Notes under the pieces: model-generated
Told to the model about the DNA's origin: nothing
Seen by the model: only the letters and a program-made list of their open reading frames with translations
Database searches by the model: none
Translations under genes and position numbers: made by a program
Sequence record: PZ452581.1
Strand: one strand, 5' to 3'
Source: a phage
Length of the DNA stretch: 64,000 nucleotides
Shown: in pieces, positions 1 through 64,000 of the stretch
How positions within the stretch are numbered: position 1 is the first letter of the stretch
How the letters are laid out: every line of letters starts with the position of its first letter

Positions 1-747
1 ATATGGATTATATGGATGTGTATAATATGGATTATACGGATTAAATCCAGGAGTTCTCCAGGTAGTGTTCCAACGAAAAGAATCGTTTTTAACCATCTTC
101 TCAATTACATCTTTTATAGCTTTTTCACTATCAAAACTTTCTTTATTTTCCTTCGGTGAAAAAAGCTTATTTTCTACATCATTCCATGTATAAACTCGCT
201 GAGCGGTTTTTGGAATATTGTCACGCTCTCCTCGCGCCATCCAATAAACAGGAACATTTAATATTTCACTCGCATGATCGCAATGGTGAGCGAGATCGTC
301 AATGTAACAAATTACGTTATATTTCTCTTTTGCCTTTTTGAACAACTCTTCTTTTGAAGAATCATGACCACACATCATTACTTCTGAGAAGGCACCAGGA
401 AAAAGAGCATTCAAATTAAATTGACGATTCAACAGAGCGTCAATAGAATCACCCAATGCTGTAACAGCTACAAAATTATAATCTTCTTTTAATTTGTTAA
501 TTACACACAGTGCATCTTTATATGGAGACAAATAACGAATAAAATCTGATCGATTATATTTTTCAATTAACTTGACACCAAGTTCTTCATCACAATTAAA
601 GAGTTTACCCGGAGAAATAAATTTCTCATCTTGGATCATTTTTAAAATATGTTCTAACGGAAGATTATATTTCTGAGCAAAATAAGGAAGGCCTGATTGC
701 CAGCTTAAACATACTCCATCAATATCAGTCAAAATAGTAGGCTTCAT
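1..747 (-). CDS. HAD-like hydrolase/phosphatase-family protein; C-terminal part lies outside window
   Basis: ATG at 745-747 (minus) overlaps stop of upstream ORF (ATGA). I translated the frame by hand: open for 249 codons to the window edge. N-terminal ILTDIDGV resembles HAD motif I, later VICYIDD; Asn-Pro-Tyr repeats encoded at 1-60. Absent from ORF track because no stop in window. Confidence 0.6.
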   Translation of the reverse strand, partial: MKPTILTDIDGVCLSWQSGLPYFAQKYNLPLEHILKMIQDEKFISPGKLFNCDEELGVKLIEKYNRSDFIRYLSPYKDALCVINKLKEDYNFVAVTALGDSIDALLNRQFNLNALFPGAFSEVMMCGHDSSKEELFKKAKEKYNVICYIDDLAHHCDHASEILNVPVYWMARGERDNIPKTAQRVYTWNDVENKLFSPKENKESFDSEKAIKDVIEKMVKNDSFRWNTTWRTPGFNPYNPYYTHPYNPY

Positions 748-1208
748 AGAGAGTCTCTTAATAGGTTTAACACATCAATAAATTCAGCTTCGGTTAGTAT
801 TGTATCATCTTTTGTTAGACCACTAGCCATGCTGTGCTTCAAAACTTTTCCTTTCGAGGCTTGTAATGCATCACGAAAGCCCCTGTTTTGGATCGCTGCT
901 TCAAAATATGCATTTGTGTATAATTCTTTCCACGCCGGGGAGTATCTTGAAAACGGAACTCCAAGCCAGAACAACGTGCCACGATCCTGAGCTCTAGCAT
1001 AAGACCTTCCAGCTTGTTGAGCGGCAAGCCCGGATAACCCAAATATACGTCTTTGCTGTTCAACATTTTTCACCTTACACCCTTGGAGGAATCCTTCGAG
1101 ACCTCCAAATTGAATACCATCCATAACGAAAGGCCATTGGGCGAAATTACTTAATGCACATGATGGCCATTTAAAATTGCTTCTTATCTCTAGCTCAGAC
1201 ATTTTCAA
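744..1208 (-). CDS. NADAR (YbiA/DUF1768)-like protein
   Basis: 154-aa ORF; segment LSNFAQWPFVMDGIQFGGLEGFLQGCK resembles the E. coli YbiA core FSNFAAWPIKVDGKTWPTSEHYFQAQK (recalled from memory); co-oriented and overlapping neighbours. Confidence 0.55.
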   Translation of the reverse strand: MKMSELEIRSNFKWPSCALSNFAQWPFVMDGIQFGGLEGFLQGCKVKNVEQQRRIFGLSGLAAQQAGRSYARAQDRGTLFWLGVPFSRYSPAWKELYTNAYFEAAIQNRGFRDALQASKGKVLKHSMASGLTKDDTILTEAEFIDVLNLLRDSL

Positions 1209-1401
1209 TACTTATAATTTCAACATCAGCCCAATGACCATAGCAAGGAAGACGAAATTCAACTGGCCAGTTAGGGTCCTTTTCTAATATAATAGACTGA
1301 ACTTGTGGCTCTTCATATTCATCGGTATACGGACCTTTATACGTTACTTTATATGTGACCTTAATGTACTGAATTCCAAAAATCTTATTAATTATATTCA
1401 T
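1195..1401 (-). CDS. hypothetical early protein
   Basis: 68-aa ORF, overlaps neighbours by a few nt in a co-oriented array. Confidence 0.5.
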   Translation of the reverse strand: MNIINKIFGIQYIKVTYKVTYKGPYTDEYEEPQVQSIILEKDPNWPVEFRLPCYGHWADVEIISIENV

Positions 1402-1595
1402 ACTAATTCCTTTAATCCGTAAATAGGAGATAATTCATCACCCATACGAAGGTCTTCATTTCCATCTACCCAGGAAACAATATAAGCCTCTTTTATTTGA
1501 ATACCACTCCATTTAAATGGAGGTAGAACCTTAGAAATTAATCCAGGTATACCAACTCCCTTTAATTCAACAGTTTGACCTAAAAAGAATTTCAT
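1398..1595 (-). CDS. hypothetical early protein
   Basis: 65-aa ORF, 4-nt overlap with downstream ORF. Confidence 0.5.
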   Translation of the reverse strand: MKFFLGQTVELKGVGIPGLISKVLPPFKWSGIQIKEAYIVSWVDGNEDLRMGDELSPIYGLKELV

Positions 1596-1882
1596 TAGAA
1601 CCTCATCTGAAAACCATGCGATTTAACATTACCGCCGCCAATATCAGAAATGTTAATTTCACGCGCAATTGAAGGGTCAATGTCAATTTCACGATTAAGT
1701 TTAGTGATAGCTAAAGTATCGCGGCCATTTACAGTACGGAACTCTAAAGGGCAGACTACATTAACATAGTTTTTAATCGATTCACTAGTAGGCTGCAAAT
1801 GAGCAGGAAGGTCTTTAGGTGCCTTAGAGAAAACCACTTCACAGAAATTTTTGCGGGTATCAAAATAAGTAGTCATAAACAT
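1595..1882 (-). CDS. hypothetical early protein
   Basis: 95-aa ORF; GAGGAAAA Shine-Dalgarno before ATG; UUCG-loop hairpin just upstream on the transcript. Confidence 0.55.
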   Translation of the reverse strand: MFMTTYFDTRKNFCEVVFSKAPKDLPAHLQPTSESIKNYVNVVCPLEFRTVNGRDTLAITKLNREIDIDPSIAREINISDIGGGNVKSHGFQMRF

Positions 1883-1923
1883 AGTATTTTCCTCAGTAAG
1901 GGGCCGAAGCCCCTCATTTTATT

Positions 1924-2289
1924 TTAAATATCAAATTCGTTAAGAACTACATCAAAGATTGCTTCCAGATGCTCAGGTTTAGCTCTGTTACTCAGAATAT
2001 GACGAATCCAAGTTTTAACCAGAAGCTTGCGATTAACGCCATTCCAGCAAGGATGAGTCCCTAAATCGCGTTGACGAAAATCATCATCCAATGCGATTTT
2101 AAAAGAAGAACCTTCTTTCGTGATTGAAACCGTGATGCCATTTTCAAATCGCATATAAACGTAGTTAGGAGTCATATACTGTTCAATTTCGCATACTGAT
2201 CCATTTTGATGTTTCCAAAGGCAGATAGTATCAATAGAACCTGCAATACCGTTAGAAACATATTTACGTTCAAAGTTGATGTAATTCAT
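1924..2289 (-). CDS. hypothetical early protein
   Basis: 121-aa ORF; early-promoter-like motif (GTTTAC on minus) at 2350-2355 upstream. Confidence 0.55.
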   Translation of the reverse strand: MNYINFERKYVSNGIAGSIDTICLWKHQNGSVCEIEQYMTPNYVYMRFENGITVSITKEGSSFKIALDDDFRQRDLGTHPCWNGVNRKLLVKTWIRHILSNRAKPEHLEAIFDVVLNEFDI

Positions 2290-2359
2290 TTTTATTCTCC
2301 GAGATGTTTAATTGCGGTACAAGTATATAATATCATATCCTGTACCAAAGTAAACTATT

Positions 2360-2728
2360 TTATGCAACTTTAATCCAATTATCTAAATTTAATTCACCTT
2401 TGGCTTTCATTTTTTCAATCAAGAGGTCAGCGGTAATACGACCATTTTGATACCACGTAACATCTTCAGAGTAACCAGTTTCTTTATCTTCATAAGTCTC
2501 GCAGCGAATTTTACCAAGAATCAAAGTTTTTAATTCGTATGTATCTCCAGTAAAAAAGTTAGTTAACATTATTTTCCAAGAGAAATCATCAGAAGGACCT
2601 TCAGGAGTCATACAATCTACGAATTCAAATTGTTCTTTGTATAAGTGCCACTGAAGTTCTTTAGTTTCGATAGCTTTATAGCCGTCGTGATCTTTACCTT
2701 TGATGTATGAGTTAAGATTGATTTTCAT
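2360..2728 (-). CDS. hypothetical early protein
   Basis: 122-aa ORF; early-promoter-like motif at 2780-2785 upstream. Confidence 0.55.
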   Translation of the reverse strand: MKINLNSYIKGKDHDGYKAIETKELQWHLYKEQFEFVDCMTPEGPSDDFSWKIMLTNFFTGDTYELKTLILGKIRCETYEDKETGYSEDVTWYQNGRITADLLIEKMKAKGELNLDNWIKVA

Positions 2729-2805
2729 TTTATTCTCCTTTGTTTGTGTAAGATAATACTATCACAAAGGAACCATACTGTAAACAACTTTGTGCAATCT
2801 TTGGA

Positions 2806-2833
2806 AAATAAAAAAGGACTCCCGAAGGAGTCC
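2806..2833 (-). terminator. intrinsic terminator (GGACTCC-UUCG-GGAGTCC stem-loop plus U-run)
   Basis: Perfect 7-bp stem with tetraloop at 2816-2833, A-run on plus strand 2806-2815 (U-run on minus transcript), 5 nt after stop of basic-protein ORF. Confidence 0.7.
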
Positions 2834-2838
2834 TCAAC

Positions 2839-3015
2839 TTATGCTTTCTGCTTACCAAAACGAGAAGCATCATCTCGAAGAACCGCACGTGCTCGGCGCA
2901 TGATCTTCTCAACAGTTTGATTGATACGAGAGTTCGACCCACGCTTGTAACCAGCGCGTTTAGAATCACCAACTTTCTTTTCAACTGCTTTCTTTGCTTT
3001 AGCTTGTTTTGCCAT
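2839..3015 (-). CDS. small lysine/arginine-rich basic protein (about 58 aa; alternative start at 3057)
   Basis: Track ORF 2839-3057; internal ATG at 3015 gives MAKQAKAKKAVEKK...; followed by intrinsic terminator. Confidence 0.5.
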   Translation of the reverse strand: MAKQAKAKKAVEKKVGDSKRAGYKRGSNSRINQTVEKIMRRARAVLRDDASRFGKQKA

Positions 3016-3134
3016 TATAAATTCTCTTTTAAATGAAAATGCAGGACTTATTGGCATTGCCTGCGAAAGCCCTCAAGGGGTACTTAGGTTTTGAATATTT
3101 ACCGACAGGATAACCATAAACCTCGTCAACATAA

Positions 3135-3383
3135 TTACTTCAGTGTTACCACAAAGTGACGAACTGCTTTTCGTGCAGCAGAAGCCAGAGGCTTAGCATA
3201 TTTAAGTTCATCTTTTTCCTGAAGCTCAGCAGCTAGTGCAGTTTGAGCAGGATTCAGATGTTTGAAATAACGCAGGATTTCAAGAGCTTCGGCTTCAACA
3301 TCAATAGATGCGCCATAGTTTTCGTGACCATTATTCCATGCGTTTCGTTGCAGTTCAAGAGCGTGTTGTAATTGTTTAATCAT
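3135..3383 (-). CDS. rIII: rIII lysis-inhibition accessory protein
   Basis: 82 aa, position between 30.x block and gene 31 as in T4. Confidence 0.75.
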   Translation of the reverse strand: MIKQLQHALELQRNAWNNGHENYGASIDVEAEALEILRYFKHLNPAQTALAAELQEKDELKYAKPLASAARKAVRHFVVTLK

Positions 3384-3522
3384 TTAAAAATTCTCGTTAG
3401 AGATTAAAACTCGGTAGTCACGTTCTTCTGAATTTCATCTTCTTTCGACAGATCTCTCAGTTGTAGACTACCACATAGAATTGTTCGGTTAACTTATTAT
3501 TCCGACACCCAATTCATATTAT

Positions 3523-3530
3523 TATTTATA
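3523..3530 (-). promoter_or_regulatory. late promoter-like TATAAATA
   Basis: Exact TATAAATA on minus strand immediately downstream of gene 31 stop. Confidence 0.4.
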
Positions 3531-3866
3531 TCACTTATAAAGACACGGAATAGCTTTATAGTGACAGGTAACAAATTTTTGTTTAATTTCTTTTGGCTTC
3601 TTAAGACCCAGAGCTACAAAAGGATGTGGAACGTTTCGAATTTGACCAACTGGAAGAGAAGTCAAATCACCAACTTCACAGAAACCTTCAGGAACATCAG
3701 GACCAACAGAGTGAACTACACACAGTTCAGGAACTTCACCTTGGACACGTTTACCAATAATAAGTCCTGATTCTGTAACTTCTTCATCACCGGCTTGTGC
3801 AGGTTCAGAAACTAAAATAACATATTCACCGACAGCACGAATTGGTAGCTGTTGTACTTCAGACAT
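3531..3866 (-). CDS. 31: gp31 co-chaperonin (GroES analogue for capsid folding)
   Basis: 111 aa; sequence [30 protein letters not shown]... recognised as T4 gp31. Confidence 0.9.
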
Positions 3867-3922
3867 CGTTTTTCCTTTTTGTTAACAGATGAATTAATAA
3901 TAACAAATAATTCTTAAAGCAT

Positions 3923-4231
3923 TTATTTACCAATAAATTGAAGCAAATGCTCAACTTTCATGCCATTAACGGAAATCAATTTGTCAATAGAAAAACCTCG
4001 CCATGCACCGAGTTCAACATCAAATATCGGAATCATATCAGTAGATTCTTTCCGAGTAGATTCAGTCAATTTACCGGTTTGCATGGTTGGCATAAAGTCT
4101 GCATCACGAGTACCTTTCATAGTACGAATAGTACCATCAGACTTTTCAAAAACCACGTTTGAAATACCCATGGACAATTTAGTTTTCAAAATTTCACGAA
4201 TTGCTACTTTCTGTTCAGTTGTCAGTTTCAT
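3923..4231 (-). CDS. hypothetical protein (31.1-like position)
   Basis: 102-aa ORF between cd and 31. Confidence 0.55.
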   Translation of the reverse strand: MKLTTEQKVAIREILKTKLSMGISNVVFEKSDGTIRTMKGTRDADFMPTMQTGKLTESTRKESTDMIPIFDVELGAWRGFSIDKLISVNGMKVEHLLQFIGK

Positions 4232-4468
4232 TTATTTACCTATTACAGTTTTAATATGAGTTGTTCCACGTTCTTTAAGAGTGGAAAGCAACTTTTGGCA
4301 TTTTTCTAAATCAGATTTCCAACTATACGGCCTATCAATACAAACCCATTCTGACTTATAATACTGTTTCCATTTAGAGAAAAAATATTTCTTATACTCT
4401 ACAGCAAATGAAATGTTCTCGTTAGAATAAGAACTAATTGCTGTGAGCTGTACCAAACGAAATTTCAT
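4232..4468 (-). CDS. hypothetical protein (31.2-like position)
   Basis: 78-aa ORF abutting cd stop. Confidence 0.5.
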   Translation of the reverse strand: MKFRLVQLTAISSYSNENISFAVEYKKYFFSKWKQYYKSEWVCIDRPYSWKSDLEKCQKLLSTLKERGTTHIKTVIGK

Positions 4469-5049
4469 TATTCACCACAGAATTCGTTGATATTTTCCCA
4501 ATTTAACTTATTTAAGTTTTTCTTAGGAACATTAAACACTTCAATACCCGCATTTCGCAGAATATCATCCCAGCCAGGTTTATTTTTATCGTATGTTTCG
4601 CAATAAACCAGCTTTTTAATTCCAGATTGAGCTATCGCTTTTGCACAATCTGGGCAAGGAGAAAGTGTTACATACATAGTAGCACCTTCAATTGAAGAAC
4701 CATTTCGCGCAGCAAACAAAATCGCATTTAGTTCAGCATGAATTTCATTTTTAGACGACCACTCAGAGTGAGCACTACGATGTTCTTTCGCCAAGACAAA
4801 ACGATCAGTTGAACCAAATGATACACATTCAGGCTTATGACCTTGAATGATAGTATGTTTAGGCTTATTCAGCAACCAACCTTGCTCAGCAGCATAATCG
4901 CAGCAATTCACACCCCCGGCAGGTGAACCATTATATCCGGTAGAAATAATACGTCCATTCTTTTCAATTACCGCTCCTACCTTCCAGGAGCAACATTTTG
5001 ATTCTTGTGATACTAAATATGCAATTTGAAGTACTGTACTCGCTTTCAT
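4468..5049 (-). CDS. cd: dCMP deaminase
   Basis: 193 aa; cytidine/dCMP deaminase zinc motifs (HAE...PCxxC: HAELNAILF, SPCPDCAKAI). Confidence 0.9.
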   Translation of the reverse strand: MKASTVLQIAYLVSQESKCCSWKVGAVIEKNGRIISTGYNGSPAGGVNCCDYAAEQGWLLNKPKHTIIQGHKPECVSFGSTDRFVLAKEHRSAHSEWSSKNEIHAELNAILFAARNGSSIEGATMYVTLSPCPDCAKAIAQSGIKKLVYCETYDKNKPGWDDILRNAGIEVFNVPKKNLNKLNWENINEFCGE

Positions 5050-5384
5050 TTCATAATCACCAGATAAGCAGATTTAGCAGTTTCAACACGATAAATTTCG
5101 TGACGAAGTTTAGTTATACTTTTAATAACAGAACTAATTATATTCTGCCCATCTTTAAAGCGGTTTTTCTTATCAATAAAAATTGCACCAACCATCTTTT
5201 TGTGAAGCTCAACCGGATACTTCGTCACAATAATAGCATCATACACAGAAGGATGAATACTATTCACTAGAGTATCATTCATTAAAGTTATTCTAATGAA
5301 CTGTGCTGTTTCAGAGTCAAGCGCTCTATGATCACCAGTATCATTTTCAAGACAATTATCAATTATATCAGTTAAATTCATCAT
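5046..5384 (-). CDS. hypothetical protein (cd.x block)
   Basis: 112-aa ORF, ATGA-type overlap with cd. Confidence 0.55.
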   Translation of the reverse strand: MMNLTDIIDNCLENDTGDHRALDSETAQFIRITLMNDTLVNSIHPSVYDAIIVTKYPVELHKKMVGAIFIDKKNRFKDGQNIISSVIKSITKLRHEIYRVETAKSAYLVIMK

Positions 5385-5617
5385 AGTACGCCATACACCC
5401 TTTGTGCTTCAACTAATCCATCAAAATCCAGTTTAAGATGTGTTATTTGATCACCATCACCTGGATTCACAATTACTAATACTGAACGAGGAGTTTCGGT
5501 AATAACACGAACCGATGTTTCAGGAAATCGTTCAGAAACCTTATTTACCAATTCCTGAGCAAATAGTTTAACTTTTTCTTGGAATTCTTTAACAGTAATT
5601 GGTTTTTCACTTAGCAT
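5381..5617 (-). CDS. hypothetical protein (cd.x block)
   Basis: 78-aa ORF, overlaps neighbours. Confidence 0.55.
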   Translation of the reverse strand: MLSEKPITVKEFQEKVKLFAQELVNKVSERFPETSVRVITETPRSVLVIVNPGDGDQITHLKLDFDGLVEAQRVYGVL

Positions 5618-6138
5618 GTTGATCCCAGCTCCTTACTTTCAACGTTTTTAACTAATTTGACAGAAACTAATTCGGCATCTTGGGTAATCATTACCGGGCC
5701 TTCTTCATACTCTTCAAGATATTCTAGAGCTTTCTTTTTAGCTTCTTCCTTCGTATCAGTTTGAGCATAGATATAGAACATACAACCAGTAATACCTACT
5801 ACTTTCCACTTAATTTCTTTATCAGTTTTAATTTCAAATTTACTGATAGAGTCATCTTTTTGAACTTCTTCGAAAAAATAATATTCTGACATATAAGTAA
5901 TTGAAAATAACGGGCTATCTTTATAAGATTCGCCCATTACATCAACAGCTTTATACCAGCAGTCATCAATTTCACGTTTAATGCTAATAACATTTTTCGC
6001 AGAATCTATTTTTACTTTAAATGAATTTTCCCCAATAAACTTGGCAATTCGTTTATTAGCCCCGCAAGTTTCATTAAAAATATCTTTATATCCAGCTTTA
6101 AAGCGATAAACCTTATCTTCTTCAAACCATTTGCTCAT
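5611..6138 (-). CDS. hypothetical protein (cd.x block)
   Basis: 175-aa ORF; early-promoter motif at 6163-6198 upstream. Confidence 0.6.
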   Translation of the reverse strand: MSKWFEEDKVYRFKAGYKDIFNETCGANKRIAKFIGENSFKVKIDSAKNVISIKREIDDCWYKAVDVMGESYKDSPLFSITYMSEYYFFEEVQKDDSISKFEIKTDKEIKWKVVGITGCMFYIYAQTDTKEEAKKKALEYLEEYEEGPVMITQDAELVSVKLVKNVESKELGSTC

Positions 6139-6200
6139 TTCAATTTCCTCATTTGTTTTGGTAGAGCTATAATATCACAACTCTACCGTAAAGTAAACTG

Positions 6201-6476
6201 TTAAATTGCCTTGAATTCTGATGTCTGTGATTCAAAACGAATATCGCCTTTGATGACTAGCTCAGCATCAAGACCGAATACGACAATGATATGTGCGGAA
6301 CCTGGATACAGCGTAATGGCAATAGAATCAACCTGGTCTGGAAGCAAAGTATTCAATACATGAGTCACTTGAGCATGAATTCGAAGCTCGGCTGCGTTAT
6401 CAAGCTTTTCAAACATATTATTAGCGATAATTTGGCTAAACACTACTTCTACGATTTTAGAATAAGTCGGAAACAT
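6201..6476 (-). CDS. hypothetical protein (cd.x block)
   Basis: 91-aa ORF. Confidence 0.55.
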   Translation of the reverse strand: MFPTYSKIVEVVFSQIIANNMFEKLDNAAELRIHAQVTHVLNTLLPDQVDSIAITLYPGSAHIIVVFGLDAELVIKGDIRFESQTSEFKAI

Positions 6477-6478
6477 AT

Positions 6479-6679
6479 TTACCTCACATAATTTTCTTCA
6501 AGCCAATCAATAACATCCAACGCATTATCAAAAGTTGAACCATCTACTTTATCTTCTGTTTCATAATCAAGAACATCTAAGCCTACTCTTCCATCAACAA
6601 TAGGCCATAAACAAAATAGATATTTCTTTTCTTTTTCAATTTTATCACAAAGACGATAAATCTTTTCTATATTATTCAT
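6479..6679 (-). CDS. hypothetical protein (cd.x block)
   Basis: 66-aa ORF. Confidence 0.5.
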   Translation of the reverse strand: MNNIEKIYRLCDKIEKEKKYLFCLWPIVDGRVGLDVLDYETEDKVDGSTFDNALDVIDWLEENYVR

Positions 6680-6868
6680 AAGTTTTCCATGGTAAAGGCA
6701 GTTTAGTTTTCTTTACTGTTAGTTCAATATCAGGATTCTTTTCTCTTAATTTAAGGCATTCCTCCCAAGCTCTGATTTCACTAGTGAATACACAAAATTG
6801 CCCATTACTAGTACCAACTAAACCACTATTTACAATAACAATAGACCAAGTTTCATGATGCCACGCCA

Positions 6869-6869
<1 letters not shown>
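6672..6869 (-). CDS. hypothetical protein (cd.x block)
   Basis: 65-aa ORF abutting pseT stop. Confidence 0.5.
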
Positions 6870-8094
<1,225 letters not shown>

Positions 8095-8097
8095 TTA

Positions 8098-8328
8098 TTA
8101 TTTCTCAACCAATGATTGAATATAATCATGCAGGTCTTTAGATGCTTTACCCCACTTATTTTGGTATTCATTTTTAAGATTAGCCCGAGATTGAGCTAAT
8201 AAAACATCATTAGTTGGAGGTAAAGATTCTAATCGTTGAATCTGGCGTCCATAAATCATTGCAGCCATCTCGGATTCATAAATCAATCCTTTGAGATGTT
8301 CAAATTGATGCCATGAAATCATTTGCAT
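8098..8328 (-). CDS. hypothetical protein (pseT.x block)
   Basis: 76-aa ORF. Confidence 0.5.
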   Translation of the reverse strand: MQMISWHQFEHLKGLIYESEMAAMIYGRQIQRLESLPPTNDVLLAQSRANLKNEYQNKWGKASKDLHDYIQSLVEK

Positions 8329-8618
8329 TTATCCTCTTTTAACTCTTGGCGATAATAACATATCATAGTTTTCTGATCATGTACATATCGTTTTACATCA
8401 TTAAGCCAAATACGAAATTCCTGAGAATCTTCAAATGGCATACCGACCCAAGCTTTACCGTCAATAACTTTAACCTGCCAAGATAGTTTAGCTTCATCAT
8501 ATGACTTTATTTGCACAGGCCAATTAGGATGAACTGTTTCTTTCTTTACTTCTAGAGGCTTTGTCGAACAACCAACTAGAAGACCAATAGATAATATTAC
8601 TGCTGATAGTTTAATCAT
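8319..8618 (-). CDS. putative lipoprotein
   Basis: 99 aa; N-terminal signal peptide with lipobox LLVGCS. Confidence 0.55.
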   Translation of the reverse strand: MIKLSAVILSIGLLVGCSTKPLEVKKETVHPNWPVQIKSYDEAKLSWQVKVIDGKAWVGMPFEDSQEFRIWLNDVKRYVHDQKTMICYYRQELKEDKCK

Positions 8619-8968
8619 TTAGAAAGGTCCTGGATGTCTTCTGCGAACTTGTTGAAGGAGTTGTTGATTTGTTTTTCAACCAATCCTGGCTTATGAGCCA
8701 CCACATCCGCCTTCTTTGCGTCTTTGCGCAGTTTTTCATTTTCACGCTCAATAGCAGCAATTGCCTCACGATTTTTATTATTCATCGCATCAATATAATT
8801 ATACTGAATTCGCAAATTATTTAATGCTAAAGCGTTTTCATTGGCCGTTTTTGTAATTTCTACAACAGACGTTTCTAATCTTTCAATTTTATTTTTTAAA
8901 ATTAAAGAAGTTCCGCCTAATGCAATTACAATTAATAGCAAGCCTGCTGTCGTATTACTTAATTGCAT
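8615..8968 (-). CDS. putative membrane-anchored coiled-coil protein
   Basis: 117 aa; N-terminal hydrophobic segment AGLLLIVIALGGTSLIL. Confidence 0.5.
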   Translation of the reverse strand: MQLSNTTAGLLLIVIALGGTSLILKNKIERLETSVVEITKTANENALALNNLRIQYNYIDAMNNKNREAIAAIERENEKLRKDAKKADVVAHKPGLVEKQINNSFNKFAEDIQDLSK

Positions 8969-9465
8969 AAAGTTTTAATAACCTCTATAATATCGTCTTG
9001 AGAAAGACCGTTAATTAAAATATGATGTTCAGCCGGAGATTTAGAAATTTTAAAGCATGCCTCAACATCTTCTGCCATATCCGATGCACTACGATTTGGA
9101 TTACTAATTCCAAGACGATGCTTTCCAGTCAAAGGATTAACGATGATATAGCATTTGCAGCTATTGATATGAACATTAGGCTGAGTCTGATTAATGAATA
9201 CTTCGCACTCATACTTAGCGAGTTGATTTTCTAAAAAGACTTTCATCTCCTCAACCGCATCAGGAAGCATATCACGGGCTTGCTCAAGACGACGATTTCG
9301 ATATTCTTTAATGGTCGTTTTCCGCTTGACTTGCTTAGCTAAATCTTTCTTAAGATCGGTGATATATCCAACTCGACGATTTCCTTTGAATACAGAAATC
9401 CCATCTGTAGTATCACCGTATGCTTCAACGACCATTTCAGTAGTAATAAGCTGCAAATCCATCAT
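8959..9465 (-). CDS. alc: Alc-like transcription terminator of cytosine-containing DNA (assignment by size and synteny)
   Basis: 168 aa between pseT block and rnlA, as T4 alc (167 aa); early promoter motif upstream at 9487-9523. Confidence 0.6.
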   Translation of the reverse strand: MMDLQLITTEMVVEAYGDTTDGISVFKGNRRVGYITDLKKDLAKQVKRKTTIKEYRNRRLEQARDMLPDAVEEMKVFLENQLAKYECEVFINQTQPNVHINSCKCYIIVNPLTGKHRLGISNPNRSASDMAEDVEACFKISKSPAEHHILINGLSQDDIIEVIKTLCN

Positions 9466-9526
9466 AAAGTCCTCATGTTATGTCAGTAAGACTACTGTAA
9501 CACAACACGAGGGACTTGTAAACAGC

Positions 9527-11114
<1,588 letters not shown>

Positions 11115-11141
11115 AATAAAATGGGCCTTGCGGCCCACTCC

Positions 11142-12320
11142 TTAAAAATATTTTTTAAAACTCATCATAACTTTATCATCAACATCATTATCAATCTGTG
11201 CTACAAGGTAAGATGACAGTTCTACTTCTTGCGGCGCGGATTGAACATTATCAGAATTAAGGTATTCACGAATCCAAGGATATGGATGTTTAACCGGAGC
11301 ATCGGTAATTGGACATGGAAGACCACACTGTTTCATACGAGATACAGTTAAGTAATCAATAAAGCTCCACATGCTATTTGTATTTAATCCAGGAACATCG
11401 CCATCTTTAAATAAATGAACTGCCCAATCTTTTTCTTGGCGGTTAACTTCCATGAAAATATCAACTGCTTCTTGTTCACACTCTTGAGCAATTTTAACCC
11501 ATTCATCGCCATCAGTACCAGATTGAAGTTGACGAATAATATATTGGGTGCCTTTAAGGTGAAGCTGTTCATCGCGTGCAATGAACTTCATAATCTTGGC
11601 ATTACCTTCCATGATTTCCATGTTCTTATGGAAGTTAAAGGTACATGCGAAAGATACATAAAAACGAATAGCTTCCAATGCATTGATTACATGCAAACAG
11701 AGGTAAAGAGATTTCATTAGCTCACGCTTCCAATATGTCTCATGCTCAATAGCATCTTCAATAACGTCTTCGTCTGCATTAATTTCTTTTTGGTATTCGA
11801 TATCAGCTTTAGCGTTTTCCCAATAACGAGTTTTAATCAGAACATCATCATAATAACGTCCAATGGATTCAGCACGTTTCATAATAGCTTCATCTAATAC
11901 AATTTCATCAAATACCTTCGATGGATCAGTATAAAGATTTCGCATGATATGAGTATATGAACGACTGTGAATAGTTTCACTAAAAGTCCATGTAGCAACC
12001 CATGTATCAAGGCTTGGGTCTGAAATTAATGACATAAGTACAGCAGATGGCGCGCGACCCTGAATGCTATCTAAAAGTGATTGATACTTCAAGTTGTTAG
12101 TAAAAATATTTTGCTGATACTGAGGAAGCTTATTAAACTGTGCAGCATCCATCATCAAGTTTACTTCTTCAGGACGCCAGAAAAATGATAATTGCTTTTC
12201 GGTTAAATCTTCAAAAACTTTATGACGTTGAATATCATAACGCGCAATACCAAGACCTGAACCAAAAAACATAGGTTCTTTTAAAACATCAACTGGATTT
12301 GTATTAAAAACTGTGCTCAT
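11142..12320 (-). CDS. nrdB: ribonucleotide reductase small subunit (class Ia R2)
   Basis: 392-aa uninterrupted ORF; di-iron ligand region ARDEQLH; no intron. Confidence 0.9.
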   Translation of the reverse strand: MSTVFNTNPVDVLKEPMFFGSGLGIARYDIQRHKVFEDLTEKQLSFFWRPEEVNLMMDAAQFNKLPQYQQNIFTNNLKYQSLLDSIQGRAPSAVLMSLISDPSLDTWVATWTFSETIHSRSYTHIMRNLYTDPSKVFDEIVLDEAIMKRAESIGRYYDDVLIKTRYWENAKADIEYQKEINADEDVIEDAIEHETYWKRELMKSLYLCLHVINALEAIRFYVSFACTFNFHKNMEIMEGNAKIMKFIARDEQLHLKGTQYIIRQLQSGTDGDEWVKIAQECEQEAVDIFMEVNRQEKDWAVHLFKDGDVPGLNTNSMWSFIDYLTVSRMKQCGLPCPITDAPVKHPYPWIREYLNSDNVQSAPQEVELSSYLVAQIDNDVDDKVMMSFKKYF

Positions 12321-12371
12321 AAATTTTCCGCTTAGTTAATAGATAGTGACTCGTCCATGAGTCAAATTATA

Positions 12372-14636
12372 TCATAATTTACAGGATGAACAATCTTCAG
12401 CTTTTGGAGTTTCTATTTCATAATCATCAGTACCAGAACCATCGCGAGTATTATGATAATAGAAATTTTTTCCGCCAAAATACCAAAAATACAAAAGGTC
12501 ATCAATCATTATTGACATTGGAACCTTTCCTTTTGGAAAAATCTGCGGGTCATAATATGTATTCGCTGAAGCTGATTGACATACCCATTTAAGCATAATA
12601 GCTACCTGCGTAAGATAAGGTTTATTACCTTTCTTAGCTAATTTCCACGTATAATCATAGAGGTCTATGTTATGCTCAATATTGGGCACGACTTGATTAA
12701 AGGAACCCTCTTTTGATTCTTTAACAGAGACTGGTCCACGTGGAGGCTCGATACCGTTTGTACTGTTAGAAACTTGGGAAGATGACTCACATGGCATAAG
12801 TGCTGATAATGTGCTATTACGGATGCCAAAGAGCTTAAGGTCTTCCCGCAGCGACGACCAGTCACAAACGTATTTTGGAGCTGCGATTTGGTCAATCTTT
12901 TTATTGTACCAGTCGATAGGTAATTCGCCTCGAGACCAACGAGTGTCTGAATAATATTCGCAAGGTCCTTTTTCTTTGGCGAGTTTAATGGATGCTTTAA
13001 TGAGTCCATACTGTAATCTCTCAAATAGTTCATGTGTTAAATCGTTAGCATCTTCATAAGAAGCAAAATTACTTGCCAGCCAAGCTGCATAGTTAGTAAC
13101 ACCTACACCGAGATTTCGACGCTTTTTAGCTTTTTCTGCTTCAGGAACTGGATATCCTTGGTAATCCAAAAGATTATCAAGAGCACGAACTTGAACTTCT
13201 GCCAATTCATTAATTTTATCTTGGTCTTGCCAATCGAAGTTATCTAACACAAATGCAGATAACGTACACAGTCCAATTTCGGCATCAGGACTATTCACGT
13301 CATTTGTTGGAATAGCAATTTCACAACACAAGTTGCTCTGACGAATAGGTGCCTTTTCACGAATAAATGGAGTATAGTTATTCGTATTATCAATGAACTG
13401 CACATAAATCCTTGCTGTTCCTGAGCGTTCAGTCATGAGTAATTCAAACAGTTCACGGGCTTTAATACGCTTTTTACGAATATTAGGGTCTTTTTCTGCG
13501 GCTTCATATAATTCACGGAAACGGTCTTGGTCTTTAAAATAAGAATAATAAAGCTCACCACCCATTTCATGCGGACTGAACAAAGTAATGTAATCATTCC
13601 TTCCGAATCGTTCCATCATTAGGTCATTCAGTTGAACGCCATAATCCATATGACGGATACGGTTTTCTTCTACACCTTTGTTATTTTTCAAAACGAGAAG
13701 ATTTTCAACTTCCAAATGCCAAATAGGATAATAAGCAGTAGCAGCGCCGCCACGAATTCCACCCTGTGAGCATGATTTAACAGCAGTCTGAAAATGTTTC
13801 CAAAAAGGAATAACACCAGTATGACGTACTTCACCTGTGCCAATCTTAGAACCTTCAGCACGAATCATACCAACGTTAATACCAATTCCAGCGCGTTTGG
13901 AGATATATTCAACAATTGAAGCGGAAGCCTTATTGATAGACTTCAGCGAATCACCTGCCTCAATAACAACACATGAACTAAACTGTCGAGTCGGAGTACG
14001 ACAGCCAGCCATAATAGGAGTTGGCAATGAAATCTGTCGAGTAGATACTGCTTCATAAAAACGAATAACATGTTTTAATCTATCAACAGGTTCATCTTGA
14101 TGTAATGCCATTCCAATAGTCATAAATGCAAACTGTGGAGTTTCATAAATTTGACCAGTGGTTTTATCTTTAACTAAATATTTTTCTTTTAATTGCATCG
14201 CCCCGGAATAAGTAAATTCCATATCCCGCTCATGCTTAATTTTTGATTCTAAAAATGTAATTTCTTCGGCAGAATATTTTGACAACAATTCAGGGTCGTA
14301 TTTACCTTCATTTACACAGTAAGAAATATGGTCAATAAATGAGCATGGTTCATACTGACCATAAACATGCTTACGAAGAGCGAACATTAAACAGCGTGCA
14401 GCTACGTATTGATAATCAGGCTCTTCAACCGAAATAGAATTCGCAGCAGCCTTAATTACAATGGTTTGAATGTCATCAGTGGTCATTCCATCACGGAGAT
14501 ATGATTTAATATTTTCATATAATTCATAAGGATCTACAGATGTTCCTTCAGCTGCCCAAGATAAAACTTTAATAATTTTTTGCGGGTCAAAGCTCTGAGA
14601 AACACCACTACTTTTGATAATATTAATTAATTGCAT
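12372..14636 (-). CDS. nrdA: ribonucleotide reductase large subunit (class Ia R1)
   Basis: 754 aa; N-terminal ATP-cone, active-site SNLCCEI. Confidence 0.9.
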   Translation of the reverse strand: MQLINIIKSSGVSQSFDPQKIIKVLSWAAEGTSVDPYELYENIKSYLRDGMTTDDIQTIVIKAAANSISVEEPDYQYVAARCLMFALRKHVYGQYEPCSFIDHISYCVNEGKYDPELLSKYSAEEITFLESKIKHERDMEFTYSGAMQLKEKYLVKDKTTGQIYETPQFAFMTIGMALHQDEPVDRLKHVIRFYEAVSTRQISLPTPIMAGCRTPTRQFSSCVVIEAGDSLKSINKASASIVEYISKRAGIGINVGMIRAEGSKIGTGEVRHTGVIPFWKHFQTAVKSCSQGGIRGGAATAYYPIWHLEVENLLVLKNNKGVEENRIRHMDYGVQLNDLMMERFGRNDYITLFSPHEMGGELYYSYFKDQDRFRELYEAAEKDPNIRKKRIKARELFELLMTERSGTARIYVQFIDNTNNYTPFIREKAPIRQSNLCCEIAIPTNDVNSPDAEIGLCTLSAFVLDNFDWQDQDKINELAEVQVRALDNLLDYQGYPVPEAEKAKKRRNLGVGVTNYAAWLASNFASYEDANDLTHELFERLQYGLIKASIKLAKEKGPCEYYSDTRWSRGELPIDWYNKKIDQIAAPKYVCDWSSLREDLKLFGIRNSTLSALMPCESSSQVSNSTNGIEPPRGPVSVKESKEGSFNQVVPNIEHNIDLYDYTWKLAKKGNKPYLTQVAIMLKWVCQSASANTYYDPQIFPKGKVPMSIMIDDLLYFWYFGGKNFYYHNTRDGSGTDDYEIETPKAEDCSSCKL

Positions 14637-14953
14637 AAGTCCTCAACTTGAAAATCGTCTTTAAACAATCGGTTAACTATATGAGCTATTATATCACCAT
14701 GACACGGCTTTGGTTTACATGTGCATCCTAGCCTCATTCCACGTAAAGGCTCTAAATGTGCTTTAGTTATTTCTCCGGATTTAATTCGACGTATAAAATC
14801 TTTTTTGAATAATTCAATGGCAGCCTCCCGGCTGCCAGCATCTTTACCGACGTAATTTCCCCAAAATGTACCACGGTGAATATTAACATCAAAGTCGGAT
14901 TTATATTTATTCACTACCCGGCATAGACGGCCCGCGTGGTAATAATTCGTCAT
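14627..14953 (-). CDS. hypothetical Cys/His-motif protein (nrdA.1-like position)
   Basis: 108-aa ORF; [11 protein letters not shown] motif. Confidence 0.55.
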
Positions 14954-15182
14954 ATTGTTTTTCCGTTAAAACAGTAATATCATAATAACAATCAGAAGAA
15001 GTTTTAACTGTAGAAATTTTATTATCAAAATACTCACGAGTCATTTTATGAGTATAATATTTTTTACCATAAATTATAATAGGCTGTTCTGGTCCTGGAA
15101 CTTCTAACTCGCTTGGATTAGGAAGTGTAAAAAGAACAACACCAGAAGTATCCTTAAATCGTAAAATCATATATCCTCTCAA
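14907..15182 (-). CDS. hypothetical protein (nrdA.2-like position)
   Basis: 91-aa ORF overlapping neighbour. Confidence 0.5.
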
Positions 15183-15193
15183 TTAAATTAAAA

Positions 15194-16054
15194 TTACACC
15201 GCCATCTTTCCTTTCAAGACACCATGGGACTGATAATCTTTGAGAACGAAATCTCGTGCTGTCATATATTCAGTTAACCAATACATTTGAGTTTCAGTAT
15301 CGCATTGACTGAATCCATTAGGCCAATTAATACTGAGTTTGCATAGATCCATAGGAGTTCTATTTAATATCTCTTTGCATTGCTCAATATGGTTAGAATA
15401 AATGTGTGTATTACCACCCGAGAATACCAAATCGCCCGGAACTAGTTCACACATGTCAGCAACAATATGCAAAAGAGCAGCATAACTCGCGATGTTAAAT
15501 GGAAGACCGAGGAAAACATCTACCGAACGTTGATACCATTGGAGGTCAAGGTATCCGTTACGCACATTAAACTGATAGAACATATGACAAGGAGGTAATG
15601 CCATCTGCTTGAGTTCAGCTGGATTCCATGCCGACACAATTTGACGCCTATCGTTGGGAAATGTTTTAATACGATTAACAACTTCTACAATTTGATCTAC
15701 ACCACCAAAATCACGCCACTGTTTTCCGTAAATTGGACCAAGTTCACCGCTATGATAACCTAAGTCTTTGGCCTGGTTTTCGTAGTTTTCATCCCAAATT
15801 GTTTTTCCTGCAATTAAAGATCCATGAGTACGTTGACGTAAATCATTTACGTTAGTACTTCCTGATAAGAACCACAATAACTCAGAAATACATGCATTCC
15901 AGGCGAGCTTCTTAGTCGTTACTGCAGGAAAACCTTTAGTTAAATCCCAGCGTAATTTAGTACCGAACAAAGCAATTGTTCCTGTGCCTGTTCGGTCATC
16001 AGTTTCATAGCCATTTTCAAAAATGTCTTTAATTAAATCTTGGTATTGTTTCAT
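15194..16054 (-). CDS. td: thymidylate synthase
   Basis: 286 aa uninterrupted; ThyA active-site LPPCH; no group I intron. Confidence 0.95.
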   Translation of the reverse strand: MKQYQDLIKDIFENGYETDDRTGTGTIALFGTKLRWDLTKGFPAVTTKKLAWNACISELLWFLSGSTNVNDLRQRTHGSLIAGKTIWDENYENQAKDLGYHSGELGPIYGKQWRDFGGVDQIVEVVNRIKTFPNDRRQIVSAWNPAELKQMALPPCHMFYQFNVRNGYLDLQWYQRSVDVFLGLPFNIASYAALLHIVADMCELVPGDLVFSGGNTHIYSNHIEQCKEILNRTPMDLCKLSINWPNGFSQCDTETQMYWLTEYMTARDFVLKDYQSHGVLKGKMAV

Positions 16055-16098
16055 TTAGTACCTTATATAAATTATAATACATTTTATGAAGCTAATAA

Positions 16099-16446
16099 TC
16101 AATACGGTTTAGCATCAAATTTTCTTTCAATTTCAGGCGTAAAATACAATTCTTTACCACGCTTGGAAAAGCGACCAATAATATGATAATTATTCTCATC
16201 AAACGTGATATTGCCGATATCCATAGCTTTCAACCAAATATCGATATTTCTGTCAAGCTTTATATCAAAATTCCAATACGGAGAACTATTACCGAAAATA
16301 CTACAAGCGGATTCAGTGAAACAACTGCTATAAATCTTGTCTTTAGGAACTACTAATTGATAGACGCCTTTAATAAACTGAGGACCCTGCCATTTTGGTT
16401 GTTTCGCGTCTTTTTCTAATAGAATAGGGTAATAATTAAAATTCAT
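16099..16446 (-). CDS. hypothetical protein inserted between frd and td
   Basis: 115-aa ORF occupying the frd-td junction. Confidence 0.5.
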   Translation of the reverse strand: MNFNYYPILLEKDAKQPKWQGPQFIKGVYQLVVPKDKIYSSCFTESACSIFGNSSPYWNFDIKLDRNIDIWLKAMDIGNITFDENNYHIIGRFSKRGKELYFTPEIERKFDAKPY

Positions 16447-16465
16447 ATTTTCCGCCAGCGTTATT

Positions 16466-17292
<827 letters not shown>

Positions 17293-17303
17293 ATTATCTC
17301 CTA

Positions 17304-17636
17304 TTAAAAAGGATCAGGAACATATCCGCTAGCTTTAATCATTTTAATTAACGTTAACATTCCTTTGTTAACTGCTCGTGAGATTTCATCAAAAACTTCA
17401 TCACTAAAAAGTTCTAACACGCCCTTCTGAACTTTTAATTTACAGCCAATAATTTCTTCATCGCCTATAGTAAATTCATTACCACCAATTCCACCGAAAA
17501 ACTTAATTACGCCAGTTAACTGTCTTCCACGAGAATATGGATCATGTGATAAAGTAATATGAGTCACCCCAGGTACAGTTTTAAATTGACAGCGAATGTT
17601 TACTTGAGCAATTCCAGTTACATGAATGTCAGACAT
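17304..17636 (-). CDS. hypothetical protein (frd.2-like)
   Basis: 110-aa ORF. Confidence 0.55.
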   Translation of the reverse strand: MSDIHVTGIAQVNIRCQFKTVPGVTHITLSHDPYSRGRQLTGVIKFFGGIGGNEFTIGDEEIIGCKLKVQKGVLELFSDEVFDEISRAVNKGMLTLIKMIKASGYVPDPF

Positions 17637-17646
17637 AATATTTTCC

Positions 17647-17889
17647 TCAAACAGACTTTTTCACAGTTTTCCAATCAGCTTTAAACTGATCAACATCAGA
17701 ATGGTAAATCCAGAATCCTGCGCTTTCTCCATCTTCATAAAGAGGACATCCATCGCATTCATCTTCCCATCCCATATCACGCAAAAGACGTTCAGCTTTT
17801 TCAACAAGTTCAGAATCTTTACCGATGATATTAAAATACCATTTACCTCTAACTTCTGAATCTTTGATGCTTTGGCGTTGTAATCTCAT
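17647..17889 (-). CDS. hypothetical protein (frd.3-like)
   Basis: 80-aa ORF; early promoter motif at 17905-17947 upstream. Confidence 0.55.
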   Translation of the reverse strand: MRLQRQSIKDSEVRGKWYFNIIGKDSELVEKAERLLRDMGWEDECDGCPLYEDGESAGFWIYHSDVDQFKADWKTVKKSV

Positions 17890-17904
17890 TTTATTCTCCT
17901 CAGT

Positions 17905-17947
17905 AGTTGATAGGGTAATAGTATCACACTACTACCCTGTTGTAAAC
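17905..17947 (-). promoter_or_regulatory. early promoter-like element (GTTTAC, spacer, TG-extended -10)
   Basis: Minus strand reads GTTTACAACAGGGTAGTAGTGTGATACTATTACC. Confidence 0.5.
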
Positions 17948-17949
17948 AA

Positions 17950-18252
17950 TTATTTTTGAATTTTATCGAGCCACTTACCAAGCTTAATCATTTCTTTAGT
18001 AGCCTTTTCCATACTTCTGAACTTAACCAATAGAGGATAGGTATCGACACCCATAACTAAACTGGTTACAAGACTGTGTTCACCCACAAGCCATAATGAA
18101 TACGTTTGAATATCGAGTCCGTAATTTCTGTCTTTATGGACCCGTACACCCATCACTTCAAATTTCTCACTAGCTTTTTCTACCGCATCCAGGAAATCAT
18201 CTTTAGTCATATTAGGCCTTAAAAGTTTTTCGCAAAAGTTCAATGATTTCAT
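17950..18252 (-). CDS. hypothetical protein
   Basis: 100-aa ORF (start may be the internal Met). Confidence 0.5.
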   Translation of the reverse strand: MKSLNFCEKLLRPNMTKDDFLDAVEKASEKFEVMGVRVHKDRNYGLDIQTYSLWLVGEHSLVTSLVMGVDTYPLLVKFRSMEKATKEMIKLGKWLDKIQK

Positions 18253-18613
18253 CTACATTGTTTTCATCAACAATGCAGTGAATTTTTGTTACGTCAGAAA
18301 CCTTGTCTTCGACTTTATCTTCTTCAGAAGTTGGTTCTTTATATTCGCGGAAACAATAAAACTCTTCTTCACTAAGTTCAAAATAATCATCACCCATACC
18401 ATCATCATTATAGATTTCACCGTTAGCACAAATGATTTCGGTTACATAATCAAAGCCATCTAAACTTAATATTGATTTAACTTCAAACCAACCACCATTT
18501 TCTTGAATGATGCCGACCATATTAGCATTTGATGAACTAATATCAATGAAAGATTTAATACGGTGTGGATTTAACTCATATTTTTTGCCGATTTCCATTT
18601 TGATTTTCCTCAT
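18212..18613 (-). CDS. hypothetical acidic protein
   Basis: 133-aa ORF. Confidence 0.55.
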   Translation of the reverse strand: MRKIKMEIGKKYELNPHRIKSFIDISSSNANMVGIIQENGGWFEVKSILSLDGFDYVTEIICANGEIYNDDGMGDDYFELSEEEFYCFREYKEPTSEEDKVEDKVSDVTKIHCIVDENNVDEIIELLRKTFKA

Positions 18614-18643
18614 TTTAATAGGGGCTTGATAGCCCCTTGATAA

Positions 18644-18895
18644 TTATTGTTCAATCAGTCCCATGTAGAATTCTGCGTCTTCAGAATCCATGCCATCACA
18701 ATATTCATTAGCCATAAAGCGGGTGAGGTCTTCAAGAGGACCTTCAATGACAATAGAAAAATTGCAATAATTGGGATCATCATGAATACTTGTGATACTA
18801 AGTTCAGGATAACGATTACGAATAATCTCTTCAATATATTCAAAATCAACGATGTCAATATCAACTTTAGCCATATTATTTTCCTCTTTAATCAT
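18644..18895 (-). CDS. hypothetical acidic protein
   Basis: 83-aa ORF; promoter motif upstream at 18914-18947. Confidence 0.55.
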
Positions 18896-18913
18896 CAGCA
18901 GTATTGCCGATAG

Positions 18914-18947
18914 TTGTATAGTACCATAAAGCTTTATGCTTGTAAAC
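18914..18947 (-). promoter_or_regulatory. early promoter-like element
   Basis: Minus strand GTTTACAAGCATAAAGCTTTATGGTACTATACAACTATC; part of a 75-bp module repeated at 36065-36145. Confidence 0.55.
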
Positions 18948-18970
18948 CGTTTTGTGAAAAAATTTTTGAA

Positions 18971-18997
18971 ATAAAAAAGGGGACCTCTAGGGTCCCC
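18971..18997 (-). terminator. intrinsic terminator downstream of gene 32
   Basis: GGGGACC-loop-GGTCCCC hairpin at 18979-18997 followed on minus transcript by U-run (plus A-run 18973-18978). Confidence 0.7.
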
Positions 18998-19019
18998 AAT
19001 TAATTAGTAATATAATCTA

Positions 19020-19928
19020 TTAAAGGTCATTCAAAAGGTCATCCAGGTCCGTGTCATCAGCACTAGATGAACTGCCAGAGCTTGAGCTCATAAAATCATC
19101 TTCAGTTTTTGTGTTAAAATCATCAACATTGAATGCATCCAAATCATCAGCAACTTTATCAGCTTTCTTAGCAGCAGTTGCAGCGGCACCGCCCATCACA
19201 GCAGTTCCCATAACTTGACCGAATTTAGTATTCAGTTCTTCAAACGATTTGAATTTATCTTTAGAAGTCATTTCAGAAAGGTCAACCATTTGTTCGAACA
19301 GTTCTTTCTGGAAAGATTCATCGTCAATGTTTGGAATCGCAGATTGATTCAGGAATTTAGATTCGTCGTAGTTACTAAATCCAGAAACTTGTTTAACTTT
19401 CAGTACAAAGTTAGCACCTTCCCACGGACAAGTTACATCAACCGGAGTTTCACCCATTTCAACATCAACTGCAATCATTGCGTTGATTTTATCCCAGATT
19501 TTCTTACCGAAACGGTATTTAAATACTTTACCTTCATTTTCTGGAGCAGCTGGGTCTTTTACTACAAGAATGTTAGCCCAGTAAGAAGTTTTACGTTTAA
19601 CAAGACTGTACTCTTTATTGTCAGTGTTGTACAAATCATTTTTACTGATGTACTGACATACTGGACAAGAATCGTAATCACCGTGGGTAGATGAGCAATT
19701 TTCGATATACCATTTACCGTTTTTCTTGAAACCGTGATTTACAAGAATTGCGAATGGTGCTTGTTCATCATTTTTAGACGGAAGAAAACGAATTACTGCT
19801 TGACCGTTACCCGCATTGTCGAGTTTCAGTTTCCACTCGCCTTTATCTTCAGAAGAAAAACCACCTTTATTTCCAGCCAATTTAGCCATTTGTGCAGCGA
19901 GTTCAGCAGTAGATTTACGTTTAAACAT
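19020..19928 (-). CDS. 32: single-stranded DNA-binding protein
   Basis: 302 aa; [17 protein letters not shown]..., acidic Ser/Asp-rich C-terminus; recognised as T4 gp32. Confidence 0.95.
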
Positions 19929-20000
19929 TTTTATTTCCTTTTTAATTTAATTAACAGTTGGTGCTATGACGATGTATGACCTCATAGCTGGTCAGTGAGA
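19929..20000 (-). promoter_or_regulatory. gene 32 translational operator leader (pseudoknot region plus unstructured UUAAAUUAAA tract)
   Basis: Minus strand reads ...GCTATGAGGTCATACATCGTCATAGCACCAACTGTTAATTAAATTAAAAAGGAAATAAAAATG, matching the T4 gene 32 autoregulatory leader as I recall it. Confidence 0.6.
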
Positions 20001-20012
20001 TAATTATAATCT

Positions 20013-20020
20013 ATTTATAA
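20013..20020 (-). promoter_or_regulatory. late promoter TATAAATA upstream of gene 32
   Basis: Exact TATAAATA on minus strand. Confidence 0.5.
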
Positions 20021-20027
20021 TAAGCAA

Positions 20028-20681
20028 TTAATACTTACAAGATTTCACAGTTTCAATAAAAACTTTTTTAGCTTCCTGTGAATCAATATTTAAAATTTTT
20101 CTATAAGCCTTTAATTTTATAGAATAATTATTCCAGACTAAATTATCAGTCTGTTCATCATGTTTATCAATTATATTTAAAAACGAATCAAGCAAGATAA
20201 ACGTCTCAAACGAAATTATATTTGATTGAAGTAGTTTAAAAATATAACTTGATTGAACTTTTGGATTATACTCAAAAATTTCTTTAAAAGCAGAAACTTC
20301 AACTTTTTTACTAAAATAATAAATGTTGCGAATATCTTCTTCAAACTTAAATTTAATTTGCTTTAAGCGTCCGATATATTCACGATAAAACACAAGTGCA
20401 TCAGCGTCAGAGATGTCACCAATCCAAGCATCTTGGTTAGCAACCAAATTACTTATAAAGATTAAAGCAAGTTCCTTTAATTTATATTTTTCTGATAACT
20501 TCTGGAAAAAATACTTATCCCTTCGCTTTTGATAAGCGGCATCAGACACCCGCATGCACCAATTATACTTAATAACATCATACTTTCCATTCATATGTTG
20601 TTTTATCATTAAGTATAATTTATAAACTGATTTACCATCAATATATCTTTCACCACCAGCAGGCATGCGGAGTTTAATCAT
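20028..20681 (-). CDS. 59: gp59 helicase loader
   Basis: 217 aa; sequence recognised as T4 gp59. Confidence 0.9.
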   Translation of the reverse strand: MIKLRMPAGGERYIDGKSVYKLYLMIKQHMNGKYDVIKYNWCMRVSDAAYQKRRDKYFFQKLSEKYKLKELALIFISNLVANQDAWIGDISDADALVFYREYIGRLKQIKFKFEEDIRNIYYFSKKVEVSAFKEIFEYNPKVQSSYIFKLLQSNIISFETFILLDSFLNIIDKHDEQTDNLVWNNYSIKLKAYRKILNIDSQEAKKVFIETVKSCKY

Positions 20682-21025
20682 AGTAGAAAATCTAATGTAT
20701 TAGTTTTTTCACAACGAACAACAGAAGGACGTAAAAGATTTTCGTCAATGGCTTCTGACTGAATTTTTTCAATTATACCCGAAGGAATAAATTTAGCAAA
20801 TTGAGTTTCAGGAATAGAATTTTCTTCCAAGAATGCTGTCGTAGCTTCAAGATAACTCATTCCAAACTCTTCTACCATTTTTTCAATAATAAATCCATTT
20901 TCTTGACGATCAAGAAGCTTTGCGATTTCATCTTTTTCCTTTTTAAGGGAAAGTTCTTTTTCTGAAAGCCCGGCCTCATCGACCGGGCGAATATCATTTA
21001 GAGAAAACTGTGTCATAAAGTTCAA
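20678..21025 (-). CDS. 33: gp33 late transcription co-activator
   Basis: 115 aa, ATGA overlap with 59; position as in T4. Confidence 0.8.
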   Translation of the reverse strand: MNFMTQFSLNDIRPVDEAGLSEKELSLKKEKDEIAKLLDRQENGFIIEKMVEEFGMSYLEATTAFLEENSIPETQFAKFIPSGIIEKIQSEAIDENLLRPSVVRCEKTNTLDFLL

Positions 21026-21263
21026 CTACCTCTTCAGTTTCAGCTTCAAACACATCACGGTTATCTTTATGATACAAAGCTAATAGACGATTAAACATCT
21101 TACCATCAACGCCAAGTTCATCTTTAGCACGAATTCGAATATCTTTAATCAGTTCATTATAACCGGAAATTTTCAGTTTATGATCAGATGCTTCTTTAAT
21201 AAATTTAGCCAAGTCTTCGCCGTGGATAGCTTCATCAAATTCAACCATTTCTTTTTTAGCCAT
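20994..21263 (-). CDS. dsbA: double-stranded DNA-binding protein
   Basis: 89 aa, overlaps gene 33 start by 32 nt as expected from T4 synteny. Confidence 0.75.
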   Translation of the reverse strand: MAKKEMVEFDEAIHGEDLAKFIKEASDHKLKISGYNELIKDIRIRAKDELGVDGKMFNRLLALYHKDNRDVFEAETEEVVELYDTVFSK

Positions 21264-21271
21264 TATTCACC

Positions 21272-22189
21272 TCAAAATTCATTAATGCTATTAGTTAATT
21301 TAGAAAGACCCGCTTTTACAAAATATGAATAAATTTTGCCACGCGGTGGTAATTTATATGAATTATAGTAATTCACAATGTTTGAAGCAATATTATCAGG
21401 AATATAATCAAAATCAATTAGAACTAAATTTTCTTTATAACGATTATATTCAGATTCTGTGAGAAGCACCTTAGCTTGCTCACGGTCATTAGCAATAGCT
21501 TCAACGATTGAAGTTTTCATTGAAGGAGTTCGTTCACCTTCAACTTTGGTAAACCAAAAGTCAGATCGTACTTTAACTGAAGCAACGTTATCCTTTTTAT
21601 CGCCTTTAAGGATTTTAGTCATACAGTCAATTTCAGCAGAACCGCTTTTAATTTTAACCCATTTCTTATGCATCGGTGACCATTGCTTAACATTTGGATA
21701 TTTGTGAAGTTGAGTAAAGTCACCATCCGATGAAATGATTAAAATCTTGTGTCCTTCTAAAGAGAACTTTTTAACAAGAACAGCAATGTGGTCATCTGCT
21801 TCATACTTATCAATATCCATAACAATGTATGGCATATAAGCTTTCAATTCATCTATAACTTTGTGGCTGGATTCAAAATAACCTTCCCAGTCCCAAGTCG
21901 ATTCTTCTCGTGCTTTTCCACGGTTTTTCTTATAATAATACGCGAAATCACGACGCCAGTATCCAGATTTCGCGTTATCAATACACAGTACAATTTTAGT
22001 GTATCCAAGCGTTTTTGCTTTTTTGACATTAAACTTAATTGAGTTCAATATCAAATGACGAACCATTGATAAATTAATTTTTTCTTTATCTGGGAAGTTT
22101 ACTAAAGCAGTTGAAAGCGCAATTTGACTAAAGTCAATTAAGCAGATTCCTTCTTTGTAATCTTCATCCAGCATCATTTCTAAATCCAT
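21272..22189 (-). CDS. rnh: RNase H (5'-3' exonuclease, FEN family)
   Basis: Internal ATG at 22189 gives 305 aa starting MDLEMMLDEDYKEG; track start at 22204 is a TTG. Confidence 0.9.
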   Translation of the reverse strand: MDLEMMLDEDYKEGICLIDFSQIALSTALVNFPDKEKINLSMVRHLILNSIKFNVKKAKTLGYTKIVLCIDNAKSGYWRRDFAYYYKKNRGKAREESTWDWEGYFESSHKVIDELKAYMPYIVMDIDKYEADDHIAVLVKKFSLEGHKILIISSDGDFTQLHKYPNVKQWSPMHKKWVKIKSGSAEIDCMTKILKGDKKDNVASVKVRSDFWFTKVEGERTPSMKTSIVEAIANDREQAKVLLTESEYNRYKENLVLIDFDYIPDNIASNIVNYYNSYKLPPRGKIYSYFVKAGLSKLTNSINEF

Positions 22190-22213
22190 ATGAACCTCGT
22201 TCAATTAGTGAGA

Positions 22214-22248
22214 TTTCTATTATATACCATCCGAATCTTAAAGTAAAC
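22214..22248 (-). promoter_or_regulatory. early promoter for rnh (GTTTAC ... TGGTATATAAT)
   Basis: Minus strand GTTTACTTTAAGATTCGGATGGTATATAATAG. Confidence 0.6.
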
Positions 22249-22251
22249 AAG

Positions 22252-22259
22252 TATAAATA
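22252..22259 (+). promoter_or_regulatory. late promoter TATAAATA for gene 34
   Basis: Exact TATAAATA 34 nt before the ATG at 22294; divergent from rnh promoter. Confidence 0.7.
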
Positions 22260-22293
22260 CTTATTATTGAAAACACAATAGGAGCCCGGGAGA

Positions 22294-25200
22294 ATGGCCG
22301 AGATTAAAAGAAAGTTCAGAGCAGAAGATGGTCTGGACGCAGGTGGTGATAAAATAATCAACGTAGCTTTAGCTGATCGTACCGTAGGAACTGACGGTGT
22401 TAACGTTGATTACCTAATTCAAGAAAACACAGTTCAACAATACGATCCAACTCGTGGATATTTAAAAGATTTTGTAATCATTTATGATAACCGCTTTTGG
22501 GCTGCTATAAATGATATTCCAAAACCGGCAGGAGCTTTTAATAGCGGGCGCTGGAGAGCATTACGTACTGATGCTAACTGGATTACAGTTTCATCTGGTT
22601 CATATCAATTAAAATCCGGTGAAGCTATTTCGGTTAACACTGCAGCTGGTAATGATATTACATTTACTTTACCATCTACTCCAATTGACGGTGATACTAT
22701 CGTTCTCCAAGACATTGGAGGAAAACCTGGAGTTAACCAAGTTTTAATTGTAGCTCCAGTACAAAGTATTGTAAACTTTAGAGGCGAACAAGTACGTTCA
22801 GTACTAATGACTCATCCAAAGTCACAGTTAGTTTTAATTTTTAGTAATCGTCTGTGGCAAATGTATGTAGCTGATTATAGTAGAGAAGCTGTAGTTGTAA
22901 CACCAGCGAATACTTATCAAGCGCAATCCAACGATTTTATCGTACGTAGATTTACTTCTGCTGCACCGATAAATATTAAACTTCCGAGATTTGCTAATCA
23001 TGGCGATATTATTAATTTCGTCGATTTGGATAAATTAAATCCGCTTTATCATACAATTGTTACAACATATGATGAAACCACTTCAGTACAAGAAGTTGGA
23101 ACTCATTCTATTGAAGGCCGTACATCTATTGACGGTTTCTTGATGTATGACGATAATGAGAAATTATGGAGATTATTTGACGGGGACAGTAAAGCACGTT
23201 TACGTATCATAACAACTAATTCAAACATTCGTCCAAATGAAGAAGTTATGGTATTTGGTGCGAATAATGGAACAACTCAAACAATTGAGCTTCAGCTTCC
23301 AACTAATATTTCTGTTGGTGATACTGTTAAAATTTCCATGAATTACATGAGAAAAGGACAAACAGTTAAAATCAAAGCTGCCGGTGAAGATAAAATTGCT
23401 TCTTCAGTTCAATTGCTGCAATTCCCAAAACGTTCAGAATATCCGCCTGAAACTAAATGGGTAACTGTTCAAGAATTAGTTTTTAACGGTGAAACTAATT
23501 ATGTTCCAGTTTTACAGCTTGCTTATATAGAAGATTCTGATGGAAAATACTGGGTTGTACAACAAAACGTTCCAACCGTAGAAAGAGTTGATTCTTTAAA
23601 TGATTCTACTAGAGCAAGATTAGGCGTAATTGCTTTAGCTACACAGGCTCAAGCTAACGTCGATTTAGAAAATTCTCCACAAAAAGAATTAGCAATTACT
23701 CCAGAAACATTAGCTAACCGTACTGCTACAGAAACTCGTAGAGGTATCGCAAGAATAGCAACTACTGCTCAAGTGAATCAGAACACCACATTCTCTTTTG
23801 CTGATGATATTATCATCACTCCTAAAAAGCTGAATGAAAGAACTGCTACAGAAACTCGCAGAGGTGTTGCAGAAATTGCTACTCAGCAAGAAACAAACGC
23901 AGGAACAGATGATACAACCATCATTACTCCTAAAAAGCTTCAAGCTCGTCAAGGTTCTGAATCATTATCTGGTATTGTAACTTTTGTATCTACTGCAGGT
24001 GCTACTCCAGCTTCTAGCCGTGAATTAAATGGTACGAATGTTTATAATAAAAACACTAATAATTTAGTTGTTTCGCCAAAAGCTTTGGATCAATATAAAG
24101 CTACTCCAACGCAACAAGGTGCAGTAATTTTAGCAGTTGAAAGTGAAGTAATTGCTGGACAAAGCCAAGAAGGATGGGCAAATGCGGTTGTAACGCCAGA
24201 AACGTTACATAAAAAGACATCAACTGATGCAAGAATTGGTTTAATTGAAATTGCTACGCAAAGTGAAGTTAATACAGGAACTGATTATACTCGTGCAGTC
24301 ACTCCTAAAACTTTAAATGACCGTAGAGCAACTGAAAGTTTAAGTGGTATAGCTGAAATTGCTACACAAGTTGAATTCGACGCAGGCGTCGACGATACTC
24401 GTATCTCTACACCATTAAAAATTAAAACCAGATTTAATAGTACTGATCGTACTTCTGTTGTTGCTCTATCTGGATTAGTTGAATCAGGAACTCTCTGGGA
24501 CCATTATACCCTTAATATTCTTGAAGCAAATGAGACGCAACGTGGTACACTTCGTGTAGCTACACAAGTTGAAGCTGCTGCAGGAACATTAGATAATGTT
24601 TTAATAACTCCTAAAAAGCTTTTAGGTACTAAATCTACCGAATCGCAAGAAGGTGTTATTAAAGTTGCAACTCAAGCTGAAACCGTAGCTGGAACATCAG
24701 CAAATACTGCTGTATCTCCAAAAAATTTAAAATGGATTGTGCAGAGTGAACCTACTTGGGCAGCTACTACTGCAATAAGAGGTTTTGTTAAAACTTCATC
24801 TGGTTCAATTACATTCGTTGGTAATGATACAGTCGGTTCTACCCAAGATTTAGAACTGTATGAGAAAAATAGCTATGCGGTATCACCATATGAATTAAAC
24901 CGTGTATTAGCAAATTATTTGCCATTAAAAGCAAAAGCTGCTGATACAAATTTATTGGATGGTCTAGATTCATCTCAGTTCATTCGTAGGGATATCGCAC
25001 AGACGGTTAATGGTTCACTAACCTTAACCCAACAAACGAATCTGAGTGCCCCTCTTGTATCATCTAGTACTGCTACGTTTGGTGGATCAGTTTCGGCAAA
25101 TAGTACATTAACTATTTCTAATACTGGAACGGCAACTCGTCTGATTTTTGAGAAAGGACCTCAAACTGGAACTAACCCAGCACAGACGATGACTATCAGA

Positions 25201-26163
25201 GTTTGGGGAAATCAGTTTGGTGGCGGATCAGATACAACGCGTTCTACTGTATTTGAAGTTGGTGATGAAACATCTAATCACTTTTATTCTCAACGTAATA
25301 AAGATGGGAATATAACGTTTAGCATTAATGGTACTGTGATGCCAATAAATGTTAACGCTTCAGGCACGTTAAATGCGAATGGCGTTGCAACATTCGGTCG
25401 TTCAGTTACAGCCAACGGTGAATTCATTAGCAAGTCTGCAAATGCTTTCAGAGCAATTAGTGGTGATTACGGATTCTTTATTCGCAATGATGCTGCTAAT
25501 ACCTATTTTATGCTCACTGCATCCGGTGATCAGACTGGCGGATTTAATGGATTACGTCCTTTGTCTATTAATAATGCATCTGGCCAAGTAACGATTGGTG
25601 AAAGCTTAATAATTGCCAAAGGTGCTACTATAAATTCAGGTGGTTTGACTGTTAACTCGAGAATTCGTTCTCAGGGTACTAAAACATCTGATTTATACAC
25701 CCGTGCACCAACATCTGATACTGTAGGATTCTGGTCAATTGATATTAACGATTCAGCCACTTATAACCAGTTCCCGGGTTATTTTAAAATGGTTGAAAAA
25801 ACTAATGAAGTGACTGGGCTTCCATACTTAGAACGTGGCGAAGAAGTTAAATCTCCTGGTACACTGACTCAGTTTGGTAACACACTTGATTCGCTTTACC
25901 AAGATTGGATTACTTATCCAACGACGCCGGAAGCGCGTACCACTCGCTGGACACGTACATGGCAGAAAACCAAAAACTCTTGGTCAAGTTTTGTTCAGGT
26001 ATTTGACGGAGGTAACCCTCCTCAGCCGTCTGATATCGGTGCTTTACCGTCTGATAATGCTACAATGGGAAATCTTACTATTCGTGATTTCTTACGAATT
26101 GGTAATGTTCGCATTATTCCTGACCCAGCGAATAAAACGGTTAAATTTGAATGGGTTGAATAA
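22294..26163 (+). CDS. 34: long tail fibre proximal subunit
   Basis: 1289 aa; internal repeats of TETxRGxxxIATQxE...TPKKL type; GGAG Shine-Dalgarno. Confidence 0.95.
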   Translation: MAEIKRKFRAEDGLDAGGDKIINVALADRTVGTDGVNVDYLIQENTVQQYDPTRGYLKDFVIIYDNRFWAAINDIPKPAGAFNSGRWRALRTDANWITVSSGSYQLKSGEAISVNTAAGNDITFTLPSTPIDGDTIVLQDIGGKPGVNQVLIVAPVQSIVNFRGEQVRSVLMTHPKSQLVLIFSNRLWQMYVADYSREAVVVTPANTYQAQSNDFIVRRFTSAAPINIKLPRFANHGDIINFVDLDKLNPLYHTIVTTYDETTSVQEVGTHSIEGRTSIDGFLMYDDNEKLWRLFDGDSKARLRIITTNSNIRPNEEVMVFGANNGTTQTIELQLPTNISVGDTVKISMNYMRKGQTVKIKAAGEDKIASSVQLLQFPKRSEYPPETKWVTVQELVFNGETNYVPVLQLAYIEDSDGKYWVVQQNVPTVERVDSLNDSTRARLGVIALATQAQANVDLENSPQKELAITPETLANRTATETRRGIARIATTAQVNQNTTFSFADDIIITPKKLNERTATETRRGVAEIATQQETNAGTDDTTIITPKKLQARQGSESLSGIVTFVSTAGATPASSRELNGTNVYNKNTNNLVVSPKALDQYKATPTQQGAVILAVESEVIAGQSQEGWANAVVTPETLHKKTSTDARIGLIEIATQSEVNTGTDYTRAVTPKTLNDRRATESLSGIAEIATQVEFDAGVDDTRISTPLKIKTRFNSTDRTSVVALSGLVESGTLWDHYTLNILEANETQRGTLRVATQVEAAAGTLDNVLITPKKLLGTKSTESQEGVIKVATQAETVAGTSANTAVSPKNLKWIVQSEPTWAATTAIRGFVKTSSGSITFVGNDTVGSTQDLELYEKNSYAVSPYELNRVLANYLPLKAKAADTNLLDGLDSSQFIRRDIAQTVNGSLTLTQQTNLSAPLVSSSTATFGGSVSANSTLTISNTGTATRLIFEKGPQTGTNPAQTMTIRVWGNQFGGGSDTTRSTVFEVGDETSNHFYSQRNKDGNITFSINGTVMPINVNASGTLNANGVATFGRSVTANGEFISKSANAFRAISGDYGFFIRNDAANTYFMLTASGDQTGGFNGLRPLSINNASGQVTIGESLIIAKGATINSGGLTVNSRIRSQGTKTSDLYTRAPTSDTVGFWSIDINDSATYNQFPGYFKMVEKTNEVTGLPYLERGEEVKSPGTLTQFGNTLDSLYQDWITYPTTPEARTTRWTRTWQKTKNSWSSFVQVFDGGNPPQPSDIGALPSDNATMGNLTIRDFLRIGNVRIIPDPANKTVKFEWVE

Positions 26164-26171
26164 GAGGTATT

Positions 26172-27287
26172 ATGGAAAAATTTATGGCAGAGTTTGGACA
26201 AGGATATGTCCAAACGCCATTTTTATCGGAAAGTAATTCAGTAAGATACAAAATAAGTATAGCGGGTTCTTGCCCGCTTTCTACTGCAGGACCATATGTT
26301 AAATTTCAAGATAATCCCGTAGGAAGTCAAACATTTAGCGCAGGCCTTCATTTAAGAGTTTTTGACCCTTCCACCGGAGCATTAGTTGATAGTAAGTCAT
26401 ATGCTTTTTCGACTTCAAATGATACTACATCAGCTGCTTTTGTTAGTTTCATGAATTCTTTGGCAAATAATAGAATTGTTGCTATATTAACTAGTGGAAA
26501 GGTTAATTTTCCTCCTGAAGTAGTATCTTGGTTAAGAACCGCAGGAACGTCTGCTTTTCCATCTGATTCTATATTGTCAAGATTCGACGTATCATATGCT
26601 GCTTTTTATACTTCTTCTAAAAGAGCTATCGCATTAGAGCATGTTAAACTGAGTAATAGAAAAAGCACAGATGATTATCAAACTATTTTAGATGTTGTAT
26701 TTGACAGTTTAGAAGATGTAGGAGCTACCGGGTTTCCAAGAAGAACGTATGAAAGCGTTGAGCAATTCATGTCAGCGGTTGGTGGAACTAATAACGAAAT
26801 TGCGCGTCTACCAACTTCAGCTGCTATAAGTAAATTATCTGATTATAATTTAATTCCCGGAGATGTTCTTTATCTTAAAGCTCAGTTATATGCTGATGCT
26901 GATTTACTTGCGCTTGGAACTACAAATATATCTATCCGTTTTTATAATGCATCTAATGGATATATTTCCTCGACACAAGCTGAGTTTACTGGACAGGCTG
27001 GGTCTTGGGAATTAAAGGAAGACTATGTAGTTGTTCCAGAAAATGCAGTTGGATTTACGATATATGCACAAAGAACTGCTCAAGCGGGACAAGGCGGTAT
27101 GCGAAATTTAAGCTTTTCTGAAGTATCAAGAAATGGCGGAATTTCAAAACCCGCTGAATTTGGCGTCAACGGCATTCGTGTTAATTATATCTGTGAATCT
27201 GCTTCACCTCCGGATATAATGGTACTTCCTACACAAGCATCGTCTAAAACTGGTAAAGTGTTTGGGCAAGAATTTAGAGAAGTATAA
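26172..27287 (+). CDS. 35: long tail fibre hinge connector
   Basis: 371 aa, directly downstream of 34 with AAGAGG Shine-Dalgarno. Confidence 0.9.
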   Translation: MEKFMAEFGQGYVQTPFLSESNSVRYKISIAGSCPLSTAGPYVKFQDNPVGSQTFSAGLHLRVFDPSTGALVDSKSYAFSTSNDTTSAAFVSFMNSLANNRIVAILTSGKVNFPPEVVSWLRTAGTSAFPSDSILSRFDVSYAAFYTSSKRAIALEHVKLSNRKSTDDYQTILDVVFDSLEDVGATGFPRRTYESVEQFMSAVGGTNNEIARLPTSAAISKLSDYNLIPGDVLYLKAQLYADADLLALGTTNISIRFYNASNGYISSTQAEFTGQAGSWELKEDYVVVPENAVGFTIYAQRTAQAGQGGMRNLSFSEVSRNGGISKPAEFGVNGIRVNYICESASPPDIMVLPTQASSKTGKVFGQEFREV

Positions 27288-27292
27288 ATTGA

Positions 27293-27315
27293 GGGAGCCT
27301 TCGGGTTCCCTTTTT
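27293..27315 (+). terminator. intrinsic terminator after gene 35
   Basis: GGGAGCC-UUCG-GGUUCCC hairpin followed by TTTTT. Confidence 0.65.
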
Positions 27316-27318
27316 CTT

Positions 27319-27326
27319 TATAAATA
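27319..27326 (+). promoter_or_regulatory. late promoter TATAAATA for gene 36
   Basis: Exact TATAAATA about 24 nt before the ATG at 27350. Confidence 0.7.
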
Positions 27327-27349
27327 CTATTAAAATAAAGGGGCATACA

Positions 27350-28015
27350 ATGGCTGATTTAAAAGTAGGTTCAACAACTGGAGGCTCTGTCATTTGGCAT
27401 CAAGGAAATTTTCCATTGAATCCGGCCGGTGACGATGTACTCTATAAATCATTTAAAATATATTCAGAATATAACAAACCACAAGCTGCAGATAACGATT
27501 TCGTTTCTAAAGCTAACGGTGGTACTTATGCATCAAAGGTAACATTTAATGCTGGTGTTCAAGTACCATATGCTATAAACAATACAAACCAAAGTGGTAT
27601 TTATCCTGGTAATGGAGATGCAGCTACTTTTGTTACAGCAAATATTGATATTGTTTCATGGTATGGCGTAGGATTTAAATCATCACAAGGATCTGCCGGT
27701 AGAACTGTAGTAATTAATACACGCAATGGTGATATTAGCACAAAAGGTGTTGTGTCGGCAGCTGGTCAAGTAAGAAGTGATGCGGCTGCTCCTATAGCAG
27801 CGAATGACCTTACTAGAAAGGACTATGTTGATGGAGCAATAAATACTGTTACAGCAAATGCAAACTCTAGAGTGTTACGATCTGGTGACACTATGACGGG
27901 AAACTTAACCGCACCAAACTTTTTCTCGCAGAATCCTGCATCTCAACCTTCACATGTTCCACGATTTGACCAAATCGTAATTAAGGATTCTGTTCAAGAT
28001 TTCGGCTATTATTAA
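27350..28015 (+). CDS. 36: long tail fibre distal connector
   Basis: 221 aa. Confidence 0.9.
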   Translation: MADLKVGSTTGGSVIWHQGNFPLNPAGDDVLYKSFKIYSEYNKPQAADNDFVSKANGGTYASKVTFNAGVQVPYAINNTNQSGIYPGNGDAATFVTANIDIVSWYGVGFKSSQGSAGRTVVINTRNGDISTKGVVSAAGQVRSDAAAPIAANDLTRKDYVDGAINTVTANANSRVLRSGDTMTGNLTAPNFFSQNPASQPSHVPRFDQIVIKDSVQDFGYY

Positions 28016-28023
28016 GAGGACTT

Positions 28024-31000
28024 ATGGCTACTTTAAAACAAATACAATTTAAAAGAAGCAAAACCGCAGGTGCACGTCCTGCTGCTTCAGTATTAGCCGA
28101 AGGTGAATTGGCTATAAATTTAAAAGATAGAACAATTTTTACTAAAGACGATTCAGGAAATATCATTGACTTAAGCATTTCCGCTGGCGGTAATATCAGT
28201 GGTAATATCACTCAAACTGGTGATTATACACAGACTGGAAAATTTAATTTAATTGGCCCGCAGATTATAGCAAGTGGTGGATATATTGAGTTTAATTATC
28301 GTACTACTGGAAGTGGGGCTTGGTCCGGTCAACACACTGCAAAGGCTCCAATTTTTGTAGATTTAAGCTCAGCTACTTCCACATCTGAATATAATCCTAT
28401 AATTAAACAGCGCTTTAAAGATGGAACTTTTTCATTAGGTACTTTAGTTTCTGAAGGTTCGTTGAAGATTCATTATATTGATGAAACTGGTCAATCTAAA
28501 TATTGGACATTTGCGCGCTCAGGTAATTTTCAAGTTGATTCTGGTAATTTATTAGTATCTGGTGGGTATTTAGTCGCTCAGAGTAATATTGAAACAAGAA
28601 CAGGTTCTTTGATTGGTCCATCTGTTGTAACTAAAAATATTTCATTTGATACGAAAGCGTTTGGACAATACGATTCGCAGTCATTAGTTCAATATGTTTA
28701 TCCTGGAACTGGTGAAACAAACGGAATTAATTACCTTCGTAAATTCCGTGCAAAATCTGGTGGTACGATTTATCATGAATTAGCTTCTGCACAAACCGGA
28801 AAAAGTGATGAACTGTCTTGGTGGACCGGTAATACAGCCGTTAATAAACAAATGGGCCTTCGCAATGATGGGTCTTTAGTGTTGCGACGCTCACTCGCAA
28901 TTGGTACAATTACAACAGATGAAAACATTAATAATTACGGCTCCACTGGAGCAATGGGTGAATGCTATATAGTCATTGGAGATGCCGCAACTGGTGTATC
29001 ATATAAAAGATCTGGTGTATATGATTTAGTTGCTAATGGTCTTTCTATCGCGTCTATTACTCCTGACAGTTTCCGTAGTACTCGTAAAGCATTATTTGGA
29101 CGTTCAGAAGACCAAGGCGGAACATGGAATATGCCTGGAACGAACGCCGCGTTTTTATCGGTTCAAACACAGGCTGATGAAAACACTGCTGGAGACGGTC
29201 AAACCCATATTGGATATAATTCTGGCGGAAAAATGAACCACTATTTCCGTGGTAAAGGAAAAACTAATATTAATACTCAAGAAGGCATGGAAGTTAACCC
29301 GGGTATTTTGAAATTGGTAACTGGCTCTAATAATGTAATGTTTTATGCTGATGGCGGTATTACATCTGTTAAGCAGCTTTCAATATATAACGGCATATAT
29401 TTAGCAGCTAATAATTCTACTGCTGGGCTAACATTCGCTCCAACTACTACAATTGATGGCACTAAGCAAATTTTGTGGGAAGGCGGTACTCGTGCTGGTC
29501 AGAATAAAAGCTATGTAACTGTTAAAGCATGGGGTAATTCATTTAACGCATCTGGCGATCGTAATCGTGAAACGGTTTTTGAAGTAGCTGATGGACAAGG
29601 ATATTATTTTTATTCACAGCGTGTGGCTCCAAGTGGCTCTGAAACTACTGGGCCTGTTGTAACCCAGTTCAATGGACAAGTTAATGCTAGAGGAAGTATT
29701 ATTACTGACGGAAGTTTTAAAGTTAATGGATTAAGCACTTTAGTCGGTAATGTTACCATGTCTAATGGTTTGTTTGTCCAAGGTGGTTCTTCTATTACTG
29801 GACAGGTAAAAATTGGTGGAACGGCTGATGCATTAAGAATTTGGAATGCTGAATACGGTGCTATTTTCCGTCGCTCAGAAAGTAATCTTTATATTATACC
29901 GACTCCTAAAGATGCTGGAGAATCGGGCGGTATAAGTAATCTTAGACCATTGATAATAGAACTGAACACTGGCACAGTTAAAATGTCGCATGATGTTCAT
30001 TTAGGAGATTCTGGATCTGGTACAGGACTTTTACAAGTAAGTAATAGTCTTAAAACTATTAAAATGATATGTCCAGTAACTATTAATGAACGCAATGCAG
30101 CGCTTACCCTGGATTCTCCTTCATCTTCTTCTGCTAATTATTTACAGGGTTCTAAAGCTGGAACTAGATCATGGTACGTTGGTCTTGGCGGCGCTGGAAA
30201 TGATTTATCTCTTTATAGCCAATCTTATGGACATGGTCTTGTTATAAGCGATAATTTCGTGTCAATCAGTAAACCTCTTAAAGTTGGAAATGCCCAACTA
30301 GGAACTGATGGTAATATTACTAGCGGTTCAGGAAACTTTGCCAACTTGAACACCACACTAAACCGTAAAGTTAATTCTGGATTTATTACTTATGGAGCAA
30401 CCGCTGGATGGTATAAGTTTGCAACAGTAACAATGCCACAATCCACTTCGACGGTCTTCTTTAAAATAGTTGGAGGTTCTGGATTTAATAGCGGATTATT
30501 CACACAATGTAATATTGCTGAAATTGTTTTACGTACTAGTAATGAAAGACCTGCTGACTTAAATGCTGCATTATACACAAGAACAATTGGAGCTGCATTT
30601 AAAGATATTGCAGTTAATAACGTCTCTGGAGATACATATGACATTTATGTTTCTGCTGGAACATATTGTAATCAATTAGCTTGTGAGTGGTCATGTACCG
30701 AAAATGCTACTGTTAGTGTTATTGGTATTAACTCATCTACACAATCACCTGTAGATGCTCTTCCAGATACAGCAGTTAATGGTCAAGTTGCTAATGTTCT
30801 TAATAACTTGGTTGATCGCGGTAAAGTTAAGCGTTATGAAGCCGATTCTGAACTAGCTATTAATAGCCCAACCGGTATTCGTATCAGAAGCAATGCCGAT
30901 AAAACTGGTTCTGTGGCTACAATGTTACGAAATGATGGCGGTAGTTTTTATATTCTGTTTACAGATAAAAATGCCACCGATGGCGCAGCAACTGTTAATG

Positions 31001-31806
31001 GTGATTGGAATAGTAAACGTCCTTTCGCAATTAACTTAACAACCGGCGAAGTGATGATGAATAACGGCATAGCTGTTCGCAGCGCTGCTTTATTCTATAA
31101 TAGCATAAACGTCAAAGATAATGGTTCTATTAACTTTGATAAATCAGGCGCTAACCCGAGAAATATGAGAATATTTCATGCTGGCGATGCTTCTCGCGGT
31201 AACCGTATTGAAATTGCCGATGAAACTAACTATATTGCTTACTTTGAAAAAACACCAGGTGGAGCTAATCGCTTTGTAGTAAATAATGCTACTGTAGCTG
31301 GTGTTAATCAAATGAATTCATTTGGTATTAACATCAATAACGCACTTGGTGGAAATAGTATAGCGTTTGGCGATAATGACACTGGTATTAAGCAAAATGG
31401 CGATGGATTATTAGACATATATGCGAATGGTGTACAGACTTTCCGTTTCCAAAACGGTGATTTGTACTCATACAAAAATATAAATGCTCCAAACGTTTAT
31501 ATTCGTTCTGATATTCGTTTAAAATCTAACTTCAAACCTATCGAAAATGCACTTGATAAAGTTGAAAAACTTAACGGTGTCATTTACGATAAAGCTGAAT
31601 ATATCGGTGGAGAGGCAATTGAAACTGAAGCGGGTATTGTGGCTCAAACGTTACAAGACGTTTTACCAGAAGCTGTCCGTGAAACAGAAGACAGTAAGGG
31701 TAATAAAATACTCACTGTTTCTTCTCAAGCCCAGATTGCTCTTCTGGTTGAAGCTGTGAAAACACTTTCTGCTCGTGTAAAAGAACTTGAATCTAAACTT
31801 ATGTAA
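28024..31806 (+). CDS. 37: long tail fibre distal subunit with C-terminal intramolecular-chaperone-like domain
   Basis: 1260 aa; C-terminus ...IRSDIRLKSNFKPIENALDKVEKLNGVIYD... resembles self-cleaving chaperone domains of fibre/endosialidase proteins. Confidence 0.9.
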   Translation: MATLKQIQFKRSKTAGARPAASVLAEGELAINLKDRTIFTKDDSGNIIDLSISAGGNISGNITQTGDYTQTGKFNLIGPQIIASGGYIEFNYRTTGSGAWSGQHTAKAPIFVDLSSATSTSEYNPIIKQRFKDGTFSLGTLVSEGSLKIHYIDETGQSKYWTFARSGNFQVDSGNLLVSGGYLVAQSNIETRTGSLIGPSVVTKNISFDTKAFGQYDSQSLVQYVYPGTGETNGINYLRKFRAKSGGTIYHELASAQTGKSDELSWWTGNTAVNKQMGLRNDGSLVLRRSLAIGTITTDENINNYGSTGAMGECYIVIGDAATGVSYKRSGVYDLVANGLSIASITPDSFRSTRKALFGRSEDQGGTWNMPGTNAAFLSVQTQADENTAGDGQTHIGYNSGGKMNHYFRGKGKTNINTQEGMEVNPGILKLVTGSNNVMFYADGGITSVKQLSIYNGIYLAANNSTAGLTFAPTTTIDGTKQILWEGGTRAGQNKSYVTVKAWGNSFNASGDRNRETVFEVADGQGYYFYSQRVAPSGSETTGPVVTQFNGQVNARGSIITDGSFKVNGLSTLVGNVTMSNGLFVQGGSSITGQVKIGGTADALRIWNAEYGAIFRRSESNLYIIPTPKDAGESGGISNLRPLIIELNTGTVKMSHDVHLGDSGSGTGLLQVSNSLKTIKMICPVTINERNAALTLDSPSSSSANYLQGSKAGTRSWYVGLGGAGNDLSLYSQSYGHGLVISDNFVSISKPLKVGNAQLGTDGNITSGSGNFANLNTTLNRKVNSGFITYGATAGWYKFATVTMPQSTSTVFFKIVGGSGFNSGLFTQCNIAEIVLRTSNERPADLNAALYTRTIGAAFKDIAVNNVSGDTYDIYVSAGTYCNQLACEWSCTENATVSVIGINSSTQSPVDALPDTAVNGQVANVLNNLVDRGKVKRYEADSELAINSPTGIRIRSNADKTGSVATMLRNDGGSFYILFTDKNATDGAATVNGDWNSKRPFAINLTTGEVMMNNGIAVRSAALFYNSINVKDNGSINFDKSGANPRNMRIFHAGDASRGNRIEIADETNYIAYFEKTPGGANRFVVNNATVAGVNQMNSFGININNALGGNSIAFGDNDTGIKQNGDGLLDIYANGVQTFRFQNGDLYSYKNINAPNVYIRSDIRLKSNFKPIENALDKVEKLNGVIYDKAEYIGGEAIETEAGIVAQTLQDVLPEAVRETEDSKGNKILTVSSQAQIALLVEAVKTLSARVKELESKLM

Positions 31807-31807
31807 A

Positions 31808-31835
31808 AGAGGGCTTCGGCCCTCTAAGGATTTTT
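31808..31835 (+). terminator. UUCG-loop hairpin with short U-run between genes 37 and 38 (weak terminator or attenuator)
   Basis: AGAGGGC-UUCG-GCCCUCU then AAGGAUUUUU immediately before the gene 38 ATG. Confidence 0.5.
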
Positions 31836-31836
31836 A

Positions 31837-32622
31837 ATGGCAATTGTAGGTGTTCCTGGCTGGATTGGTGAATCTGCCGTGAATGAAACTGGACAACGCT
31901 GGATGGATGCTGCAATGAAAGCAGTTCGTGTTTCAGTTCCCGGTTGGATGAGCTCAATGGCCGGACAATCTAAAGAAGTATATTATAGCATTGGTGCTAG
32001 TAATTCTTATAATAAAGATACATTAATAAACTGGATAAAAGCACAAGGGTCCACGCCTGTTGTTATTACTATTACAGGAAATATTGTTTCTCAATCTACT
32101 GGTGTTCCATGCTTAGATTTTCCTAGCTCATTAACTAATGCATACGTGACACTTAATATCAATTCAGGCGTGCATGTTTGGGGCCGTGGCGGGAATGGCG
32201 GAAATAACTCTGCCGGTGGAGCAGGAGGAACTGCAATAAATAATGGAATTGGAACTAGATTGCGTATTAACAACAATGGTGTTATCGCAGGAGGCGGTGG
32301 CGGCGGTGGAGGTGGATATTATTCTCCTTTTTCACAAATGAAATTGACTTTTGGCGGTGGCGGCGGTCGTCCATTTGGTGCTGCTGGCGGGTCTGCTAAT
32401 ATGGAACAGGGCGCTACTGCTGGTACTATTTCTGCACCTGGTAAAGGGTCTGTCAATGGTATCTATAATGGCGGGAATGGCGGTGATGCTGGTGCCGCAG
32501 GTGGTAAATGTAATATTCGTGGGCAAGGATCAGAATATAACGGCGGTGCGGCTGGTAAAGCTGTTACTGGTAATGCTCCAACTTGGACTAAAGTTGGTAC
32601 AATATACGGTTCAAGAGTATAA
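31837..32622 (+). CDS. 38: tail fibre adhesin, glycine-rich T2/T6-type gp38
   Basis: 261 aa; conserved N-terminus MAIVGVPGWIG and poly-Gly blocks (GGGGGGGGG) separating variable segments. Confidence 0.85.
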   Translation: MAIVGVPGWIGESAVNETGQRWMDAAMKAVRVSVPGWMSSMAGQSKEVYYSIGASNSYNKDTLINWIKAQGSTPVVITITGNIVSQSTGVPCLDFPSSLTNAYVTLNINSGVHVWGRGGNGGNNSAGGAGGTAINNGIGTRLRINNNGVIAGGGGGGGGGYYSPFSQMKLTFGGGGGRPFGAAGGSANMEQGATAGTISAPGKGSVNGIYNGGNGGDAGAAGGKCNIRGQGSEYNGGAAGKAVTGNAPTWTKVGTIYGSRV

Positions 32623-32653
32623 TTTTGAATAAATATCCTTAAAAGGAGGGTCT

Positions 32654-33310
32654 ATGGCAGCACCTAGAATATCATTTTCGCCCTCTGATATTCTATTTGG
32701 TGTTCTAGATCGCTTGTTCAAAGATAATGCTACCGGGAAGGTTCTTGCTTCCCGAGTAGCTGTCGTAATTCTTTTGTTTATGATGGCGATTGTTTGGTAT
32801 AGGGGAGATAGTTTCTTTGAGTACTATAAGCAATCAAAGTATGAAACATACAGTGAAATTATTGAAAAGGAAAGAAATGCACGCTTTGAATCTGTCGCCC
32901 TGGAACAACTCCAGATAGTTCATATATCATCTGAGGCAGACTTTAGTGCGGTGTATTCTTTCCGCCCTAAAAACTTAAACTATTTTGTTGATATTATAGC
33001 ATACGAAGGAAGATTACCTTCAACAATAACTGAAAAATCACTTGGAGGATATCCTGTTGATAAAACTATGGATGAATATACAGTTCATTTAAATGGACGT
33101 CATTATTATTCCAACTCAAAATTTGCTTTTTTACCAACTAAAAAGCCTACTCCCGAAATAAACTACATGTACAGTTGTCCATATTTTAATTTGGATAATA
33201 TCTATGCTGGAACGATAACCATGTACTGGTATAGAAATGATCATATAAGTAATGACCGCCTTGAATCAATATGTGCTCAGGCGGCCAGAATATTAGGAAG
33301 GGCTAAATAA
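32654..33310 (+). CDS. t: holin / lysis-inhibition sensor
   Basis: 218 aa; N-terminal TM segment; recognised as T4 T holin. Confidence 0.9.
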   Translation: MAAPRISFSPSDILFGVLDRLFKDNATGKVLASRVAVVILLFMMAIVWYRGDSFFEYYKQSKYETYSEIIEKERNARFESVALEQLQIVHISSEADFSAVYSFRPKNLNYFVDIIAYEGRLPSTITEKSLGGYPVDKTMDEYTVHLNGRHYYSNSKFAFLPTKKPTPEINYMYSCPYFNLDNIYAGTITMYWYRNDHISNDRLESICAQAARILGRAK

Positions 33311-33583
33311 TTATTTGTTTGTATACATCTCTAGATATCGATATACACTCTCAAAACCCTCATTGAATTCGTCGATGAGGGTTTTCTTATCTTCTTGAGT
33401 TAATTCAGAAACAATTTTACGGAATGAATTCTGATTTAATTTTCTACCTTCATGCGTTACTCCAATCTCATTCAGAAATGCAATAAAATTAGCACGATTC
33501 TCAACAATATCTTCTCTGGAAAATTTAATCAAAATAGACGCAACAGTAATAATTTCACGAACTGTATCAATATTTTTATTCAT
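33311..33583 (-). CDS. asiA: anti-sigma70 factor
   Basis: 90 aa MNKNIDTVREIITVASILIKF...; recognised as T4 AsiA; stop codon directly abuts t stop (convergent). Confidence 0.9.
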   Translation of the reverse strand: MNKNIDTVREIITVASILIKFSREDIVENRANFIAFLNEIGVTHEGRKLNQNSFRKIVSELTQEDKKTLIDEFNEGFESVYRYLEMYTNK

Positions 33584-33595
33584 TAACTATACCAC

Positions 33596-33748
33596 TCAAT
33601 TAGTTGACTTTGTTATAATATCATCAGACGCTTGATTTGTAAACCGGTCTGTGTTATTTTCTTCAAAAATTTTTTCTACGAATTCCTTGAACGACTCACG
33701 TTCCTGAGCTACATTATGCTCGATTACCTTTTCAAGATTATGACTCAT
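33596..33748 (-). CDS. small hypothetical protein (50 aa)
   Basis: ATG overlaps arn stop (ATGA); below ORF-track cutoff; contains the asiA promoter-like motif (33610-33644). Confidence 0.35.
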   Translation of the reverse strand: MSHNLEKVIEHNVAQERESFKEFVEKIFEENNTDRFTNQASDDIITKSTN

Positions 33749-34023
33749 TCGAAATAATCTTCAATTTCATAATCATGGACATAAATCATTATAGTTTTTA
33801 ATACATCATCAATACTTTTTCCTGGAGCTGGAATTACGTAAAAATATCCTGCTTTTGAGAGGTCTTTATAAGTTCCAATCAAGAAATCATTATTCTCAAG
33901 ATGTAGTTCTTCAACTAATTCATTAACAATTGAGTGGTATAAATTTGGTAGAAACTTATATAGCTTTTCTAGAATATCAATTTTGATTGTATATTGAACC
34001 ACGGACTGAGAATCAATAATCAT
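33745..34023 (-). CDS. arn: Arn-like anti-restriction (McrBC inhibitor); assignment by size and synteny
   Basis: 92 aa, immediately upstream of asiA as in T4. Confidence 0.65.
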   Translation of the reverse strand: MIIDSQSVVQYTIKIDILEKLYKFLPNLYHSIVNELVEELHLENNDFLIGTYKDLSKAGYFYVIPAPGKSIDDVLKTIMIYVHDYEIEDYFE

Positions 34024-34106
34024 AGACCTTCCCCTTATGTTTCTGTTTGCGATTAGATTCTTTAAACGCTTTCTTCTTATCCTTATGAACAGAAGCTTTA
34101 TTAAAA

Positions 34107-34325
34107 TTATGTTTTGCGACTAAATTGTTCATAGTGCTGAATTACCTCTCTTAAACATTTGCATGTGAATGAAAACTTTTTAGCTACACCACATTCAAAT
34201 ATATGTTCTCTTAAATCGCGTGTATCGGTATATCCCATCTCAACAATAAAGTGCCTTATCAGATTTTTATCTTTATCATTGAGAGAATTAAAATAGTCAG
34301 ATTTTGAATTAATTTCCCTGGCCAA
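34107..34325 (-). CDS. hypothetical Cys-containing protein (arn.x block)
   Basis: 72-aa ORF. Confidence 0.5.
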   Translation of the reverse strand: MAREINSKSDYFNSLNDKDKNLIRHFIVEMGYTDTRDLREHIFECGVAKKFSFTCKCLREVIQHYEQFSRKT

Positions 34326-34605
34326 ATTGAATCACCTTCAGTTGACGTTTTAACTCTGTTATCATTTCTTCGTTCATCGCAATATAAAGATCGCGTAAAG
34401 CAGGTTTTAGCATGTCATTTATTATAGAACTAAATGGGCATACATATTCTTTTCCTACAAGCTTTTTGGTGAATTCCATATCACAGAACTTAAATCCCGG
34501 CTCATTGGTATAAATTCCCCAATTAGTTGACATCATTTTATTGGCATATTCTAGTGCCTGGATTTGATTCATAATTCCATCAATTTGAAACTTTTTAATA
34601 TTCAT
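34309..34605 (-). CDS. hypothetical protein (arn.x block)
   Basis: 98-aa ORF. Confidence 0.55.
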   Translation of the reverse strand: MNIKKFQIDGIMNQIQALEYANKMMSTNWGIYTNEPGFKFCDMEFTKKLVGKEYVCPFSSIINDMLKPALRDLYIAMNEEMITELKRQLKVIQFGQGN

Positions 34606-35066
34606 TAGTAAAGGTCCTCAGAGTAAAGTTCTTTTTCACTACCACCACGTTCAATACGTACTTGTCCAGCGTAAGTTGCAATAATCATTGCTTCTTCGCG
34701 AGTCCAATAATTACTATATTGGTCAATAAATCCTTGGTCATCATCACAAACTTGTTGAGTAACTAATTGAGGTTTAACTACATCTAAAACTTCTGCCATA
34801 TCTTTAGAATAATGACGAGCACCTGGAATAATAAGAGTTCGTCCATCTTTTAATTTAAAACGATTAGCTGCGCAAACAATTCGTCGTTGATACTTTTGGT
34901 TTTCATCCCAATACGCAGTCTGCCAACAGATTTCAGGAACTTCATCTAAAACATTTTGTTCTGTATATTCACCACCGTAAGAAGCTAATTTAGCAGCCAG
35001 ACTTTCCGGAGTCTCACGAGATAAAGCTTTATCTAACAGAGCTAAACGTTCTTTAAAAGTTTTCAT
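34605..35066 (-). CDS. hypothetical protein (arn.x block)
   Basis: 153-aa ORF, ATGA overlaps. Confidence 0.55.
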
Positions 35067-35392
35067 TTAAACCATCCTTTAATACGTTGCCACAAAGTTT
35101 TCTGCTGAGCTCTGTTAACACCAATTGAACGAATAACCGGTTGAGATTCCTGGAATTCTTTATAATCAGCAAGGTAAATTTCGTAAGCTGCATCCGTAAA
35201 TGAACTTATCGCTGCCATAAAATTATTACGAATACCTACTGGAGCATCTTTACTTTCACGAATAATCATGTATTTACCAGTCTTAATCTTTACGATAGTT
35301 CCAAGATAAGCTCCATGATACCAGATGTCCCACCCCTCTTGAGTGGGTTCTGCGCAACGACGAAGTTCATTGACAATTTCTAACTTGTTCAT
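35063..35392 (-). CDS. hypothetical protein (motA.1-like)
   Basis: 109-aa ORF. Confidence 0.55.
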
Positions 35393-35402
35393 TATTTATT
35401 CC

Positions 35403-36038
35403 TCACAGTTCAGATGCTACAGTGATTACAGCTTCAATGTTTTCTGCCGAGCGTTTAATGTCAAGATACACATTACCGTTTTTAGCGATTTTACAAGACA
35501 TTCCGATATCAGTAAATTTCTGAATATGATGTTCCATCATTTTGTATCCAAAAATTCGCATGTTTCCATTGTTGTTAATTTCAAAATTGCGAATTCCGTG
35601 AGTGCGTTTTTCTAAAATAGCAAGATAATTACTACGATAAGTTTCAACCTTTTTAAGAACAAATCCATTTTCATCTAAAAGTTTTAACATGAAGTCTTTA
35701 TCTTCTTCCATATCAGAAGTAATCTCACGAGCTTTACGAGTAGCACGTTTTTTCAGCAGTTCCGGAGCGTTTTCCTGTGCGTATAAAGTTGCTGCGTTTG
35801 AAATAATATCTTGCGCTTCGCCTGTGATGATTAATCCATCACCTGATTTCTCTACCAGGCCTTTTTTAATCAATACCCCAATATTACTATTAACTACTGC
35901 GTTACCTAAATCTGGATGCACCTCACGAACTTCTGCAGCTGTAATGAAATCTTTCTTAGCAATGGTAATTAAAATCGCAGCAGTTTTTTCATTCAGAACA
36001 TCGTTAGAAGCTTTGATGATGTAAGTTACTTTAGACAT
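35403..36038 (-). CDS. motA: middle-transcription activator
   Basis: 211 aa; recognised as T4 MotA. Confidence 0.9.
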   Translation of the reverse strand: MSKVTYIIKASNDVLNEKTAAILITIAKKDFITAAEVREVHPDLGNAVVNSNIGVLIKKGLVEKSGDGLIITGEAQDIISNAATLYAQENAPELLKKRATRKAREITSDMEEDKDFMLKLLDENGFVLKKVETYRSNYLAILEKRTHGIRNFEINNNGNMRIFGYKMMEHHIQKFTDIGMSCKIAKNGNVYLDIKRSAENIEAVITVASEL

Positions 36039-36075
36039 TTTCTAATCTCCGTAATTCTGTATCAGTAGTTGATAG

Positions 36076-36109
36076 TTGTATAGTACCACAGTATGCTTTG
36101 GTTGTAAAC
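36076..36109 (-). promoter_or_regulatory. early promoter-like element upstream of motA
   Basis: Minus strand GTTTACAACCAAAGCATACTGTGGTACTATACAACTATC. Confidence 0.55.
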
Positions 36110-36130
36110 CGTTTTGTGAAAAAAATTTTT

Positions 36131-36162
36131 GAAATAAAAAAGGGAGAGCCGAGGCTCTCCCT
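36131..36162 (-). terminator. intrinsic terminator
   Basis: GGGAGAGCC-GAG-GGCTCTCCC hairpin followed by U-run on minus transcript. Confidence 0.7.
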
Positions 36163-36167
36163 AAAAA

Positions 36168-36317
36168 TTACTGCATGACTGTGATAACTGTCATGATAAC
36201 ACGTTGAATTCCGAACGCAAGAAGACCTCCTGCTACGGCTGGAACAACACCTAAACCCGCCAGTAAAATGCTACCGGATACTAATGCAGCGCTTGTAATA
36301 CCTATGAATGGACTCAT
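36168..36317 (-). CDS. small hydrophobic membrane peptide (49 aa)
   Basis: ATG overlaps gene 52 stop; sequence MSPFIGITSALVSGSILLAGLGVVPAVAGGLL...; below track cutoff. Confidence 0.4.
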   Translation of the reverse strand: MSPFIGITSAALVSGSILLAGLGVVPAVAGGLLAFGIQRVIMTVITVMQ

Positions 36318-37642
36318 TTGATTTCCTCTAAATCTTTAGTGTATTCGGTAACTACATCAGTAGTTTTCCAATATTCGTTTTCTTCTTTCTTAGCTTTAGC
36401 TTCTTCAGCAAGTTTCTTTGCTTCGTCGGAAGTCATATGAAAAATATTCATTCCGACTAGTTTATCAACATAAGAAGAATACATCTCAATTTTAGAAAGT
36501 TCTTCGGTCAGTTCTTTACGAGTTTTACCTTGAACAACAATTTCACCTGAAATTACTTTCTTAATGAAATGTGCCTTGGCAAAGGCTAAACGAAAAGCTG
36601 ACTCAGTTTCTTTGATTTTGTTATCAATTCGTTTTTGGACATAAGTTTTACGAACTTCAACAAAGTCTTTAATTAAATCAACTACGTTATCGTAAACTTG
36701 CAGTTTTCCTTTCTCATTAATGACGGTAATATTCTGAGAACGACGCTCAATCAACCCGAAGTCTTTCATAATTTTTGCATGGCGTTCTTCTTCATTATCG
36801 CTCAAAGAATATTCTTTACGGAATTTAACTTTGAATCCAAAACCATGCTCACCACAAGCATCATCCCATGTAATGAAGCCTTTATCTTCAAGTGGGTCTA
36901 AGATTTTACTCACATAAGTTTCACGATCATACTTATACGGAATCTCAGTGATATGCATTTGAGTTCGTGAAGTAAACTTATATGTTCCACGAATTTCATA
37001 TTGCCCATCAATTTCAACGACTTCACCACGAAATTCTGGGAATTCTACCTTCGGTTTAGTTACTTTCTTTCCTTGAAGAGCTTGCAGTACAGCTTTCTTA
37101 ACAGAAGAAACACTATGAGGAAGAATGTAAGTTGCATAACCAGTTGCAATACCGGAAACGCCATTAAGAAGAACAGTAGGAATAATAGGCAAATAGAAAG
37201 CAGGCGGAATGTGTTCTTTATCTTGATGTACCGGAGCATATTCAGTATCTTTATATACGTTATAGAAATTTTTACTTACACGAGCAAAAATATAACGACT
37301 TGCTGCTGCTTTTTGGACGGTACGAGAACCAAAGTTTCCTTGACCATCTAACAGAGGAAAGTTATTATTCCAAGTGTTAGCCATCAAAGCACCTGCGTCT
37401 TGCGCAGAGTTTTCACCATGATGATATCCAAGGTCCGCTACACCACCTGCAATAGAAGCAAGTTTGTGAAACTTATCTTTATTTCCTCGTGCCAAATCAA
37501 GAGCTCGAGCAATAACAAATCGTTGGACTGGCTTAAATCCGTCAATCATATTTGGGATAGCACGATTTTCAACCGTGTACATAGCATAAGCCAATGCTTC
37601 ATTATCAATGATACTTTTTAAATCGCGATTATTCAGTTGCAT
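36314..37642 (-). CDS. 52: DNA topoisomerase II medium subunit (GyrA-like)
   Basis: 442 aa; recognised as T4 gp52. Confidence 0.9.
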   Translation of the reverse strand: MQLNNRDLKSIIDNEALAYAMYTVENRAIPNMIDGFKPVQRFVIARALDLARGNKDKFHKLASIAGGVADLGYHHGENSAQDAGALMANTWNNNFPLLDGQGNFGSRTVQKAAASRYIFARVSKNFYNVYKDTEYAPVHQDKEHIPPAFYLPIIPTVLLNGVSGIATGYATYILPHSVSSVKKAVLQALQGKKVTKPKVEFPEFRGEVVEIDGQYEIRGTYKFTSRTQMHITEIPYKYDRETYVSKILDPLEDKGFITWDDACGEHGFGFKVKFRKEYSLSDNEEERHAKIMKDFGLIERRSQNITVINEKGKLQVYDNVVDLIKDFVEVRKTYVQKRIDNKIKETESAFRLAFAKAHFIKKVISGEIVVQGKTRKELTEELSKIEMYSSYVDKLVGMNIFHMTSDEAKKLAEEAKAKKEENEYWKTTDVVTEYTKDLEEIK

Positions 37643-37646
37643 AAAT

Positions 37647-37787
37647 TTACCATACTAGTGAATGTAGTGCCATAATAACATCAGAAATGAAAAGCACGAC
37701 TTGAATTAATCCGAACATTACTCCATAATATAGTGCTACCAATAAAGTAGCAAGGGCTAGTGAATAGCCCAAGATTTTCTTAATCAT
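37647..37787 (-). CDS. small membrane peptide (46 aa)
   Basis: Hydrophobic ORF, ATG overlaps stop of next ORF; below track cutoff. Confidence 0.4.
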   Translation of the reverse strand: MIKKILGYSLALATLLVALYYGVMFGLIQVVLFISDVIMALHSLVW

Positions 37788-37938
37788 TAGTAGATAACAA
37801 CACAAATGTTAAATATGCACACATACCCTGGGCTAAAGCTTGTGAAAACACACTGCTAGCATCGATACAGATAGTTAAAACACATGCTACTATCCAACAA
37901 ATAAATGAAATAACTCCTAATAATTTTGCGATATTCAT
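37781..37938 (-). CDS. small membrane protein, ac-like (52 aa)
   Basis: Hydrophobic ORF MNIAKLLGVISFICWIVACVL...; position of T4 ac. Confidence 0.4.
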
Positions 37939-37945
37939 ATTTTCC

Positions 37946-38026
37946 TCACTGGCGTCCGAAGACGCCTTTAGTTTTAAGATTGTTACGATAAAACTGCATC
38001 ACATGTTCGTTGTGGAAATTACTCAT
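37946..38026 (-). CDS. stp: Stp peptide (activator of host PrrC anticodon nuclease)
   Basis: 26-aa [29 protein letters not shown] matches T4 Stp as recalled; start overlaps ndd stop. Confidence 0.75.
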
Positions 38027-38484
38027 TAATATGCCTGCAAAACGAATTTAAAGTTATCAGCCAACATACGGTTCATTTCTTCAAGTGTTTGATACTCAGA
38101 ATGATGATTACGAGTAAACGCCAAAGCTAACTGACCTTTACCAAATCCTGTCGTCAGAGGTTTCATCTTAGAAGCAGGCAGATAAAATACTGTGTATGGA
38201 ACATTGTTATTTGCAATAGTACGCGCAAGTTGAGACCGGCGTTGACGAATATGACTTAGAACTGCGCTGAATCCTTGCTTAGAACGCTGATTACCTACAT
38301 AAAATCGTGCAGACACACATGGATTACTAAATGGACGACCATCTAATTTACTCACTAAAAAGTAAAATCCAGGTTTAGATAAAATATCTTTATGCGGAGT
38401 TCCTAAAAACCATTCACCACCCTTAATTGTACCAATAACAGTAGCGCCTGCGTTGTTCAGATCGGTAACAGTCATATATTTCAT
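38026..38484 (-). CDS. ndd: nucleoid disruption protein
   Basis: Internal ATG at 38484 (GAGGAAA Shine-Dalgarno) gives about 152 aa starting [18 protein letters not shown]; recognised as T4 Ndd. Confidence 0.85.
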
Positions 38485-38544
38485 ATTAATTTCCTCTAAA
38501 TTATTTTCTACTCCAAGGCCGTATGAATACACACGGCCATTAAA

Positions 38545-38760
38545 TTAATCGTCGCAGTCGACGCTCAATTCCCAAAACTCTTCTACAGTATAAGTTTCAG
38601 TATCATTTTCAATACAGAAACGTTCATTACTATTATTTGCTAAAGTAGCATTAACTGTCGGTTTCTCGCTAGTGCTCTTAAGAGGTGAAATACGAATTAA
38701 CTGATCACCATTATCTAAACAGAAAATTTCACCAACTTTTACATCTTTAAAACTTTTCAT
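38545..38760 (-). CDS. hypothetical acidic protein
   Basis: 71-aa ORF. Confidence 0.5.
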   Translation of the reverse strand: MKSFKDVKVGEIFCLDNGDQLIRISPLKSTSEKPTVNATLANNSNERFCIENDTETYTVEEFWELSVDCDD

Positions 38761-38875
38761 AATTCACCTCAAGGAGTATAAAATCCAAATGCAGTTGTTG
38801 ACCATCCCATCCAATATGGGAAATTTGCGCCAATGTAAAACATAAGAATATAAAACCAAATGTTTAGTAAATTCA

Positions 38876-39073
38876 TCATTTTACACCATTCCAAATTGTT
38901 TCAACTACGGATTTTAAACCATTTTGATGAATATCCATTCCGACTACCGCCATCAAATAGATTCCAACTACAACTGAACCTAAGGCAAAAATCAGCATGA
39001 AAATGAATAAAGCCGGAAAAATATTATCGAAAAACCATTCAATAAATGTAAAAGCACTACGTTTACGCTTCAT
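38876..39073 (-). CDS. small membrane protein
   Basis: Internal ATG at 39073 with GAGGAAAA Shine-Dalgarno; two hydrophobic segments. Confidence 0.5.
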   Translation of the reverse strand: MKRKRSAFTFIEWFFDNIFPALFIFMLIFALGSVVVGIYLMAVVGMDIHQNGLKSVVETIWNGVK

Positions 39074-39080
39074 ATTTTCC

Positions 39081-39194
39081 TCACATAAATTCAAAGTAAG
39101 CGTTTAATACATCAATCATTAAAACGATTGGGAATATACTCAAAACTATTAGTATTATAACTACATTCCATATAGCTTTAATAATCTTTTTCAT
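39081..39194 (-). CDS. small membrane peptide (37 aa)
   Basis: ATG at 39194 with GGAGGA Shine-Dalgarno; hydrophobic; early promoter upstream. Confidence 0.45.
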   Translation of the reverse strand: MKKIIKAIWNVVIILIVLSIFPIVLMIDVLNAYFEFM

Positions 39195-39216
39195 TTTTGT
39201 TCCTCCGTAGTTGATA

Positions 39217-39251
39217 GTTGTATAGTACCACGGAAGAACAGTCTTGTAAAC
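39217..39251 (-). promoter_or_regulatory. early promoter-like element
   Basis: Minus strand GTTTACAAGACTGTTCTTCCGTGGTACTATACAACTATC. Confidence 0.55.
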
Positions 39252-39436
39252 AACTTTTTTAAAAATATTCGTAATAAATGTGAATACCAACTACTACCGC
39301 TGAAACCTGTGCAACCCACCACGCACAAGCAATAAGTACAGAATTCAAAATTTTCATAATAACCTCATTACAAAAGTAAATGTTAAACAAATTACTGGAA
39401 TACTAATTAACCAAACAAAACACCACCACAGTGAAC

Positions 39437-39700
39437 TCATAACTCAATCTCAGCGATTTTCATTTCATTACTATTAATAGCCGCTTTAAGACTATCTGAA
39501 AGAATTACATCCCAGTGGTCATTCATATGACCATTAATTAAGCGTGTAATTTCTTCGGGAGTTGAAAAATAAGGCGTATCAGACTCCCAATGCGATAATC
39601 CTAAGCGAGTATAAATCATACCTTCATCATCGCTAGAATATTCAACTGACACAAACTCATCAGTTATTTTATGTTTAGCGTAATAAAATTTAAATTTCAT
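39437..39700 (-). CDS. hypothetical protein
   Basis: Internal ATG at 39700 (87 aa) downstream of promoter motif 39730-39764; track ORF extends to 39802. Confidence 0.5.
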   Translation of the reverse strand: MKFKFYYAKHKITDEFVSVEYSSDDEGMIYTRLGLSHWESDTPYFSTPEEITRLINGHMNDHWDVILSDSLKAAINSNEMKIAEIEL

Positions 39701-39729
39701 TTTCCGCTCCAAATCCGTATCAGTTGATA

Positions 39730-39764
39730 GTTGTATAGTACCACGGTCCTTGTGGTATGTAAAC
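39730..39764 (-). promoter_or_regulatory. early promoter-like element
   Basis: GTTTAC then TGGTACTATACAACTATC on minus strand. Confidence 0.55.
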
Positions 39765-39783
39765 TGTTTTGTGAAATTTTTTT

Positions 39784-40341
39784 TTAAATGGAAAGATACC
39801 ATCCGTTGTAGTTGCTTTTTCTTACAACCTTACGAAGGTCTTCTCTGTCACCGATGAACTTCGGAGTGTACTGGATGACACCTGGATGAATTTCTTTAGT
39901 GTTGAATATAATTATACAGTCAGCGACTTGATGATTTAGAATGGGCCCTAAATTTATTCCAGAACCATATGGATACTCTCCGCTGCATCCCGTTGTTACC
40001 GAAATCCAACGCGAGTCAGTTTGATGTGTCTTAACTTCTACACGAAGCCCACAGTATTTTGGATGTGCTAAAACATCCCATGCATATGTGTACGGATCAT
40101 CGACATCTTCTTGGCCTTTATTGACATATCCGCTTAGCCAATCTGCCACAAAAAACTCTGCGTACACAGCGATACGGCATCTTTCGATAACTTCTGCCTT
40201 ATCCTGATTTGGATTTTGTTTTAAAGAGTATCTTGCTGTATCAGCAATTTTGACCTTCATTTCACTAGTCAAGTCACTGTTCGATAGGGTAAATGTCGGA
40301 ATCTGAAATAGTCTCTGTAAACCCGGATTCGTTTTCTGCAT
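39784..40341 (-). CDS. denB: endonuclease IV-like (assignment by size and synteny)
   Basis: 185 aa between rIIB and ndd block, as T4 denB. Confidence 0.65.
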   Translation of the reverse strand: MQKTNPGLQRLFQIPTFTLSNSDLTSEMKVKIADTARYSLKQNPNQDKAEVIERCRIAVYAEFFVADWLSGYVNKGQEDVDDPYTYAWDVLAHPKYCGLRVEVKTHQTDSRWISVTTGCSGEYPYGSGINLGPILNHQVADCIIIFNTKEIHPGVIQYTPKFIGDREDLRKVVRKSNYNGWYLSI

Positions 40342-40397
40342 TAAACTTTCCTTTTACGTCGGAATCACTGATATTCATACAATAAATCATAGTTTCC

Positions 40398-40424
40398 CTT
40401 AAAACAAAAGGGCCGAAGCCCCTT
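40398..40424 (-). terminator. UUCG-loop hairpin plus U-rich tail
   Basis: GGGC-UUCG-GCCC core followed by UUUUGUUUU on minus transcript. Confidence 0.5.
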
Positions 40425-40427
40425 ATT

Positions 40428-40622
40428 TTATTTGAATTGTGCAATTCTTTTCTCTAGACACTCAGCATAAGATTTCATTGAGATGAACTGTGAAAGCAGC
40501 AGTTCTTGCTCAACTGCACTAACCGTTAGAAACTTTGTGCTTTCTAAAAATTTGCTCAGTGCATTAATTTTGAGCATTAATTGATCGTATTCTTCTTTTA
40601 CTCGTGCTTGATAACCTAACAT
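40428..40622 (-). CDS. hypothetical coiled-coil protein
   Basis: 64-aa ORF bracketed by two UUCG-loop hairpins. Confidence 0.5.
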   Translation of the reverse strand: MLGYQARVKEEYDQLMLKINALSKFLESTKFLTVSAVEQELLLSQFISMKSYAECLEKRIAQFK

Positions 40623-40654
40623 AATTTTCCTTAATATGATAAGGGCCGAAGCCC

Positions 40655-41593
40655 TTATTTAAATTGTTCAGTAACGTCTTCAACTACTTCGTATTGGCAG
40701 GTACGCATTTTAGCATCGTTGTAATCAATCGGAATTGATACTACATCACGTGGATGTACTTTAACTTTTACAACTCGGCTGGTTGAACTGCCAAAGTGAC
40801 GAATATAAGATTTAGAACACACATGCAGACCACGAGAACAAGTTTGTGTATCATCGTCATTCACACGAGTACGCGGCATTTTAACTACTTTACCAGGACT
40901 GTTATCAAAGGTGTTTGAGTGACAGTCAAAGTAGTTGTCACGAACTACTTTCCAAGCATAGAAGTAACCATCTTCTGTAATTTCAATATCGTTTGCTACC
41001 AAGAAATCAAAGAGTCGAGATACCGCTTTCTGGCTTGGGTTTTCCAGCAGATTTTCCAAGAACGGAAAATAAAATTCAAAGTTTTCACCTTTTTCCATCG
41101 AATCGAGAATACGATCAACTAAACCAGACCGTAATTCGATATTTTGATAGAACAAGCTTCCGCCTTCAATTCGAACATCGCCGGAAATATATTTTTCAAC
41201 AGCGCGACGAACATTAATTTTTTGTGCCGCTTCTTCCAACTTATCTGCTACAAGCAGATTAAGAATTTCCTGGAAGTTTGAATGAGTATTAGGAGTTGCG
41301 TTATAAGTTACACCGTCAACAGTAATTGAAATGAATTTTTTAGATGCATTCCAAATAATGTCAGATTTAGCAACTGGAGCAATAACTGCATCGCTATTAA
41401 CTTTAACTGTAATATCACCGCTAATAGTAACTTTAGAGCGTTTAGCTTCTTCAGCATTTTTCAAAACACGACGGATTGTGTCAACCGATACACCTTGCCA
41501 ATCAGCTAATTCCTGTTGGGTGTAATTACCACTTGAATACAATTTAACAATTTCAGCTTGTTCGTTTTTGGTCAGGCATTTAATATTGTACAT
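40655..41593 (-). CDS. rIIB: rIIB membrane-associated protein
   Basis: 312 aa, directly downstream of rIIA; length and synteny match T4. Confidence 0.85.
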   Translation of the reverse strand: MYNIKCLTKNEQAEIVKLYSSGNYTQQELADWQGVSVDTIRRVLKNAEEAKRSKVTISGDITVKVNSDAVIAPVAKSDIIWNASKKFISITVDGVTYNATPNTHSNFQEILNLLVADKLEEAAQKINVRRAVEKYISGDVRIEGGSLFYQNIELRSGLVDRILDSMEKGENFEFYFPFLENLLENPSQKAVSRLFDFLVANDIEITEDGYFYAWKVVRDNYFDCHSNTFDNSPGKVVKMPRTRVNDDDTQTCSRGLHVCSKSYIRHFGSSTSRVVKVKVHPRDVVSIPIDYNDAKMRTCQYEVVEDVTEQFK

Positions 41594-41604
41594 AATTTTC
41601 CTTA

Positions 41605-43782
41605 TTAGGCCGCAAGGGCCTTCATAGTTTTAGCGATTTGGGAAACTTCATCATCGCTTAAAGAATTGCGATAACCGATGAAGTCGGAAACAATACGGAA
41701 TTTCTTGGTAAACTCAGCAACCATTTTATCACTATTTTTTGAAGCATTACGTGATAATTCATCAAAGAGATTAGTTACTGTCCAGATATCATGACCGATG
41801 GTATCTTTTCCACCATTGAAATACACACCGCGTAATGAACTAACCATATTACCAAGTCGTGTATATTCTTCAGAAACTTCATCTGTACTGAAGTACTTCA
41901 TCATAAAATCTAGTTCAGGATACTTGATAATTTTATCAATATATCGTTGAGCTGAACTTGAATAACCTACATACTTATCATAATCTACATCATCAAAAGC
42001 ATCTACATATAAATCACGCAAAGCTTCAAAAATACATTGGCACTGACCGAGTTCTTTTACCTTTTTCTGTAAAAGCGGACGAATAACATAAAATTCATTA
42101 ATGCCAATAAGATTAGCCATACGAATCAAAATATTCATAGATGGATGACAAAGTGATGTAGTACCATCCATAGAGAAAATATCAGAACGATGCATATACG
42201 CTACATAACCAGTAATTTCATCTGCTTCTGACGTAAGTGTAAATAATTCCTCTTTTTCCCAACGCCCATCTTTAATTTCAAACTTAAATGCTGTAGCAGC
42301 TTTAGGACGAGGAGCTTTACTTTTAACTACCTTTGGAATATAGCTTTTAACTAAAGCTTCAATTTCTGACAAATAATGAATGTTAACTTCATCACTTTCA
42401 AACATTGCCATAATATCAGGTAGTAAATCAATCTGCGATTCTACTTCCGGATTAATAAACAGAAGACGCTCATTGTGATGAATATTTAAAGTGTTATTAA
42501 ATTCACTATCATCTAGCGCATGTGCTAATCCACGGACAATATTAACACGATTTTTAATATTATCAATAACGATATTAATTTTTGTTGTATTAATACCAAA
42601 CAGACGATAACTTGACGCAACGGCTGATGTTTCATGACTTTGCTTAATGCGCTTCAGTCGAGGGTCAAGATTTACTTCATATACAACTCCTGCATTACAT
42701 AACTTACTGTCAGGTTCAAACATGCTCTGCATTTTCTTATATGACAGATTTTTAGTCGTGAATTTGACTGAATTACTAATCATATAATCTCGAGCAGAAT
42801 ACCCCATCTTCATCAATTCACGATATGTGTGACGAGGAGATGTAGATTCTTTAAATCGTTTTACATCTTCATTAAATGCTTTCTCACTAAGCTCTTTAAC
42901 TCGTTCAATAATATTTTTACGAGTGCGATCATCTAATGAAAGAGCTTCACGTGATGGAGCAATATCAAGTGAACCCATTGGAAATTTAATGTAATTCACT
43001 TCATTACGAATGCTTAGCCAGTTACGGTCTCTAATAACACCATCGATAGGATAAACAATACCACCATAGATAGCATATAATCCACCACGATCAGGCCAGT
43101 ATCTTTCTGGATTTACACCGTAATAGTCATCAAAATCCGGAAAATAATCAATTTCGCGGTCAAGACCATTAATGATAGCCAAATCTTTGAACGGTCGCAT
43201 GATATAAGAAACTTCATAAGCAAAGTTTCTAAAGTCTTTTTCTTCAACTGGAACTACGATTTCAATACCAGTTTTATCATCTGGACCCATTTCTTTCACG
43301 AATGTAGGTTTAATTTGTGGACCATCGCCATCCATGTAAGCTACATAACCACGAATTTCACCTTTATGATACGAAGTAATACTAAATGTATCAGTATAAC
43401 TAAACGGAGATTTAGAACCTAAACCAAATCCGCCAATGAAATCGTTAGATTCAGCCTTAGATGAACTGAAGTATGAATTATACAAACCAGGAGAATTATC
43501 ATCACCCTGAATATCAAAATCACTCATACCCGGACCAAAATCTCGGCAAACAAATCGTGGATCTAAACGTCCAGGAACTTGAATGATAAATTTTTCAGGA
43601 TTTCCATTGAGAGCATGGGCATCAATCATGTTGGTAATCAATTCACGGACTACTGCGCGAATTTTGTTTGTATACAAATCAGATGACAGAATTTTAAATA
43701 CTTTAGGAGATGCTGTGATGCTAAATGCTTTTGATTTAGAACCATTACCAAGAATTGTTTCTTTTTCAGTGGTGATAATCAT
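41605..43782 (-). CDS. rIIA: rIIA protein (GHKL ATPase-like N-terminus)
   Basis: 725 aa; length and synteny match T4. Confidence 0.9.
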
Positions 43783-43792
43783 AATTTCCTCA

Positions 43793-43996
43793 TTAATTCA
43801 TATTACGCTTAATAACTTCAGCAACTTCTAGTAGTTCATCTTTAGTTGCAGTGTCGGATTGAATTTTATCTCTAATATCTTTAAAGCGGTTTTTAAATTC
43901 TTCGGCTTCTCCCATATCGAAAAAGCGTTGAATGATTCTATATTCTCGATGAACTGCTTTATCAAAAAGTTCTAAATTTACTCTATATGATTTCAT
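43793..43996 (-). CDS. hypothetical protein (rIIA.1-like)
   Basis: 67-aa ORF; promoter GTTTAC ... TGGTATAAT upstream at 44019-44050. Confidence 0.6.
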
Positions 43997-44018
43997 TTCA
44001 ATATCCTCATTTGCCCAA

Positions 44019-44050
44019 TTAATTATACCACATCCTTGTGGTAAAGTAAA
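44019..44050 (-). promoter_or_regulatory. early promoter (GTTTAC and TGGTATAAT)
   Basis: Minus strand GTTTACTTTACCACAAGGATGTGGTATAATTAAT. Confidence 0.6.
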
Positions 44051-45871
44051 CTACTGGCTCATCCATTCTTTACGAAGGTCAGCATTATCTCCCATGAGCA
44101 TTTCAAAAAGCTCTTTCCAGTTCTCAGGAAGTTTAACAACATCATATACTGGATTTTGAATCATCTCACGATATTCAGATTTTTCCAAAGAGCCAAGTCC
44201 TTTAATATAACGGATGCTATGTTTAGGTAGAGCATCTTTGGCACTCTCATATTCAGCGACTGTATAAAACCATTCTTGTTTTTTACCGACCTGAGCGATG
44301 ATTACAGGAGTTTTGACAAAGCGAATTCGTCCTTGCTCAAACAGTTCTGGCCAATTACTAAAAAATCCAAGAAGAGAAGGATAAATGCTTCCTAGACCAT
44401 CATGGTCAGCATCAGTCATAATAGCAATATTATGATAATTCAAGTTTTCAGCCTTTTCACCAAGAACTAATCCAGTGATTGCGCAAATGTCAAACAGTTC
44501 TTTGTTTTTAAGCATATCGGCATATGACATACCCCAGCTATTAAGAACTTTACCACGTAATGGATAACCGCCATGAAGTTCTTTATCACGAACATCAATA
44601 AGATATCCGATAGCAGAATCACCCTCAGTCAAGAAAAGAGTAGTGTCAGCGTCTTTACCGCAAAGATTCGCTTTAATGTGTTTATGAACCTTAGCTTTAG
44701 AAGCCTTTTTAGCTGCTTTAGTTTCTGCTGCTTTTTCTGCCGCCAATTTACGAGCCAAGGCAGCTTCAATAATTGGCATTAAAATTGCTTCATTGTTTAA
44801 AATAGCGCGTGAAATCTTTTTAGCATCAAGCTGAATATGACTACGAATTTCACCAAATGGAGAAGTCAAACGCTCTTTAGTCTGAGAATCAAATCGCATG
44901 TTTTTCATATCACGAACGAACATAACGATAGTCAAACATTCTTTAACGCGTGCTTTAGTTACATCAATTTTGAACTTACGTTTGATTTGTGGAATAAGGT
45001 CTTCACAAATATCATCCATAACACAGTCAATGTGATGGCCACCATTCTTAGTGTGAATGTTATTCACATAAGTTAATTGGCGAAATCCATCCGGTGAACG
45101 ACCAACCGCAATAGAACAATTTTCTTGTTCTTGAACAATAGCATGTTCATCATACTGTCGTGCATATTTCTTAAAATTGCCCTGAACCTTTTTACCATTA
45201 AAGGTAAATTGAATATCAGGATAAACAACAGCAAGTGTCTGGAGACGATCTAGTGTAATGTCAAGATAAACTTGGGACAGCTCATTAGTTTCAAATGACA
45301 TAAAATCTGGAATGAAAGTAACACGAGTTCCTTTCCATTTTCCAGGAATAGTTTCCCAGGATTTATTTTCCATGCCATTTGAACAACGAACTACAATATT
45401 ATTTTGACCATCGCCAGTTTCACCGACAAACATCACAGAAAAAATGTTAGTTAAACTAGAACCAACACCGTTCATACCGCCAGTGACGCGTTCTTTATCA
45501 TCACCGAAGTTACCACCTGCTTTTGGAATAGTCCAAGCAGCAACAGGACCAGGAATTTCTTCACCAGTAGGTGTTTTAACCATCGCTTGTGGAATACCGC
45601 GACCGTTATCTTCAACTGTTACTTGATTGTTTTTAATAGTAACATTAATTTTATTTGCGAATTTAAACTTAGTACGAATACCTTCATCTACTGAGTTATC
45701 GATAATTTCATCAATAAGCTTAACAAGACCAGGTACATACTGAACACTTTCCCATTTACCAAACAGAAAGCGCTCATGCATTTCATTAGCAGAAGAACCA
45801 ATGTACATGCCGCTACGCTTTTTGATATGTTCAATATCGCTCAGAATTTTAATTTCATTCTTAATCATCAC
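44051..45871 (-). CDS. 39: DNA topoisomerase II large subunit, unsplit (GyrB-like ATPase)
   Basis: 606-aa continuous ORF; GHKL motifs (VEDNGRGIP, GGxxGxG); no separate gene 60. Confidence 0.9.
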   Translation of the reverse strand: MMIKNEIKILSDIEHIKKRSGMYIGSSANEMHERFLFGKWESVQYVPGLVKLIDEIIDNSVDEGIRTKFKFANKINVTIKNNQVTVEDNGRGIPQAMVKTPTGEEIPGPVAAWTIPKAGGNFGDDKERVTGGMNGVGSSLTNIFSVMFVGETGDGQNNIVVRCSNGMENKSWETIPGKWKGTRVTFIPDFMSFETNELSQVYLDITLDRLQTLAVVYPDIQFTFNGKKVQGNFKKYARQYDEHAIVQEQENCSIAVGRSPDGFRQLTYVNNIHTKNGGHHIDCVMDDICEDLIPQIKRKFKIDVTKARVKECLTIVMFVRDMKNMRFDSQTKERLTSPFGEIRSHIQLDAKKISRAILNNEAILMPIIEAALARKLAAEKAAETKAAKKASKAKVHKHIKANLCGKDADTTLFLTEGDSAIGYLIDVRDKELHGGYPLRGKVLNSWGMSYADMLKNKELFDICAITGLVLGEKAENLNYHNIAIMTDADHDGLGSIYPSLLGFFSNWPELFEQGRIRFVKTPVIIAQVGKKQEWFYTVAEYESAKDALPKHSIRYIKGLGSLEKSEYREMIQNPVYDVVKLPENWKELFEMLMGDNADLRKEWMSQ

Positions 45872-45937
45872 TTATCCTCGTTTGGTTTCGGGAATATTAT
45901 ACTCCGGTAATCATAAAGCTAAAGGCCCGAAGGCCTT

Positions 45938-46210
45938 TTATTTAAAACGGATAGTCGAATCCTTGAAGAATAGACCAGAACATACTGTTCCTTCTACTTT
46001 CTGCCCGGTAGGTCCAATAGCACGAAATCCAGTATGTTGGAAATCATTTTCAGAGCAACCGAACCAATTATATCCAGTGATTTCAATATTAGTAAAACCG
46101 CTTGAAGACAAAATTTTGGTTGCATTATCAGCATCAGTACATCCTACTAAAGATACTGCTAATACTAATGCTGCGATAGAACGATTAACATATTTCATAA
46201 TTTCACTCAA
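45938..46210 (-). CDS. putative lipoprotein
   Basis: 90 aa; signal peptide with lipobox SLVGCT. Confidence 0.55.
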   Translation of the reverse strand: MSEIMKYVNRSIAALVLAVSLVGCTDADNATKILSSSGFTNIEITGYNWFGCSENDFQHTGFRAIGPTGQKVEGTVCSGLFFKDSTIRFK

Positions 46211-46574
46211 ATTTAATGGCTTGAAGAAGACTAATAATTCTCAAGCGACTTCTTTCATCTTTAACTGTAAAAGAAAGAGGGTCACCAGATTTCATAGTGA
46301 TGGTGCATCCAAAATCAAAATCTTCTGTAACTTCTTCGAAGAAGTCAAATTCTTCATCATAAATTAGAACATTACTCTGAAAGCTGTGAAGAATTTTTCC
46401 ATCATTTCCAGATGCTGTACTAATCATTGTAACATTATGACCTTTCATATCTTCAACGATAAATTCGCTTGTAGATATTACTGCATTAATAGAACCGTTC
46501 CTATGAATAGCAGAAAATAGATATTTCTTTTCTTCACCTTCGCGAACACGATATTTCTTACCGATTTTAAACAT
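46203..46574 (-). CDS. hypothetical protein
   Basis: 123-aa ORF. Confidence 0.55.
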   Translation of the reverse strand: MFKIGKKYRVREGEEKKYLFSAIHRNGSINAVISTSEFIVEDMKGHNVTMISTASGNDGKILHSFQSNVLIYDEEFDFFEEVTEDFDFGCTITMKSGDPLSFTVKDERSRLRIISLLQAIKFE

Positions 46575-46576
46575 AA

Positions 46577-46753
46577 TTACCCTTTAAGTAAGTCGTAAAA
46601 TCCACCATTCACATGCTTAGGAGCAGAAGGCCGACGAGTAGACAAACGATGACATTTAGGGCAAACATCATTTTCTCGTTCAGAAATCTTTTTAATTTTT
46701 TCATATTCATGCCCGCAATCTTCGGATTGGCATTTATAATCATACATTGGCAT
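46577..46753 (-). CDS. zinc-ribbon protein (FmdB-like, CxxC...CxxC)
   Basis: 58-aa ORF MPMYDYKCQSEDCGHEYE...CPKCH; below track cutoff. Confidence 0.45.
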   Translation of the reverse strand: MPMYDYKCQSEDCGHEYEKIKKISERENDVCPKCHRLSTRRPSAPKHVNGGFYDLLKG

Positions 46754-46755
46754 AA

Positions 46756-47175
46756 TTATTCCTTAAAGTGTGCTTTCAACATCTGATACAAGGACCATGC
46801 CTGTTCATTATTTTCAATAGTAACTTTCATGACAGGAAATTCTGTGAAATCTTCTATTTGTTCTTGCTCTTCCTGCTCTTGCTCTTCAGATGCCTGATAT
46901 GGATTTTCAACTTCATCGAAGAACTCAGCTTCGTTAGTAGAAAGCCAGATAAAGTTTTCATCAAGGATATCACCATGTTTTGCATATCCAATTGTGCCAG
47001 TAGATGACATAATTTTAGTAGGACGCCCAAGATAATCAGCATCTAAAATTTTAAAAGGTTCCATACCTAAACGGCGCGCATAGATTCCGTTATCAGTATG
47101 GTCTTTAATAAAATTTTCTTGAGCTTGTTTATTTTTAAATTGATACCATTTATTAACTTCAAATCTAATAGCCAT
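46756..47175 (-). CDS. hypothetical protein with acidic [10 protein letters not shown] tract
   Basis: 139-aa ORF. Confidence 0.55.
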
Positions 47176-47390
47176 TAATAAATTTCCTTCCAGTAAGTTG
47201 TACCGTCTTCAGTGATTTCACGGAATACACCATAAATCGGTTGTTTATCACCAACCTTTTCATACACATAAACCGAAGTCAAGTGAGTAAACTTAACGGT
47301 ATGTTCCTTTTGAACTACTACCAAATCTGGATCGAATAATACATCTTCAAATTCATCATTAGTGCAATTCTGAACAATTTTACGTTTCAT
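47175..47390 (-). CDS. hypothetical protein (cef-like size and position)
   Basis: 71-aa ORF. Confidence 0.5.
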
Positions 47391-47403
47391 TACAATTTCC
47401 TCA

Positions 47404-47685
47404 TTAATTGAACAGTGGAGCGATGCGTTTCAGAAGAGTAGCAGCACCTTTAGCGAATTTTACATCATGAAAAACAGTTTCTTCTTCTGTAACAACTCGA
47501 ACTTTAATATTTTCGCAATCCCAATTTTTGCGAACAATCTTCAAAAGCTGCAGTAAATCTTTACATTCAGCAATATCGATAACACATCCACGAGAATCTT
47601 CCATTATCGCACGATAACCGTAAGCCATACCATAATCATTAAAAGATTGCTCGATGATAATTAAGTTTTCCATTTTATTCTCCAA
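47404..47685 (-). CDS. hypothetical protein
   Basis: 93-aa ORF. Confidence 0.5.
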   Translation of the reverse strand: MENKMENLIIIEQSFNDYGMAYGYRAIMEDSRGCVIDIAECKDLLQLLKIVRKNWDCENIKVRVVTEEETVFHDVKFAKGAATLLKRIAPLFN

Positions 47686-47770
47686 GTTGTTTTCTGTATC
47701 AGTAGTTGATATTGATATAGTACCATAATCAACTACTGATGTATATAGTTTTATGAAAAAATTTTAAACT

Positions 47771-48262
47771 TTATGCATAGCGAGCTTTGCTGTAGTGTTT
47801 AATCCAACTTTCAGGAATGACTTTGTATGTTCCTAAAAATACCGCGTTGTATAACTTAACGCCATCTTCTACCCATTGATCAGTAATGTATGCACACATA
47901 GCGCGAGTACGGTTAACAACACCTTCCTCACCTTCAGTAAATTCAAACTCATAAGGAGCAACGAACTTGATAGCTTGACCGAGTTTCCACTTAAAGTCTA
48001 CACCTACATGCGAAGTATCAATCGTTTCAATTCCTTTAGCGGGAACAGCTTTCAAAAACGCAGGCTCAAGAAATTTCCATCGAACATAACCAAACTGAGG
48101 TTTAGACATTCCATCTTTAGGAATGATACGCACTTTTACTTCAGAATCTTCATCTTTAACACCATGTTTAAGCTGAATGCTTACGACTTCAACCAATTTT
48201 CCTGCTGCCTTAGAACGGGATTTATCAGATACACGAGCAATTTCACCGATATTAATATTCAT
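47771..48262 (-). CDS. MotB-like protein (assignment by size and synteny)
   Basis: 163 aa; C-terminal segment paralogous to the next ORF. Confidence 0.55.
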   Translation of the reverse strand: MNINIGEIARVSDKSRSKAAGKLVEVVSIQLKHGVKDEDSEVKVRIIPKDGMSKPQFGYVRWKFLEPAFLKAVPAKGIETIDTSHVGVDFKWKLGQAIKFVAPYEFEFTEGEEGVVNRTRAMCAYITDQWVEDGVKLYNAVFLGTYKVIPESWIKHYSKARYA

Positions 48263-48299
48263 AATTATCTCTCACTTGTTAAAAAGATTTTATACTCCA

Positions 48300-48336
48300 C
48301 AGGACCATTATACTCTGGTCCCAAGAGTTTGTAAAC
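48300..48336 (-). promoter_or_regulatory. early promoter (GTTTAC ... TATAAT)
   Basis: Minus strand GTTTACAAACTCTTGGGACCAGAGTATAATGG. Confidence 0.55.
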
Positions 48337-48773
48337 TAGCTTACACGAACATTAATCACTGCGCTACGAGGAACTACAGAGTATTCTCCAGCATGAACTA
48401 CGTTCAGAAGTTCAACACCATCTTCAATCCACTGATCAGTCACCCATCCACCCACAGGATTCGCGAATGGACGACGAATATAAACTGCCTTACACAGCAG
48501 ATCAGTTGGATCTTCAGGTTTTTCAATTTCTGTCAATAGACTAAAATCTTTTTCATAAATAATAAGCGGTGATACCATTCCATAATAGTTTCTAATTTCA
48601 ATATACATCATACCGATAAGAATTCCGCTATTAACACTAATAACAGTAAAAGGATATCCGCCAGTTAAACCAAGAAGTTCACAAAACTTATTATGAGCTG
48701 TATTAGACAGTACCGAAAAATTCTTAATTTCATCAAATTTTTTCAATTGATAAACAGCATTATTTTTAATCAT
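48336..48773 (-). CDS. paralogue of MotB-like protein
   Basis: 145 aa; C-terminus VTDQWIEDGVELLNVVHAGEYSVVP aligns with ITDQWVEDGVKLYNAVFLGTYKVIP of the upstream neighbour. Confidence 0.55.
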   Translation of the reverse strand: MIKNNAVYQLKKFDEIKNFSVLSNTAHNKFCELLGLTGGYPFTVISVNSGILIGMMYIEIRNYYGMVSPLIIYEKDFSLLTEIEKPEDPTDLLCKAVYIRRPFANPVGGWVTDQWIEDGVELLNVVHAGEYSVVPRSAVINVRVS

Positions 48774-48783
48774 GATTTTCTCT

Positions 48784-49287
48784 TTAATTTAAAGTAATAA
48801 AGCCTTTTAATTCGGCATGTGATTTGCGGAACATTACTTGGTGCCCGCCAATGATAACTTGATCATCTGGAACTTCGTATACAGCGAGATAAAATCCTTT
48901 AGAAGATAATTCTTCACGCTCTTCTCGTGTGAACCATCTCATCATATCATATTCGCTAGCGAAAGCAAAATGATAAAGAGCTATAAACCATCCTGGAATA
49001 TAGTGATCTACGCCTACATATTCTTCTTTCTCAAAATTAGTATTAATTGCTATATTAGCATTTTTAACTAATAATTTGTCTTCGTGTGGAAGAGGAATTC
49101 TTTTATTATCATTACTATGATGCATAAAATTAGGTCTGTCATAACCTACGTGTAATAACCACTCTTCGCTCCATGAATCTATTATACTCCTGTATGGCGT
49201 TATTTGAACACAAAGATCTCGACGTATTGTTATAGCATCTTCATAATTAAGAATACTAAACGATGATTCAACACGATAAATTTTCAT
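48784..49287 (-). CDS. hypothetical protein
   Basis: Internal ATG at 49287 with GAGGATAAT Shine-Dalgarno, promoter motif 49308-49344; track ORF extends to 49326. Confidence 0.55.
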   Translation of the reverse strand: MKIYRVESSFSILNYEDAITIRRDLCVQITPYRSIIDSWSEEWLLHVGYDRPNFMHHSNDNKRIPLPHEDKLLVKNANIAINTNFEKEEYVGVDHYIPGWFIALYHFAFASEYDMMRWFTREEREELSSKGFYLAVYEVPDDQVIIGGHQVMFRKSHAELKGFITLN

Positions 49288-49307
49288 TTTATTATCCTCA
49301 GTAGCTA

Positions 49308-49344
49308 TGGTGTTATAGTACCACAACTAACCGAGGAAGTAAAC
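49308..49344 (-). promoter_or_regulatory. early promoter-like element
   Basis: Minus strand GTTTACTTCCTCGGTTAGTTGTGGTACTATAACACC. Confidence 0.55.
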
Positions 49345-49350
49345 AACTTT

Positions 49351-50034
49351 TTATCGTTTTGTTGGAAGAGATAGAGGATCGCAATCTTCCTCTGATGGAG
49401 CATCTTCAAGACCCATAGCATATCGCAAAGCGTACTTCATCATCAGGATGTCTTTCGCACAGTCATGAATAGAATCATGTGCAACGAATCCATCTAAAGT
49501 TCCCTTTGGAAGAGGACATGTGGTCATATCACGAACAAGCAGAAGTGCTTCAATTCTGGTACGAATATCACGCTGATTCCAGAATTTACATGGTTCTAAC
49601 TTAAATGTGTCAAGCTCATTCTCAGATACACCATTAAGGCGTTGAATATCACGAATGAGATCGACTAAAATTGGAAAATCAAACGACATTCCACGGCACC
49701 AGCCTTGAGATTTCCAAGGATCGATATTATGTGCATTGATGTAATCATTAAATTTCGCAATACCGTCGATAGTGCTTACATCTTCATCGGACGGTGCAAT
49801 ATTTTTTCGAGCTTCAGGAGATTGATTCTTCCACCATTCGATAGTACTTTTAGTAAAAAGACGATGTCCTTTTTGGCTTTTTAAATCAAATTTGATTTTA
49901 ATGCCACGTGAAACTAATTCATCGAATGTTTCAACCACTTCTGGATTAGGGTCAAAAGCAATTACAGCTAAATCAATAACCGCTGCTTTTTCACCACTTC
50001 CCATTGTTTCAAAATCTATAATAAAATCAAACAT
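49351..50034 (-). CDS. dexA: exonuclease A (DEDD 3'-5' exonuclease)
   Basis: 227 aa; Exo I motif IDFET. Confidence 0.8.
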   Translation of the reverse strand: MFDFIIDFETMGSGEKAAVIDLAVIAFDPNPEVVETFDELVSRGIKIKFDLKSQKGHRLFTKSTIEWWKNQSPEARKNIAPSDEDVSTIDGIAKFNDYINAHNIDPWKSQGWCRGMSFDFPILVDLIRDIQRLNGVSENELDTFKLEPCKFWNQRDIRTRIEALLLVRDMTTCPLPKGTLDGFVAHDSIHDCAKDILMMKYALRYAMGLEDAPSEEDCDPLSLPTKR

Positions 50035-50291
50035 TAAATTTTCCTTGCTAAATCGCGAATTTGACCTACAGTATAGTCTTGAATATAAACTTTATTAATA
50101 GGCTCATCAATAAATTTTGCCATAGATTCAATATCTTTTTGTATCTCTTTAAGACTGTATACTATCTTTGAAGCTTTTTCGCGAATAGTAATATTTTCAG
50201 GACCTGGATTTTCTTCAATGACAGCTTTAACATTTGTCATAAGAGATTTAAACTGGTACCAACTCAACTCAATCATTAATAATCGCCTCAT
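50034..50291 (-). CDS. hypothetical protein (dexA.x paralogue family)
   Basis: 85 aa; paralogous to the next ORF. Confidence 0.55.
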   Translation of the reverse strand: MRRLLMIELSWYQFKSLMTNVKAVIEENPGPENITIREKASKIVYSLKEIQKDIESMAKFIDEPINKVYIQDYTVGQIRDLARKI

Positions 50292-50529
50292 AAAGATAGC
50301 TAATTTCGCCTAAAACGTAATCATTGATTGTAACAGTTTTCACTTCACCACAAAAGAATTCTAACGCAATTAAATCTCGTTCAATTTCTTCTAATTGAAG
50401 CATCAACTTACTAGATTCAATTTTTACAGTTTCACGATTTTTACCATGAGCAATTTCATAAATTTCGCTAACTTTATCCTGAAGAAGATAAAACTGATCT
50501 TTAGTTATTTCCACGAATAGCTTCCTCAA
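50269..50529 (-). CDS. hypothetical protein (dexA.x paralogue family)
   Basis: 86 aa. Confidence 0.55.
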   Translation of the reverse strand: MRKLFVEITKDQFYLLQDKVSEIYEIAHGKNRETVKIESSKLMLQLEEIERDLIALEFFCGEVKTVTINDYVLGEISYLYEAIIND

Positions 50530-50761
50530 ATTTAATTAGTAATTTACAGACACTTTCATCTAGTGTAATTACCGTATCTGTATTACTGTGATATGATTGT
50601 TTTTCAATTCGTTTAATTGCTAATATAGTATCACTTATAAGATAAAGCTTATGAAGGAGCTCAGCTCCTGTTATCATAACATTAAGATTATCTTGCTTAT
50701 TAGTATGCTTCCTTATACCATCTATTAGACGATTTAAATATTTTGAATTGATGTTAATCAT
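50501..50761 (-). CDS. hypothetical protein
   Basis: 86 aa. Confidence 0.5.
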   Translation of the reverse strand: MININSKYLNRLIDGIRKHTNKQDNLNVMITGAELLHKLYLISDTILAIKRIEKQSYHSNTDTVITLDESVCKLLIKFEEAIRGNN

Positions 50762-50767
50762 ATATCC

Positions 50768-52087
50768 TCACACATAAAATACGTCATAACGACCACGGGT
50801 AACACCAACATAAAGAAGTTGTTGAGCCAATTCAGCATCTGCATAATGAATACAAGGCGTATAAATGAAAGCACGGTCTACAGACATACCCTGAGCTTTA
50901 TGGAATGTTGATGCAGGAAGTGCTTTCACTTTACTAAACTGTGATTTAGCATCCCAAAAATCACTCCACGGAGCTTTTCCGCCTTTGTTCCAATTTTTAT
51001 AAGTTTCTGCCGTTTTACCTAAAAATAGGTTAAACTTATATAGCTCTTCATCAGATGAAATTATTTTAATCTTTTCACGATAATATTCATCATCGCCGTA
51101 AGTTTCTACTGTTAAATCCCAATGACGAATTAAGTATTCTCCAGGAACACCACGAGCTTTAACAAACGTCGATGTATACTCTGCTTCTATAATACGAACT
51201 AATTGTCCATTATTAAAAATAATTTCTGACACAGGCTTTCCATCAATTTTATATGTTTTAATTAATGGTTCCTGCATTACAATAATTTCACCGACAATAA
51301 AATCTTTATCAGTTTCAAAAATCTTTTTACGAATAATGCTATTTAACTTGTCAACAGATTTATTCGTAAATGCCATTACGCGATTTTCAAACAAATCATC
51401 TAATGATTTTACGATTGAAAAATAATTTACCATAAAATCGCGTAAAGCGGTATCACCAGTAAATCCACGTACTCCATGCCCGTCAACAACTTTATCATAA
51501 ATCCACTTACCGTTACGAACATCAGTAGCTACATCAATAATAGGAGCATTACTGCGTTTAACTTCAGTAAGTTCACACTGATAAAAATCTTTGTGTGTAA
51601 AGAATGGACTGATATAAGCAGTATTTTCTCCTGGGTCAACAGGTCTAATTTGCTTATTATCACCTATTCCAATTATAGTACACCAAGGTGGAATAGTTGA
51701 AAGCAAAATTTTAAATAGCTTTCTATCATACATTGACACTTCGTCGCAGATTAATACCTTGCATTTAGCTAAATCTGGTACTTCCTTCTGTTCAAAAAGA
51801 ACGTTTTCTTCATACGTAACTGGGTTAATTTTAAGAATACTGTGAATAGTACTCGCTTCTTTCCCCGACAGTTTTGAAAGAATCTTTTTAGCTGCATGAG
51901 TAGGAGCTGCTAAAATAATACCAGTTTCACCCGTAGATATTAAAGCTTCAATGATGAACTTAGTAAGAGTAGTCTTACCAGTACCAGCAGGTCCATTAAT
52001 AGTTACATGATGTTTCTTTTCTTTAATAGCCCTCATAACGATGTTAAAGGCATTTTTCTGGCCTTCTGTCAAATCATCAAATGTCAT
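50768..52087 (-). CDS. dda: Dda DNA helicase (SF1)
   Basis: 439 aa; Walker A GPAGTGKTT. Confidence 0.9.
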   Translation of the reverse strand: MTFDDLTEGQKNAFNIVMRAIKEKKHHVTINGPAGTGKTTLTKFIIEALISTGETGIILAAPTHAAKKILSKLSGKEASTIHSILKINPVTYEENVLFEQKEVPDLAKCKVLICDEVSMYDRKLFKILLSTIPPWCTIIGIGDNKQIRPVDPGENTAYISPFFTHKDFYQCELTEVKRSNAPIIDVATDVRNGKWIYDKVVDGHGVRGFTGDTALRDFMVNYFSIVKSLDDLFENRVMAFTNKSVDKLNSIIRKKIFETDKDFIVGEIIVMQEPLIKTYKIDGKPVSEIIFNNGQLVRIIEAEYTSTFVKARGVPGEYLIRHWDLTVETYGDDEYYREKIKIISSDEELYKFNLFLGKTAETYKNWNKGGKAPWSDFWDAKSQFSKVKALPASTFHKAQGMSVDRAFIYTPCIHYADAELAQQLLYVGVTRGRYDVFYV

Positions 52088-52395
52088 CGGAAAGTCCCTG
52101 CAATTGGAATACTAACAATACGCCCAGTATCTAGAATTCGTTGATATAATCTTTGTGTATCTACATCAGGCTTAACATGTTTAACTTCTATTTTATTAAA
52201 CCAAAACTTGCGTGGAGTCTCAACTAGTCTTGGAATTCCCATACCTAAAGCTAGTTTATATTGGTCTTTGAGAGTAGTAAAAACTCTATCAGCAATCTCT
52301 CTTTCAAAAAACACAGCAGGACGATGTTCATCAAGTGGAACTGGCGCCGTAAATCCGTCTTTGTCTCGGTAAACTATCGCATATACATAAACCAT
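52084..52395 (-). CDS. hypothetical protein (dda.1-like)
   Basis: 103 aa; ATGA overlap. Confidence 0.55.
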   Translation of the reverse strand: MVYVYAIVYRDKDGFTAPVPLDEHRPAVFFEREIADRVFTTLKDQYKLALGMGIPRLVETPRKFWFNKIEVKHVKPDVDTQRLYQRILDTGRIVSIPIAGTFR

Positions 52396-52396
52396 A

Positions 52397-53143
52397 TTAT
52401 CCTCGGATAAGTTTAAAAATTGAACAATTTAGCGGGTATCCTCTTTTCAGTTTAAGTTTATCAATAAAAGACAAGTTTTGATACCGCTCTACACCTTGAA
52501 TAATTTTATCACACATGTCATATTGCATTTCTGCTTCTGACAACTTTTTCACAATTTTCCAATCCGAGCCTTTAAGAAGAACGTTCAGTTTAACAACTTC
52601 AGCGCCTTCTGCTATGCGAGAACCATCAATACGAGCTTTAAGTGCTATAATCCTTAGCTTAATGTCAGAGGTCTGTTTTGATTTAGAAAGCTGAGAAATG
52701 TGTTCAATTCGATTTTCACGCTTTTTCTGTATAGCTTTAATTTGATTATAAGTCTTTTTGATTTTAGCCCATTTCTTTTCATCTAAATTTAGTTTATGAA
52801 CTTTTTTCGCAGATGAACGACCAATTCGCAAAGCAAATAAATCACGCTTTTCAATCAACTCTTCTAAAGTATAATCAGAACGAAATGTATTATACTTTTT
52901 CTTTACTGCAATAACGTTCCCTTTAATGTATCCAATGTTATTATCAAAACGTTCTAATGATAATTTCTCTCCTTCAATACGATTATCAAAAGGTTCTCCC
53001 GAGTAAGCGCAAACTTTCTGATCTAAAATGTTCTTAATGTAATTGAAGTCTAAGTTAAAATCTTTAGAACGTCTTTTAGCAGATGCCTGAGTGTGCTCTA
53101 AACGACGTTTAATTTTACGAATTTGATTATTAGACAGTTTCAT
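52397..53143 (-). CDS. srd: Srd-like lysine-rich protein (assignment by size and synteny)
   Basis: 248 aa, highly basic; promoter motif 53172-53208 upstream. Confidence 0.55.
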   Translation of the reverse strand: MKLSNNQIRKIKRRLEHTQASAKRRSKDFNLDFNYIKNILDQKVCAYSGEPFDNRIEGEKLSLERFDNNIGYIKGNVIAVKKKYNTFRSDYTLEELIEKRDLFALRIGRSSAKKVHKLNLDEKKWAKIKKTYNQIKAIQKKRENRIEHISQLSKSKQTSDIKLRIIALKARIDGSRIAEGAEVVKLNVLLKGSDWKIVKKLSEAEMQYDMCDKIIQGVERYQNLSFIDKLKLKRGYPLNCSIFKLIRG

Positions 53144-53171
53144 ATTTTTCTCACATCTTACGGACGATTGA

Positions 53172-53208
53172 CTACTATACTATAACATTTTTACCTTGGC
53201 TTGTAAAC
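53172..53208 (-). promoter_or_regulatory. early promoter-like element
   Basis: Minus strand GTTTACAAGCCAAGGTAAAAATGTTATAGTATAGTAG. Confidence 0.5.
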
Positions 53209-53264
53209 AATTTTATGAAAAATGCTTCAAAAATTTCATGGTATAATGAATCTAAGTCCTTCCA

Positions 53265-53867
53265 TTATAGATTAAATCCTTCAAAATCAAGAGTATAGAT
53301 AGTGTATGTTGAATACTTTTTATACTCATATCTATCTGCAATTCTAAATACACTTCCAGCTGGTATCATTACTTCTTGTTCATCTGAAACTAATTCCATA
53401 TTACGATAACGATGGCTATCCGGAAACTTAAAGTTTGGATTGTATTCTTTACAGCGTAGAGCTTTTATAGCATACTCCTGGAAATTGAATACCATAGGAG
53501 CTTTGAATTCAAAAATAACCTGTGTGTTATACTCTAAACCGGAAGCAAAATGTAGAGCTATATTTTTATCATATGAAGCTGATACGACTTTATCAAATGT
53601 AATAATATCAATTCCTTGATTTAACACCTGCTTAGTCTCGACTGGAACACCTCTCCAAAGAGGTTTATCGTTTGGAACCAAACGAGATTTGATTATTTCA
53701 TTTAACCAAGTATGGTCATCTGGCTTATTGGTAATACAATGAATTAAAAGTTCAATTTCAGATAAATTAAACCCTTCAGAAAGTAATTCTTCACGAATAG
53801 AAGCACGCACCGATGCATCCATTGATTTTATTTTAAAATCTTTTAGTTGCATTACTGAGTATTTCAT
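53265..53867 (-). CDS. modA: ADP-ribosyltransferase ModA-like
   Basis: 200 aa; paralogous to adjacent ORF; size and synteny match T4 modA. Confidence 0.65.
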   Translation of the reverse strand: MKYSVMQLKDFKIKSMDASVRASIREELLSEGFNLSEIELLIHCITNKPDDHTWLNEIIKSRLVPNDKPLWRGVPVETKQVLNQGIDIITFDKVVSASYDKNIALHFASGLEYNTQVIFEFKAPMVFNFQEYAIKALRCKEYNPNFKFPDSHRYRNMELVSDEQEVMIPAGSVFRIADRYEYKKYSTYTIYTLDFEGFNL

Positions 53868-54487
53868 TCAACTACCTCAATATCATAAACTTTAAATGTT
53901 CCAAATGAATCGTGTAATTTTTCTTTTGAAATAGAAGTTATTCTATACTTTCCAATTGGAATCATCCATTCTTGTTCATGCACAATCATCATTAAGTTAT
54001 CAGTACGCTCTGAATCTAACCCATCAGTATCTTCATATGTATACTTAAACTCAGTATTAGGAGAAGAAAGTATAATATCGCTGATATGGTCAGAGTAATT
54101 AAAAGCTTTATCAGTTTTTAAACGAAGTATTGTTTCAGTGAAATATTCAGCATAAGAAAAAGAACACGCTGTATGCAAACTAGTAGTAAATGAATCTACC
54201 CTGTTCGTTGAAAACACTTCTCCAACTTGTAAATCTTTAATAAGTTCTTTTGTCGATTTTGATATACCACGATATAATTGATAAGGTGATTTAGTTAAAT
54301 GCTTTTTAACGATTTTATTCAACTGCCGATGAAGAGCTTCATTCTTTTTTGCTTCCATACATTGCCAAAGAACAGACTGCTCAAAATCAGTAAATTTTTC
54401 ACAGACCTTTTTATACATATCATATTGAAAATCAACGCTTTCAGCTTTTATAGATAACTGTTCAACATCTGCAGGATTAATAATCAT
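53864..54487 (-). CDS. modB: ADP-ribosyltransferase ModB-like
   Basis: 207 aa; ATGA overlap with modA; size and synteny match T4 modB. Confidence 0.65.
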   Translation of the reverse strand: MIINPADVEQLSIKAESVDFQYDMYKKVCEKFTDFEQSVLWQCMEAKKNEALHRQLNKIVKKHLTKSPYQLYRGISKSTKELIKDLQVGEVFSTNRVDSFTTSLHTACSFSYAEYFTETILRLKTDKAFNYSDHISDIILSSPNTEFKYTYEDTDGLDSERTDNLMMIVHEQEWMIPIGKYRITSISKEKLHDSFGTFKVYDIEVVE

Positions 54488-54504
54488 GATAGCCTCCGTA
54501 TACT

Positions 54505-54543
54505 TCAGAAGCTATCATATCATCGTTAGAAAGGAAAGTAAAC
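54505..54543 (-). promoter_or_regulatory. early promoter-like element
   Basis: GTTTAC and downstream TATGATAGC on minus strand. Confidence 0.45.
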
Positions 54544-54554
54544 AACTTTTTGAA

Positions 54555-54737
54555 TTATTTTGCCCAGGGAGCCCAAGGCGGAGGGTCAAGATGGTATGAA
54601 GCTAGTTCTTCTAGAAGAGCATCTGGGGCTTCAATTCCATAATTCTGTAATACTATACGGTATTCTTTCTTATAATCACTAGAATCATTCTGGATATTCG
54701 TAGAATGATTATCTTCTAACATCTCAAATAAATCCAT
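54555..54737 (-). CDS. hypothetical protein
   Basis: 60 aa. Confidence 0.5.
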   Translation of the reverse strand: MDLFEMLEDNHSTNIQNDSSDYKKEYRIVLQNYGIEAPDALLEELASYHLDPPPWAPWAK

Positions 54738-54745
54738 ACTAATTC

Positions 54746-55216
54746 CTAGCGATAAAAACCAAATTGACGATTAGCTTCAATAATCTTTCTTTCTTCTTCG
54801 GACATTCTCCAGCGTAGTCCAACATCAAAATGAGCCCAGACCATCCTAACAAATGCATTTATATCTTTAATATCTTCAATAATGAATGTTTTACTTTTAG
54901 AAGGTTGACTCGCTAATTTAACTTTATCGTCTTCAAACATGTCAAAAAGACCATATTCATGAGCTCTTTTATAGCCTTTAATAGTTAAAGCTTCAGAAGA
55001 AGAAAATGGTGAATCTGTATTCTGCAAAATATCTTCAGTATGCTTTATAATTAGAATAACATTTTCTGGATATTTTCTTTCTTTTATATCTTTAATTAAA
55101 ATATCTGGATTTTCTGCTAAAGGAATAATTAATGAGCACTTTTTATCAAGTGTATTTACTGATTTACCTTCTTTAGACATAAATTCTATTGAATATAATT
55201 TTGCTACTTCAATCAT
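54746..55216 (-). CDS. hypothetical protein
   Basis: 156 aa. Confidence 0.55.
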
Positions 55217-55369
55217 GTGATTTCCTTTTGCCTACTAATGGACCGTCAGGAATTTTATTTTCCTGGATATACTTCTCATTTTCTTCCATCATTTTACTGC
55301 CAATTTTAAGAAGCAAATCCAATGCTTCATTTGCTTTAGCCTTTGCCTCTTCTAACGTCATATCTTTGG

Positions 55370-55573
55370 TCATGATTTATCACCATAGATGTCTCTCATC
55401 AATTTAAGCGCTGAGCGTTCTAATTTCTTTTCTTTCTCAGCACTAATCATTGATTTCATCCATTCTTCTGACTCGTTCTGTATTTCTTTATTTGCCTGTT
55501 CAACCCAACCATCATCAATATACATTGAGTTTGGTCTATTGAACCATTCAAGCATTTTCTTCAGAACTTTCAT
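55370..55573 (-). CDS. hypothetical protein
   Basis: 67 aa. Confidence 0.5.
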
Positions 55574-56045
55574 TTGTTTTACCTAAAACGATAGTATGGA
55601 CACCGTCAAATTCATGAATTTTTAGCAAATTTGGATTTAAATTATTCCATAAAGAGGTAATAAAATATGATAGCGCACTTTCGTCCGTAATTATAAATTT
55701 ATTTCCCTTATCAATTTTCCAGTCATATATTGAATCATATGAATAGAAGGATAACGGTTTATTATTATAGTATGCTTCAGCAACATCAATATAGTTAGAT
55801 TTAGTAAATGCTTGAATTGCCATAAATGGAGAATTTTGTACAGTTTCAATAATTCCGATCTTTTTAAGTTTTATTTCAACATCTTCTGGAACTGGCATTG
55901 AAATAAAATCTTCTACTAGATACATGTCATTGTCATATCTTTTATCAATCATTACTGCTACTGTAATTGGAACATCCTTGACAAACGCCATACTAATACT
56001 ATTGATAGACATTTCAAATAAAATCGCTTCCATAATTTTCCTCAA
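55548..56045 (-). CDS. hypothetical protein
   Basis: 165 aa. Confidence 0.55.
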
Positions 56046-56383
56046 TCACAAGATGTAGATGAACAACTAGAATCACAAGAACTTTCACATGAATCACCCG
56101 TCCACACATGAACAGGAACATTAGTATCATATGAATCAGAACTAGACTGTGTATTCTGCGTATTAGATGATGTAGTAGGTGTTGACCAGCGCCAAGGATT
56201 TTTATAATATTCCTGGGCTTCTTCATAAGTCATAGTAACTGCTTCTACTGTTCCATCTCCCATATAAACATATTCAACTACAGTTAAAGGGAGGTAGTCG
56301 TTTGAAATAGGAACTACACCTTCTCCGGGAGTTGTAGAGAAAAAATCCGTAAAGAAACTTTTAAACCAATTAAAGATAAACAT
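56042..56383 (-). CDS. hypothetical protein with hydrophobic N-terminus and Cys/Ser-rich C-terminal tail
   Basis: 113 aa; C-terminal [16 protein letters not shown]. Confidence 0.55.
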
Positions 56384-56589
56384 TACAAAAAGCCTCTCTT
56401 GAATTCGACTTGCTTTTCGCCATAATCATATCGAATCTCTGCATTAAATTCGACAGAACCATCTGCGTACATCATAAATGAATGCACAACAACTTCTGTA
56501 GACCATGGCTGCAGTTCATATTTCTTCATTACATGCCGTGAAATGATAATATCTAAATCTTCATTTGGTTTAATCCAGCGATTTAACAT
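56383..56589 (-). CDS. hypothetical protein
   Basis: 68 aa. Confidence 0.5.
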   Translation of the reverse strand: MLNRWIKPNEDLDIIISRHVMKKYELQPWSTEVVVHSFMMYADGSVEFNAEIRYDYGEKQVEFKRGFL

Positions 56590-56649
56590 AGTGCTCTCCT
56601 CTATAAGATAATTCTATTATACCATACTCATTTTGATATGTAAACTGCA

Positions 56650-56680
56650 AAAACGAAAAAAGGAACCCCGAAGGATTCCT
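56650..56680 (-). terminator. intrinsic terminator downstream of soc
   Basis: Hairpin AGGAACC-CCGAA-GGAUUCCU followed by U-run on minus transcript. Confidence 0.6.
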
Positions 56681-56686
56681 TAAATT

Positions 56687-56944
56687 TTAACCACCAATAC
56701 CTGGAGTTGGCGTAACAGTCCAAAGACCTTCATTAGCAGTGATCCATTCAGTACGCTGATTTTCTTCATATACTGTAGAATATGCTGCTTTTTCAGAAGG
56801 GAATGTCTGATAATGAGCACCAGAAATTTTGTGAACATCAGAATAAAGAGGGAAAGCTACAGAAATTTCTTTACCCTGAATTGTACCACCATCAACTGCT
56901 TGGTCAAATGTTTTGATATTAACATAACCGCGAGTACTAGCCAT
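56687..56944 (-). CDS. soc: small outer capsid protein
   Basis: 85 aa; MASTRGYVNIKTF...ISVAFPLYSDVHKISGAHYQTFPSEKAAYSTVYEENQRTEW recognised as Soc (diverged from T4 at both ends). Confidence 0.9.
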   Translation of the reverse strand: MASTRGYVNIKTFDQAVDGGTIQGKEISVAFPLYSDVHKISGAHYQTFPSEKAAYSTVYEENQRTEWITANEGLWTVTPTPGIGG

Positions 56945-56960
56945 GTAATTCTCCTTTTAT

Positions 56961-57170
56961 TTAAATTACATGATTATTTATAATAAATTCTCGCGGAACG
57001 TTAAAATATCCGATTTTAGTTAATATAACAACATCACCATTAATAATTACCGGAGAATAATCTTCTGAAGCATTAAATTTCCAATGGGCTCTAATATTAT
57101 ATCCATCAGAACCAAATGCTCGACTAGCCGGTCTCCCGGCTTTTTGCCATGCATAAAAATCAAATTTCAT
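56961..57170 (-). CDS. hypothetical protein (soc.1-like)
   Basis: 69 aa. Confidence 0.5.
   Translation of the reverse strand: MKFDFYAWQKAGRPASRAFGSDGYNIRAHWKFNASEDYSPVIINGDVVILTKIGYFNVPREFIINNHVI
56975..56982 (-). promoter_or_regulatory. late promoter TATAAATA for soc
   Basis: Exact TATAAATA on minus strand about 30 nt upstream of soc ATG. Confidence 0.6.
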
Positions 57171-57370
57171 TTTGAATGCTCTATAATTAATTTTAAGGCT
57201 TCTTCACGCACCAACTTGTCTAATGGTATATGCCCAGTTTTAATTGTGTAAGCTTTGTGGAGCTGATTAGATAAGAGCTCGTATGTGAGCTCTTTGTCAT
57301 AATCTTTAAATAGCTGGTCAATACGTTTCTTGCGGGCTTTCTTAAGCTGGCGTTTATTTAAACGAGCCAT
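57167..57370 (-). CDS. hypothetical basic protein (soc.2-like)
   Basis: 67 aa. Confidence 0.5.
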   Translation of the reverse strand: MARLNKRQLKKARKKRIDQLFKDYDKELTYELLSNQLHKAYTIKTGHIPLDKLVREEALKLIIEHSK

Positions 57371-57888
57371 TAATAGCCTCTGTCTTGACGAGCGAAGTTT
57401 TCAGCATTTTTCAGATAATAAAGTTTAAATATTTCTTCAGCTGACATTCCAAGAGCAATAAATTTATTCATGAAAAAGTGAAATTGGTCAATCAGTTCAA
57501 ATTTAATTTCAAGCTGATCTTCAGGAGATAAGTCTTGAATTTTCTTGGATTGCATTTCAGAATAACGTTTCTTCCAAGGTTTCCATACAGCAGAAGCTTC
57601 TTTTTCACCATTACTCATACCACCAAGAGAAGTATATAGCTCGCGAGTTTCGTCTGCGATATAATCGTCTTGGTTTCGCAGCCAAGCAAGAACTTCTCCT
57701 GCAGTTTCAAGTGAATCAGGATGACGATTTGTTTCTGGTTTATCATTAGCCAAACGAATCTGTAAATGCCGCTGCATGTCAAGCATAACCTGCAATGGGT
57801 CAATACTGTGCATAATATACTCAGCATATGCACGATTTGCTTTATCAACACCTTCGATCAAATGAGCACATTCATTAAAGTGAGCCAT
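57370..57888 (-). CDS. 56: dCTPase/dUTPase (MazG-like dCTP pyrophosphatase)
   Basis: Internal ATG at 57888 with AAAGGAAA Shine-Dalgarno gives 172 aa starting MAHFNECAHLIEG; track ORF extends to 57981. Confidence 0.9.
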   Translation of the reverse strand: MAHFNECAHLIEGVDKANRAYAEYIMHSIDPLQVMLDMQRHLQIRLANDKPETNRHPDSLETAGEVLAWLRNQDDYIADETRELYTSLGGMSNGEKEASAVWKPWKKRYSEMQSKKIQDLSPEDQLEIKFELIDQFHFFMNKFIALGMSAEEIFKLYYLKNAENFARQDRGY

Positions 57889-57959
57889 TATTTTTCCTTT
57901 CAATTCATGGGTTAGTAGATTAATTATACAATAAATATATAAAGCAATAAGGAGGACAT

Positions 57960-58160
57960 ATGGTACAAAAATTAATGGCACTTGTTAATGCCATAAAAGG
58001 TAATAAAAAACGTATAGCTTTTACTATTTCTGCTATGGTAGGAATTTTACTCTGGAACTTTATTTTATCACCAATTGCAATTGCGCATGGTGTTAATATT
58101 CCAGTAGTTACTCTTGATACATTCGTAGATCTAGCATTTGCTTTAGTTGGGTTAATTTAA
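57960..58160 (+). CDS. antisense small membrane protein (66 aa)
   Basis: Strong AAGGAGG Shine-Dalgarno 5 nt before ATG; two hydrophobic segments; fills the 56-61 gap; stop overlaps gene 61 stop. Confidence 0.5.
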   Translation: MVQKLMALVNAIKGNKKRIAFTISAMVGILLWNFILSPIAIAHGVNIPVVTLDTFVDLAFALVGLI

Positions 58161-59185
58161 ATCTTAGCATATTTAGATAGCCGCATTTTAGCCATCAACC
58201 CCTGGGCAATATTATTTTTCATATATTCCATAATTTGTTCAGGGGTTGCACCTTCCTTTCTAATCATATCATTGACATCTTTTGATTTCCAGGGAGATTT
58301 ATCCCAAAACATAACCCTTTCTCCTGCATCAACTAATTTAGTCATTCGCTTAATAGTGTCAGGATGACGAGGTTCATTATCTAAAACCCACACACGTCTA
58401 TCTTTAAATGGAACAACTTCTAGGTCTAATTGACCACCCGTAATAGCTATACCATTTTCAATAAAAAGTGAATCTATAGGTCCTTCTAGAACATATACAT
58501 CACCATCTTTAACTCGTTCGACTCCATAGATTTTTGTTGCTTCAGGATAAGCTTTGATGGTGATATATTTTTGGGGAGCATCTTTCTTTAATGCACGTCC
58601 TTGAAAAGACTCAGCTTTTCCATTAGCATTATAAATTGGAATAACAAGACGAGGCTCAGGTATTTCCTTTTTATATGTTCCCGGTGCTATGCTATTAACT
58701 AATTTAGGCCATTCAGTTGTAAACCAAAGATATTTCCATTTATCCTTTGGAATACAACGAGCTTTTACATATTTTATAATTGCATGGTCTTCCGCCAGTT
58801 TATCTAATCGAACACATGACGGAAGAGATTTAATTATTTTCTTCTCAGGTTGTTTAGGAAGTTCTTTAGGTTTTTCTACTGGACGACTTTTACCTTTTTC
58901 TTTTCTTATTTCAAAGATATACTCACGATATAAATCAGGTTCAAACTCCTTTAAATATATTCCGATTGGTGCATGATAGTTACAGTTATAACAATGAATA
59001 TTTCCTTCATTATTATCACCATAATACCATCCACGAGCTTTATTCTGGTCGGTTTTTGAATCTCCACAAACAGGACATCTAAACCGTAATTTAAAAGTTG
59101 AACTATTATTTACTTGTGTGAATTTAGGTAAATGAGCTAATGCACGGTATGCAAACTCATTATCAATCCAAGGTATTGATGACAT
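58157..59185 (-). CDS. 61: DNA primase
   Basis: 342 aa; zinc ribbon CPVCGDS...HCYNC and TOPRIM motif EGPIDSLF. Confidence 0.9.
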   Translation of the reverse strand: MSSIPWIDNEFAYRALAHLPKFTQVNNSSTFKLRFRCPVCGDSKTDQNKARGWYYGDNNEGNIHCYNCNYHAPIGIYLKEFEPDLYREYIFEIRKEKGKSRPVEKPKELPKQPEKKIIKSLPSCVRLDKLAEDHAIIKYVKARCIPKDKWKYLWFTTEWPKLVNSIAPGTYKKEIPEPRLVIPIYNANGKAESFQGRALKKDAPQKYITIKAYPEATKIYGVERVKDGDVYVLEGPIDSLFIENGIAITGGQLDLEVVPFKDRRVWVLDNEPRHPDTIKRMTKLVDAGERVMFWDKSPWKSKDVNDMIRKEGATPEQIMEYMKNNIAQGLMAKMRLSKYAKI

Positions 59186-59187
59186 TT

Positions 59188-59352
59188 TTACTCTTCTTTT
59201 TCTTTAGATTCCTCTTTTTTCTTTTTAGGAATCTGTTCAGGGCCTTTATTTACTACAGCGCCTGACGTTGTTCCAGTAGAGATATTTTCAGGATTACCAC
59301 CTGAATCTCCAGCGACCATATCTTCTTTGATAAATTCTTTATATGTTTTCAT
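59188..59352 (-). CDS. small hydrophilic Lys/Glu-rich protein (54 aa)
   Basis: ATG overlaps stop of upstream ORF (TAATATG); below track cutoff. Confidence 0.35.
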   Translation of the reverse strand: MKTYKEFIKEDMVAGDSGGNPENISTGTTSGAVVNKGPEQIPKKKKEESKEKEE

Positions 59353-59398
59353 ATTAACCTCTATTCATAAAAGCATTAAAAATTTGGTCATCAATAGA
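59350..59398 (-). repeat. 49-bp junction-cassette direct repeat, copy 1
   Basis: CATATTAACCTCTATTCATAAAAGCATTAAAAATTTGGTCATCAATAGA; second copy at 59708-59756 with 1 mismatch. Confidence 0.8.
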
Positions 59399-59710
59399 TG
59401 GAATAGCAACCTTTTCGGCATCATTTAGCAAATCATTAATTTCATCAGATAGCATAACACATGTGCCTTTATTTCCTGTAATTGTTACTGCACAATTACG
59501 AACGTTTTCTTTATCAAAATTTAGGTTAATATTTTCGTAGTGAAAATCCTTTAATGCCGAATATATCTTTAAAATGAAATTGTCTTTTACTACAATAAAC
59601 CCAACTTCACTATTAAAACGTGGTTCATGGAAACTATAATAAACCTTTTCATCTATAAAATCGTATGAAATTTTTTCCATTTTTAAATATGAAAATTCAG
59701 AACTATACAT
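59354..59710 (-). CDS. hypothetical protein (61.x family, shared C-terminal tail)
   Basis: 118 aa ending SIDDQIFNAFMNRG. Confidence 0.55.
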   Translation of the reverse strand: MYSSEFSYLKMEKISYDFIDEKVYYSFHEPRFNSEVGFIVVKDNFILKIYSALKDFHYENINLNFDKENVRNCAVTITGNKGTCVMLSDEINDLLNDAEKVAIPSIDDQIFNAFMNRG

Positions 59711-59756
59711 ATTAACCTTTATTCATAAAAGCATTAAAAATTTGGTCATCAATAGA
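59708..59756 (-). repeat. 49-bp junction-cassette direct repeat, copy 2
   Basis: See copy 1. Confidence 0.8.
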
Positions 59757-60338
59757 AACATTTACTTTAGACTGTTTTTCTGATGGTAATTCATATCCAC
59801 ATATTACAATTTTGTAATCAATATCAAAATACACAGAAGCAATATGATTAATGATGTTTTCAGTAAAGTCTAAATCAACGTCAATATCTTTTTGACCACA
59901 GCCCAAAGGATAAATAATGCGAGTAATTCGATTATCTTTAACAAATATTCCACCGACATACTCTGTGCTGCGTTTAAAGTCTACACGCCGACGAAATGAA
60001 AAATATTCAGGCTCTCTATGAGCTCGGCTCATAGGACACAACGAGTAACTAGAATAAGAGATGTCAAATCCTACGCCTTCGATATGAGCCATAGTGTCAT
60101 GATTAAACCAATTATAATCGTACGCCAAATCCATTAGATTATAATATGTAAAAGACACCGGATTAACATCATTAGTCACAAGCATGTAATTAGCAACTGC
60201 TATAATTTCATTGTTTTTAACGAATACAAACCGTGATTGATGCGAATGACCTGGACCCGCGTTTTCACGATTAATGATATAACACTGGGCACTTTTATAT
60301 TTGTATGTATCTTTGCACTTGTGCATTTGATAGAGCAT
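59712..60338 (-). CDS. hypothetical protein (61.x family, two-module paralogue)
   Basis: 208 aa ending SIDDQIFNAFMNKG; internal FVKDN/IVVKDN modules. Confidence 0.55.
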   Translation of the reverse strand: MLYQMHKCKDTYKYKSAQCYIINRENAGPGHSHQSRFVFVKNNEIIAVANYMLVTNDVNPVSFTYYNLMDLAYDYNWFNHDTMAHIEGVGFDISYSSYSLCPMSRAHREPEYFSFRRRVDFKRSTEYVGGIFVKDNRITRIIYPLGCGQKDIDVDLDFTENIINHIASVYFDIDYKIVICGYELPSEKQSKVNVSIDDQIFNAFMNKG

Positions 60339-60631
60339 TATTCACCTACCACTTCAGCGATGATATTTTTGTTATTAAAGTTTTTATCGCAATACAGAAC
60401 ATAATTATACTGCATTACACCACCAGACTTAAGCTGTTTTTGCACTTCAGCTTTCATTTCAGGACGATCGCGCTCAACAATATTCATAATATCCGCTTCA
60501 ATTTGAGTTTCAACCTCAGTCTGATTAGCAGTCATAGACCATTCGCACAAATCTTTATCATATCCTGCCATAGCAGGCTGAGCAGCACAAGAAGCCAAAG
60601 TAAAAATTGTAGCAAAAATAAATTTTTTCAT
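60338..60631 (-). CDS. sp: periplasmic Spackle-like protein (assignment by size and signal peptide)
   Basis: 97 aa with N-terminal signal peptide ...ASCAAQPAMA. Confidence 0.55.
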   Translation of the reverse strand: MKKFIFATIFTLASCAAQPAMAGYDKDLCEWSMTANQTEVETQIEADIMNIVERDRPEMKAEVQKQLKSGGVMQYNYVLYCDKNFNNKNIIAEVVGE

Positions 60632-60649
60632 GATAATCTCCTCAGTAGT

Positions 60650-60689
60650 TTATGTTTATATAGTATCTCAATTTCCAACAAAAGTAAAC
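60650..60689 (-). promoter_or_regulatory. early promoter-like element
   Basis: GTTTAC at 60684-60689 (minus) with TACTATATAAAC downstream. Confidence 0.45.
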
Positions 60690-60691
60690 AG

Positions 60692-60991
60692 CTATTTTAA
60701 AACTTCTGCGTAATCACATGTTACAAACTGTTTCTCTAGCTTAACGATTTTACGAAAATACCTTTTATACTGACGAATCTGCCTCTTCGTAGGACGTACA
60801 GCAAACTTAATAAATTCCACTCGACCAAATGGAGGACTTTCTTCTGCTGGAATATCTAACACCAATTCCCACGTATCTGCAATAAGTGCTTTGAATTGAG
60901 TATTTTTCCTGACGTTATACGGAGTAGGTTTAAATAAAACAATATGCATATTATCCTCGGCAATCCACTTCGCACACTTTCTTGTCATCAA
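60692..60991 (-). CDS. hypothetical protein (61.4-like)
   Basis: 99 aa. Confidence 0.55.
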   Translation of the reverse strand: MMTRKCAKWIAEDNMHIVLFKPTPYNVRKNTQFKALIADTWELVLDIPAEESPPFGRVEFIKFAVRPTKRQIRQYKRYFRKIVKLEKQFVTCDYAEVLK

Positions 60992-61133
60992 TGAAAGCTT
61001 TAACTAATGCTTTATTAACTTCAGCATATTGAGTAGTAGCCCATTGAACGTCATCTTTCATCATTGTGATTTCTTTAGTAAACATGCTTTCATTCTTAAA
61101 CCACCCCATAAAAACTACCTTTACCAATTCCAT
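60951..61133 (-). CDS. dmd: Dmd antitoxin-like (inhibitor of host RnlA/LsoA)
   Basis: 60 aa MELVKVVFMGWFKNESMF..., recognised as T4 Dmd (61.5). Confidence 0.7.
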   Translation of the reverse strand: MELVKVVFMGWFKNESMFTKEITMMKDDVQWATTQYAEVNKALVKAFIDDKKVCEVDCRG

Positions 61134-61157
61134 AACAATCTCCTCATTTAACCAACA

Positions 61158-61193
61158 AGACTACTATACCATAGTCTTGTCAGTTTGTAAACT
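61158..61193 (-). promoter_or_regulatory. early promoter-like element
   Basis: Minus strand GTTTACAAACTGACAAGACTATGGTATAGTAGTC. Confidence 0.55.
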
Positions 61194-62619
61194 AAAATTT
61201 TAATTCATTTGCCAAAGCATCTAACTGAGCTCGAGTGGATTCATTTCTTTGATAGCGATTCTGTTCAGCCTGAATCTGTTGTGAACCTGCTACTTCACTC
61301 ACTTCGGTTGGAGTAGAATCTTGTTCAATTTCTACCCATTTTTGATTTCCTTTTTGAACACCCATCAAAAACTTATTCCACTTATTCTTATCACCATATC
61401 GTGATTTGATTTGCTTAATAAGTTGTTGTTCAGCAGCTGCCAACTCCTCGGTTTCAATGACCGCAAGCATAAAATCAGCTGTTGCTGGAAGACCAGCAGA
61501 TTCTGCGATATCACTCATGTTAACATCGGAAGAGTCCCAAGCTTGTTTACCAACCTGTGCTGCAGTCCAAAGAACAGTTTCGGTTTCAACAGCCAGAGCA
61601 CGCAATTCCTCTGCGATAGCTTTAACAGTTGTGTAACTATTTTCTGAATAAACTCTAATGCGGCAAGATTTACAAATACCTAGATAGTCGACAATAATGA
61701 TTGTTGGAACAAAATTCTTTTTGAGCTTCAATTCATTCAAGAGAGACCTGAATGTATTAGCGTCTGCTCCACCAGTAGGATACTGTTTAACGATTAAACG
61801 ACCGAGAGTAGATTTCTCACGCCATTTTTCCATTTTTCCTTTATACTCGGCGTAAGAAATATGTCCATCATCAATATCGTCAAGAGAAACATCGAGCATA
61901 TTAGCATCAATACGTTTAGCGCAGACTTCTTCTGCCATTTCCATGGAGATATAAAGAACGTTATGACCAAGCTGCAAATAATCTGCTGCCAATGAACACA
62001 ATCCTAATGACTTACCAACGTTAACACCAGCCATTAAAACGTTCAGTGTTCCAGTTTCAGCTCCGCCTTTAGTAATTTTATTTAGAATTTTGAGTCTAAA
62101 TGGAACCTTACGAGCTTTATTCATATAAGATAGCCAACGTGCTTCGTAGTCATCCATCCAATCATGACCAACGTAACTATCAAATGAAATTGATAATGCT
62201 TGGCGCATGATGTCAGGAATAGCACCAACATCCGGCATTTTCTTATTTCGTTTTTCCGGAGGAAGCTCAGCATTAGTTTGAATTTCGATTATTTTAGATG
62301 TGGCGTTAAACATCGCCCTTTGCTGAACATATTTTTCTGTTTCTTTTATTAACCAACTATGGTCTTCTGGAGAATCAGCCAGTTTTGAAATAAGTGTTTT
62401 TACACCAGAATATTCTGTTTCAGTAAATGAACTATTTTCTAATGCAACATTTAACGCATTAATAGATGGAACGCTATGGTACTCGTTGACATGAGATTTA
62501 ATTAATTTGAATGTATTTTTAGCTGGACCACTTTCAAAATATTCTGAATCCATATATGGCCAAACTTTTGAAAAATAAGCTTGATCAAATATAAGATGAG
62601 AAAGAATAATTTCTACCAC
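61192..62619 (-). CDS. 41: replicative DNA helicase (DnaB-like)
   Basis: 475 aa; Walker A GVNVGKS. Confidence 0.9.
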   Translation of the reverse strand: MVEIILSHLIFDQAYFSKVWPYMDSEYFESGPAKNTFKLIKSHVNEYHSVPSINALNVALENSSFTETEYSGVKTLISKLADSPEDHSWLIKETEKYVQQRAMFNATSKIIEIQTNAELPPEKRNKKMPDVGAIPDIMRQALSISFDSYVGHDWMDDYEARWLSYMNKARKVPFRLKILNKITKGGAETGTLNVLMAGVNVGKSLGLCSLAADYLQLGHNVLYISMEMAEEVCAKRIDANMLDVSLDDIDDGHISYAEYKGKMEKWREKSTLGRLIVKQYPTGGADANTFRSLLNELKLKKNFVPTIIIVDYLGICKSCRIRVYSENSYTTVKAIAEELRALAVETETVLWTAAQVGKQAWDSSDVNMSDIAESAGLPATADFMLAVIETEELAAAEQQLIKQIKSRYGDKNKWNKFLMGVQKGNQKWVEIEQDSTPTEVSEVAGSQQIQAEQNRYQRNESTRAQLDALANELKF

Positions 62620-62628
62620 ACTTACTCC

Positions 62629-62991
62629 TTAAAAGAATTTAAACTTTTTCTTTGACCTTTTATTAAATGCATCTTGTAGTTGCATTGTAATACATTTTTC
62701 TACATGAGGAGCTAACTCAGCTTTTCTTTCTTGGTCAAGAACAGCAAAGTCCATTACAACCTTTCCATCAACCCAATCCAGTTTAGTTACATACACAATG
62801 TGTGTAGAACCATCTTCTAGTTTAATGACAATCTCCTGGATAACATTTTCCATGGCAGATTTAATTATCTTAAGAGATTCATTAAAAAGACGTTCTTTTC
62901 TTTCTTCTTCCCCCTCCGAAGAGGGGGATTCATCGATAATTTCTAGATCTAAGTCTAAATCATCTTTATTCATTAAATTCTTCCATATCAC
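62629..62991 (-). CDS. 40: gp40 head-vertex assembly chaperone-like
   Basis: 120 aa between uvsX and 41. Confidence 0.7.
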   Translation of the reverse strand: MIWKNLMNKDDLDLDLEIIDESPSSEGEEERKERLFNESLKIIKSAMENVIQEIVIKLEDGSTHIVYVTKLDWVDGKVVMDFAVLDQERKAELAPHVEKCITMQLQDAFNKRSKKKFKFF

Positions 62992-64000
62992 TTAACTGTT
63001 CGAGGTCAGTTTCTAAATCAGCTGCTGATTTACTTTTACTTTCTGGGGATTTAAATTTTTCAACTTTTGAGTTAATTAATTCATCAACTTCAGCTTCAAC
63101 AATTTCATTACTATCAATAGCACCTAACTGATAAGCACGTTTAATAGCATCTCGGAATGGTTGATGCTTAAATAAAGGACCCCAGAATGTAGTGCAGTTA
63201 GTATCTTTTGCACGCCAAGATTTTTCTTCGCGAATCATCTCGCCGGTTTCTTCATCAAGAAATTCACGAGCATACCAACCATTTTTAGGTTTTACTACAA
63301 ATCCTAATTCAAGAGCCATATCTAACAATCCAGAATAAGGATCGATGCCACCGTCAAATTTAACATCAATAAAGAATTTACTTTTTTCTTTAACGGTACG
63401 AGATTTTTCTACATTTAGAACAAATTGATACCCCTGAAGATCAGAACCATCTTTAATCTGGCGCTTACCGATAATGAATACAGTATCAGCCGAATACATT
63501 ACGCCTGTACCACCTGTCATCACGGTTTTACTAAACATTTCAATTGTTTCAATTGTGTGGTTAACCGCAACACATGGAATGTTTTTAATACTAAAATAAG
63601 GAGTAACAATACGGAATAATGACTTCAGTGATTTAGCACGAGTCATATCTGCCACAGATTTTTCATTCAAGGCATCTTCCGTTTCTTTCTTAGAAGCCAT
63701 ATTACCAATTGAGTCGATGAATACAATAACCTTTTCACCACGCTCAATAGCTTCAAGCTGATTCACCATATCAATTTTCAGCTGTTCAACTGACTGGATT
63801 GGTGTATGAATTACACGTTCCGGATCAACTCCCATGGATCGCAAATAAGCTGGAGTAATACCAAATTCGCTATCATAGAATAAACAAACCGCATCAGGAT
63901 ATTTGTTCAAATACGCCGCAACCATAGTCAAAGACATATTTGATTTAAAGTGTTTAGAAGGACCTGCAAAAATGGTTAAACCAGACTGCATTCCACCATC
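62966..64000 (-). CDS. uvsX: UvsX recombinase (RecA-like); N-terminus outside window
   Basis: Frame open to window end; RecA-like core; acidic C-terminus. Confidence 0.9.
   Translation of the reverse strand, partial: DGGMQSGLTIFAGPSKHFKSNMSLTMVAAYLNKYPDAVCLFYDSEFGITPAYLRSMGVDPERVIHTPIQSVEQLKIDMVNQLEAIERGEKVIVFIDSIGNMASKKETEDALNEKSVADMTRAKSLKSLFRIVTPYFSIKNIPCVAVNHTIETIEMFSKTVMTGGTGVMYSADTVFIIGKRQIKDGSDLQGYQFVLNVEKSRTVKEKSKFFIDVKFDGGIDPYSGLLDMALELGFVVKPKNGWYAREFLDEETGEMIREEKSWRAKDTNCTTFWGPLFKHQPFRDAIKRAYQLGAIDSNEIVEAEVDELINSKVEKFKSPESKSKSAADLETDLEQLSDMEEFNE

What the first reader, a model, noticed from the sequence alone, without database searches (positions are those of the whole stretch)
1..747. 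HAD-like phosphatase ORF with an Asn-Pro-Tyr repeat tail, running off the window edge
The N-terminus has DIDGV (HAD motif I) and a later YIDD. The distal part encodes GFNPYNPYYTHPYNPY from near-tandem AATCCATAT units at positions 1-60, a low-complexity tail unusual for a phosphatase. The ORF is invisible in the ORF track because its stop lies outside the window.
Basis: seen in the sequence. Interest (0 to 1): 0.35.

Follow-up and report, generated by a model that had tools for sequence, protein, structure and literature searches.

The report
T4 gene 30.2 phosphatase, repeat tail
This is the ordinary, intact copy of phage T4 gene 30.2, a conserved but untested enzyme that most likely removes phosphate from nucleotides, and its odd Asn-Pro-Tyr tail is a floppy, length-variable extension found only in close relatives.

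Summary
On the minus strand, 747→1 is an open frame of 249 codons with no stop. It carries DIDGV, YIDD and the tail GFNPYNPYYTHPYNPY, which is encoded by clustered AATCCATAT-like units at 1-42.

The window comes from a Tequatrovirus (T4-like phage). The ORF is the ortholog of T4 gene 30.2, lying between 30.3 (AdfN, a NADAR anti-DarT enzyme) and 30.1/DNA ligase. In the nearest relative (Ge15, 98% DNA identity) the gene is intact at 287 aa.

All four HAD catalytic motifs are invariant. The AlphaFold model (pLDDT 88) matches HAD structures, with the best target coverage for 5'(3')-deoxyribonucleotidases. The protein itself hits no Pfam model, but distant family members pass the Pfam NT5C threshold. 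It is therefore a divergent NT5C-like phosphatase whose substrate has not been tested.

The tail is predicted to be disordered and is rich in proline and aromatic residues. It shows in-frame repeat-number polymorphism: NPYYTHPY occurs 1, 2 or 3 times, HPY once or twice, and there are nine length classes, all differing by multiples of 3. Long tails occur only in close T4-like lineages.

Whether the tail does anything is unresolved; it may be a partner-binding tether or a neutral product of replication slippage. This is a divergent member of a known enzyme kind and of modest interest.

The parts
1..747 (-). Partial CDS, codons 1-249, of the T4 gene 30.2 ortholog. The stop codon lies beyond window position 1; the nearest relative has 287 codons.
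   Evidence: Translation. phrog_420 at E=4.5e-89, scored on the full-length Ge15 ortholog. 98.2% DNA identity to phage Ge15, where the CDS is intact. Annotated as gene 30.2 in T2 and RB51.
160..747 (-). HAD-superfamily catalytic core with a helical C1 cap, residues 1-196.
   Evidence: AlphaFold pLDDT is mostly above 90 over 1-196, with strands and helices in Rossmannoid order and cap helices at 16-86. Foldseek against PDB gives HAD hits with E down to 4e-8.
712..726 (-). HAD motif I, DIDGV: D8 is the nucleophile and D10 the acid/base.
   Evidence: D8 and D10 are invariant in 61 and in 54 homologs. They follow strand 4-7.
460..462 (-). HAD motif II, T96.
   Evidence: Invariant in A2 and nearly invariant in A1. 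It lies at the end of strand 91-96.
352..354 (-). HAD motif III, K132.
   Evidence: Invariant. It lies at the start of helix 133-142.
295..306 (-). HAD motif IV, YIDD (D150, D151).
   Evidence: D150 and D151 are invariant. They lie at the end of strand 145-150.
88..129 (-). Linker helix, residues 207-220, between the core and the tail.
   Evidence: Both AlphaFold models place a helix at 207-220, with block pLDDT 79-88.
1..87 (-). Start of the disordered Pro/Tyr/Asn/His-rich C-terminal tail, residues 221-249 of about 287.
   Evidence: pLDDT is 48-56 in the window model and 32-52 over 222-279 in the full-length T4-type model.
1..42 (-). Degenerate tandem repeat, with 9-nt AATCCATAT-like units nested in a 24-nt unit, encoding NPY NPY YTH PY NPY.
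   Evidence: Copy number varies among relatives.
744..747 (-). ATGA overlap of the 30.3 stop codon (746-744) with the 30.2 start codon (747-745).
   Evidence: Read directly from the sequence and the ORF coordinates.
744..1202 (-). Upstream neighbour, gene 30.3 (AdfN, a NADAR DNA ADP-ribosylglycohydrolase). Context only.
   Evidence: Pfam PF08010 at E=8e-70. Function taken from PMC11825919.

Best explanation
The ORF is the ortholog of phage T4 early-region gene 30.2. Its first ~196 residues form a Mg2+-dependent, DxD-type HAD phosphatase with a helical C1 cap. This core belongs to a large, mostly tail-less family that is a divergent branch of the NT5C 5'(3')-deoxyribonucleotidase family.

Its most likely activity is hydrolysis of the phosphate from a (deoxy)nucleoside monophosphate, or a similar small phospho-metabolite, during infection. 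That would trim or clean the nucleotide pool.

A helix at residues 207-220 follows the core. After it comes an intrinsically disordered tail of about 60 residues, rich in proline and aromatic residues. The NPY/HPY/YTHPY part of the tail is a slippage-prone coding microsatellite that expands and contracts in frame. The rest of the tail keeps short motifs shared across genera (W-R/K-T/S-P-G, and G-I/V-E-Y-L-x-x-Q/R-P-T), so I infer that the tail is a flexible tether carrying a short docking motif for a partner.

Shown here: gene identity, intactness in relatives, HAD fold and motifs, the NT5C relationship, predicted disorder, and repeat polymorphism.

Inferred: the substrate class, and that the tail is functional.
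For: Identity and context:
- 98.2% DNA identity to Ge15, and 681 T4-like phage records match.
- The gene sits between 30.3 (PF08010) and 30.1/DNA ligase.
- phrog_420 at E=4.5e-89.

Intactness:
- Relatives have 278-295 aa ORFs that end ...GDNIFQGAF*.
- Window versus T4 over codons 1-232 shows 24 synonymous and 5 nonsynonymous codon differences.

HAD membership:
- D8, D10, K132, D150 and D151 are invariant, and T96 is invariant or nearly so.
- The AlphaFold model has pLDDT 88 with the motifs at strand ends.
- Foldseek finds 104 PDB matches at E<=1e-3, and the 50 listed are almost all HAD-superfamily proteins. The best target TM-scores are for deoxyribonucleotidase-like proteins: 3bwv 0.71, 4yih 0.68, 2i7d 0.67.

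NT5C link:
- The best PDB sequence hit of the family profile is mouse cdN (2jao), at a marginal E=0.12. It aligns DGVLADFESGL with DGVxxxWQSGL.
- 14 of 61 close members and 22 of 46 distant members hit PF06941.
- Distant members P0192, P0226 and P0252 match the 30.2 profile at E 1e-19 to 1e-23 and score 33.8-36.8 bits against the NT5C cutoff of 24.8.
- hhalign of the two alignments gives probability 100%.

Tail:
- pLDDT is 32-52 over residues 222-279.
- Nine length classes were seen among 54 sampled records, all differing by multiples of 3.
- NPYYTHPY occurs once in T2, twice in Ge15 and three times in BYEP01. HPY occurs once in T4 and twice in FelixPlatter and SP1.
- 23 of 68 long tails carry an xEYL-type motif and 27 of 68 a WRTP-type motif, across genera.
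- Distal tails are 12.9% Pro and 4.4% Trp, against 3.6% and 1.6% in cores.
Against: - The window protein itself gives no Pfam or NCBIfam hit even at E<=1. The NT5C assignment therefore rests on transitive homology and on fold.
- No substrate was or could be tested. HAD cap domains change specificity easily.
- A dNMP nucleotidase looks counter-productive for a phage that recycles host dNMPs.
- The tail is absent from 110 of 113 distant family representatives and from many T4-like phages, so the enzyme does not need it.
- In the window's allele class the cross-genus motif is eroded: DAGYFNRFT instead of GIEYLYNRPT.
- The perfectly conserved last 36 nt also hold the Shine-Dalgarno sequence (AAGGAG) and the start codon of 30.1. 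That conservation is therefore not clean evidence of protein-level constraint.
- AlphaFold gave no confident docking of the tail onto the core.
- No paper on gp30.2 function was found.
Confidence: 0.6

Rival explanations
1. The enzyme core is as described, but the tail has no function. It is a tolerated, disordered low-complexity extension whose NPY/HPY repeats grow and shrink by replication slippage. Only frame-preserving changes survive, because the downstream gene 30.1 is translationally coupled to the 30.2 stop codon.
For: - Tails of 40 aa or more occur in only 3 of 113 distant representatives and are missing in many T4-like phages.
- The tail is predicted to be disordered.
- The tail DNA is much more divergent than the core among the same phages. 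About 81% of records are only 80-90% identical over the 3' 341 nt, while most are 95-99% identical over the 1300-nt region.
- The window-type allele has a degraded cross-genus motif.
- The TAATG overlap with 30.1 and its upstream AAGGAG give a reason for frame conservation that has nothing to do with the protein.
Against: - The W-[RK]-[TS]-P-G and G-[IV]-E-Y-L-x-x-[QR]-P-T motifs persist in tails of Escherichia, Klebsiella, Citrobacter and other phage lineages whose cores are only about 50% identical.
- 57 of 98 close homologs keep a long tail.
Confidence: 0.35
2. gp30.2 works together with the upstream NADAR enzyme AdfN (gp30.3) in countering DarT1. For example, it may dephosphorylate ADP-ribose-derived products, or it may be the additional T-even protein that AdfN appears to need.
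For: - The ATGA stop/start overlap of 30.3 and 30.2 suggests translational coupling.
- The same adjacency is seen in an Acinetobacter T4-like phage.
- PMC11825919 reports that AdfN works fully only in T-even infection and may require another phage protein.
- PMC9503650 notes that HAD 5'-nucleotidases are coupled to ADP-ribose-cleaving enzymes in other conflict systems.
Against: - In five diverse T4-like phages (Shewanella Thanatos-1, Klebsiella VPA32, Erwinia Cronus, Pseudomonas PspYZU05 and a 179-kb metagenome phage), none of the called neighbours within 2.5-4 kb of the HAD gene hits PF08010. The HAD family is therefore much wider than 30.3.
- Overlapping starts and stops are common throughout T4.
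- The NADAR reaction itself needs no phosphatase.
- The paper did not implicate 30.2.
Confidence: 0.07
3. gp30.2 is a polynucleotide-end (3'-phosphate) phosphatase of the PNKP type that prepares nicks for the DNA ligase encoded just downstream.
For: - There is a weak match to the polynucleotide kinase PHROG: phrog_415, E=1.2e-3, residues 74-177.
- Foldseek against the viral library lists several PNK/phosphatase proteins at E about 1e-6.
- DNA ligase lies zero or one gene downstream in all seven diverse phages checked.
Against: - The model has a closed helical C1 cap at residues 16-86. By general knowledge of HAD enzymes, that is typical of small-molecule substrates, whereas PNKP phosphatase domains are capless.
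- The NT5C signals are much stronger than the PNK ones.
- T4-like phages already encode PseT a few kb away.
- Gene order is broadly conserved in T4-like genomes, so adjacency is weak evidence.
Confidence: 0.07
4. The repeat is not coding. It is a regulatory or recombination DNA element, or the ORF is a decaying pseudogene.
For: - One sigma-70-like match (TGGAGA...TATAAT) overlaps the repeat on the minus strand.
- In phage Ge15, extra copies of the repeat DNA sit next to an IS insertion in 30.1.
Against: - Promoter-like sites are not enriched: 10 found against 7.9 +/- 3.2 in shuffles.
- There is no Rfam match within 1-747.
- All nine length classes preserve the frame.
- The ratio of 24 synonymous to 5 nonsynonymous differences in the core shows purifying selection.
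- The ORF is intact in every relative examined.
Confidence: 0.02

Closest known systems
Mammalian cytosolic and mitochondrial 5'(3')-deoxyribonucleotidases (cdN/NT5C and mdN/NT5M; Pfam PF06941), and the S. epidermidis deoxyribonucleotidase-like protein 3bwv
   Same: - DxD-type HAD core with a small helical C1 cap, about 195 residues.
- Best structural coverage in the PDB search (TMt 0.63-0.71), and the best though marginal PDB sequence hit (2jao).
- The motif I neighbourhood aligns: D-x-D-G-V-x-x-x-[FW]-[EQ]-S-G-L.
- W16, F43 and Y64 align with cdN F18, F44 and Y65. I recall from the literature, and did not verify here, that these residues contact the nucleoside.
- Distant 30.2-family members pass the PF06941 threshold.
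   Different: - The window protein itself does not reach any Pfam threshold. Identity to the PDB members is only 13-19%.
- It carries a linker helix plus a ~60-residue disordered repeat tail that these enzymes lack.
- Its substrate is unknown.
T4 gene 30.2 product (phrog_420; 'uncharacterized 32.4 kDa protein' in some records)
   Same: It is the ortholog: same position between 30.3 and 30.1/30, about 95% protein identity in the shared part, same tail architecture and same C-terminus.
   Different: The window (Ge15-type) allele has at least two NPYYTHPY units and probably the DAGYFNRFT motif variant. T4 has NPYNPYHPYQTHPF and GIEYLYNRPT.
Phosphatase domain of T4 polynucleotide kinase/phosphatase (PseT, HAD_PNKP)
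   Same: HAD fold and DxD motif. It is phage-encoded in the same early gene region. There is a weak profile match.
   Different: PseT's phosphatase domain is fused to a kinase and, by general knowledge, lacks a cap so that it can accept polynucleotide ends. gp30.2 has a C1 cap and no kinase domain.
Phage-induced dNMP nucleotidases of modified-base Bacillus phages (for example the dTMP phosphohydrolases reported for PBS2 and SP5C). This comes from my own knowledge of the classical literature.
   Same: The concept is the same: a phage-made 5'-deoxynucleotidase that reshapes the dNMP pool during infection.
   Different: No sequence link was tested here. Those enzymes serve to exclude thymine from DNA. 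No such role is known for T4, which excludes cytosine through gp56 and gp42.

Membership tests
HAD superfamily phosphatases | Motif I, DxDx[T/V], at the end of strand 1 (nucleophile Asp plus Asp+2 acid/base) | tested here: met
   D8-I-D10-G-V. D8 and D10 are invariant in 61 and in 54 homologs. They follow strand 4-7.
HAD superfamily phosphatases | Motif II (Ser/Thr at the end of strand 2), motif III (Lys) and motif IV (DD at the end of strand 4) | tested here: met
   T96 lies at the end of strand 91-96, K132 before helix 133-142, and D150-D151 at the end of strand 145-150. All are invariant or nearly invariant.
HAD superfamily phosphatases | Rossmannoid HAD fold | tested here: met
   AlphaFold pLDDT 88. 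Foldseek finds 104 PDB matches at E<=1e-3. The 50 listed all have probability 1.00 and are almost all HAD-superfamily proteins.
HAD superfamily phosphatases | Mg2+-dependent phosphoryl-transfer activity | not testable with these tools
   This needs an enzyme assay with a D8N control.
NT5C / 5'(3')-deoxyribonucleotidase family (Pfam PF06941) | Score above the Pfam gathering threshold (24.8 bits) | tested here: not met
   The window protein has 0 Pfam hits at E<=1. The best close family member reaches E=1.2e-4.
NT5C / 5'(3')-deoxyribonucleotidase family (Pfam PF06941) | Homology to bona fide members, through intermediates or profiles | tested here: met
   P0192, P0226 and P0252 match the 30.2 profile at E 9e-24 to 3e-19 and score 33.8-36.8 bits on PF06941 over the full length. 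22 of 46 distant members hit NT5C. hhalign of A1 against A3 gives probability 100%.
NT5C / 5'(3')-deoxyribonucleotidase family (Pfam PF06941) | Aromatic nucleoside-contacting residues in the cap (cdN F18, F44, Y65) | tested here: inconclusive
   The profile alignment to 2jao puts W16, F43 and Y64 at those positions, and all three are invariant or nearly invariant. The alignment is only E=0.12, however, and the roles of the cdN residues come from memory.
NT5C / 5'(3')-deoxyribonucleotidase family (Pfam PF06941) | dNMP phosphatase activity | not testable with these tools
   No biochemical data were found for gp30.2.
T4 gp30.2 orthologous group (phrog_420) | Strong profile match and conserved position upstream of 30.1/DNA ligase | tested here: met
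   phrog_420 at E=4.5e-89. Synteny in Ge15, HMD-9 and T4. Annotated as gene 30.2 in T2 and RB51.
PNKP-type polynucleotide 3'-phosphatases | Capless HAD domain, usually fused to a P-loop kinase | tested here: not met
   The model has helical cap residues 16-86 and no kinase domain. The match to phrog_415 is only weak, at E=1.2e-3.
T4 sliding-clamp (gp45) binding peptides | C-terminal hydrophobic/acidic motif of the LDFL type | tested here: not met
   gp33 in this window ends TLDFLL. In the window's allele class the 30.2 tail has DAGYFNRFT and ends DNIFQGAF, with no such motif. T4-type alleles have an internal IEYLY. The consensus motif is recalled from memory.

The most novel reading that the evidence does not exclude
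The disordered Tyr/Pro/His/Asn-rich tail is a functional tether whose length is tuned by repeat number. It would dock this nucleotidase onto a phage or host partner. Candidates are the products of the neighbouring genes (AdfN/gp30.3, gp30.1, DNA ligase) and the T4 replication or dNTP-synthesis complexes. The repeat polymorphism among near-identical phages would then reflect ongoing adaptation of that interaction, possibly within a phage-host conflict, rather than neutral slippage.
Probability: 0.2. Interest if true: 0.5.

Novelty: new member of a known kind. Interest (0 to 1): 0.27.

Why it matters
Gene 30.2 is one of the many T4 genes that still have no assigned function. Its catalytic core is nevertheless strongly conserved across T4-like phages of Escherichia, Klebsiella, Erwinia, Acinetobacter, Pseudomonas and Shewanella, and it shows clear purifying selection.

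Placing it as a divergent NT5C-like nucleotidase gives a concrete biochemical hypothesis that is cheap to test. It also raises the question of why a phage that scavenges dNMPs keeps a dNMP phosphatase.

The gene sits directly downstream of the anti-DarT enzyme AdfN, which is reported to need an unknown T-even cofactor. That makes it a cheap candidate to test, although comparative evidence argues against an obligatory link.

The repeat tail is a tidy example of in-frame coding-microsatellite variation in a lytic phage. On present evidence it is a curiosity rather than a discovery.

Tried and rejected
1. Direct family assignment. Pfam and NCBIfam gave nothing for the window or full-length protein, PADLOC gave nothing, and a PDB sequence search gave only noise. 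Membership had to be established by structure and through intermediate sequences.

2. Tail folding back on the core. A second AlphaFold run on a full-length T4-type protein, using an alignment of tail-bearing homologs, gave pLDDT 32-52 for the tail and no docking.

3. Clamp-binding peptide idea. T4-type alleles have IEYLY, which resembles LDFL. The window's allele class lacks it, and the motif is not C-terminal, unlike TLDFLL in gp33. Rejected as unsupported.

4. Obligatory partnership with 30.3/AdfN. In five diverse T4-like phages none of the genes called around the HAD gene hits PF08010.

5. Rosetta-stone evidence. P0013 is a HAD-DUF3045 (30.1-like) fusion. It sits on a single 1.4-kb metagenome contig and may be a simple loss of the stop codon. 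The C-terminal domains of P0067 and P0069 show no detectable similarity to 30.1 (BLASTP E=0.7).

6. Repeat as promoter, terminator or RNA. Promoter-like sites are not enriched, and there is no Rfam hit within 1-747.

7. Literature. Searches for gp30.2, T4p204, Y05H and '30.2' with T4 terms found no functional study. A search to confirm the cdN residue roles found nothing usable.

8. Link to the host PUA-Cal-HAD defence, which is triggered by m6-dAMP. T2 encodes 30.2 and is still restricted, so there is no support.
Full report
**What is in the sequence**

The minus strand of window 1-747 is an open frame of 249 codons. It starts with an ATG at 747-745 and has no stop before the window edge, which is why the ORF list omits it. 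It contains DIDGV (residues 8-12), YIDD (148-151) and ends ...WRTPGFNPYNPYYTHPYNPY.

At the DNA level, four copies of AATCCATAT with at most one mismatch lie at 1-42 on the minus strand. Only about 35 such matches are expected in the whole 64 kb. Tandem Repeats Finder sees a weak period-9 array with score 37. The unit that is biologically meaningful is 24 nt long and encodes NPYYTHPY.

**Where it comes from**

The first 1300 bases match 681 T4-like phage records. The best is Escherichia phage Ge15 at 98.2% identity, and the match is Tequatrovirus-wide.

The upstream ORF at 744-1208 is Pfam Phage_30_3 (E=8e-70). Further upstream lie rIII (3135-3383) and the GroES-like gp31 (3531-3866), both named from the matching Ge15 annotation. 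In Ge15, HMD-9 and T4 the gene order is 30.3, this gene, 30.1 (DUF3045), DNA ligase. T2 and RB51 label the gene 30.2. The finding is therefore the T4 gene 30.2 ortholog.

The start codon overlaps the 30.3 stop as ATGA. In relatives the ORF is intact: 287 aa in Ge15 and HMD-9, 278 aa in T4, and up to 295 aa in BYEP01. The window differs from Ge15 at four codons out of 249, so its missing 3' end is probably the same ~38 codons.

**The enzyme core**

Pfam, NCBIfam, PADLOC and PDB sequence searches find nothing significant for the window protein or its full-length Ge15 ortholog. PHROGs places it in phrog_420, a family of unknown function.

A search of 5.8 billion proteins returned 100 homologs, mostly from T4-like phages of many genera. 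Alignment of 61 and of 54 of them shows these residues to be invariant:
- D8 and D10 (HAD motif I)
- T96 (motif II)
- K132 (motif III)
- D150 and D151 (motif IV)
- A strikingly conserved cap region: WQSGLPYFAQKYNLP, KYNxSDFIRYL and NRQFNLNALFPGAF

AlphaFold gives a confident model (pLDDT 88, and mostly above 90 over 1-196). The four motifs sit at the ends of the expected strands, and a helical C1 cap spans residues 16-86.

Foldseek against the PDB returns 104 matches at E<=1e-3, and the 50 listed are almost all HAD-superfamily proteins. Target coverage is best for deoxyribonucleotidase-like proteins: 3bwv TMt 0.71, human cdN 4yih 0.68 and 2i7d 0.67. The viral structure library likewise returns phage '5' nucleotidase' and HAD proteins.

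**Relation to NT5C**

The family profile's best PDB sequence hit is mouse cytosolic 5'(3')-deoxyribonucleotidase (2jao). The E-value is a marginal 0.12, but the alignment runs through motif I and the cap.

Scanning family members one by one, 14 of 61 hit Pfam NT5C weakly.

A profile search of 1.84 billion representative proteins found 1283 clusters at E<=1e-3. Among distant ones, 22 of 46 hit NT5C. Three of them (P0192, P0226, P0252) match the 30.2 profile at E 1e-19 to 1e-23 and exceed the NT5C gathering score over the full model length, at 33.8-36.8 bits against 24.8. hhalign links the two alignments at 100% probability.

Thus gp30.2 is a divergent branch of, or immediate sister to, the NT5C family. 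It fails the direct Pfam test and passes by transitive homology and by fold.

W16, F43 and Y64 align with cdN F18, F44 and Y65. I recall that those cdN residues contact the nucleoside, but I could not confirm it in the library, so this is a lead and not a test.

Window against T4 shows 24 synonymous and 5 nonsynonymous codon differences in the core, which is clear purifying selection.

**The tail**

After the core comes a helix at residues 207-220. The region beyond it has pLDDT 48-56 in the window model and 32-52 over residues 222-279 in a full-length T4-type model. It is predicted to be disordered, and the prediction gives no sign that it docks onto the core.

Among 54 sampled Tequatrovirus records that cover the whole 3' 341 nt, the matched span takes nine lengths from 314 to 365 nt. 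Each differs from the Ge15 length by a multiple of 3. Representative sequences give an allelic series:
- NPYYTHPY occurs once in T2, twice in Ge15 and three times in BYEP01.
- HPY occurs once in T4 and twice in FelixPlatter and SP1.
- The window has at least the start of a second NPYYTHPY unit.
- The motif near the C-terminus comes in two classes: KPGG[IV]EYLYNRPT[SC]G (T4 type) and KPGDAGYFNR[FL]TSG (Ge15, T2 and probably the window).

The 3' part of the gene is far more divergent than the core among the same phages.

Across genera, long tails are rich in proline and tryptophan: 12.9% and 4.4%, against 3.6% and 1.6% in cores. Many share W-[RK]-[TS]-P-G and G-[IV]-E-Y-L-x-x-[QR]-P-T. Another group ends in L-[RK]-A-Y-Y.

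Long tails are lineage-specific. They occur in 57 of 98 close homologs but in only 3 of 113 distant representatives.

One caveat applies. The last 36 nt are identical between Ge15 and T4, but they also carry the AAGGAG ribosome-binding site and the start codon of 30.1. That conservation does not prove constraint on the protein.

**Context tests**

The upstream gene 30.3 is AdfN, a NADAR DNA ADP-ribosylglycohydrolase that counters DarTG1. Its authors suggest that it may need another T-even protein (PMC11825919). Aravind and colleagues note HAD 5'-nucleotidases coupled to ADP-ribose-cleaving enzymes elsewhere (PMC9503650).

I therefore tested co-occurrence. A 30.3 homolog is adjacent in an Acinetobacter phage. 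In Shewanella Thanatos-1, Klebsiella VPA32, Erwinia Cronus, Pseudomonas PspYZU05 and a metagenomic 179-kb phage, none of the called neighbours hits PF08010. DNA ligase lies zero or one gene downstream in all of these and in Yersinia phiR1-RT. T4-like gene order is generally conserved, so this is weak functional evidence.

The capped architecture argues against a PNKP-like role on DNA ends. A clamp-binding-peptide idea for the tail is not supported for the window's allele. The repeat shows no promoter enrichment and no RNA-family match.

**Verdict**

This is an intact, expressed-looking HAD phosphatase gene with a low-complexity tail whose repeat number varies among relatives.

It is not a new entity. 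It is T4 gene 30.2, which a few database records already tag as HAD-like or 5'-nucleotidase, but I found no functional study of it.

My best mechanistic reading is an NT5C-like (deoxy)nucleotide phosphatase whose disordered tail is a slippage-prone tether carrying a short docking motif. I put confidence in HAD phosphatase chemistry at about 0.9, in a nucleotide substrate at about 0.55, and in a functional tail at about 0.4.

Interest is modest. The most useful outcome is a concrete, easily tested biochemical hypothesis for a conserved T4 gene of unknown function that sits next to a known counter-defence gene.

Noticed in passing
L001 (phage Ge15, PP359696.1) 1338-2861; the homologous position lies just beyond window position 1: In Ge15, gene 30.1 is disrupted after 16 codons. 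Two extra partial copies of the NPY-repeat DNA (L001 2749-2837) follow, then unrelated AT-rich sequence, a terminator-like hairpin, and an IS element annotated InsC/InsD. This is either a real rearrangement seeded at the repeat or an assembly artefact.
   Followed up: partly
window 744-1208 (-): The upstream neighbour is gene 30.3 (AdfN), the NADAR anti-DarT enzyme, and its stop overlaps the 30.2 start as ATGA. The ORF listing extends it to a TTG at 1208 (154 aa), whereas T4-type proteins are 152 aa, starting at the ATG at 1202. T4 GT7 also annotates an internal out-of-frame ORF, 30.3', within it.
   Followed up: partly
P0013 / L032 (Logan SRR21148734 contig, 1378 nt) 234-1142: A 302-aa protein fuses a tail-less 30.2-type HAD core to a DUF3045 (gp30.1-like) domain (PF11243, E=8e-15). 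This could be a genuine fusion of the two neighbouring genes or simple loss of the stop codon.
   Followed up: partly
P0067 and P0069 (Yersinia phage phiR1-RT and a relative), residues ~215-312: These homologs replace the disordered tail with a ~100-residue domain that looks folded, has no Pfam hit, and has no detectable similarity to gp30.1 (BLASTP E=0.7). P0082 (347 aa) instead has a Cys-rich C-terminal extension.
   Followed up: partly
window 20678-21016 (-): A 112-aa ORF that I recognise from memory as gp33 (the late-transcription co-activator) ends in TLDFLL, the T4 sliding-clamp binding motif as I recall it. It served as an internal reference for the clamp-peptide idea.
   Followed up: no
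window 2800-2883 (-): A sub-threshold Rfam match to the Rhizobiales sRNA Atu_C8 (31.4 bits against a gathering score of 50, E=0.0015) lies in the region between the 30.7-like gene and rIII. It is probably chance.
   Followed up: no
protein cluster of P0001: The 90%-identity cluster represented by the 279-aa gp30.2 protein also contains many 152-aa gp30.3 (AdfN) sequences. They were presumably pulled in by mis-called read-through or fused 30.3-30.2 proteins. Cluster size (1386) therefore overstates the number of gp30.2 entries.
   Followed up: no
GenBank annotations seen: Several deposited annotations around this locus look wrong. The small 30.x ORFs are called 'prohead core protein' or 'putative baseplate hub', and P0076, a 216-aa 30.2 homolog, is named 'DNA ligase'.
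   Followed up: no

Follow-up and report, generated by a model that had tools for sequence, protein, structure and literature searches.

Early in infection, within the first minutes, phage T4 and its relatives capture the RNA polymerase of the host with a strong early promoter. About 40 of these early promoters (Pe) are found in the T4 genome. The published class is characterized by a GTTTAC sequence at -36 to -31, a TGn element, a -10 hexamer and A/T-rich UP elements (PMC2988021; PMC1524935). Another related arrangement is the so-called PeSL of phages RB49 and phi1, in which a strong early promoter is combined with a stem-loop that overlies the -35 and -10 boxes or lies between them (PMC2839356).

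The DNA analysed here (the window, i.e., the whole 64,000-nt stretch of record PZ452581.1) comes from a Tequatrovirus with about 95-97% identity to T4, and it is colinear with T4 127.6-168.9 kb and then with T4 1-22.4 kb. A first-pass annotation had reported at least 18 GTTTAC sites on its minus strand and assigned them to the T4 early promoter class. All 18 sites are present, 16 of them exactly where they had been placed and two (given as 44045 and 61188) displaced by 1 nt, the correct positions being 44046-44051 and 61187-61192; the full set comprises 20 sites. The class assignment is supported by the finding that T4 orthologs bearing the same motif exist for all 20 sites, and there is very little doubt that the recurring motif is the strong early promoter (Pe) of a T4-like phage, a feature that is already known and is ordinary for a phage of this type. 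Direct observations cover the motif and its geometry, the strand and genes around it, the T4 orthology and the conservation footprint; activity of the 20 sites in this phage would be expected by analogy with T4. The sites had also been called an array, a term that does not fit in its tandem sense, as they are dispersed with spacings of 430 to 11,396 nt.

Regarding architecture, a TAnnnT -10 hexamer is present in all 20 sites, including the 18 listed initially; GTTTAC is exact in 19 of them (promoter 47746 carries ATATAC at -35; promoters are named here by the position of the G of GTTTAC) and TG occupies -15/-14 in 17, being missing at 22248, 48336 and 60689. The -10 strings proposed initially, TGGTA(C/T)TATA or TATAAT, hold for eight of the 18 listed sites and for one unlisted site, and the other ten carry TATTAT, TAGTAT, TACAGT, TACTAT (after TGA or AGA), TATAGT or TATGAT. 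Similarly, the spacing is tighter than the 15-19 nt first suggested: 18 nt separate GTTTAC from the -10 hexamer in 19 of the 20 sites, and 17 nt at 2355. If the -35 hexamer is read as TTTAC(a/t), the 18-nt gap equals the sigma-70 optimum of 17 nt. The 25 nt upstream of the promoters are 75% A+T, versus 65% both in the window and in non-promoter GTTTAC sites, and a run of four or more A lies upstream of 13/20 promoters versus 4/13 control GTTTAC sites. The 20 sites thus match the published description of the class (PMC2988021; PMC1524935).

All the promoters are on the minus strand, with an ATG 16-38 nt downstream of each one and a GAGG or GGAG ribosome-binding motif in 17 of the 20 leaders. 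The transcription start was predicted 36 nt downstream of the G in GTTTAC, and the identities of the downstream genes rest on T4 colinearity. In the first part of the window, promoter 2355 (2320-2355; GTTTAC at 2350-2355, 17-nt gap, -10 TATTAT, predicted start 2320; T4 G at 129918) serves the 30.7 homolog (1924-2289), and promoter 2785 (2749-2785; TAGTAT; T4 G at 130310) a 30.8-family gene (2360-2728, PF06019). Promoter 6198 (6162-6198; TATTAT; T4 G at 133331) precedes a non-T4 ORF (5611-6138, phrog_3710), and promoter 9523 (9487-9523; TACAGT, TATAGT in T4) precedes the alc homolog (8959-9465). The frd.1 (17647-17889) and frd.3 (18644-18895) homologs are served by promoters 17947 (17911-17947; T4 G at 146143) and 18947 (18911-18947; T4 G at 146875), respectively, both with TACTAT. 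Promoter 22248 (22212-22248; TATAAT; T4 G at 150763) serves rnh (21272-22189) and sits in the divergent gap ahead of late gene 34; none of the 20 early promoters is contained in the plus-strand late block at 22294-33310. Beyond this block, asiA (33311-33583) is preceded by promoter 33644 (33608-33644; TATTAT; T4 G at 161211), located within the asiA.1 ORF, and motA (35403-36038) by promoter 36109 (36073-36109; TACTAT; T4 G at 163673). Two further promoters with TACTAT are 39251 (39215-39251), ahead of a 37-aa ORF of the ndd.3-ndd.5 cluster, and 39764 (39728-39764), ahead of an 87-aa ORF absent from T4 (39437-39700, phrog_2390).

In the remaining part of the window, promoter 44051 (44015-44051; TATAAT; T4 G at 2458) serves rIIA.1 (43793-43996), the G of its GTTTAC being the final base of the topoisomerase gene stop codon. 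Promoter 47746 (47710-47746; -35 ATATAC, -10 TACTAT), not listed initially, serves an 89-aa ORF (47404-47673, phrog_3720); its weight-matrix score is 31-37 bits and it is conserved in T4 (6630) and four relatives. The motB (47771-48262) and motB.2 (48784-49287) genes follow promoters 48336 (48300-48336; TATAAT; T4 G at 7215) and 49344 (49308-49344; TACTAT; T4 G at 8218), and srd (52397-53143) and modB (53864-54487) follow promoters 53208 (53172-53208; TATAGT; T4 G at 11851) and 54543 (54507-54543; TATGAT; T4 G at 13186). The second newly found promoter, 56645 (56609-56645; GTTTAC..TGgTATAAT; T4 G at 15288), serves mrh.2 (56383-56589). Finally, promoter 60689 (60653-60689; TACTAT; T4 G at 20109) serves sp/spackle (60338-60631), and promoter 61192 (61156-61192; TATAGT; T4 G at 20612) serves dmd (60951-61133), the G of its GTTTAC being the final base of the gene 41 stop codon. 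The genes served by the 20 sites are early in T4 omics data (PMC9697503). With 20 promoters ahead of early genes, the leftward early regions are split into short, partly overlapping transcription units. Several sites had been placed inside the 3' end of the upstream gene, which is true mainly of their upstream A/T-rich part: the upstream stop codon overlaps the G of GTTTAC or ends at most 6 nt from it at nine sites, and 33644 is the one site contained entirely in an ORF (the asiA.1 homolog).

Most of the cores are identical to their T4 orthologs or differ by 1-2 nt, and seven of the 20 sites have been tied to a T4 promoter named or annotated elsewhere. For example, the predicted T4 start of the 6198 ortholog, 133295, is that of Pe133295, from a note in the T4 GenBank record. 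The predicted T4 start of the 22248 ortholog (150,727) coincides with the position in the rnh region of Pe148.6, a promoter whose activity at 1 min of infection has been demonstrated by primer extension (PMC6024815). For 39251 and 39764, the orthologs are annotated as promoters in T4 record X75802 (-35 GTTTACA, -10 TACTAT), the 37-nt core of 39764 being identical to the annotated one. Promoters have also been described upstream of dmd, driving dmd-tifA, and downstream of tifA/61.4 (PMC9391042); the former corresponds to 61192 and the latter to 60689. The 49344 ortholog is probably the 'P8.1' of the literature, as judged by its name. Across 12 promoters in six Tequatrovirus genomes, variable columns amount to 0/72 in the -35 hexamer, 1/48 in the TGn region and 3/72 in the -10 hexamer, versus 19/168 in the spacer, 79/300 upstream and 14/84 from -6 to +1. 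In five relatives, including a Mosigvirus, all the composite matches are on the early-gene strand.

Secondary structure is frequent at these promoters. Ten of the 20 sites have an RNA-type hairpin with the -10 hexamer at its centre and z below -2.5, as at 2355 (dG -16.7, z -4.9). At 54543 the -10 hexamer pairs with the ribosome site and the AUG (dG -22.3, z -4.9), a hairpin found in a Mosigvirus too. The 9523 hairpin (dG -28.6, z -5.8) covers the ribosome-binding site and the one at 2785 takes it in; others occur at 47746 (dG -20.2, z -8.5), 49344 (dG -23.7, z -5.3) and 61192 (dG -18.9, z -5.2). Most of the -10-centred hairpins have no U-run after the stem and are therefore not obvious terminators. 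Seven of these hairpins are predicted to hide the ribosome site downstream, and to do so solely in transcripts that read through the promoter. Four other sites have a terminator-type hairpin 15-32 nt upstream, and only these four upstream hairpins look like intrinsic terminators. All on the minus strand, they are located at 2814-2835 (GAGGACTCC-TTCG-GGAGTCCTT followed by a T-run, 29 nt upstream of promoter 2785), 18979-18997 (GGGGACC-CTAGA-GGTCCCC and TTTTTT, 32 nt upstream of 18947), 36141-36162 (AGGGAGAGC-CTCG-GCTCTCCCT and TTTTT, 32 nt upstream of 36109) and 56660-56681 (AAGGAATCC-TTCG-GGGTTCCTT and TTTT, 15 nt upstream of 56645).

These structures bring up an additional role that is conceivable, if rather doubtful: the promoter-plus-stem-loop cassettes, as dispersed repeats of 40-75 nt, might be recombination sites for the exchange, insertion or deletion of small early genes, in line with the PeSL concept (PMC2839356). 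The four largest direct-repeat families of the window are these promoters (18947 belongs to the 75-nt family D1), and six of the 42 colinearity breaks with T4 fall in promoter zones, where 1.5 are expected (P=0.004). Directly downstream of promoters 6198, 39764 and 47746 lie ORFs absent from T4, and in relatives the alternative haplotypes change over precisely at the -35 hexamer (48336) or at about +8 to +10 (36109 and 39764). Moreover, the promoter-hairpin cassette at the sp position is a different one in phage PD112, and a 4-nt patch in 39251 is the sequence of paralogous promoters. However, under any mechanism the breakpoints that survive would be expected to lie preferentially between genes, the comparison set is small, no recombination product was seen, and the stems are not of the GGGG...CCCC type described for RB49. 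The promoters are markers of mosaic junctions between genomes.

It is very improbable that the 20 sites are MotA/AsiA-dependent middle promoters instead of early ones. Both classes share the -10 hexamer, often with TGn (PMC2988021), and the sites lie on the same strand and in the same regions as T4 middle promoters; in addition, Pe148.6 RNA was unexpectedly lower in a motA mutant (PMC6024815). However, T4 middle promoters have no -35 element, which is replaced by a MotA box, (a/t)(a/t)(a/t)TGCTTtA, centred at -30 and located 11-13 nt before the -10 hexamer. No such box was found in the 20 sites, which have the -35 element instead (a GCTT at 18947 is misplaced and beside a full -35 element). 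MotA-box motifs are found elsewhere in the window, as separate sites, and none of the predicted T4 starts falls on a middle-promoter start in the T4 list. Upstream of the srd promoter, the opposite strand also bears a conserved MotA-box promoter-like motif.

The reading of the sites as early promoters is also in agreement with the motif counts. On the minus strand of the window there are 20 occurrences of the composite GTTTAC-N16-18-TAnnnT, and on the plus strand none (shuffle mean 1.1, maximum 3); with TGn added, the numbers are 16 and 0 (0.07 expected). The first-pass annotation had proposed a scan with a weight matrix built from the sites, and at a cut-off of 14 bits or more this recovered 20 strong, distinct sites (23 overlapping registers), all of them on the minus strand, where random sequence yields 0.2 per 64 kb; they include the unlisted 56645 (GTTTAC..TGgTATAAT) and 47746 (ATATAC..TGgTACTAT). 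The enrichment is confined to the T4-specific composite: a generic sigma-70 consensus scan gave no enrichment over shuffles (76 vs 78, 81 vs 82, and 57 vs 51). The idea that the sites are functionless sigma-70-like matches in A/T-rich DNA, to which this chance-level result, the slight excess of GTTTAC alone (44 vs 33.5 expected on both strands of the window) and a composite match at 22771-22776 would lend themselves, is refuted statistically by the 20:0 strand distribution, the fixed spacing, the constant placement relative to start codons and the conservation of the -35, TG and -10 elements while spacer and flanks vary, and its probability is practically negligible. The 22771-22776 match itself, antisense within tail-fibre gene 34, with neither TG nor A/T-rich upstream sequence and with no gene after it, is probably due to chance.

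As for the mechanism, unmodified E. coli RNA polymerase would read each of these very strong sigma-70 promoters immediately upon entry of the DNA. Sigma region 4 would contact the -35 element G-TTTAC(a/t), region 3 the TG at -15/-14 and region 2 the TAnnnT hexamer at the optimal 17-bp spacing, with the alpha C-terminal domains on the A/T-rich upstream stretch. Transcription would start about 7 nt past the -10 hexamer and 16-38 nt before the start codon of the early genes served, i.e., motA, asiA, alc, modB, srd, motB, dmd, sp, rnh and small ORFs. By extension from T4 work, the promoters would be active in the first minute and independent of phage proteins, some of them may be stimulated by Alt ADP-ribosylation, and shut-off would come after 2-3 min. 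In T4, motA RNA and protein and asiA RNA have been detected at 1 min (PMC9697503).

Several known systems share features with these sites. In the T4 genes e, soc, 49 and I-TevI, the promoter lies inside a hairpin and the ribosome site is free only in transcripts begun there (PMC3014915), a geometry that is predicted here for seven early promoters. Those are late promoters with delayed expression, whereas the embedded promoter is early in this phage; if the predicted masking is true, it would confine translation to the early period. As in the PeSL of RB49 and phi1, an early promoter is joined here with a stable stem-loop inside or beside it, and there is an association with small ORFs of unknown function and with insertions and deletions that distinguish close relatives (PMC2839356), although the stems of this phage are rich in A/U, contain G.U pairs and have the -10 hexamer at their centre, in contrast to the G4...C4 tracts of RB49 and phi1. 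Strong E. coli sigma-70 promoters with UP, -35, TGn and -10 elements, such as T7 PA1 and lambda PL, have the same polymerase contacts and 17-bp spacing (PMC2988021); the early sites differ in having (G)TTTAC, with T and not G at -33, and extra conserved flanking positions. The closest system is T4 Pe itself, with no difference of substance. A T4 site at 3883 is absent from this phage, as is the mobA/gene 60 insertion in which it sits, and three promoters precede ORFs that T4 lacks; both phages share GTTTAC at -36 to -31, TGn, TAnnnT, A/T-rich upstream sequence and a location on the early strand directly before early genes.

The recurrence of a GTTTAC hexamer followed by a -10 element on the minus strand of the window is real and highly non-random. 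All 18 sites listed in the first-pass annotation are present on that strand, 16 of them at exactly the coordinate reported, but two shifted by one base (true positions 44046 and 61187). GTTTAC by itself shows little enrichment (44 copies on both strands vs. 33.5 expected); for the composite GTTTAC-N16-18-TAnnnT, dinucleotide-preserving shuffles predict 1.1 copies, but the minus strand has 20 and the plus strand none, and when TGn is required before the -10 hexamer the counts are still 16 and none, against 0.07. In fact, the element is more uniform in geometry than had been proposed: GTTTAC and the -10 hexamer, said to lie 15-19 nt apart, are separated by 18 nt in 19 of the 20 sites and by 17 nt in the other, a distance that corresponds to the optimal 17 bp when TTTAC(a/t) is taken as the -35 hexamer, and the literal -10 strings offered match in just 8 of the 18 sites. 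The suggested weight-matrix scan finds 20 strong sites on the minus strand, with nothing comparable on the plus strand; two of the 20 had been missed, namely 56645 (GTTTAC...TGgTATAAT) and 47746, whose -35 element is ATATAC (sites are named by the plus-strand coordinate of the G of GTTTAC, or its equivalent at 47746). TG is present at -15/-14 in 17 of the 20, and the 25 nt upstream are 75% A+T, compared with 65% both in the window and in 13 minus-strand GTTTAC sites lacking the motif. A generic sigma-70 consensus scan of this A/T-rich window gave no excess over chance (76 vs. 78, 81 vs. 82, and 57 vs. 51), and therefore the signal resides in the T4-specific form of the motif. A composite match antisense in gene 34 (22771-22776), without TG and UP features and followed by no gene start, is probably due to chance, and weak weight-matrix hits at 8386, 17071, 22467, 46097, and 39053 were rejected as gene-internal, equally devoid of TG and UP features and with no downstream gene start.

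The element is the textbook T4 early promoter, already known, and its copies here are orthologous to those of T4. The class consists of UP/-35/TGn/-10 promoters with GTTTAC at -36 to -31 (PMC2988021, PMC1524935), and its recognition in the first-pass annotation was correct. All 20 sites have a T4 ortholog with the same motif. The corresponding G of GTTTAC lies in T4 at 129918, 130310, 133331, 136336, 146143, 146875, 150763, 161211, 163673, 166807, 167086, 2458, 6630, 7215, 8218, 11851, 13186, 15288, 20109, and 20612, and the T4 start is predicted at this G minus 36. One predicted start, 133295, is exactly the "early promoter Pe133295" of a note in the T4 GenBank record; another, 150,727, coincides exactly with the left edge of the rnh/dsbA map in the study of Pe148.6, the RNA of which has been detected by primer extension 1 min post infection (PMC6024815). 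The two promoters annotated in T4 record X75802 (-35 GTTTACA, -10 TACTAT) are the orthologs of 39251 and 39764, one of them having a 37-nt core identical to that of the window. The promoters described upstream of dmd (the dmd-tifA promoter) and downstream of tifA (PMC9391042) correspond to sites 61192 and 60689, respectively. Judging by its name, the much-studied P8.1 is probably the T4 site at 8.2 kb. No promoter features are present in T4 records AF158101.6, NC_000866, and HM137666, and a literature search for genome-wide T4 transcription start mapping yielded nothing usable. With regard to middle promoters, the predicted starts all differ from the T4 middle-promoter starts listed for the region, and the MotA box that marks this class is absent from all 20 sites, though MotA-box motifs exist elsewhere in the window.

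The placement of these elements upstream of early genes, as originally claimed, holds throughout: with transcription starting 7 nt past the -10 hexamer, an ATG follows within 16-38 nt of the predicted start in 20 of 20 cases (for 39764, the ATG at 39700), and GAGG or GGAG is found in 17 of the 20 leaders. Colinearity with annotated T4 identifies the genes they serve as 30.7, 30.8, alc, frd.1, frd.3, rnh, asiA, motA, a short ORF of the ndd cluster, rIIA.1, motB, motB.2, srd, modB, mrh.2, sp, and dmd. Three minus-strand ORFs absent from T4 also lie directly 3' of early promoters, at breaks in T4 colinearity; these are 5611-6138 (phrog_3710), 39437-39700 (phrog_2390), and 47404-47673 (phrog_3720), all members of PHROG families of unknown function with no Pfam match. 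The statement that several promoters lie inside the 3' end of the upstream gene applies in a restricted sense: only 33644 is entirely within an ORF, but at nine sites the upstream stop codon is at most 6 nt from, or overlaps, the G of GTTTAC, so that the A/T-rich upstream part is coding there. In practical terms, the promoters provide a transcription-unit map for annotating the phage, one that also tells which small ORFs without a known function are immediate-early.

The pattern of conservation agrees with this identification. In T4, four other Tequatrovirus genomes, and one Mosigvirus, the composite motif is always on the early-gene strand. A column-by-column comparison of 12 promoters among the window, T4, and the four relatives found variation at none of 72 columns for the -35 hexamer, 1 of 48 for the TGn region, and 3 of 72 for the -10 hexamer, where all three fall in the two middle positions. 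The corresponding counts are 19 of 168 for the spacer, 14 of 84 for -6 to +1, and 79 of 300 for the upstream part, this final count being inflated by small indels. This footprint is the one that selection on sigma-70 contacts would predict. By analogy with T4, from which the functional steps are taken while the sequence features are observed here, host sigma-70 holoenzyme would need no phage factors to recognise the elements and would make four contacts: sigma region 4 with the -35 element, region 3 with TG, region 2 with the -10 hexamer, and the alpha C-terminal domains with A/T-rich upstream DNA. The resulting strength would allow the phage to outcompete host promoters. In T4, Alt ADP-ribosylation of one alpha subunit further stimulates some early promoters, and early promoters are shut off after 2-3 min (PMC2988021, PMC3014915).

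The window (G+C about 35%) is colinear with T4, 15-41593 corresponding to T4 127,578-168,903 and 41594-63580 to T4 1-23,000, with 92-97% identity across most blocks; more than 200 Tequatrovirus records match a 20-25 kb query by megablast against phage genomes (at least 80% coverage, 94-97% identity). Apart from a plus-strand late block (22294-33310) containing tail-fibre genes 34-38 and t, the genes lie on the minus strand and run leftward. Breaks in colinearity coincide with T4 introns, homing-endonuclease genes, or alternative small ORFs. The topoisomerase gene (44051-45871) is a single fusion of 39 and 60, without the bypass element and mobA, unlike in T4, and the td intron, nrdB intron, segG, mobE, segF, and dam are all absent, the differences from T4, including a dCTPase gene just 73% identical to its T4 counterpart, mapping also to 11647, 15505/15506, 19991-20027, and 56982-57949. 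A 49-nt direct repeat, 98% identical (59350-59398 and 59708-59756), flanks a 118-aa ORF (59354-59710) matching the C-terminal half of Anti-DarT factor A (PF23813) and adjoining a full-length 61.2/AdfA homolog (59712-60338). In the relatives examined the 118-aa gene replaces 61.2, and T4 has 61.2 only; therefore, both alleles appear to be in tandem in this phage.

Two MotA-box motifs deserve mention. A near-perfect one at 53220-53247 (plus strand; AAATGCTTCA, 12 nt, TGgTATAAT) adjoins the srd early promoter in back-to-back orientation and is directed antisense into modA. Its box (TGCTTTA) and TATAAT are retained in T4 and four Tequatrovirus relatives, and also in a Mosigvirus, where the 13-nt spacer between them differs in sequence; the motif is absent from the published T4 middle promoter list, and no ATG-started ORF follows it. 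The other, at 24531 (minus strand), is antisense in tail-fibre gene 34, a position that suggests orthology with T4 P34i, the promoter for the primer of the oriG origin. In addition, G+C-rich UUCG-loop hairpins (GGGGC-TTCG-GCCCC) occur on the minus strand at gene ends (1884-1923, 40393-40432, 40626-40665, and 45907-45946), and resemble the very stable intercistronic CUUCGG hairpins long known in T4.

The early promoters are also the largest direct-repeat families of the window. Promoter zones contain 6 of the 42 T4 colinearity breaks against 1.5 expected (P = 0.004), and haplotypes switch among relatives at the -35 hexamer or just past the start. Both features fit the model of PeSL, the early promoter-stem-loop cassette of phages RB49 and phi1 (PMC2839356), and, if confirmed, promoters would seem to serve as gene-shuffling junctions in Tequatrovirus, as proposed for RB49. 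However, selection favours intergenic breakpoints anyway, and the recombination features are leads rather than results. At promoter 39251, just past the -10 hexamer (39215-39228, minus strand), the window has ACAACT where T4 and four relatives have TACCCT; through these four clustered changes the patch matches the paralogous promoters 18947, 36109, and 39764 exactly, suggesting gene conversion between promoter copies. In phage PD112, the sp promoter position (25703-25823) is occupied by another early promoter, which carries a -10-centred hairpin of its own (GCTGATAGAGTT...AATTCTATCAGC), an exchange of the entire promoter-hairpin cassette.

Finally, a strong dyad is centred on the -10 hexamer in 10 of the 20 promoters (-12 to -24 kcal/mol, z < -2.5), its 5' arm in the -35/-10 spacer and its 3' arm from about -6 to +15. 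Hairpins of RNA type were located on the minus strand at 2320-2355, 2749-2785, 6162-6198, 9487-9523, 17911-17947, 39215-39251, 47710-47746, 48300-48336, 49308-49344, 54485-54519, and 61156-61192. In 10 of 10, RNA of the sense strand folds more stably than that of the antisense strand, because the stems have 1-3 G.U pairs. Among T4 and four relatives, pairing is kept in 9 of 11 distinct stem substitutions, mainly via G.U (one further substitution was also seen), but about half would be kept by chance, which makes this no more than suggestive; an IMG/VR scan for dmd-promoter orthologs returned a single contig, and the covariation set stays small. Mosigvirus promoters also have -10-centred hairpins, with different stem sequences. 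When leaders were folded to the start codon as RNA beginning either at the promoter or 60 nt upstream, the predicted unpaired probability of the ribosome site rose by more than 0.3 with the promoter start in 7 of 19 promoters vs. 2 of 54 control genes (Fisher P = 0.0008), at a threshold picked after the data were seen; masking was not significant by a rank test (P = 0.15). The best example is modB, with base pairing between the -10 hexamer TATGAT and AUCAUG at the start codon (z -4.9). A similar hairpin is found in the Mosigvirus ortholog, and the alignment contains one compensatory change and several one-sided ones, the core being invariant and therefore uninformative.

These folds point to a tentative, rather doubtful model in which promoters 2785 (30.8), 6198, 9523 (alc), 39251, 47746, 49344 (motB.2), and 54543 (modB) would lie inside an RNA hairpin, with the 5' arm upstream of the transcription start and the 3' arm over the ribosome-binding site or AUG of the downstream gene. 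Read-through RNA from upstream would then leave the gene translationally silent, its translation being limited to transcripts begun at its own early promoter. These proteins, often toxic, would thus cease to be made upon early promoter shut-off, despite middle-mode transcription across the gene. The hairpin features are likewise leads and not results; if confirmed, they may couple translation of toxic early proteins such as Alc and ModB to their own promoter. Such gating at early promoters would be the mirror image of the hairpins associated with late promoters in T4 genes e, soc, 49, and I-TevI (PMC3014915).

Follow-up and report, generated by a model that had tools for sequence, protein, structure and literature searches.

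A conserved small gene between frd and td of T-even phages, probably missing from T4 through deletion

Phage T4 carries its dihydrofolate reductase gene (frd) and its thymidylate synthase gene (td) in direct contact, and in the phage DNA analysed here (sequence record PZ452581.1) a further open reading frame lies between them. The locus raises the question of whether this frame entered the junction as an extra element or is an old gene that T4 is missing. The window referred to below is the whole 64,000-nt stretch that was analysed; it is a mosaic Tequatrovirus sequence whose best 22-kb match is 96% identical. An initial annotation, made from the letters alone, had described a 348-nt ORF between frd and td as something extra, at a site known to attract mobile insertions. 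The ORF was recovered on the minus strand at 16099-16446 and is called ORF115 here. The genes follow one another on that strand in the T4 order, with ORF115 in its place: gp32, frd.3, frd.2, frd.1, frd, ORF115, td, nrdA.2, nrdA.1 and nrdA. The features of the locus are as follows.

19020-19928, minus strand: gp32
16466-17047, minus strand: frd (dihydrofolate reductase, 193 aa); the translation ends in ...ESVYK and stop, matching T4 and T2 Frd
16447-16465, minus strand: frd-ORF115 spacer, 19 nt, with Shine-Dalgarno-like GGCGGA at 16451-16456
16099-16446, minus strand: ORF115, 115 aa, ATG to TGA, from the ORF listing
16055-16098, minus strand: ORF115-td spacer, 44 nt, with TATAAT at 16071-16076 and the td Shine-Dalgarno AAGG at 16061-16064
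15194-16054, minus strand: td (thymidylate synthase, 286 aa, intronless), from the ORF listing

The start of frd was placed at the ATG at 17045-17047 (MIKLVF...), and an upstream in-frame ATG (ORF 16466-17074) was rejected as the start. GGCGGA is placed 5 nt ahead of the ORF115 ATG and AAGG 6 nt ahead of the td ATG. The frd-ORF115 spacer is kept in T2, T6, KarlGJung and N2; the Mosigvirus-like phage NHEP29 has no such spacer, and there the frd TGA overlaps the ORF115 ATG (ATGA). The reading preferred here, with a probability of roughly 0.75, is that ORF115 is a genuine, non-inserted gene that T4 lost by deletion and that its product is probably a non-catalytic binding protein.

That ORF115 encodes a protein is indicated by the way in which it has changed. 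Its protein is 100% identical to the corresponding proteins of T2, T6, RB14, AR1, PP01 and RB3, and the nucleotide differences are 15 synonymous and 0 non-synonymous against T2, and 16 and 0 against T6. Against the Mosigvirus-type copies 27-35 synonymous and 9-11 non-synonymous differences were counted. Over all pairs of Tequatrovirus and Mosigvirus copies the pairwise dN/dS was 0-0.058 and for frd in the same genomes 0.05-0.29, so that by dN/dS ORF115 is under tighter constraint than frd. Such a substitution pattern excludes a chance ORF or a decaying gene. Judged from sequence, ORF115 is a genuine protein-coding gene of the putative prereplicative frd-td-nrd transcription unit. It is also already known from hundreds of database records, which describe the product as hypothetical, and the finding here is not new: the exact sequence was found on 341 contigs and bears the name 'hypothetical protein' every time. 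Literature searches found no publication on ORF115 expression or function.

The frd/td overlap in T4, from which the initial annotation had started, was confirmed in NC_000866, where frd occupies 145109-145690 and td ends at 145112, with a 4-nt ATGA overlap. In the window the two ends that meet in T4 carry the same short sequence.

16464-16472, minus strand: first copy of the direct repeat TAAATGAAA, covering the last frd codon and the TGA stop (16466-16468)
16049-16057, minus strand: second copy of TAAATGAAA, spanning the td start codon (16052-16054)

These two 9-nt copies are 415 bp apart, and T4 has exactly one. On the coding strand the end of frd in the window reads ...GTATA[TAAATGAAA]TAACGC... 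and the start of td reads ...GGTAC[TAAATGAAA]CAATACC..., while the T4 junction reads ...GTATA[TAAATGAAA]CAATACC... (compared stretch GTATATAAATGAAACAATACC). The window and T4 share the same two genes and flanks, and removal of the 415 bp between the repeats from the window gives the T4 junction exactly, with both proteins unchanged. They differ in that frd and td are uncoupled in the window, with ORF115 and two spacers between them, and in that the window td is provided with a Shine-Dalgarno of its own and with a middle-promoter-like site, unlike the overlap arrangement of T4. The T4 state would have arisen by a 415-bp microhomology deletion between the TAAATGAAA repeats that joined the frd stop to the td start, and the same event would have taken out the middle-promoter-like site ahead of td. 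The direct junction of T4 is accordingly treated here as probably derived; its direction is drawn mainly from the phylogenetic distribution given below, because the repeat is partly forced by coding (frd ends in K-stop and td begins M-K).

The ATGA at the end of frd also serves as the coupled start of ORF115 in NHEP29 and of an unrelated 68-aa ORF in phage pSs-1, which suggests that the frd terminus is a generic coupling site for whichever gene comes next. Deletion between short repeats at start sites recalls the PeSL model, according to which small ORFs of the hyperplastic regions of T4-type phages are shuffled via short conserved motifs (PMC2839356, PMC4122927). The likeness lies in small early ORFs that are indel-polymorphic among close relatives and in indel end-points that fall in short repeated regulatory or start-site sequences; the difference is that the repeat here is a 9-nt translation-start/stop junction and not a promoter-stem-loop cassette. 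Neither frd nor thymidylate synthase is mentioned in the PeSL paper PMC4122927. A two-codon mini-ORF, ATGAAATAA (16461-16469, minus strand), was also seen. It is formed by the first repeat copy and the bases that follow, overlaps the frd stop and is similar to the td start ATGAAACAA; the ORF115 Shine-Dalgarno comes shortly after it. A coupled junction could have left it as a relic, or it could influence re-initiation.

The spacer ahead of td holds the signals that the T4 deletion would have removed. A promoter-like element and a Shine-Dalgarno for td had both been reported in the initial annotation, and both were found again (TATAAT and AAGG, at the positions listed above), together with a site like a MotA box.

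16069-16092, minus strand: MotA-box-like ATTAGCTTCA (GCTTCA at 16087-16092), 12 nt, then TAATTT at 16069-16074, from a pattern match

In the MotA middle-promoter consensus the box (a/t)(a/t)(a/t)TGCTTtA precedes a -10 TAtaaT by 12 +/- 1 bp, with tolerance for single deviations (PMC2988021). Compared with the MotA box, ATTAGCTTCA has one mismatch (T to A) and uses the allowed t/c position, and TAATTT, 12 nt past the box, fits a TAnnnT -10, so that by sequence the site belongs to the class. For GCTTYA-N11-13-TANNNT the window has 25 matches as compared with 6.8 expected (3.7-fold), a number that 0 of 100 shuffles attain. The site is oriented correctly for td and is a middle-promoter-like site that may drive its transcription. 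A segment of ~29 nt that includes this promoter-like sequence was present in all five Tequatrovirus copies inspected (window, T2, T6, KarlGJung and N2); it is absent from the 13-15-nt Mosigvirus spacers and is gone in T4 along with ORF115. The spacer also contains a sigma-70 match, TTGATT-17-TATTAT, of a kind that occurs at chance level in AT-rich DNA; the sigma-70 scan of the window gave 19 promoters against 17.7 expected, which is chance level, and the terminator scan did not rise above the shuffled expectation. Elsewhere in the window, candidate middle promoters ending in TATAAT were noted at 5137-5161, 24503-24527 and 45896-45919 on the minus strand and at 53224-53247 on the plus strand. 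The T4 late-promoter consensus is TATAAATA. A 7/8 match to it, TATAAATT, lies inside the ORF115-td spacer at 16066-16073 on the plus (late-gene) strand and points antisense into ORF115 and frd.

The distribution of ORF115 was surveyed by tblastn, which placed the protein in 581 phage records, 363 of them at >=90% identity and 218, from other genera, at <60%. For the junctions the arrangement is described with three labels: A is the ORF115 type, B a paralog with an insertion in its first loop, and C the unrelated 68-aa ORF. A census of frd-td junctions counted ~363 records with ORF115, 59 with the direct T4-type junction and ~135 with the 68-aa ORF; of the 59, 24 are from Dhakavirus and 35 from the T4 group of Tequatrovirus, copies of T4 making up many of the latter. 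Within Tequatrovirus three states were met, namely A only (window, T2, T6, RB32), C only (pSs-1 type) and nothing (T4). The initial annotation had proposed an alignment of this junction across T-even genomes; the comparison upheld the absence of ORF115 from T4 and went against its insertion, since an ORF that is the majority state and occurs in at least 10 genera is hardly an extra element. The case in which relatives uniformly carry the ORF with a known function, which that annotation had held to be decisive against it, was found in part: most carry the ORF, which belongs to a family with no assigned function.

At least 10 Tevenvirinae genera have a homolog with 26-43% identity as the next gene after frd, among them Kanagawavirus (Entb_45, PEi26), Jiaodavirus (Mineola), Roskildevirus (Cronus), Moonvirus, Winklervirus (CHI14), Kagamiyamavirus (EcS1), Gelderlandvirus (STML-198), Marfavirus (PWKp18) and Mosigvirus. 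Two metagenomic T4-like contigs also have a homolog after frd, one of which is the most distant family member found. The stop and start codons of the distant homologs mostly overlap those of their neighbours. Members of the protein family PHROG 1928, to which ORF115 belongs, sit between the dihydrofolate reductase and thymidylate synthase genes in every T4-like context examined (9 GenBank genera, Mosigvirus, T2, T6 and the two metagenome contigs).

The ORF115 homolog is adjoined by a second ORF, 113-144 aa long, in most of the other genera. This ORF is a paralog of ORF115, with hmmsearch E values of 1e-12 to 1e-22 (the Cronus copy has 4e-6), and is likewise a member of PHROG 1928; a search of the 64-kb window with the family HMM gave no second ORF115 paralog elsewhere below E 0.5. 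A third ORF, the unrelated 68-aa one (phrog_9550), stands directly before td in some phages. The full set frd-A-B-C-td occurs in contig L019, Entb_45 and PWKp18. This arrangement, usually with overlapping stop and start codons, is the fullest seen and is probably ancestral.

Between genera, identity was 26-43% for ORF115, 43-52% for Frd and 70-78% for Td in the same comparisons, and within Tequatrovirus ORF115 and the flanking frd have matching dS values (0.29 and 0.26 against T2). Both observations fit vertical descent. The majority state, the synteny in at least 10 genera and the match in dS together argue that ORF115 is ancestral and T4 derived. Exchange has also occurred: between NHEP29 and the window, nucleotide identity is 82-95% over ORF115, 45-70% over frd and 55-85% over td, an island of similarity which indicates one or more lateral transfers of the cassette, presumably through ordinary recombination when phages co-infect a cell.

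Several further features of these junctions were recorded. The 68-aa ORF lies at L012:3121-3327 (Shigella phage pSs-1), L003:3173-3379, L011:3148-3354 and L019:4670-4879, and is the alternative occupant of the junction in the ~135 records, which are of Tequatrovirus and Dhakavirus. It is coupled to frd via ATGA and to td via a 1-nt overlap, and it has relatives (~43% identity) outside the T4-like phages in the Phapecoctavirus-type phages phAPEC8 and ESCO13. In the Mosigvirus OLB35 the normal stop of frd (L014:1040-1657) is lost and the gene is 12 codons longer, ending in ...ESIYKNEIATGGKYEF before the stop; the extension crosses the spacer and runs over the ORF115 start.

The neighbouring genes vary as well. 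The Td proteins of the window and T2 share 228 of 286 residues and have a divergent C-terminal segment. The window td is mosaic relative to that of T2 (15230-15450): the 5' half and the flanks are 90-100% identical, and in the 3' part ~150-200 nt have 48-58% nucleotide identity, with ~45 C-terminal residues changed. For the gene as a whole dN is 0.14 and dS 1.0, while the adjacent ORF115 protein is identical. The td genes of T4 and T6 have an intron, and that of the window has none. The frd.1 stop and the frd start overlap by 1 nt in the window (TAATG, 17045-17049). This interval is variable, being a 71-nt gap in T4 and holding two additional ORFs of 119 and 81 aa in T6 (L013:442-1043) and KarlGJung and one of 81 aa in pSs-1 (L012:2295-2540). 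Farther along, nrdA.1 (14627-14953, minus strand) encodes 108 aa, matches phrog_464 and shares overlaps with nrdA.2 and with nrdA; Entb_45 and the metagenome contigs have counterparts that carry the label DUF4326 (PF14216).

The ORF115 protein has a mass of 13.6 kDa and a pI of 8.5 (family median 8.7). It matched the PHROG 1928 profile with E 8.4e-36, residues 4-111 aligning with profile positions 2-125 of 126. The same family includes the hypothetical proteins of T2, T6, RB14 and RB32 (RB32ORF229c), of which ORF115 is a member without any difference in kind. A profile search of 1.84 billion representative proteins gave ~40 clusters of PHROG 1928 at 50% identity. Its members are 95-139 aa long bar two fragments, and consist of a single domain with no fusions. 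Across 44 representatives from both paralog groups W19, G91, K95 and G97 are invariant and Q16, G27, Y29, F93 and F102 are >=90% conserved; the window ORF115 has all nine of these signature residues.

The structure was predicted using AlphaFold2, with pLDDT 79.6 from 11 sequences and pLDDT 90.4 and pTM 0.83 from 44. In both models DSSP assigned strands at 6-12, 27-34 and 62-64, a helix at 68-77, and strands at 80-82, 86-96 and 99-104. The predicted protein is a single-domain beta-barrel with one helix and an OB-like strand order. Of the conserved residues, Q16 and W19 belong to the beta1-beta2 loop, G27 and Y29 to the beginning of beta2, and G91, F93, K95 and G97 to the beta4-beta5 hairpin; they would map to the canonical positions of the OB ligand-binding face; paralog B carries its insertion in the beta1-beta2 loop. 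The fold class compared was that of the OB domains (RPA14/RPA32, Stn1-Ten1, Teb1, HIN, S1, SSB), to which the likeness of ORF115 is a predicted one.

Foldseek, with the pLDDT 79.6 model as query, gave nothing below E 0.8 in PDB, so that similarity to solved OB folds was not significant for that model, and in BFVD it gave uncharacterised proteins of T4-like phages only. A PDB sequence search with the 44-member profile gave unrelated proteins with a best E of 0.13, and scans of ORF115, the paralog and the 68-aa ORF against Pfam, NCBIfam and PADLOC gave no family. PHROG 1928 itself has no Pfam or NCBIfam model, solved structure or assigned function. The HMM and structure searches that the initial annotation had proposed for the 115-aa protein were thus answered by a match to PHROG 1928 and by no described family or PDB relative.

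From the OB-like strand order and the conserved residues at ligand-face positions, and with a weak fold similarity, ORF115 would be a non-catalytic small beta-barrel that acts by binding a partner. Being absent from T4 and from about a third of the close relatives, it is not essential for thymidylate synthesis; it may be conditionally useful and dispensable under laboratory conditions. It would be co-expressed with frd and td. As for the partner, nucleic acid or a component of the co-expressed phage machinery for thymidylate and dNTP synthesis can be named only tentatively, and a host factor is a doubtful candidate. A role as a DNA mimic was considered and rejected, the family being mildly basic.

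The last of these partners corresponds to the strongest alternative account, in which ORF115 is an accessory for anti-defence or host takeover that binds and inactivates some factor of the host, for instance a protein of immunity or of nucleotide depletion, and is retained only in lineages that meet the target. It is an improbable account with several observations in its favour. ORF115 varies in presence among near-identical phages, at a junction with three alternative states, and its divergence between genera outpaces that of Frd and Td. E. coli phages from two genera have it at 94-100% identity even though their frd is only 56% identical, which implies that it tracks the host or has been exchanged. 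The tandem paralog differs in the predicted binding loop, and the protein is small and single-domain and has no enzymatic signature. However, no similarity to any described family was seen, purifying selection is very strong, with no diversifying change among the Tequatrovirus and Mosigvirus-like copies compared, and the gene is fixed in place inside a nucleotide-metabolism operon, with translational coupling in most genera. No literature in support of this account was found.

The fixed position and the translational coupling, together with the OB-like fold, are also the support for a role in the thymidylate/dNTP module, although synteny is a weak functional argument because gene order in T4-like phages is conserved in general. 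In its most specific form, which is distinctly unlikely, PHROG 1928 (A and its paralog B) would provide the T-even thymidylate/folate module with an OB-like subunit or regulator that has not been described before. For example, A and B as a heterodimer, or A as a homodimer in phages of the T2 type, might anchor dihydrofolate reductase and thymidylate synthase on nucleic acid or on the dNTP-synthetase complex; alternatively, A and B might control frd-td translation.

That ORF115 is a mobile insertion, or a degenerate free-standing homing-endonuclease gene, at the frd/td junction is very improbable and may be called largely refuted. The unit is flanked by the 9-nt direct repeat, its presence is polymorphic, it forms the island of high similarity between Mosigvirus-like and Tequatrovirus genomes, and BASEL phage records label it 'putative homing endonuclease'. 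Homing-endonuclease genes also occupy nearby sites (I-TevI in td, segG at 32/59, mobE at nrdA/nrdB). With the free-standing seg and mob genes ORF115 has in common that it is a small, polymorphic ORF amid conserved genes in an element-rich neighbourhood; it differs in having no nuclease domain and an unrelated predicted fold, and in being ancient, syntenic and strongly purified with no evidence of a recent sweep.

The initial annotation had seen no nuclease motif in the 115-aa protein, and this proved correct, with 0 families in Pfam, NCBIfam and PADLOC and still 0 in Pfam at E up to 10. Among the 44 family members Pfam gave stray single matches at E 0.011 or worse and no GIY-YIG, HNH, LAGLIDADG or PD-(D/E)xK. 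A 115-aa protein with a predicted OB-like barrel would be unlike any homing-endonuclease fold. Syntenic homologs at 26-43% identity in at least 10 genera speak against a mobile insertion, and the equality of dS with the flanking frd within Tequatrovirus indicates no recent sweep of ORF115; a decaying endonuclease gene would not show dN/dS <0.06. T6 carries ORF115 as well as a td intron with I-TevI, which shows the two elements to be independent. The table of T4 homing endonucleases gives no insertion at frd/td (PMC2988022), which likewise does not favour a mobile origin.

In EcS1 (L009:4015-4773) a homing-endonuclease gene was observed between td and nrdA on the opposite strand, so the neighbourhood does take mobile insertions, at junctions other than frd/td. 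Conflicting product names for ORF115 were met in BW-1, pSe_SNUABM_01, SF2-1, Kelasse, JLBYU24, HMD-9, ADUt, KarlGJung and AdolfPortmann, and look like annotation-transfer errors. No search result supports the name 'putative homing endonuclease', nor 'putative dihydrofolate reductase' or 'putative glucose-1-phosphate adenylyltranseferase'.

The weakest alternative, that ORF115 is an accidental open frame in AT-rich DNA and the region a non-coding spacer or regulatory RNA, can point to the lack of an annotation in AY310907.2, the first T2 record, as well as in PP01 and Aplg8, but has a negligible probability in view of the excess of synonymous substitutions against T2 and the Mosigvirus-type copies, a frame kept in ~580 records, a confident structure prediction, and an Rfam scan of 15800-16700 whose matches were at chance level only, at less than half of the gathering score for the best (Yar_1 25 bits, gathering 50; U4 15, gathering 46).

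With ORF115 read as a genuine gene that T4 lost, a T4-centred view of this locus is corrected. The textbook overlap of frd and td would be a derived state, reached by deletion, and T-even phages commonly have one to three small genes at this junction. The function of ORF115 is a reasonable, modest target for experiment, given a constraint above that of frd and a position between the dihydrofolate reductase and thymidylate synthase genes that is constant over the T4-like contexts examined; such work would most naturally use T2 or T6, T4 being unusable. Were the thymidylate-module reading true, this component would have escaped notice for decades, the model phage T4 having happened to delete it.

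Follow-up and report, generated by a model that had tools for sequence, protein, structure and literature searches.

Two intergenic segments of a phage genome, one downstream of gene 32 and the other upstream of motA, resemble each other over a length at which a terminator and a promoter appear to be fused. What is shared between these two junctions, what function would each of them serve, and how has the resemblance been kept? These questions were addressed in the whole 64,000-nucleotide stretch of DNA that was analysed (record PZ452581.1, called the window below; all coordinates are positions in it) and by comparison with related genomes. The first-pass annotation had described the segment downstream of gene 32 (copy 1) as one of two dispersed copies of a promoter-terminator module, the second being that upstream of motA (copy 2).

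The phage was assigned to Tequatrovirus (T4-like): both loci were 96-99% identical to complete Tequatrovirus genomes and 96-97% identical to T4, and the 96 nt spanning copy 1 were 100% identical in ime09 and slur03 and 99% identical in T4. Copy 1 sits between gene 32 and frd.3 and copy 2 between motA.1 and motA, all four genes being on the minus strand. Gene 32 is the upstream transcription unit ending at copy 1, and motA.1 is the final gene of the unit ending at copy 2, with gene 52 upstream of it (36314-37642). In the window, segG is absent beside gene 32. The favoured reading, given a probability of about 0.9, is that both copies are T4-type operon boundaries, in which a predicted intrinsic terminator abuts a putatively very strong early promoter, within a block that is probably kept alike by selection and by ectopic exchange.

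Anatomy of the two junctions

The features of both junctions, and of the related sites in the window, are listed in Table 1. On the minus strand both sites read hairpin, U-run, GTTTAC and a TG-extended -10, and the first-pass annotation had the order and the spacing right. Every structural element that it named for an intrinsic terminator fused to the promoter of the next early unit is present at both sites, as a predicted feature.

Table 1. Positions of the junction components, the flanking genes and the related sites in the window
Feature	Position	Strand	Basis or remark
gene 32 CDS (ssDNA-binding protein)	19020..19928	-	ORF translation ends ...DLDDLLNDL; matches T4 gene 32 annotation; stop codon 19020-19022
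Copy 1 predicted hairpin GGGGACC-CTAGA-GGTCCCC	18979..18997	-	7-bp GC stem; RNA fold -14.3 kcal/mol; best minus-strand terminator-like site in 1-20000
Copy 1 shared block	18909..18978	-	U-run TTTTTTATTT at 18969-18978
Copy 1 UP element region C-AAAAATTTTTT-CACAAAACG	18948-18968	-	sequence
Copy 1 -35 GTTTAC	18942-18947	-	sequence
Copy 1 18-nt spacer AAGCATAAAGCTTTATGG	18924-18941	-	TGn at 18924-18926
Copy 1 -10 TACTAT	18918-18923	-	predicted +1 A at 18911, from the -10 position
frd.3 CDS and locus-specific leader GGCAATACTGCTGATGATTAAAGAGGAAAATAAT	18644..18908	-	ATG 18874-18872; T4 annotation: frd.3 downstream of gene 32
motA.1 CDS (49 aa, hydrophobic)	36168..36317	-	annotation of Aplg8, RB14 and T6; stop codon 36168-36170
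Copy 2 predicted hairpin AGGGAGAGC-CTCG-GCTCTCCCT	36141..36162	-	9-bp stem; -18.6 kcal/mol; z = -4.1; best minus-strand terminator-like site in 20001-40000
Copy 2 shared block	36071..36141	-	U-run TTTTTTATTT at 36132-36141
Copy 2 UP element region	36110-36131	-	sequence
Copy 2 -35 GTTTAC	36104-36109	-	sequence
Copy 2 18-nt spacer AACCAAAGCATACTGTGG	36086-36103	-	sequence
Copy 2 -10 TACTAT	36080-36085	-	predicted +1 A at 36073, from the -10 position
motA CDS and leader AACTACTGATACAGAATTACGGAGATTAGAAA	35403..36070	-	ATG 36038-36036; motA annotated in all relatives
Third family member	39726..39800	-	GTTTAC 39759-39764; directly downstream of denB, ndd hyperplastic region
Fourth family member	39190..39290	-	GTTTAC 39246-39251; upstream of ndd.4-like ORF; identical TGGTACTATACAACTATC block
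Site of the same repeat family	47708-47782		63%
Terminator-promoter fusion, similar geometry	2750..2835	-	hairpin GAGGACTCC-TTCG-GGAGTCCTT at 2814-2835, then TTTTTTATTTT, then CACAAAGTT-GTTTAC 2780-2785
Terminator-promoter fusion, shorter spacing	56616..56681	-	hairpin 56660-56681; GTTTAC 56640-56645; TG-TATAAT

The hairpin of copy 1 follows the stop codon of gene 32 by 22 nt and that of copy 2 follows the stop codon of motA.1 by 6 nt; U6AUUU comes directly after both. Rho-independent terminators are annotated at both positions in the wV7 record (one of them at the copy 2 position), three terminator annotations stand at the motA.1 position in the Aplg8 record, and five of six T4-like genomes retain a predicted terminator after gene 32 (PMC1524935). 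The stems were kept in 13 frd.3 loci and 10 motA loci, in which the main variation was a flip of the whole hairpin with the stem intact. No compensatory double substitutions in the stems were found among these loci, so that the pattern is one of conservation and not of covariation. Rfam scans of both regions gave no family near its gathering score and only sub-threshold hits, which were triggered by the terminator hairpin. A bidirectional terminator was considered and rejected: read on the plus strand, the hairpins precede AATTAATTAG or TAAAAATTAC, without a T-run.

The four best minus-strand terminator-like sites (18997-18979, 2835-2814, 36162-36141 and 56681-56660) all lie directly upstream of an early-promoter site, and terminator-promoter fusion is a recurrent design in this phage. 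This placement also bears on a different view of the hairpins, namely that their main role is in RNA stability or processing, as 3' protective stem-loops or nuclease barriers, or else as structures at the DNA level, and that they stand next to promoters incidentally. A 3' hairpin would add to mRNA stability. Among T4 messages that of gene 32 is the most stable (PMC3014915), and the copy 1 hairpin is no folding-energy outlier, being unexceptional when compared with shuffles of its own GC-rich segment (z = -1.7). However, the canonical U6AUUU found after both hairpins would be needless in a pure stability role, the adjacency of all four best sites to early promoters argues for designed insulation, and a stem-loop of the published promoter-early stem-loop (PeSL) type is reported to cut lacZ read-through about as much as rrnB T1 (PMC2839356). 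A mainly stabilising or structural role was judged extremely improbable. Terminator and stability roles are not mutually exclusive.

Downstream of the predicted terminators, GTTTAC and TACTAT are separated by 18 nt at both sites; counted from TTTACA, the spacing of the -10 hexamer is 17 bp. The extended -10 is TGG-TACTAT in both copies, and the TG ahead of the second hexamer was flagged by a promoter scan. At copy 2, positions -59 to -38 read TCAAAAATTTTTTTCACAAAAC and agree with the UP-element consensus at 13 of its 14 specified positions; copy 1, in which this sequence is displaced by one base, matches 11 of 14 in the same frame and, by eye, all 14 when read one base over. The consensus string is reportedly that of Estrem et al. 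Both predicted promoters lie about 37 nt upstream of a start codon on the same strand (motA or frd.3), each ATG being preceded by a Shine-Dalgarno (SD) sequence; at copy 1 the leader carries AAAGAGGAAAA ahead of the frd.3 ATG at 18874. TACTAT agrees with TATAAT at only 4 of 6 positions, and both promoters scored 9/12 in a generic sigma-70 scan, no better than many background hits; confidence in them comes instead from the T4-specific extended consensus and from their position.

T4 early promoters combine UP, -35, TGn and -10 elements with additional consensus regions and out-compete host promoters, and motA is an early product (Hinton 2010, PMC2988021); in their consensus, GTTTAC occupies -36 to -31 and an A-rich segment -40 to -44 (Nolan et al. 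2006, PMC1524935). By sequence, both predicted promoters belong to this T4 early promoter (Pe) class, with which they have in common GTTTAC at -36 to -31, the 17-bp spacing, TGn, a TAnnnT -10, an A/T-rich UP region with an A-run at -40 to -44, the extra conserved positions at the start site and a location upstream of early genes. Primary lists of T4 early promoters are said to be those of Wilkens and Rueger and of Miller et al. 2003. Nothing essential sets the two copies apart from the class, within which they form a tight subfamily (the TGGTACTATACAACTATC block and a near-identical UP region) and are more alike than the class consensus demands.

In the operon-boundary reading, the Rho-independent terminator (GC hairpin and U6AUUU) would end the upstream unit: gene 32 transcripts at copy 1 and the 52-motA.1 unit at copy 2. 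Directly after the U-run, without a spacer, would come a sigma-70 early promoter of very high strength, made up of a full UP element, GTTTAC at -36 to -31, TGn and TACTAT; from it host RNA polymerase would start the next unit immediately after infection (frd.3 onward at copy 1, motA at copy 2). The anatomy is a direct observation; termination, and initiation at the predicted +1, we infer from sequence grammar, homology to T4 and literature summaries. A literature search for genome-wide maps of T4 transcript 5' and 3' ends found none that was usable, and a DksA RNA-seq paper mentions no promoters at these coordinates.

Extent of the repeat and its family

In a repeat search, 18909-18983 and 36071-36145 formed the top direct-repeat family of the window (75 nt, 80% identical without gaps). 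When gaps were allowed, 68 of 77 columns matched (88%), and the earlier figure of about 85% identity over about 75 bp was a fair one. The copies agree in three exact blocks of 18, 23 and 25 nt (on the plus strand GATAGTTGTATAGTACCA, TTGTAAACCGTTTTGTGAAAAAA and AAAAAATTTTTGAAATAAAAAAGGG), between which lie a diverged 18-nt spacer and a single 1-nt indel within a T-run homopolymer, the extra T being in copy 2. The shared block is about 72 nt long, covers the predicted promoter between about -67 and +3, and consists of the terminator U-run and the RNA-polymerase contact region, whereas the hairpin stems of the two copies are unrelated and their spacers and leaders differ. Within the span first proposed for the repeat (18905-18997), the U-run and the promoter are indeed common to both copies, but the hairpin that it also takes in is not shared by copy 2.

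The window contains 39 repeated 20-mers, compared with 0 in 50 first-order Markov simulations. For the comparison with other promoters, the 19 GTTTAC-N18-TAnnnT sites on the minus strand were compared pairwise over the same 75 positions (171 pairs). Mean identity was 44% (sd 7%), the pair of copies 1 and 2 was the top outlier at 80% and the next-best pair reached 69%; as the first-pass annotation had supposed, the alignment of the copies holds more than the promoter consensus. Over the 36 nt upstream of the -35 the two copies were 83% identical, against a mean of 37%, while their 18-nt spacers differed at 9 of 18 positions, a likeness no greater than average. The resemblance of the copies is far beyond chance.

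The likeness could nonetheless have arisen by pure convergence, that is, by optimisation for the same RNA polymerase contacts, with neither common descent nor exchange. The identical blocks do coincide with functional elements (U-run, UP, -35, TGn/-10 and start region), the non-contact spacer differs at half of its positions, and T4 early promoters are, according to reviews, under strong selection (PMC2988021). The other promoter pairs are under the same selection, however, and remain far less alike than copies 1 and 2; the spacers of related genomes, described below, also count against convergence.

The exact 18-mer TGGTACTATACAACTATC is present at four of the 19 minus-strand early-promoter-like sites. 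Paired with the copies over the same 75 positions, the site at 39764 was 69% identical and that at 39251 about 60%. The pair resemblance and the recurrence of the exact 18-mer at four sites make the repeat a subfamily of T4 early promoters and not a two-copy element: the description as two dispersed copies gives way to a multi-copy family, to which 39726-39800 (69%) and 47708-47782 (63%) also belong and to which the site at 39251 is related. Membership is plain from the sequences themselves; the third member carries the same CACAAAAC-GTTTAC and TGGTACTATACAACTATC blocks, with ATACCACAAGGACCGTGG as its spacer. The module at 2785-2835, located between rIII and 30.9 as judged by offset to T4, has TTTTTTATTTT and CACAAAG-GTTTAC in common with the family.

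In a BLAST search with the 96-nt query, 4-6 places were found in nearly every Tequatrovirus genome among the matches listed, and the size of the family was put at roughly 5-6 BLAST-detectable copies per genome. Only 6 loci were obtained when IMG/VR was scanned for TTCACAAAACGGTTTACAA as an exact pattern; this was not enough to work at population level, and the GenBank phage collection was used instead.

Signatures of exchange between promoter copies

The frd.3 and motA junctions were taken from further genomes, giving an allele survey of 13 frd.3 loci and 10 motA loci; donor loci were taken from three genomes. The motA junction was almost invariant among the sampled genomes. The frd.3 junction kept its own hairpin and its own leader (GGCAATACTGCTGAT...) in every case, and its 18-nt spacer occurred in four types, as follows. 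Type a (the window and T4) is identical to the spacer of the nrdC.11/nrdC.10 intergenic promoter of T4, RB14 and T6, a locus that is itself a further terminator-promoter module (hairpin GGGAGCC-TTCG-GGCTCCC, with the same U-run and UP region). Type b, seen in RB14, has the same 18 letters as the motA spacer, so that in phages of this type nothing distinguishes copy 1 from copy 2 between the U-run and +3; an 80-nt query of type b was matched at 100% in R5505, bov9_1, bov10K1 and EH2. Type c, found with variants of 1-3 nt in 9 of the 13 sampled frd.3 loci, corresponds to the e.8 promoter as found in T4 and T6: 50/50 nt are the same in T6 frd.3 and T4 e.8, and e.8 of T6 has the frd.3 variant of KMB22. 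Finally, type d (ESh29) shares 17 of its 18 positions with the spacer of the promoter downstream of denB. Counts from type-specific BLAST searches with 80-nt queries overlapped (281 + 336 + 137, more than the roughly 510 genomes) because blastn extends through a mismatched spacer, and they do not discriminate between types.

Spacers of unrelated early promoters were on average 36% identical, from which the chance probability of an 18/18 match is about 1e-8. Pure convergence cannot account for functionally neutral spacers that are letter-identical across loci (frd.3 and motA in RB14, frd.3 and nrdC.10 in T4, and frd.3 of T6 and e.8 of T4); it is already largely refuted and was considered very unlikely.

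The donor loci kept their own spacer type in every genome examined whereas frd.3 varied, and the simplest reading of this difference is repeated short-patch conversion into frd.3. The replacements of the frd.3 promoter core are bounded by conserved blocks. The leaders are mosaic as well, AACTACTGATACAGAA being common to motA and e.8 and AACTGATACGGATTTGGAG to nrdC.10 and the copy at 39764. In ACG-C40, the nrdC.11/nrdC.10 module is split at its GTTTAC region by an insertion of three genes (encoding a ModB-like ADP-ribosylase, a 49-aa ORF and a DUF4031 protein), and the inserted cassette is bounded by such modules; at its internal junction, a hairpin one base different from that of gene 32 stands next to a type-a promoter. 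These signatures of exchange are observed in the genomes compared, and the pattern of polymorphism at frd.3 indicates that short-patch ectopic gene conversion probably took place.

The proposal that the copies may provide recombination substrates is supported by this comparison of related genomes, with short conversions or cassette insertions as the probable form. A reciprocal crossover between the direct copies 1 and 2 would delete 17 kb of essential genes (the interval holds 32, 59, 33, rnh, 34-38, t, asiA and motA), and productive exchanges would therefore be confined to those two forms. By their sequences, the copies are probable substrates for conversion and exchange between co-infecting genomes and not for viable deletion.

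A link between SegG-induced breaks in gene 32 and the frd.3 polymorphism was considered as an idea: in the few genomes checked there was no visible correlation, segG being carried by T4 and KMB22 and lacking in RB14 and T6 without the promoter type tracking it, and the window itself has no segG.

A footprint of mobility would be another way to account for the dispersed copies, which would then be self-mobilising cassettes, or targets of a dedicated recombinase or homing nuclease, in place of passive substrates of homologous recombination. The ACG-C40 insertion, bounded by a gene-32-type hairpin and promoter at another locus, could be taken in this sense, as could the hairpin loops flipped among phages; the PeSL authors detected mini-circles and speculated that the GGGG...CCCC stem-loop may be recognised by a specific protein (PMC2839356). 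Yet the copies are accompanied by neither a recombinase gene nor terminal repeats, and no two of the stems at gene 32, motA.1, nrdC.11 and rIII are alike, which leaves no common stem for a protein to recognise. The exchanged tracts stop where homology stops, as homology-driven repair predicts, and in the few genomes checked the promoter type does not vary with segG, which the window lacks by gene 32. Dedicated mobility was judged highly improbable.

Two reasons for the likeness at many loci are proposed under the operon-boundary reading. Selection would hold UP, -35, TGn and -10 close to optimal. The copies would also exchange sequence through ectopic homologous recombination, in the form of short-patch gene conversion and of inserted cassettes, since patches of this length are within the reach of T4 recombination; strand invasion or template switching would be the mechanism. 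A wider proposition was given about even odds: that the early-promoter modules of Tequatrovirus form a concerted-evolution family with the frd.3 promoter as an exchange hotspot, where short-patch ectopic gene conversion would have replaced the core on at least three occasions from donors 17 to about 90 kb away (nrdC.10, motA and denB-downstream, with an older exchange with e.8), with no gene gained or lost. The direction and number of these putative conversion events were deduced from the 13 frd.3 loci and, for the donor loci, from three genomes.

Relation to known systems and significance

The copies are of a known kind: the published T4 early promoter class fused to an intrinsic terminator, of the PeSL type. 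PeSL cassettes have been described as repeated, conserved over about 100 bp and acting as recombination points (Arbiol et al. 2010, PMC2839356; Comeau et al. 2014, PMC4122927). There, the PST/T4-type consensus is TTTACW-N17-TAYWAT with a stem-loop just upstream of the promoter, and a swap of ndd.4/.5 in the T4/PST pair is the worked example (PMC2839356, PMC4122927). The junctions described here agree with these cassettes in joining a stem-loop terminator to a strong early promoter, in ending in an SD and ATG, and in occurring as several copies conserved over roughly 70-100 bp. They agree also in acting as exchange points, since indel or replacement junctions of close relatives fall inside the element (ACG-C40, frd.3). 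Two family members, those at 39251 and 39764, belong to the ndd region, for which Comeau et al. inferred a swap mediated by PeSLs (PMC4122927).

The agreement is not complete. PeSLs are located preferentially in hyperplastic regions near variable ORFs, as are the copies at 39251, 39764 and nrdC.10, whereas copies 1 and 2 flank the conserved genes 32 and motA. Moreover, the hairpins of copies 1 and 2 are ordinary locus-specific terminators, by prediction, without a shared stem motif. Finally, frd.3 exhibits replacement of the promoter core alone, with no ORF gained or lost, which the available portions of PMC2839356 and PMC4122927 do not describe.

Lambdoid morons (PMC2839356, PMC1524935) are likewise transcriptionally insulated, with a terminator and a promoter at the borders of the gene unit, and the ACG-C40 insertion between nrdC.11 and nrdC.10 is built in the same way. 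They differ in that moron flanks are neither conserved repeats nor thought to mediate insertion (PMC2839356); here the flanks are a repeated family that contains the junctions.

In their function the two junctions re-find textbook T4 regulation, in which intrinsic terminators insulate the early units and host-type promoters of exceptional strength restart them, and the recurrence of such composite junctions and their role in recombination have already been published as the PeSL model. The practical value lies in the correct annotation of two operon boundaries in the window; in addition, the repeats flag places at which the assembly or alignment of T4-like genomes can mislead. The comparative side result is of modest specialist interest: identical cores at different loci, together with the four alternative cores at frd.3, are direct sequence evidence for ectopic homogenising and reshuffling of dispersed regulatory repeats of 50-70 bp in a virulent phage. 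If true, conversion at frd.3 would swap promoters in a way that goes further than the ORF-shuffling of PeSLs, and the frd.3 alleles would form a natural series for testing the effect of the spacer on early-promoter strength.

Repeats and hairpins of the window

The coordinates of the features are compiled in the table below. A further member of the repeat family of early-promoter modules was found in degenerate form: this copy retains TGGTACTAT and the A/T-rich upstream part, its GTTTAC is replaced by ATATAC, and it could be half a module or one that has decayed.

The most exact repeat of the window is a 49-nt pair. When the pair is read on the minus strand, a start codon and a ribosome-binding region would fall in each copy, an arrangement suggestive of two small paralogous genes lying side by side. 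Where the window aligns to gene 34, which encodes the proximal long tail fibre, the direct repeats probably belong to the coding sequence as internal repeats. For the GGGGCC-GAAG-CCCC hairpin family, the hairpin at 40407-40424, located between rIIB/denB.1 and denB, scores as a terminator whichever strand is read, and the annotation of Aplg8 likewise places terminators on both strands at this hairpin.

Repeats, hairpins and inserted genes, with window positions unless an accession is specified
Feature	Position	Details
Fourth repeat-family member, degenerate	47708-47782	63% to copy 1 (gene 32/frd.3 module)
Direct repeat, 49 nt	59350-59398 and 59708-59756	98% identical; copies 358 nt apart
Several direct repeats, 29-69 nt	23695-24620	65-83% identity; within the gene 34 alignment
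GGGGCC-GAAG-CCCC type hairpins (opposite strand: UUCG)	1898-1941, 40393-40450, 40626-40665, 45907-45946	
ACG-C40 insert genes	NC_019399.1 50300-52900	ModB-like ADP-ribosylase; 49-aa ORF; DUF4031 protein

Insertions and mosaic leaders

The interval of the window between genes 32 and 59 (19929-20027) lacks the segG homing-endonuclease gene, as in RB14 and T6 and unlike T4 and KMB22, where segG is present at this position. In phage ACG-C40 (locus L031), three genes are inserted between nrdC.11 and nrdC.10. The junctions of this insert are located within early-promoter modules, and at one junction the gene-32 terminator hairpin recurs with a single-base difference.

The 5' leaders past the shared promoter block are also mosaic (window 36039-36070 and 39690-39725; related-phage loci L019 and L020): AACTACTGATACAGAA is common to the motA and e.8 leaders, and AACTGATACGGATTTGGAG is common to the leaders of nrdC.10 and of the gene downstream of denB.

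Possible inversions at terminator hairpins and a small inversion at an early promoter

Among the phages, the terminator hairpins of copy 1 and copy 2 (the motA.1/motA module) each occur in two forms that are exact reverse complements (orthologues L009-L016 and L024-L030). The stem is the same in both forms and the loop reads CTAGA or TCTAG for copy 1 (18979-18997), and CTCG or CGAG for copy 2 (36141-36162). The same promoter type is found with either hairpin orientation (T6 versus KMB22, PhiZZ30 and FriedrichZschokke). This pattern suggests recurrent loop inversion, via template switching or cruciform-mediated recombination.

In T4 KJ477684.1 (L009), a 14-nt segment (4471-4484) is, as remarked by the depositors, the inverted complement of the older T4 sequence, and in their words it 'corrects the early promoter Pe133295'. 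This segment is a further small inversion at an early-promoter junction.
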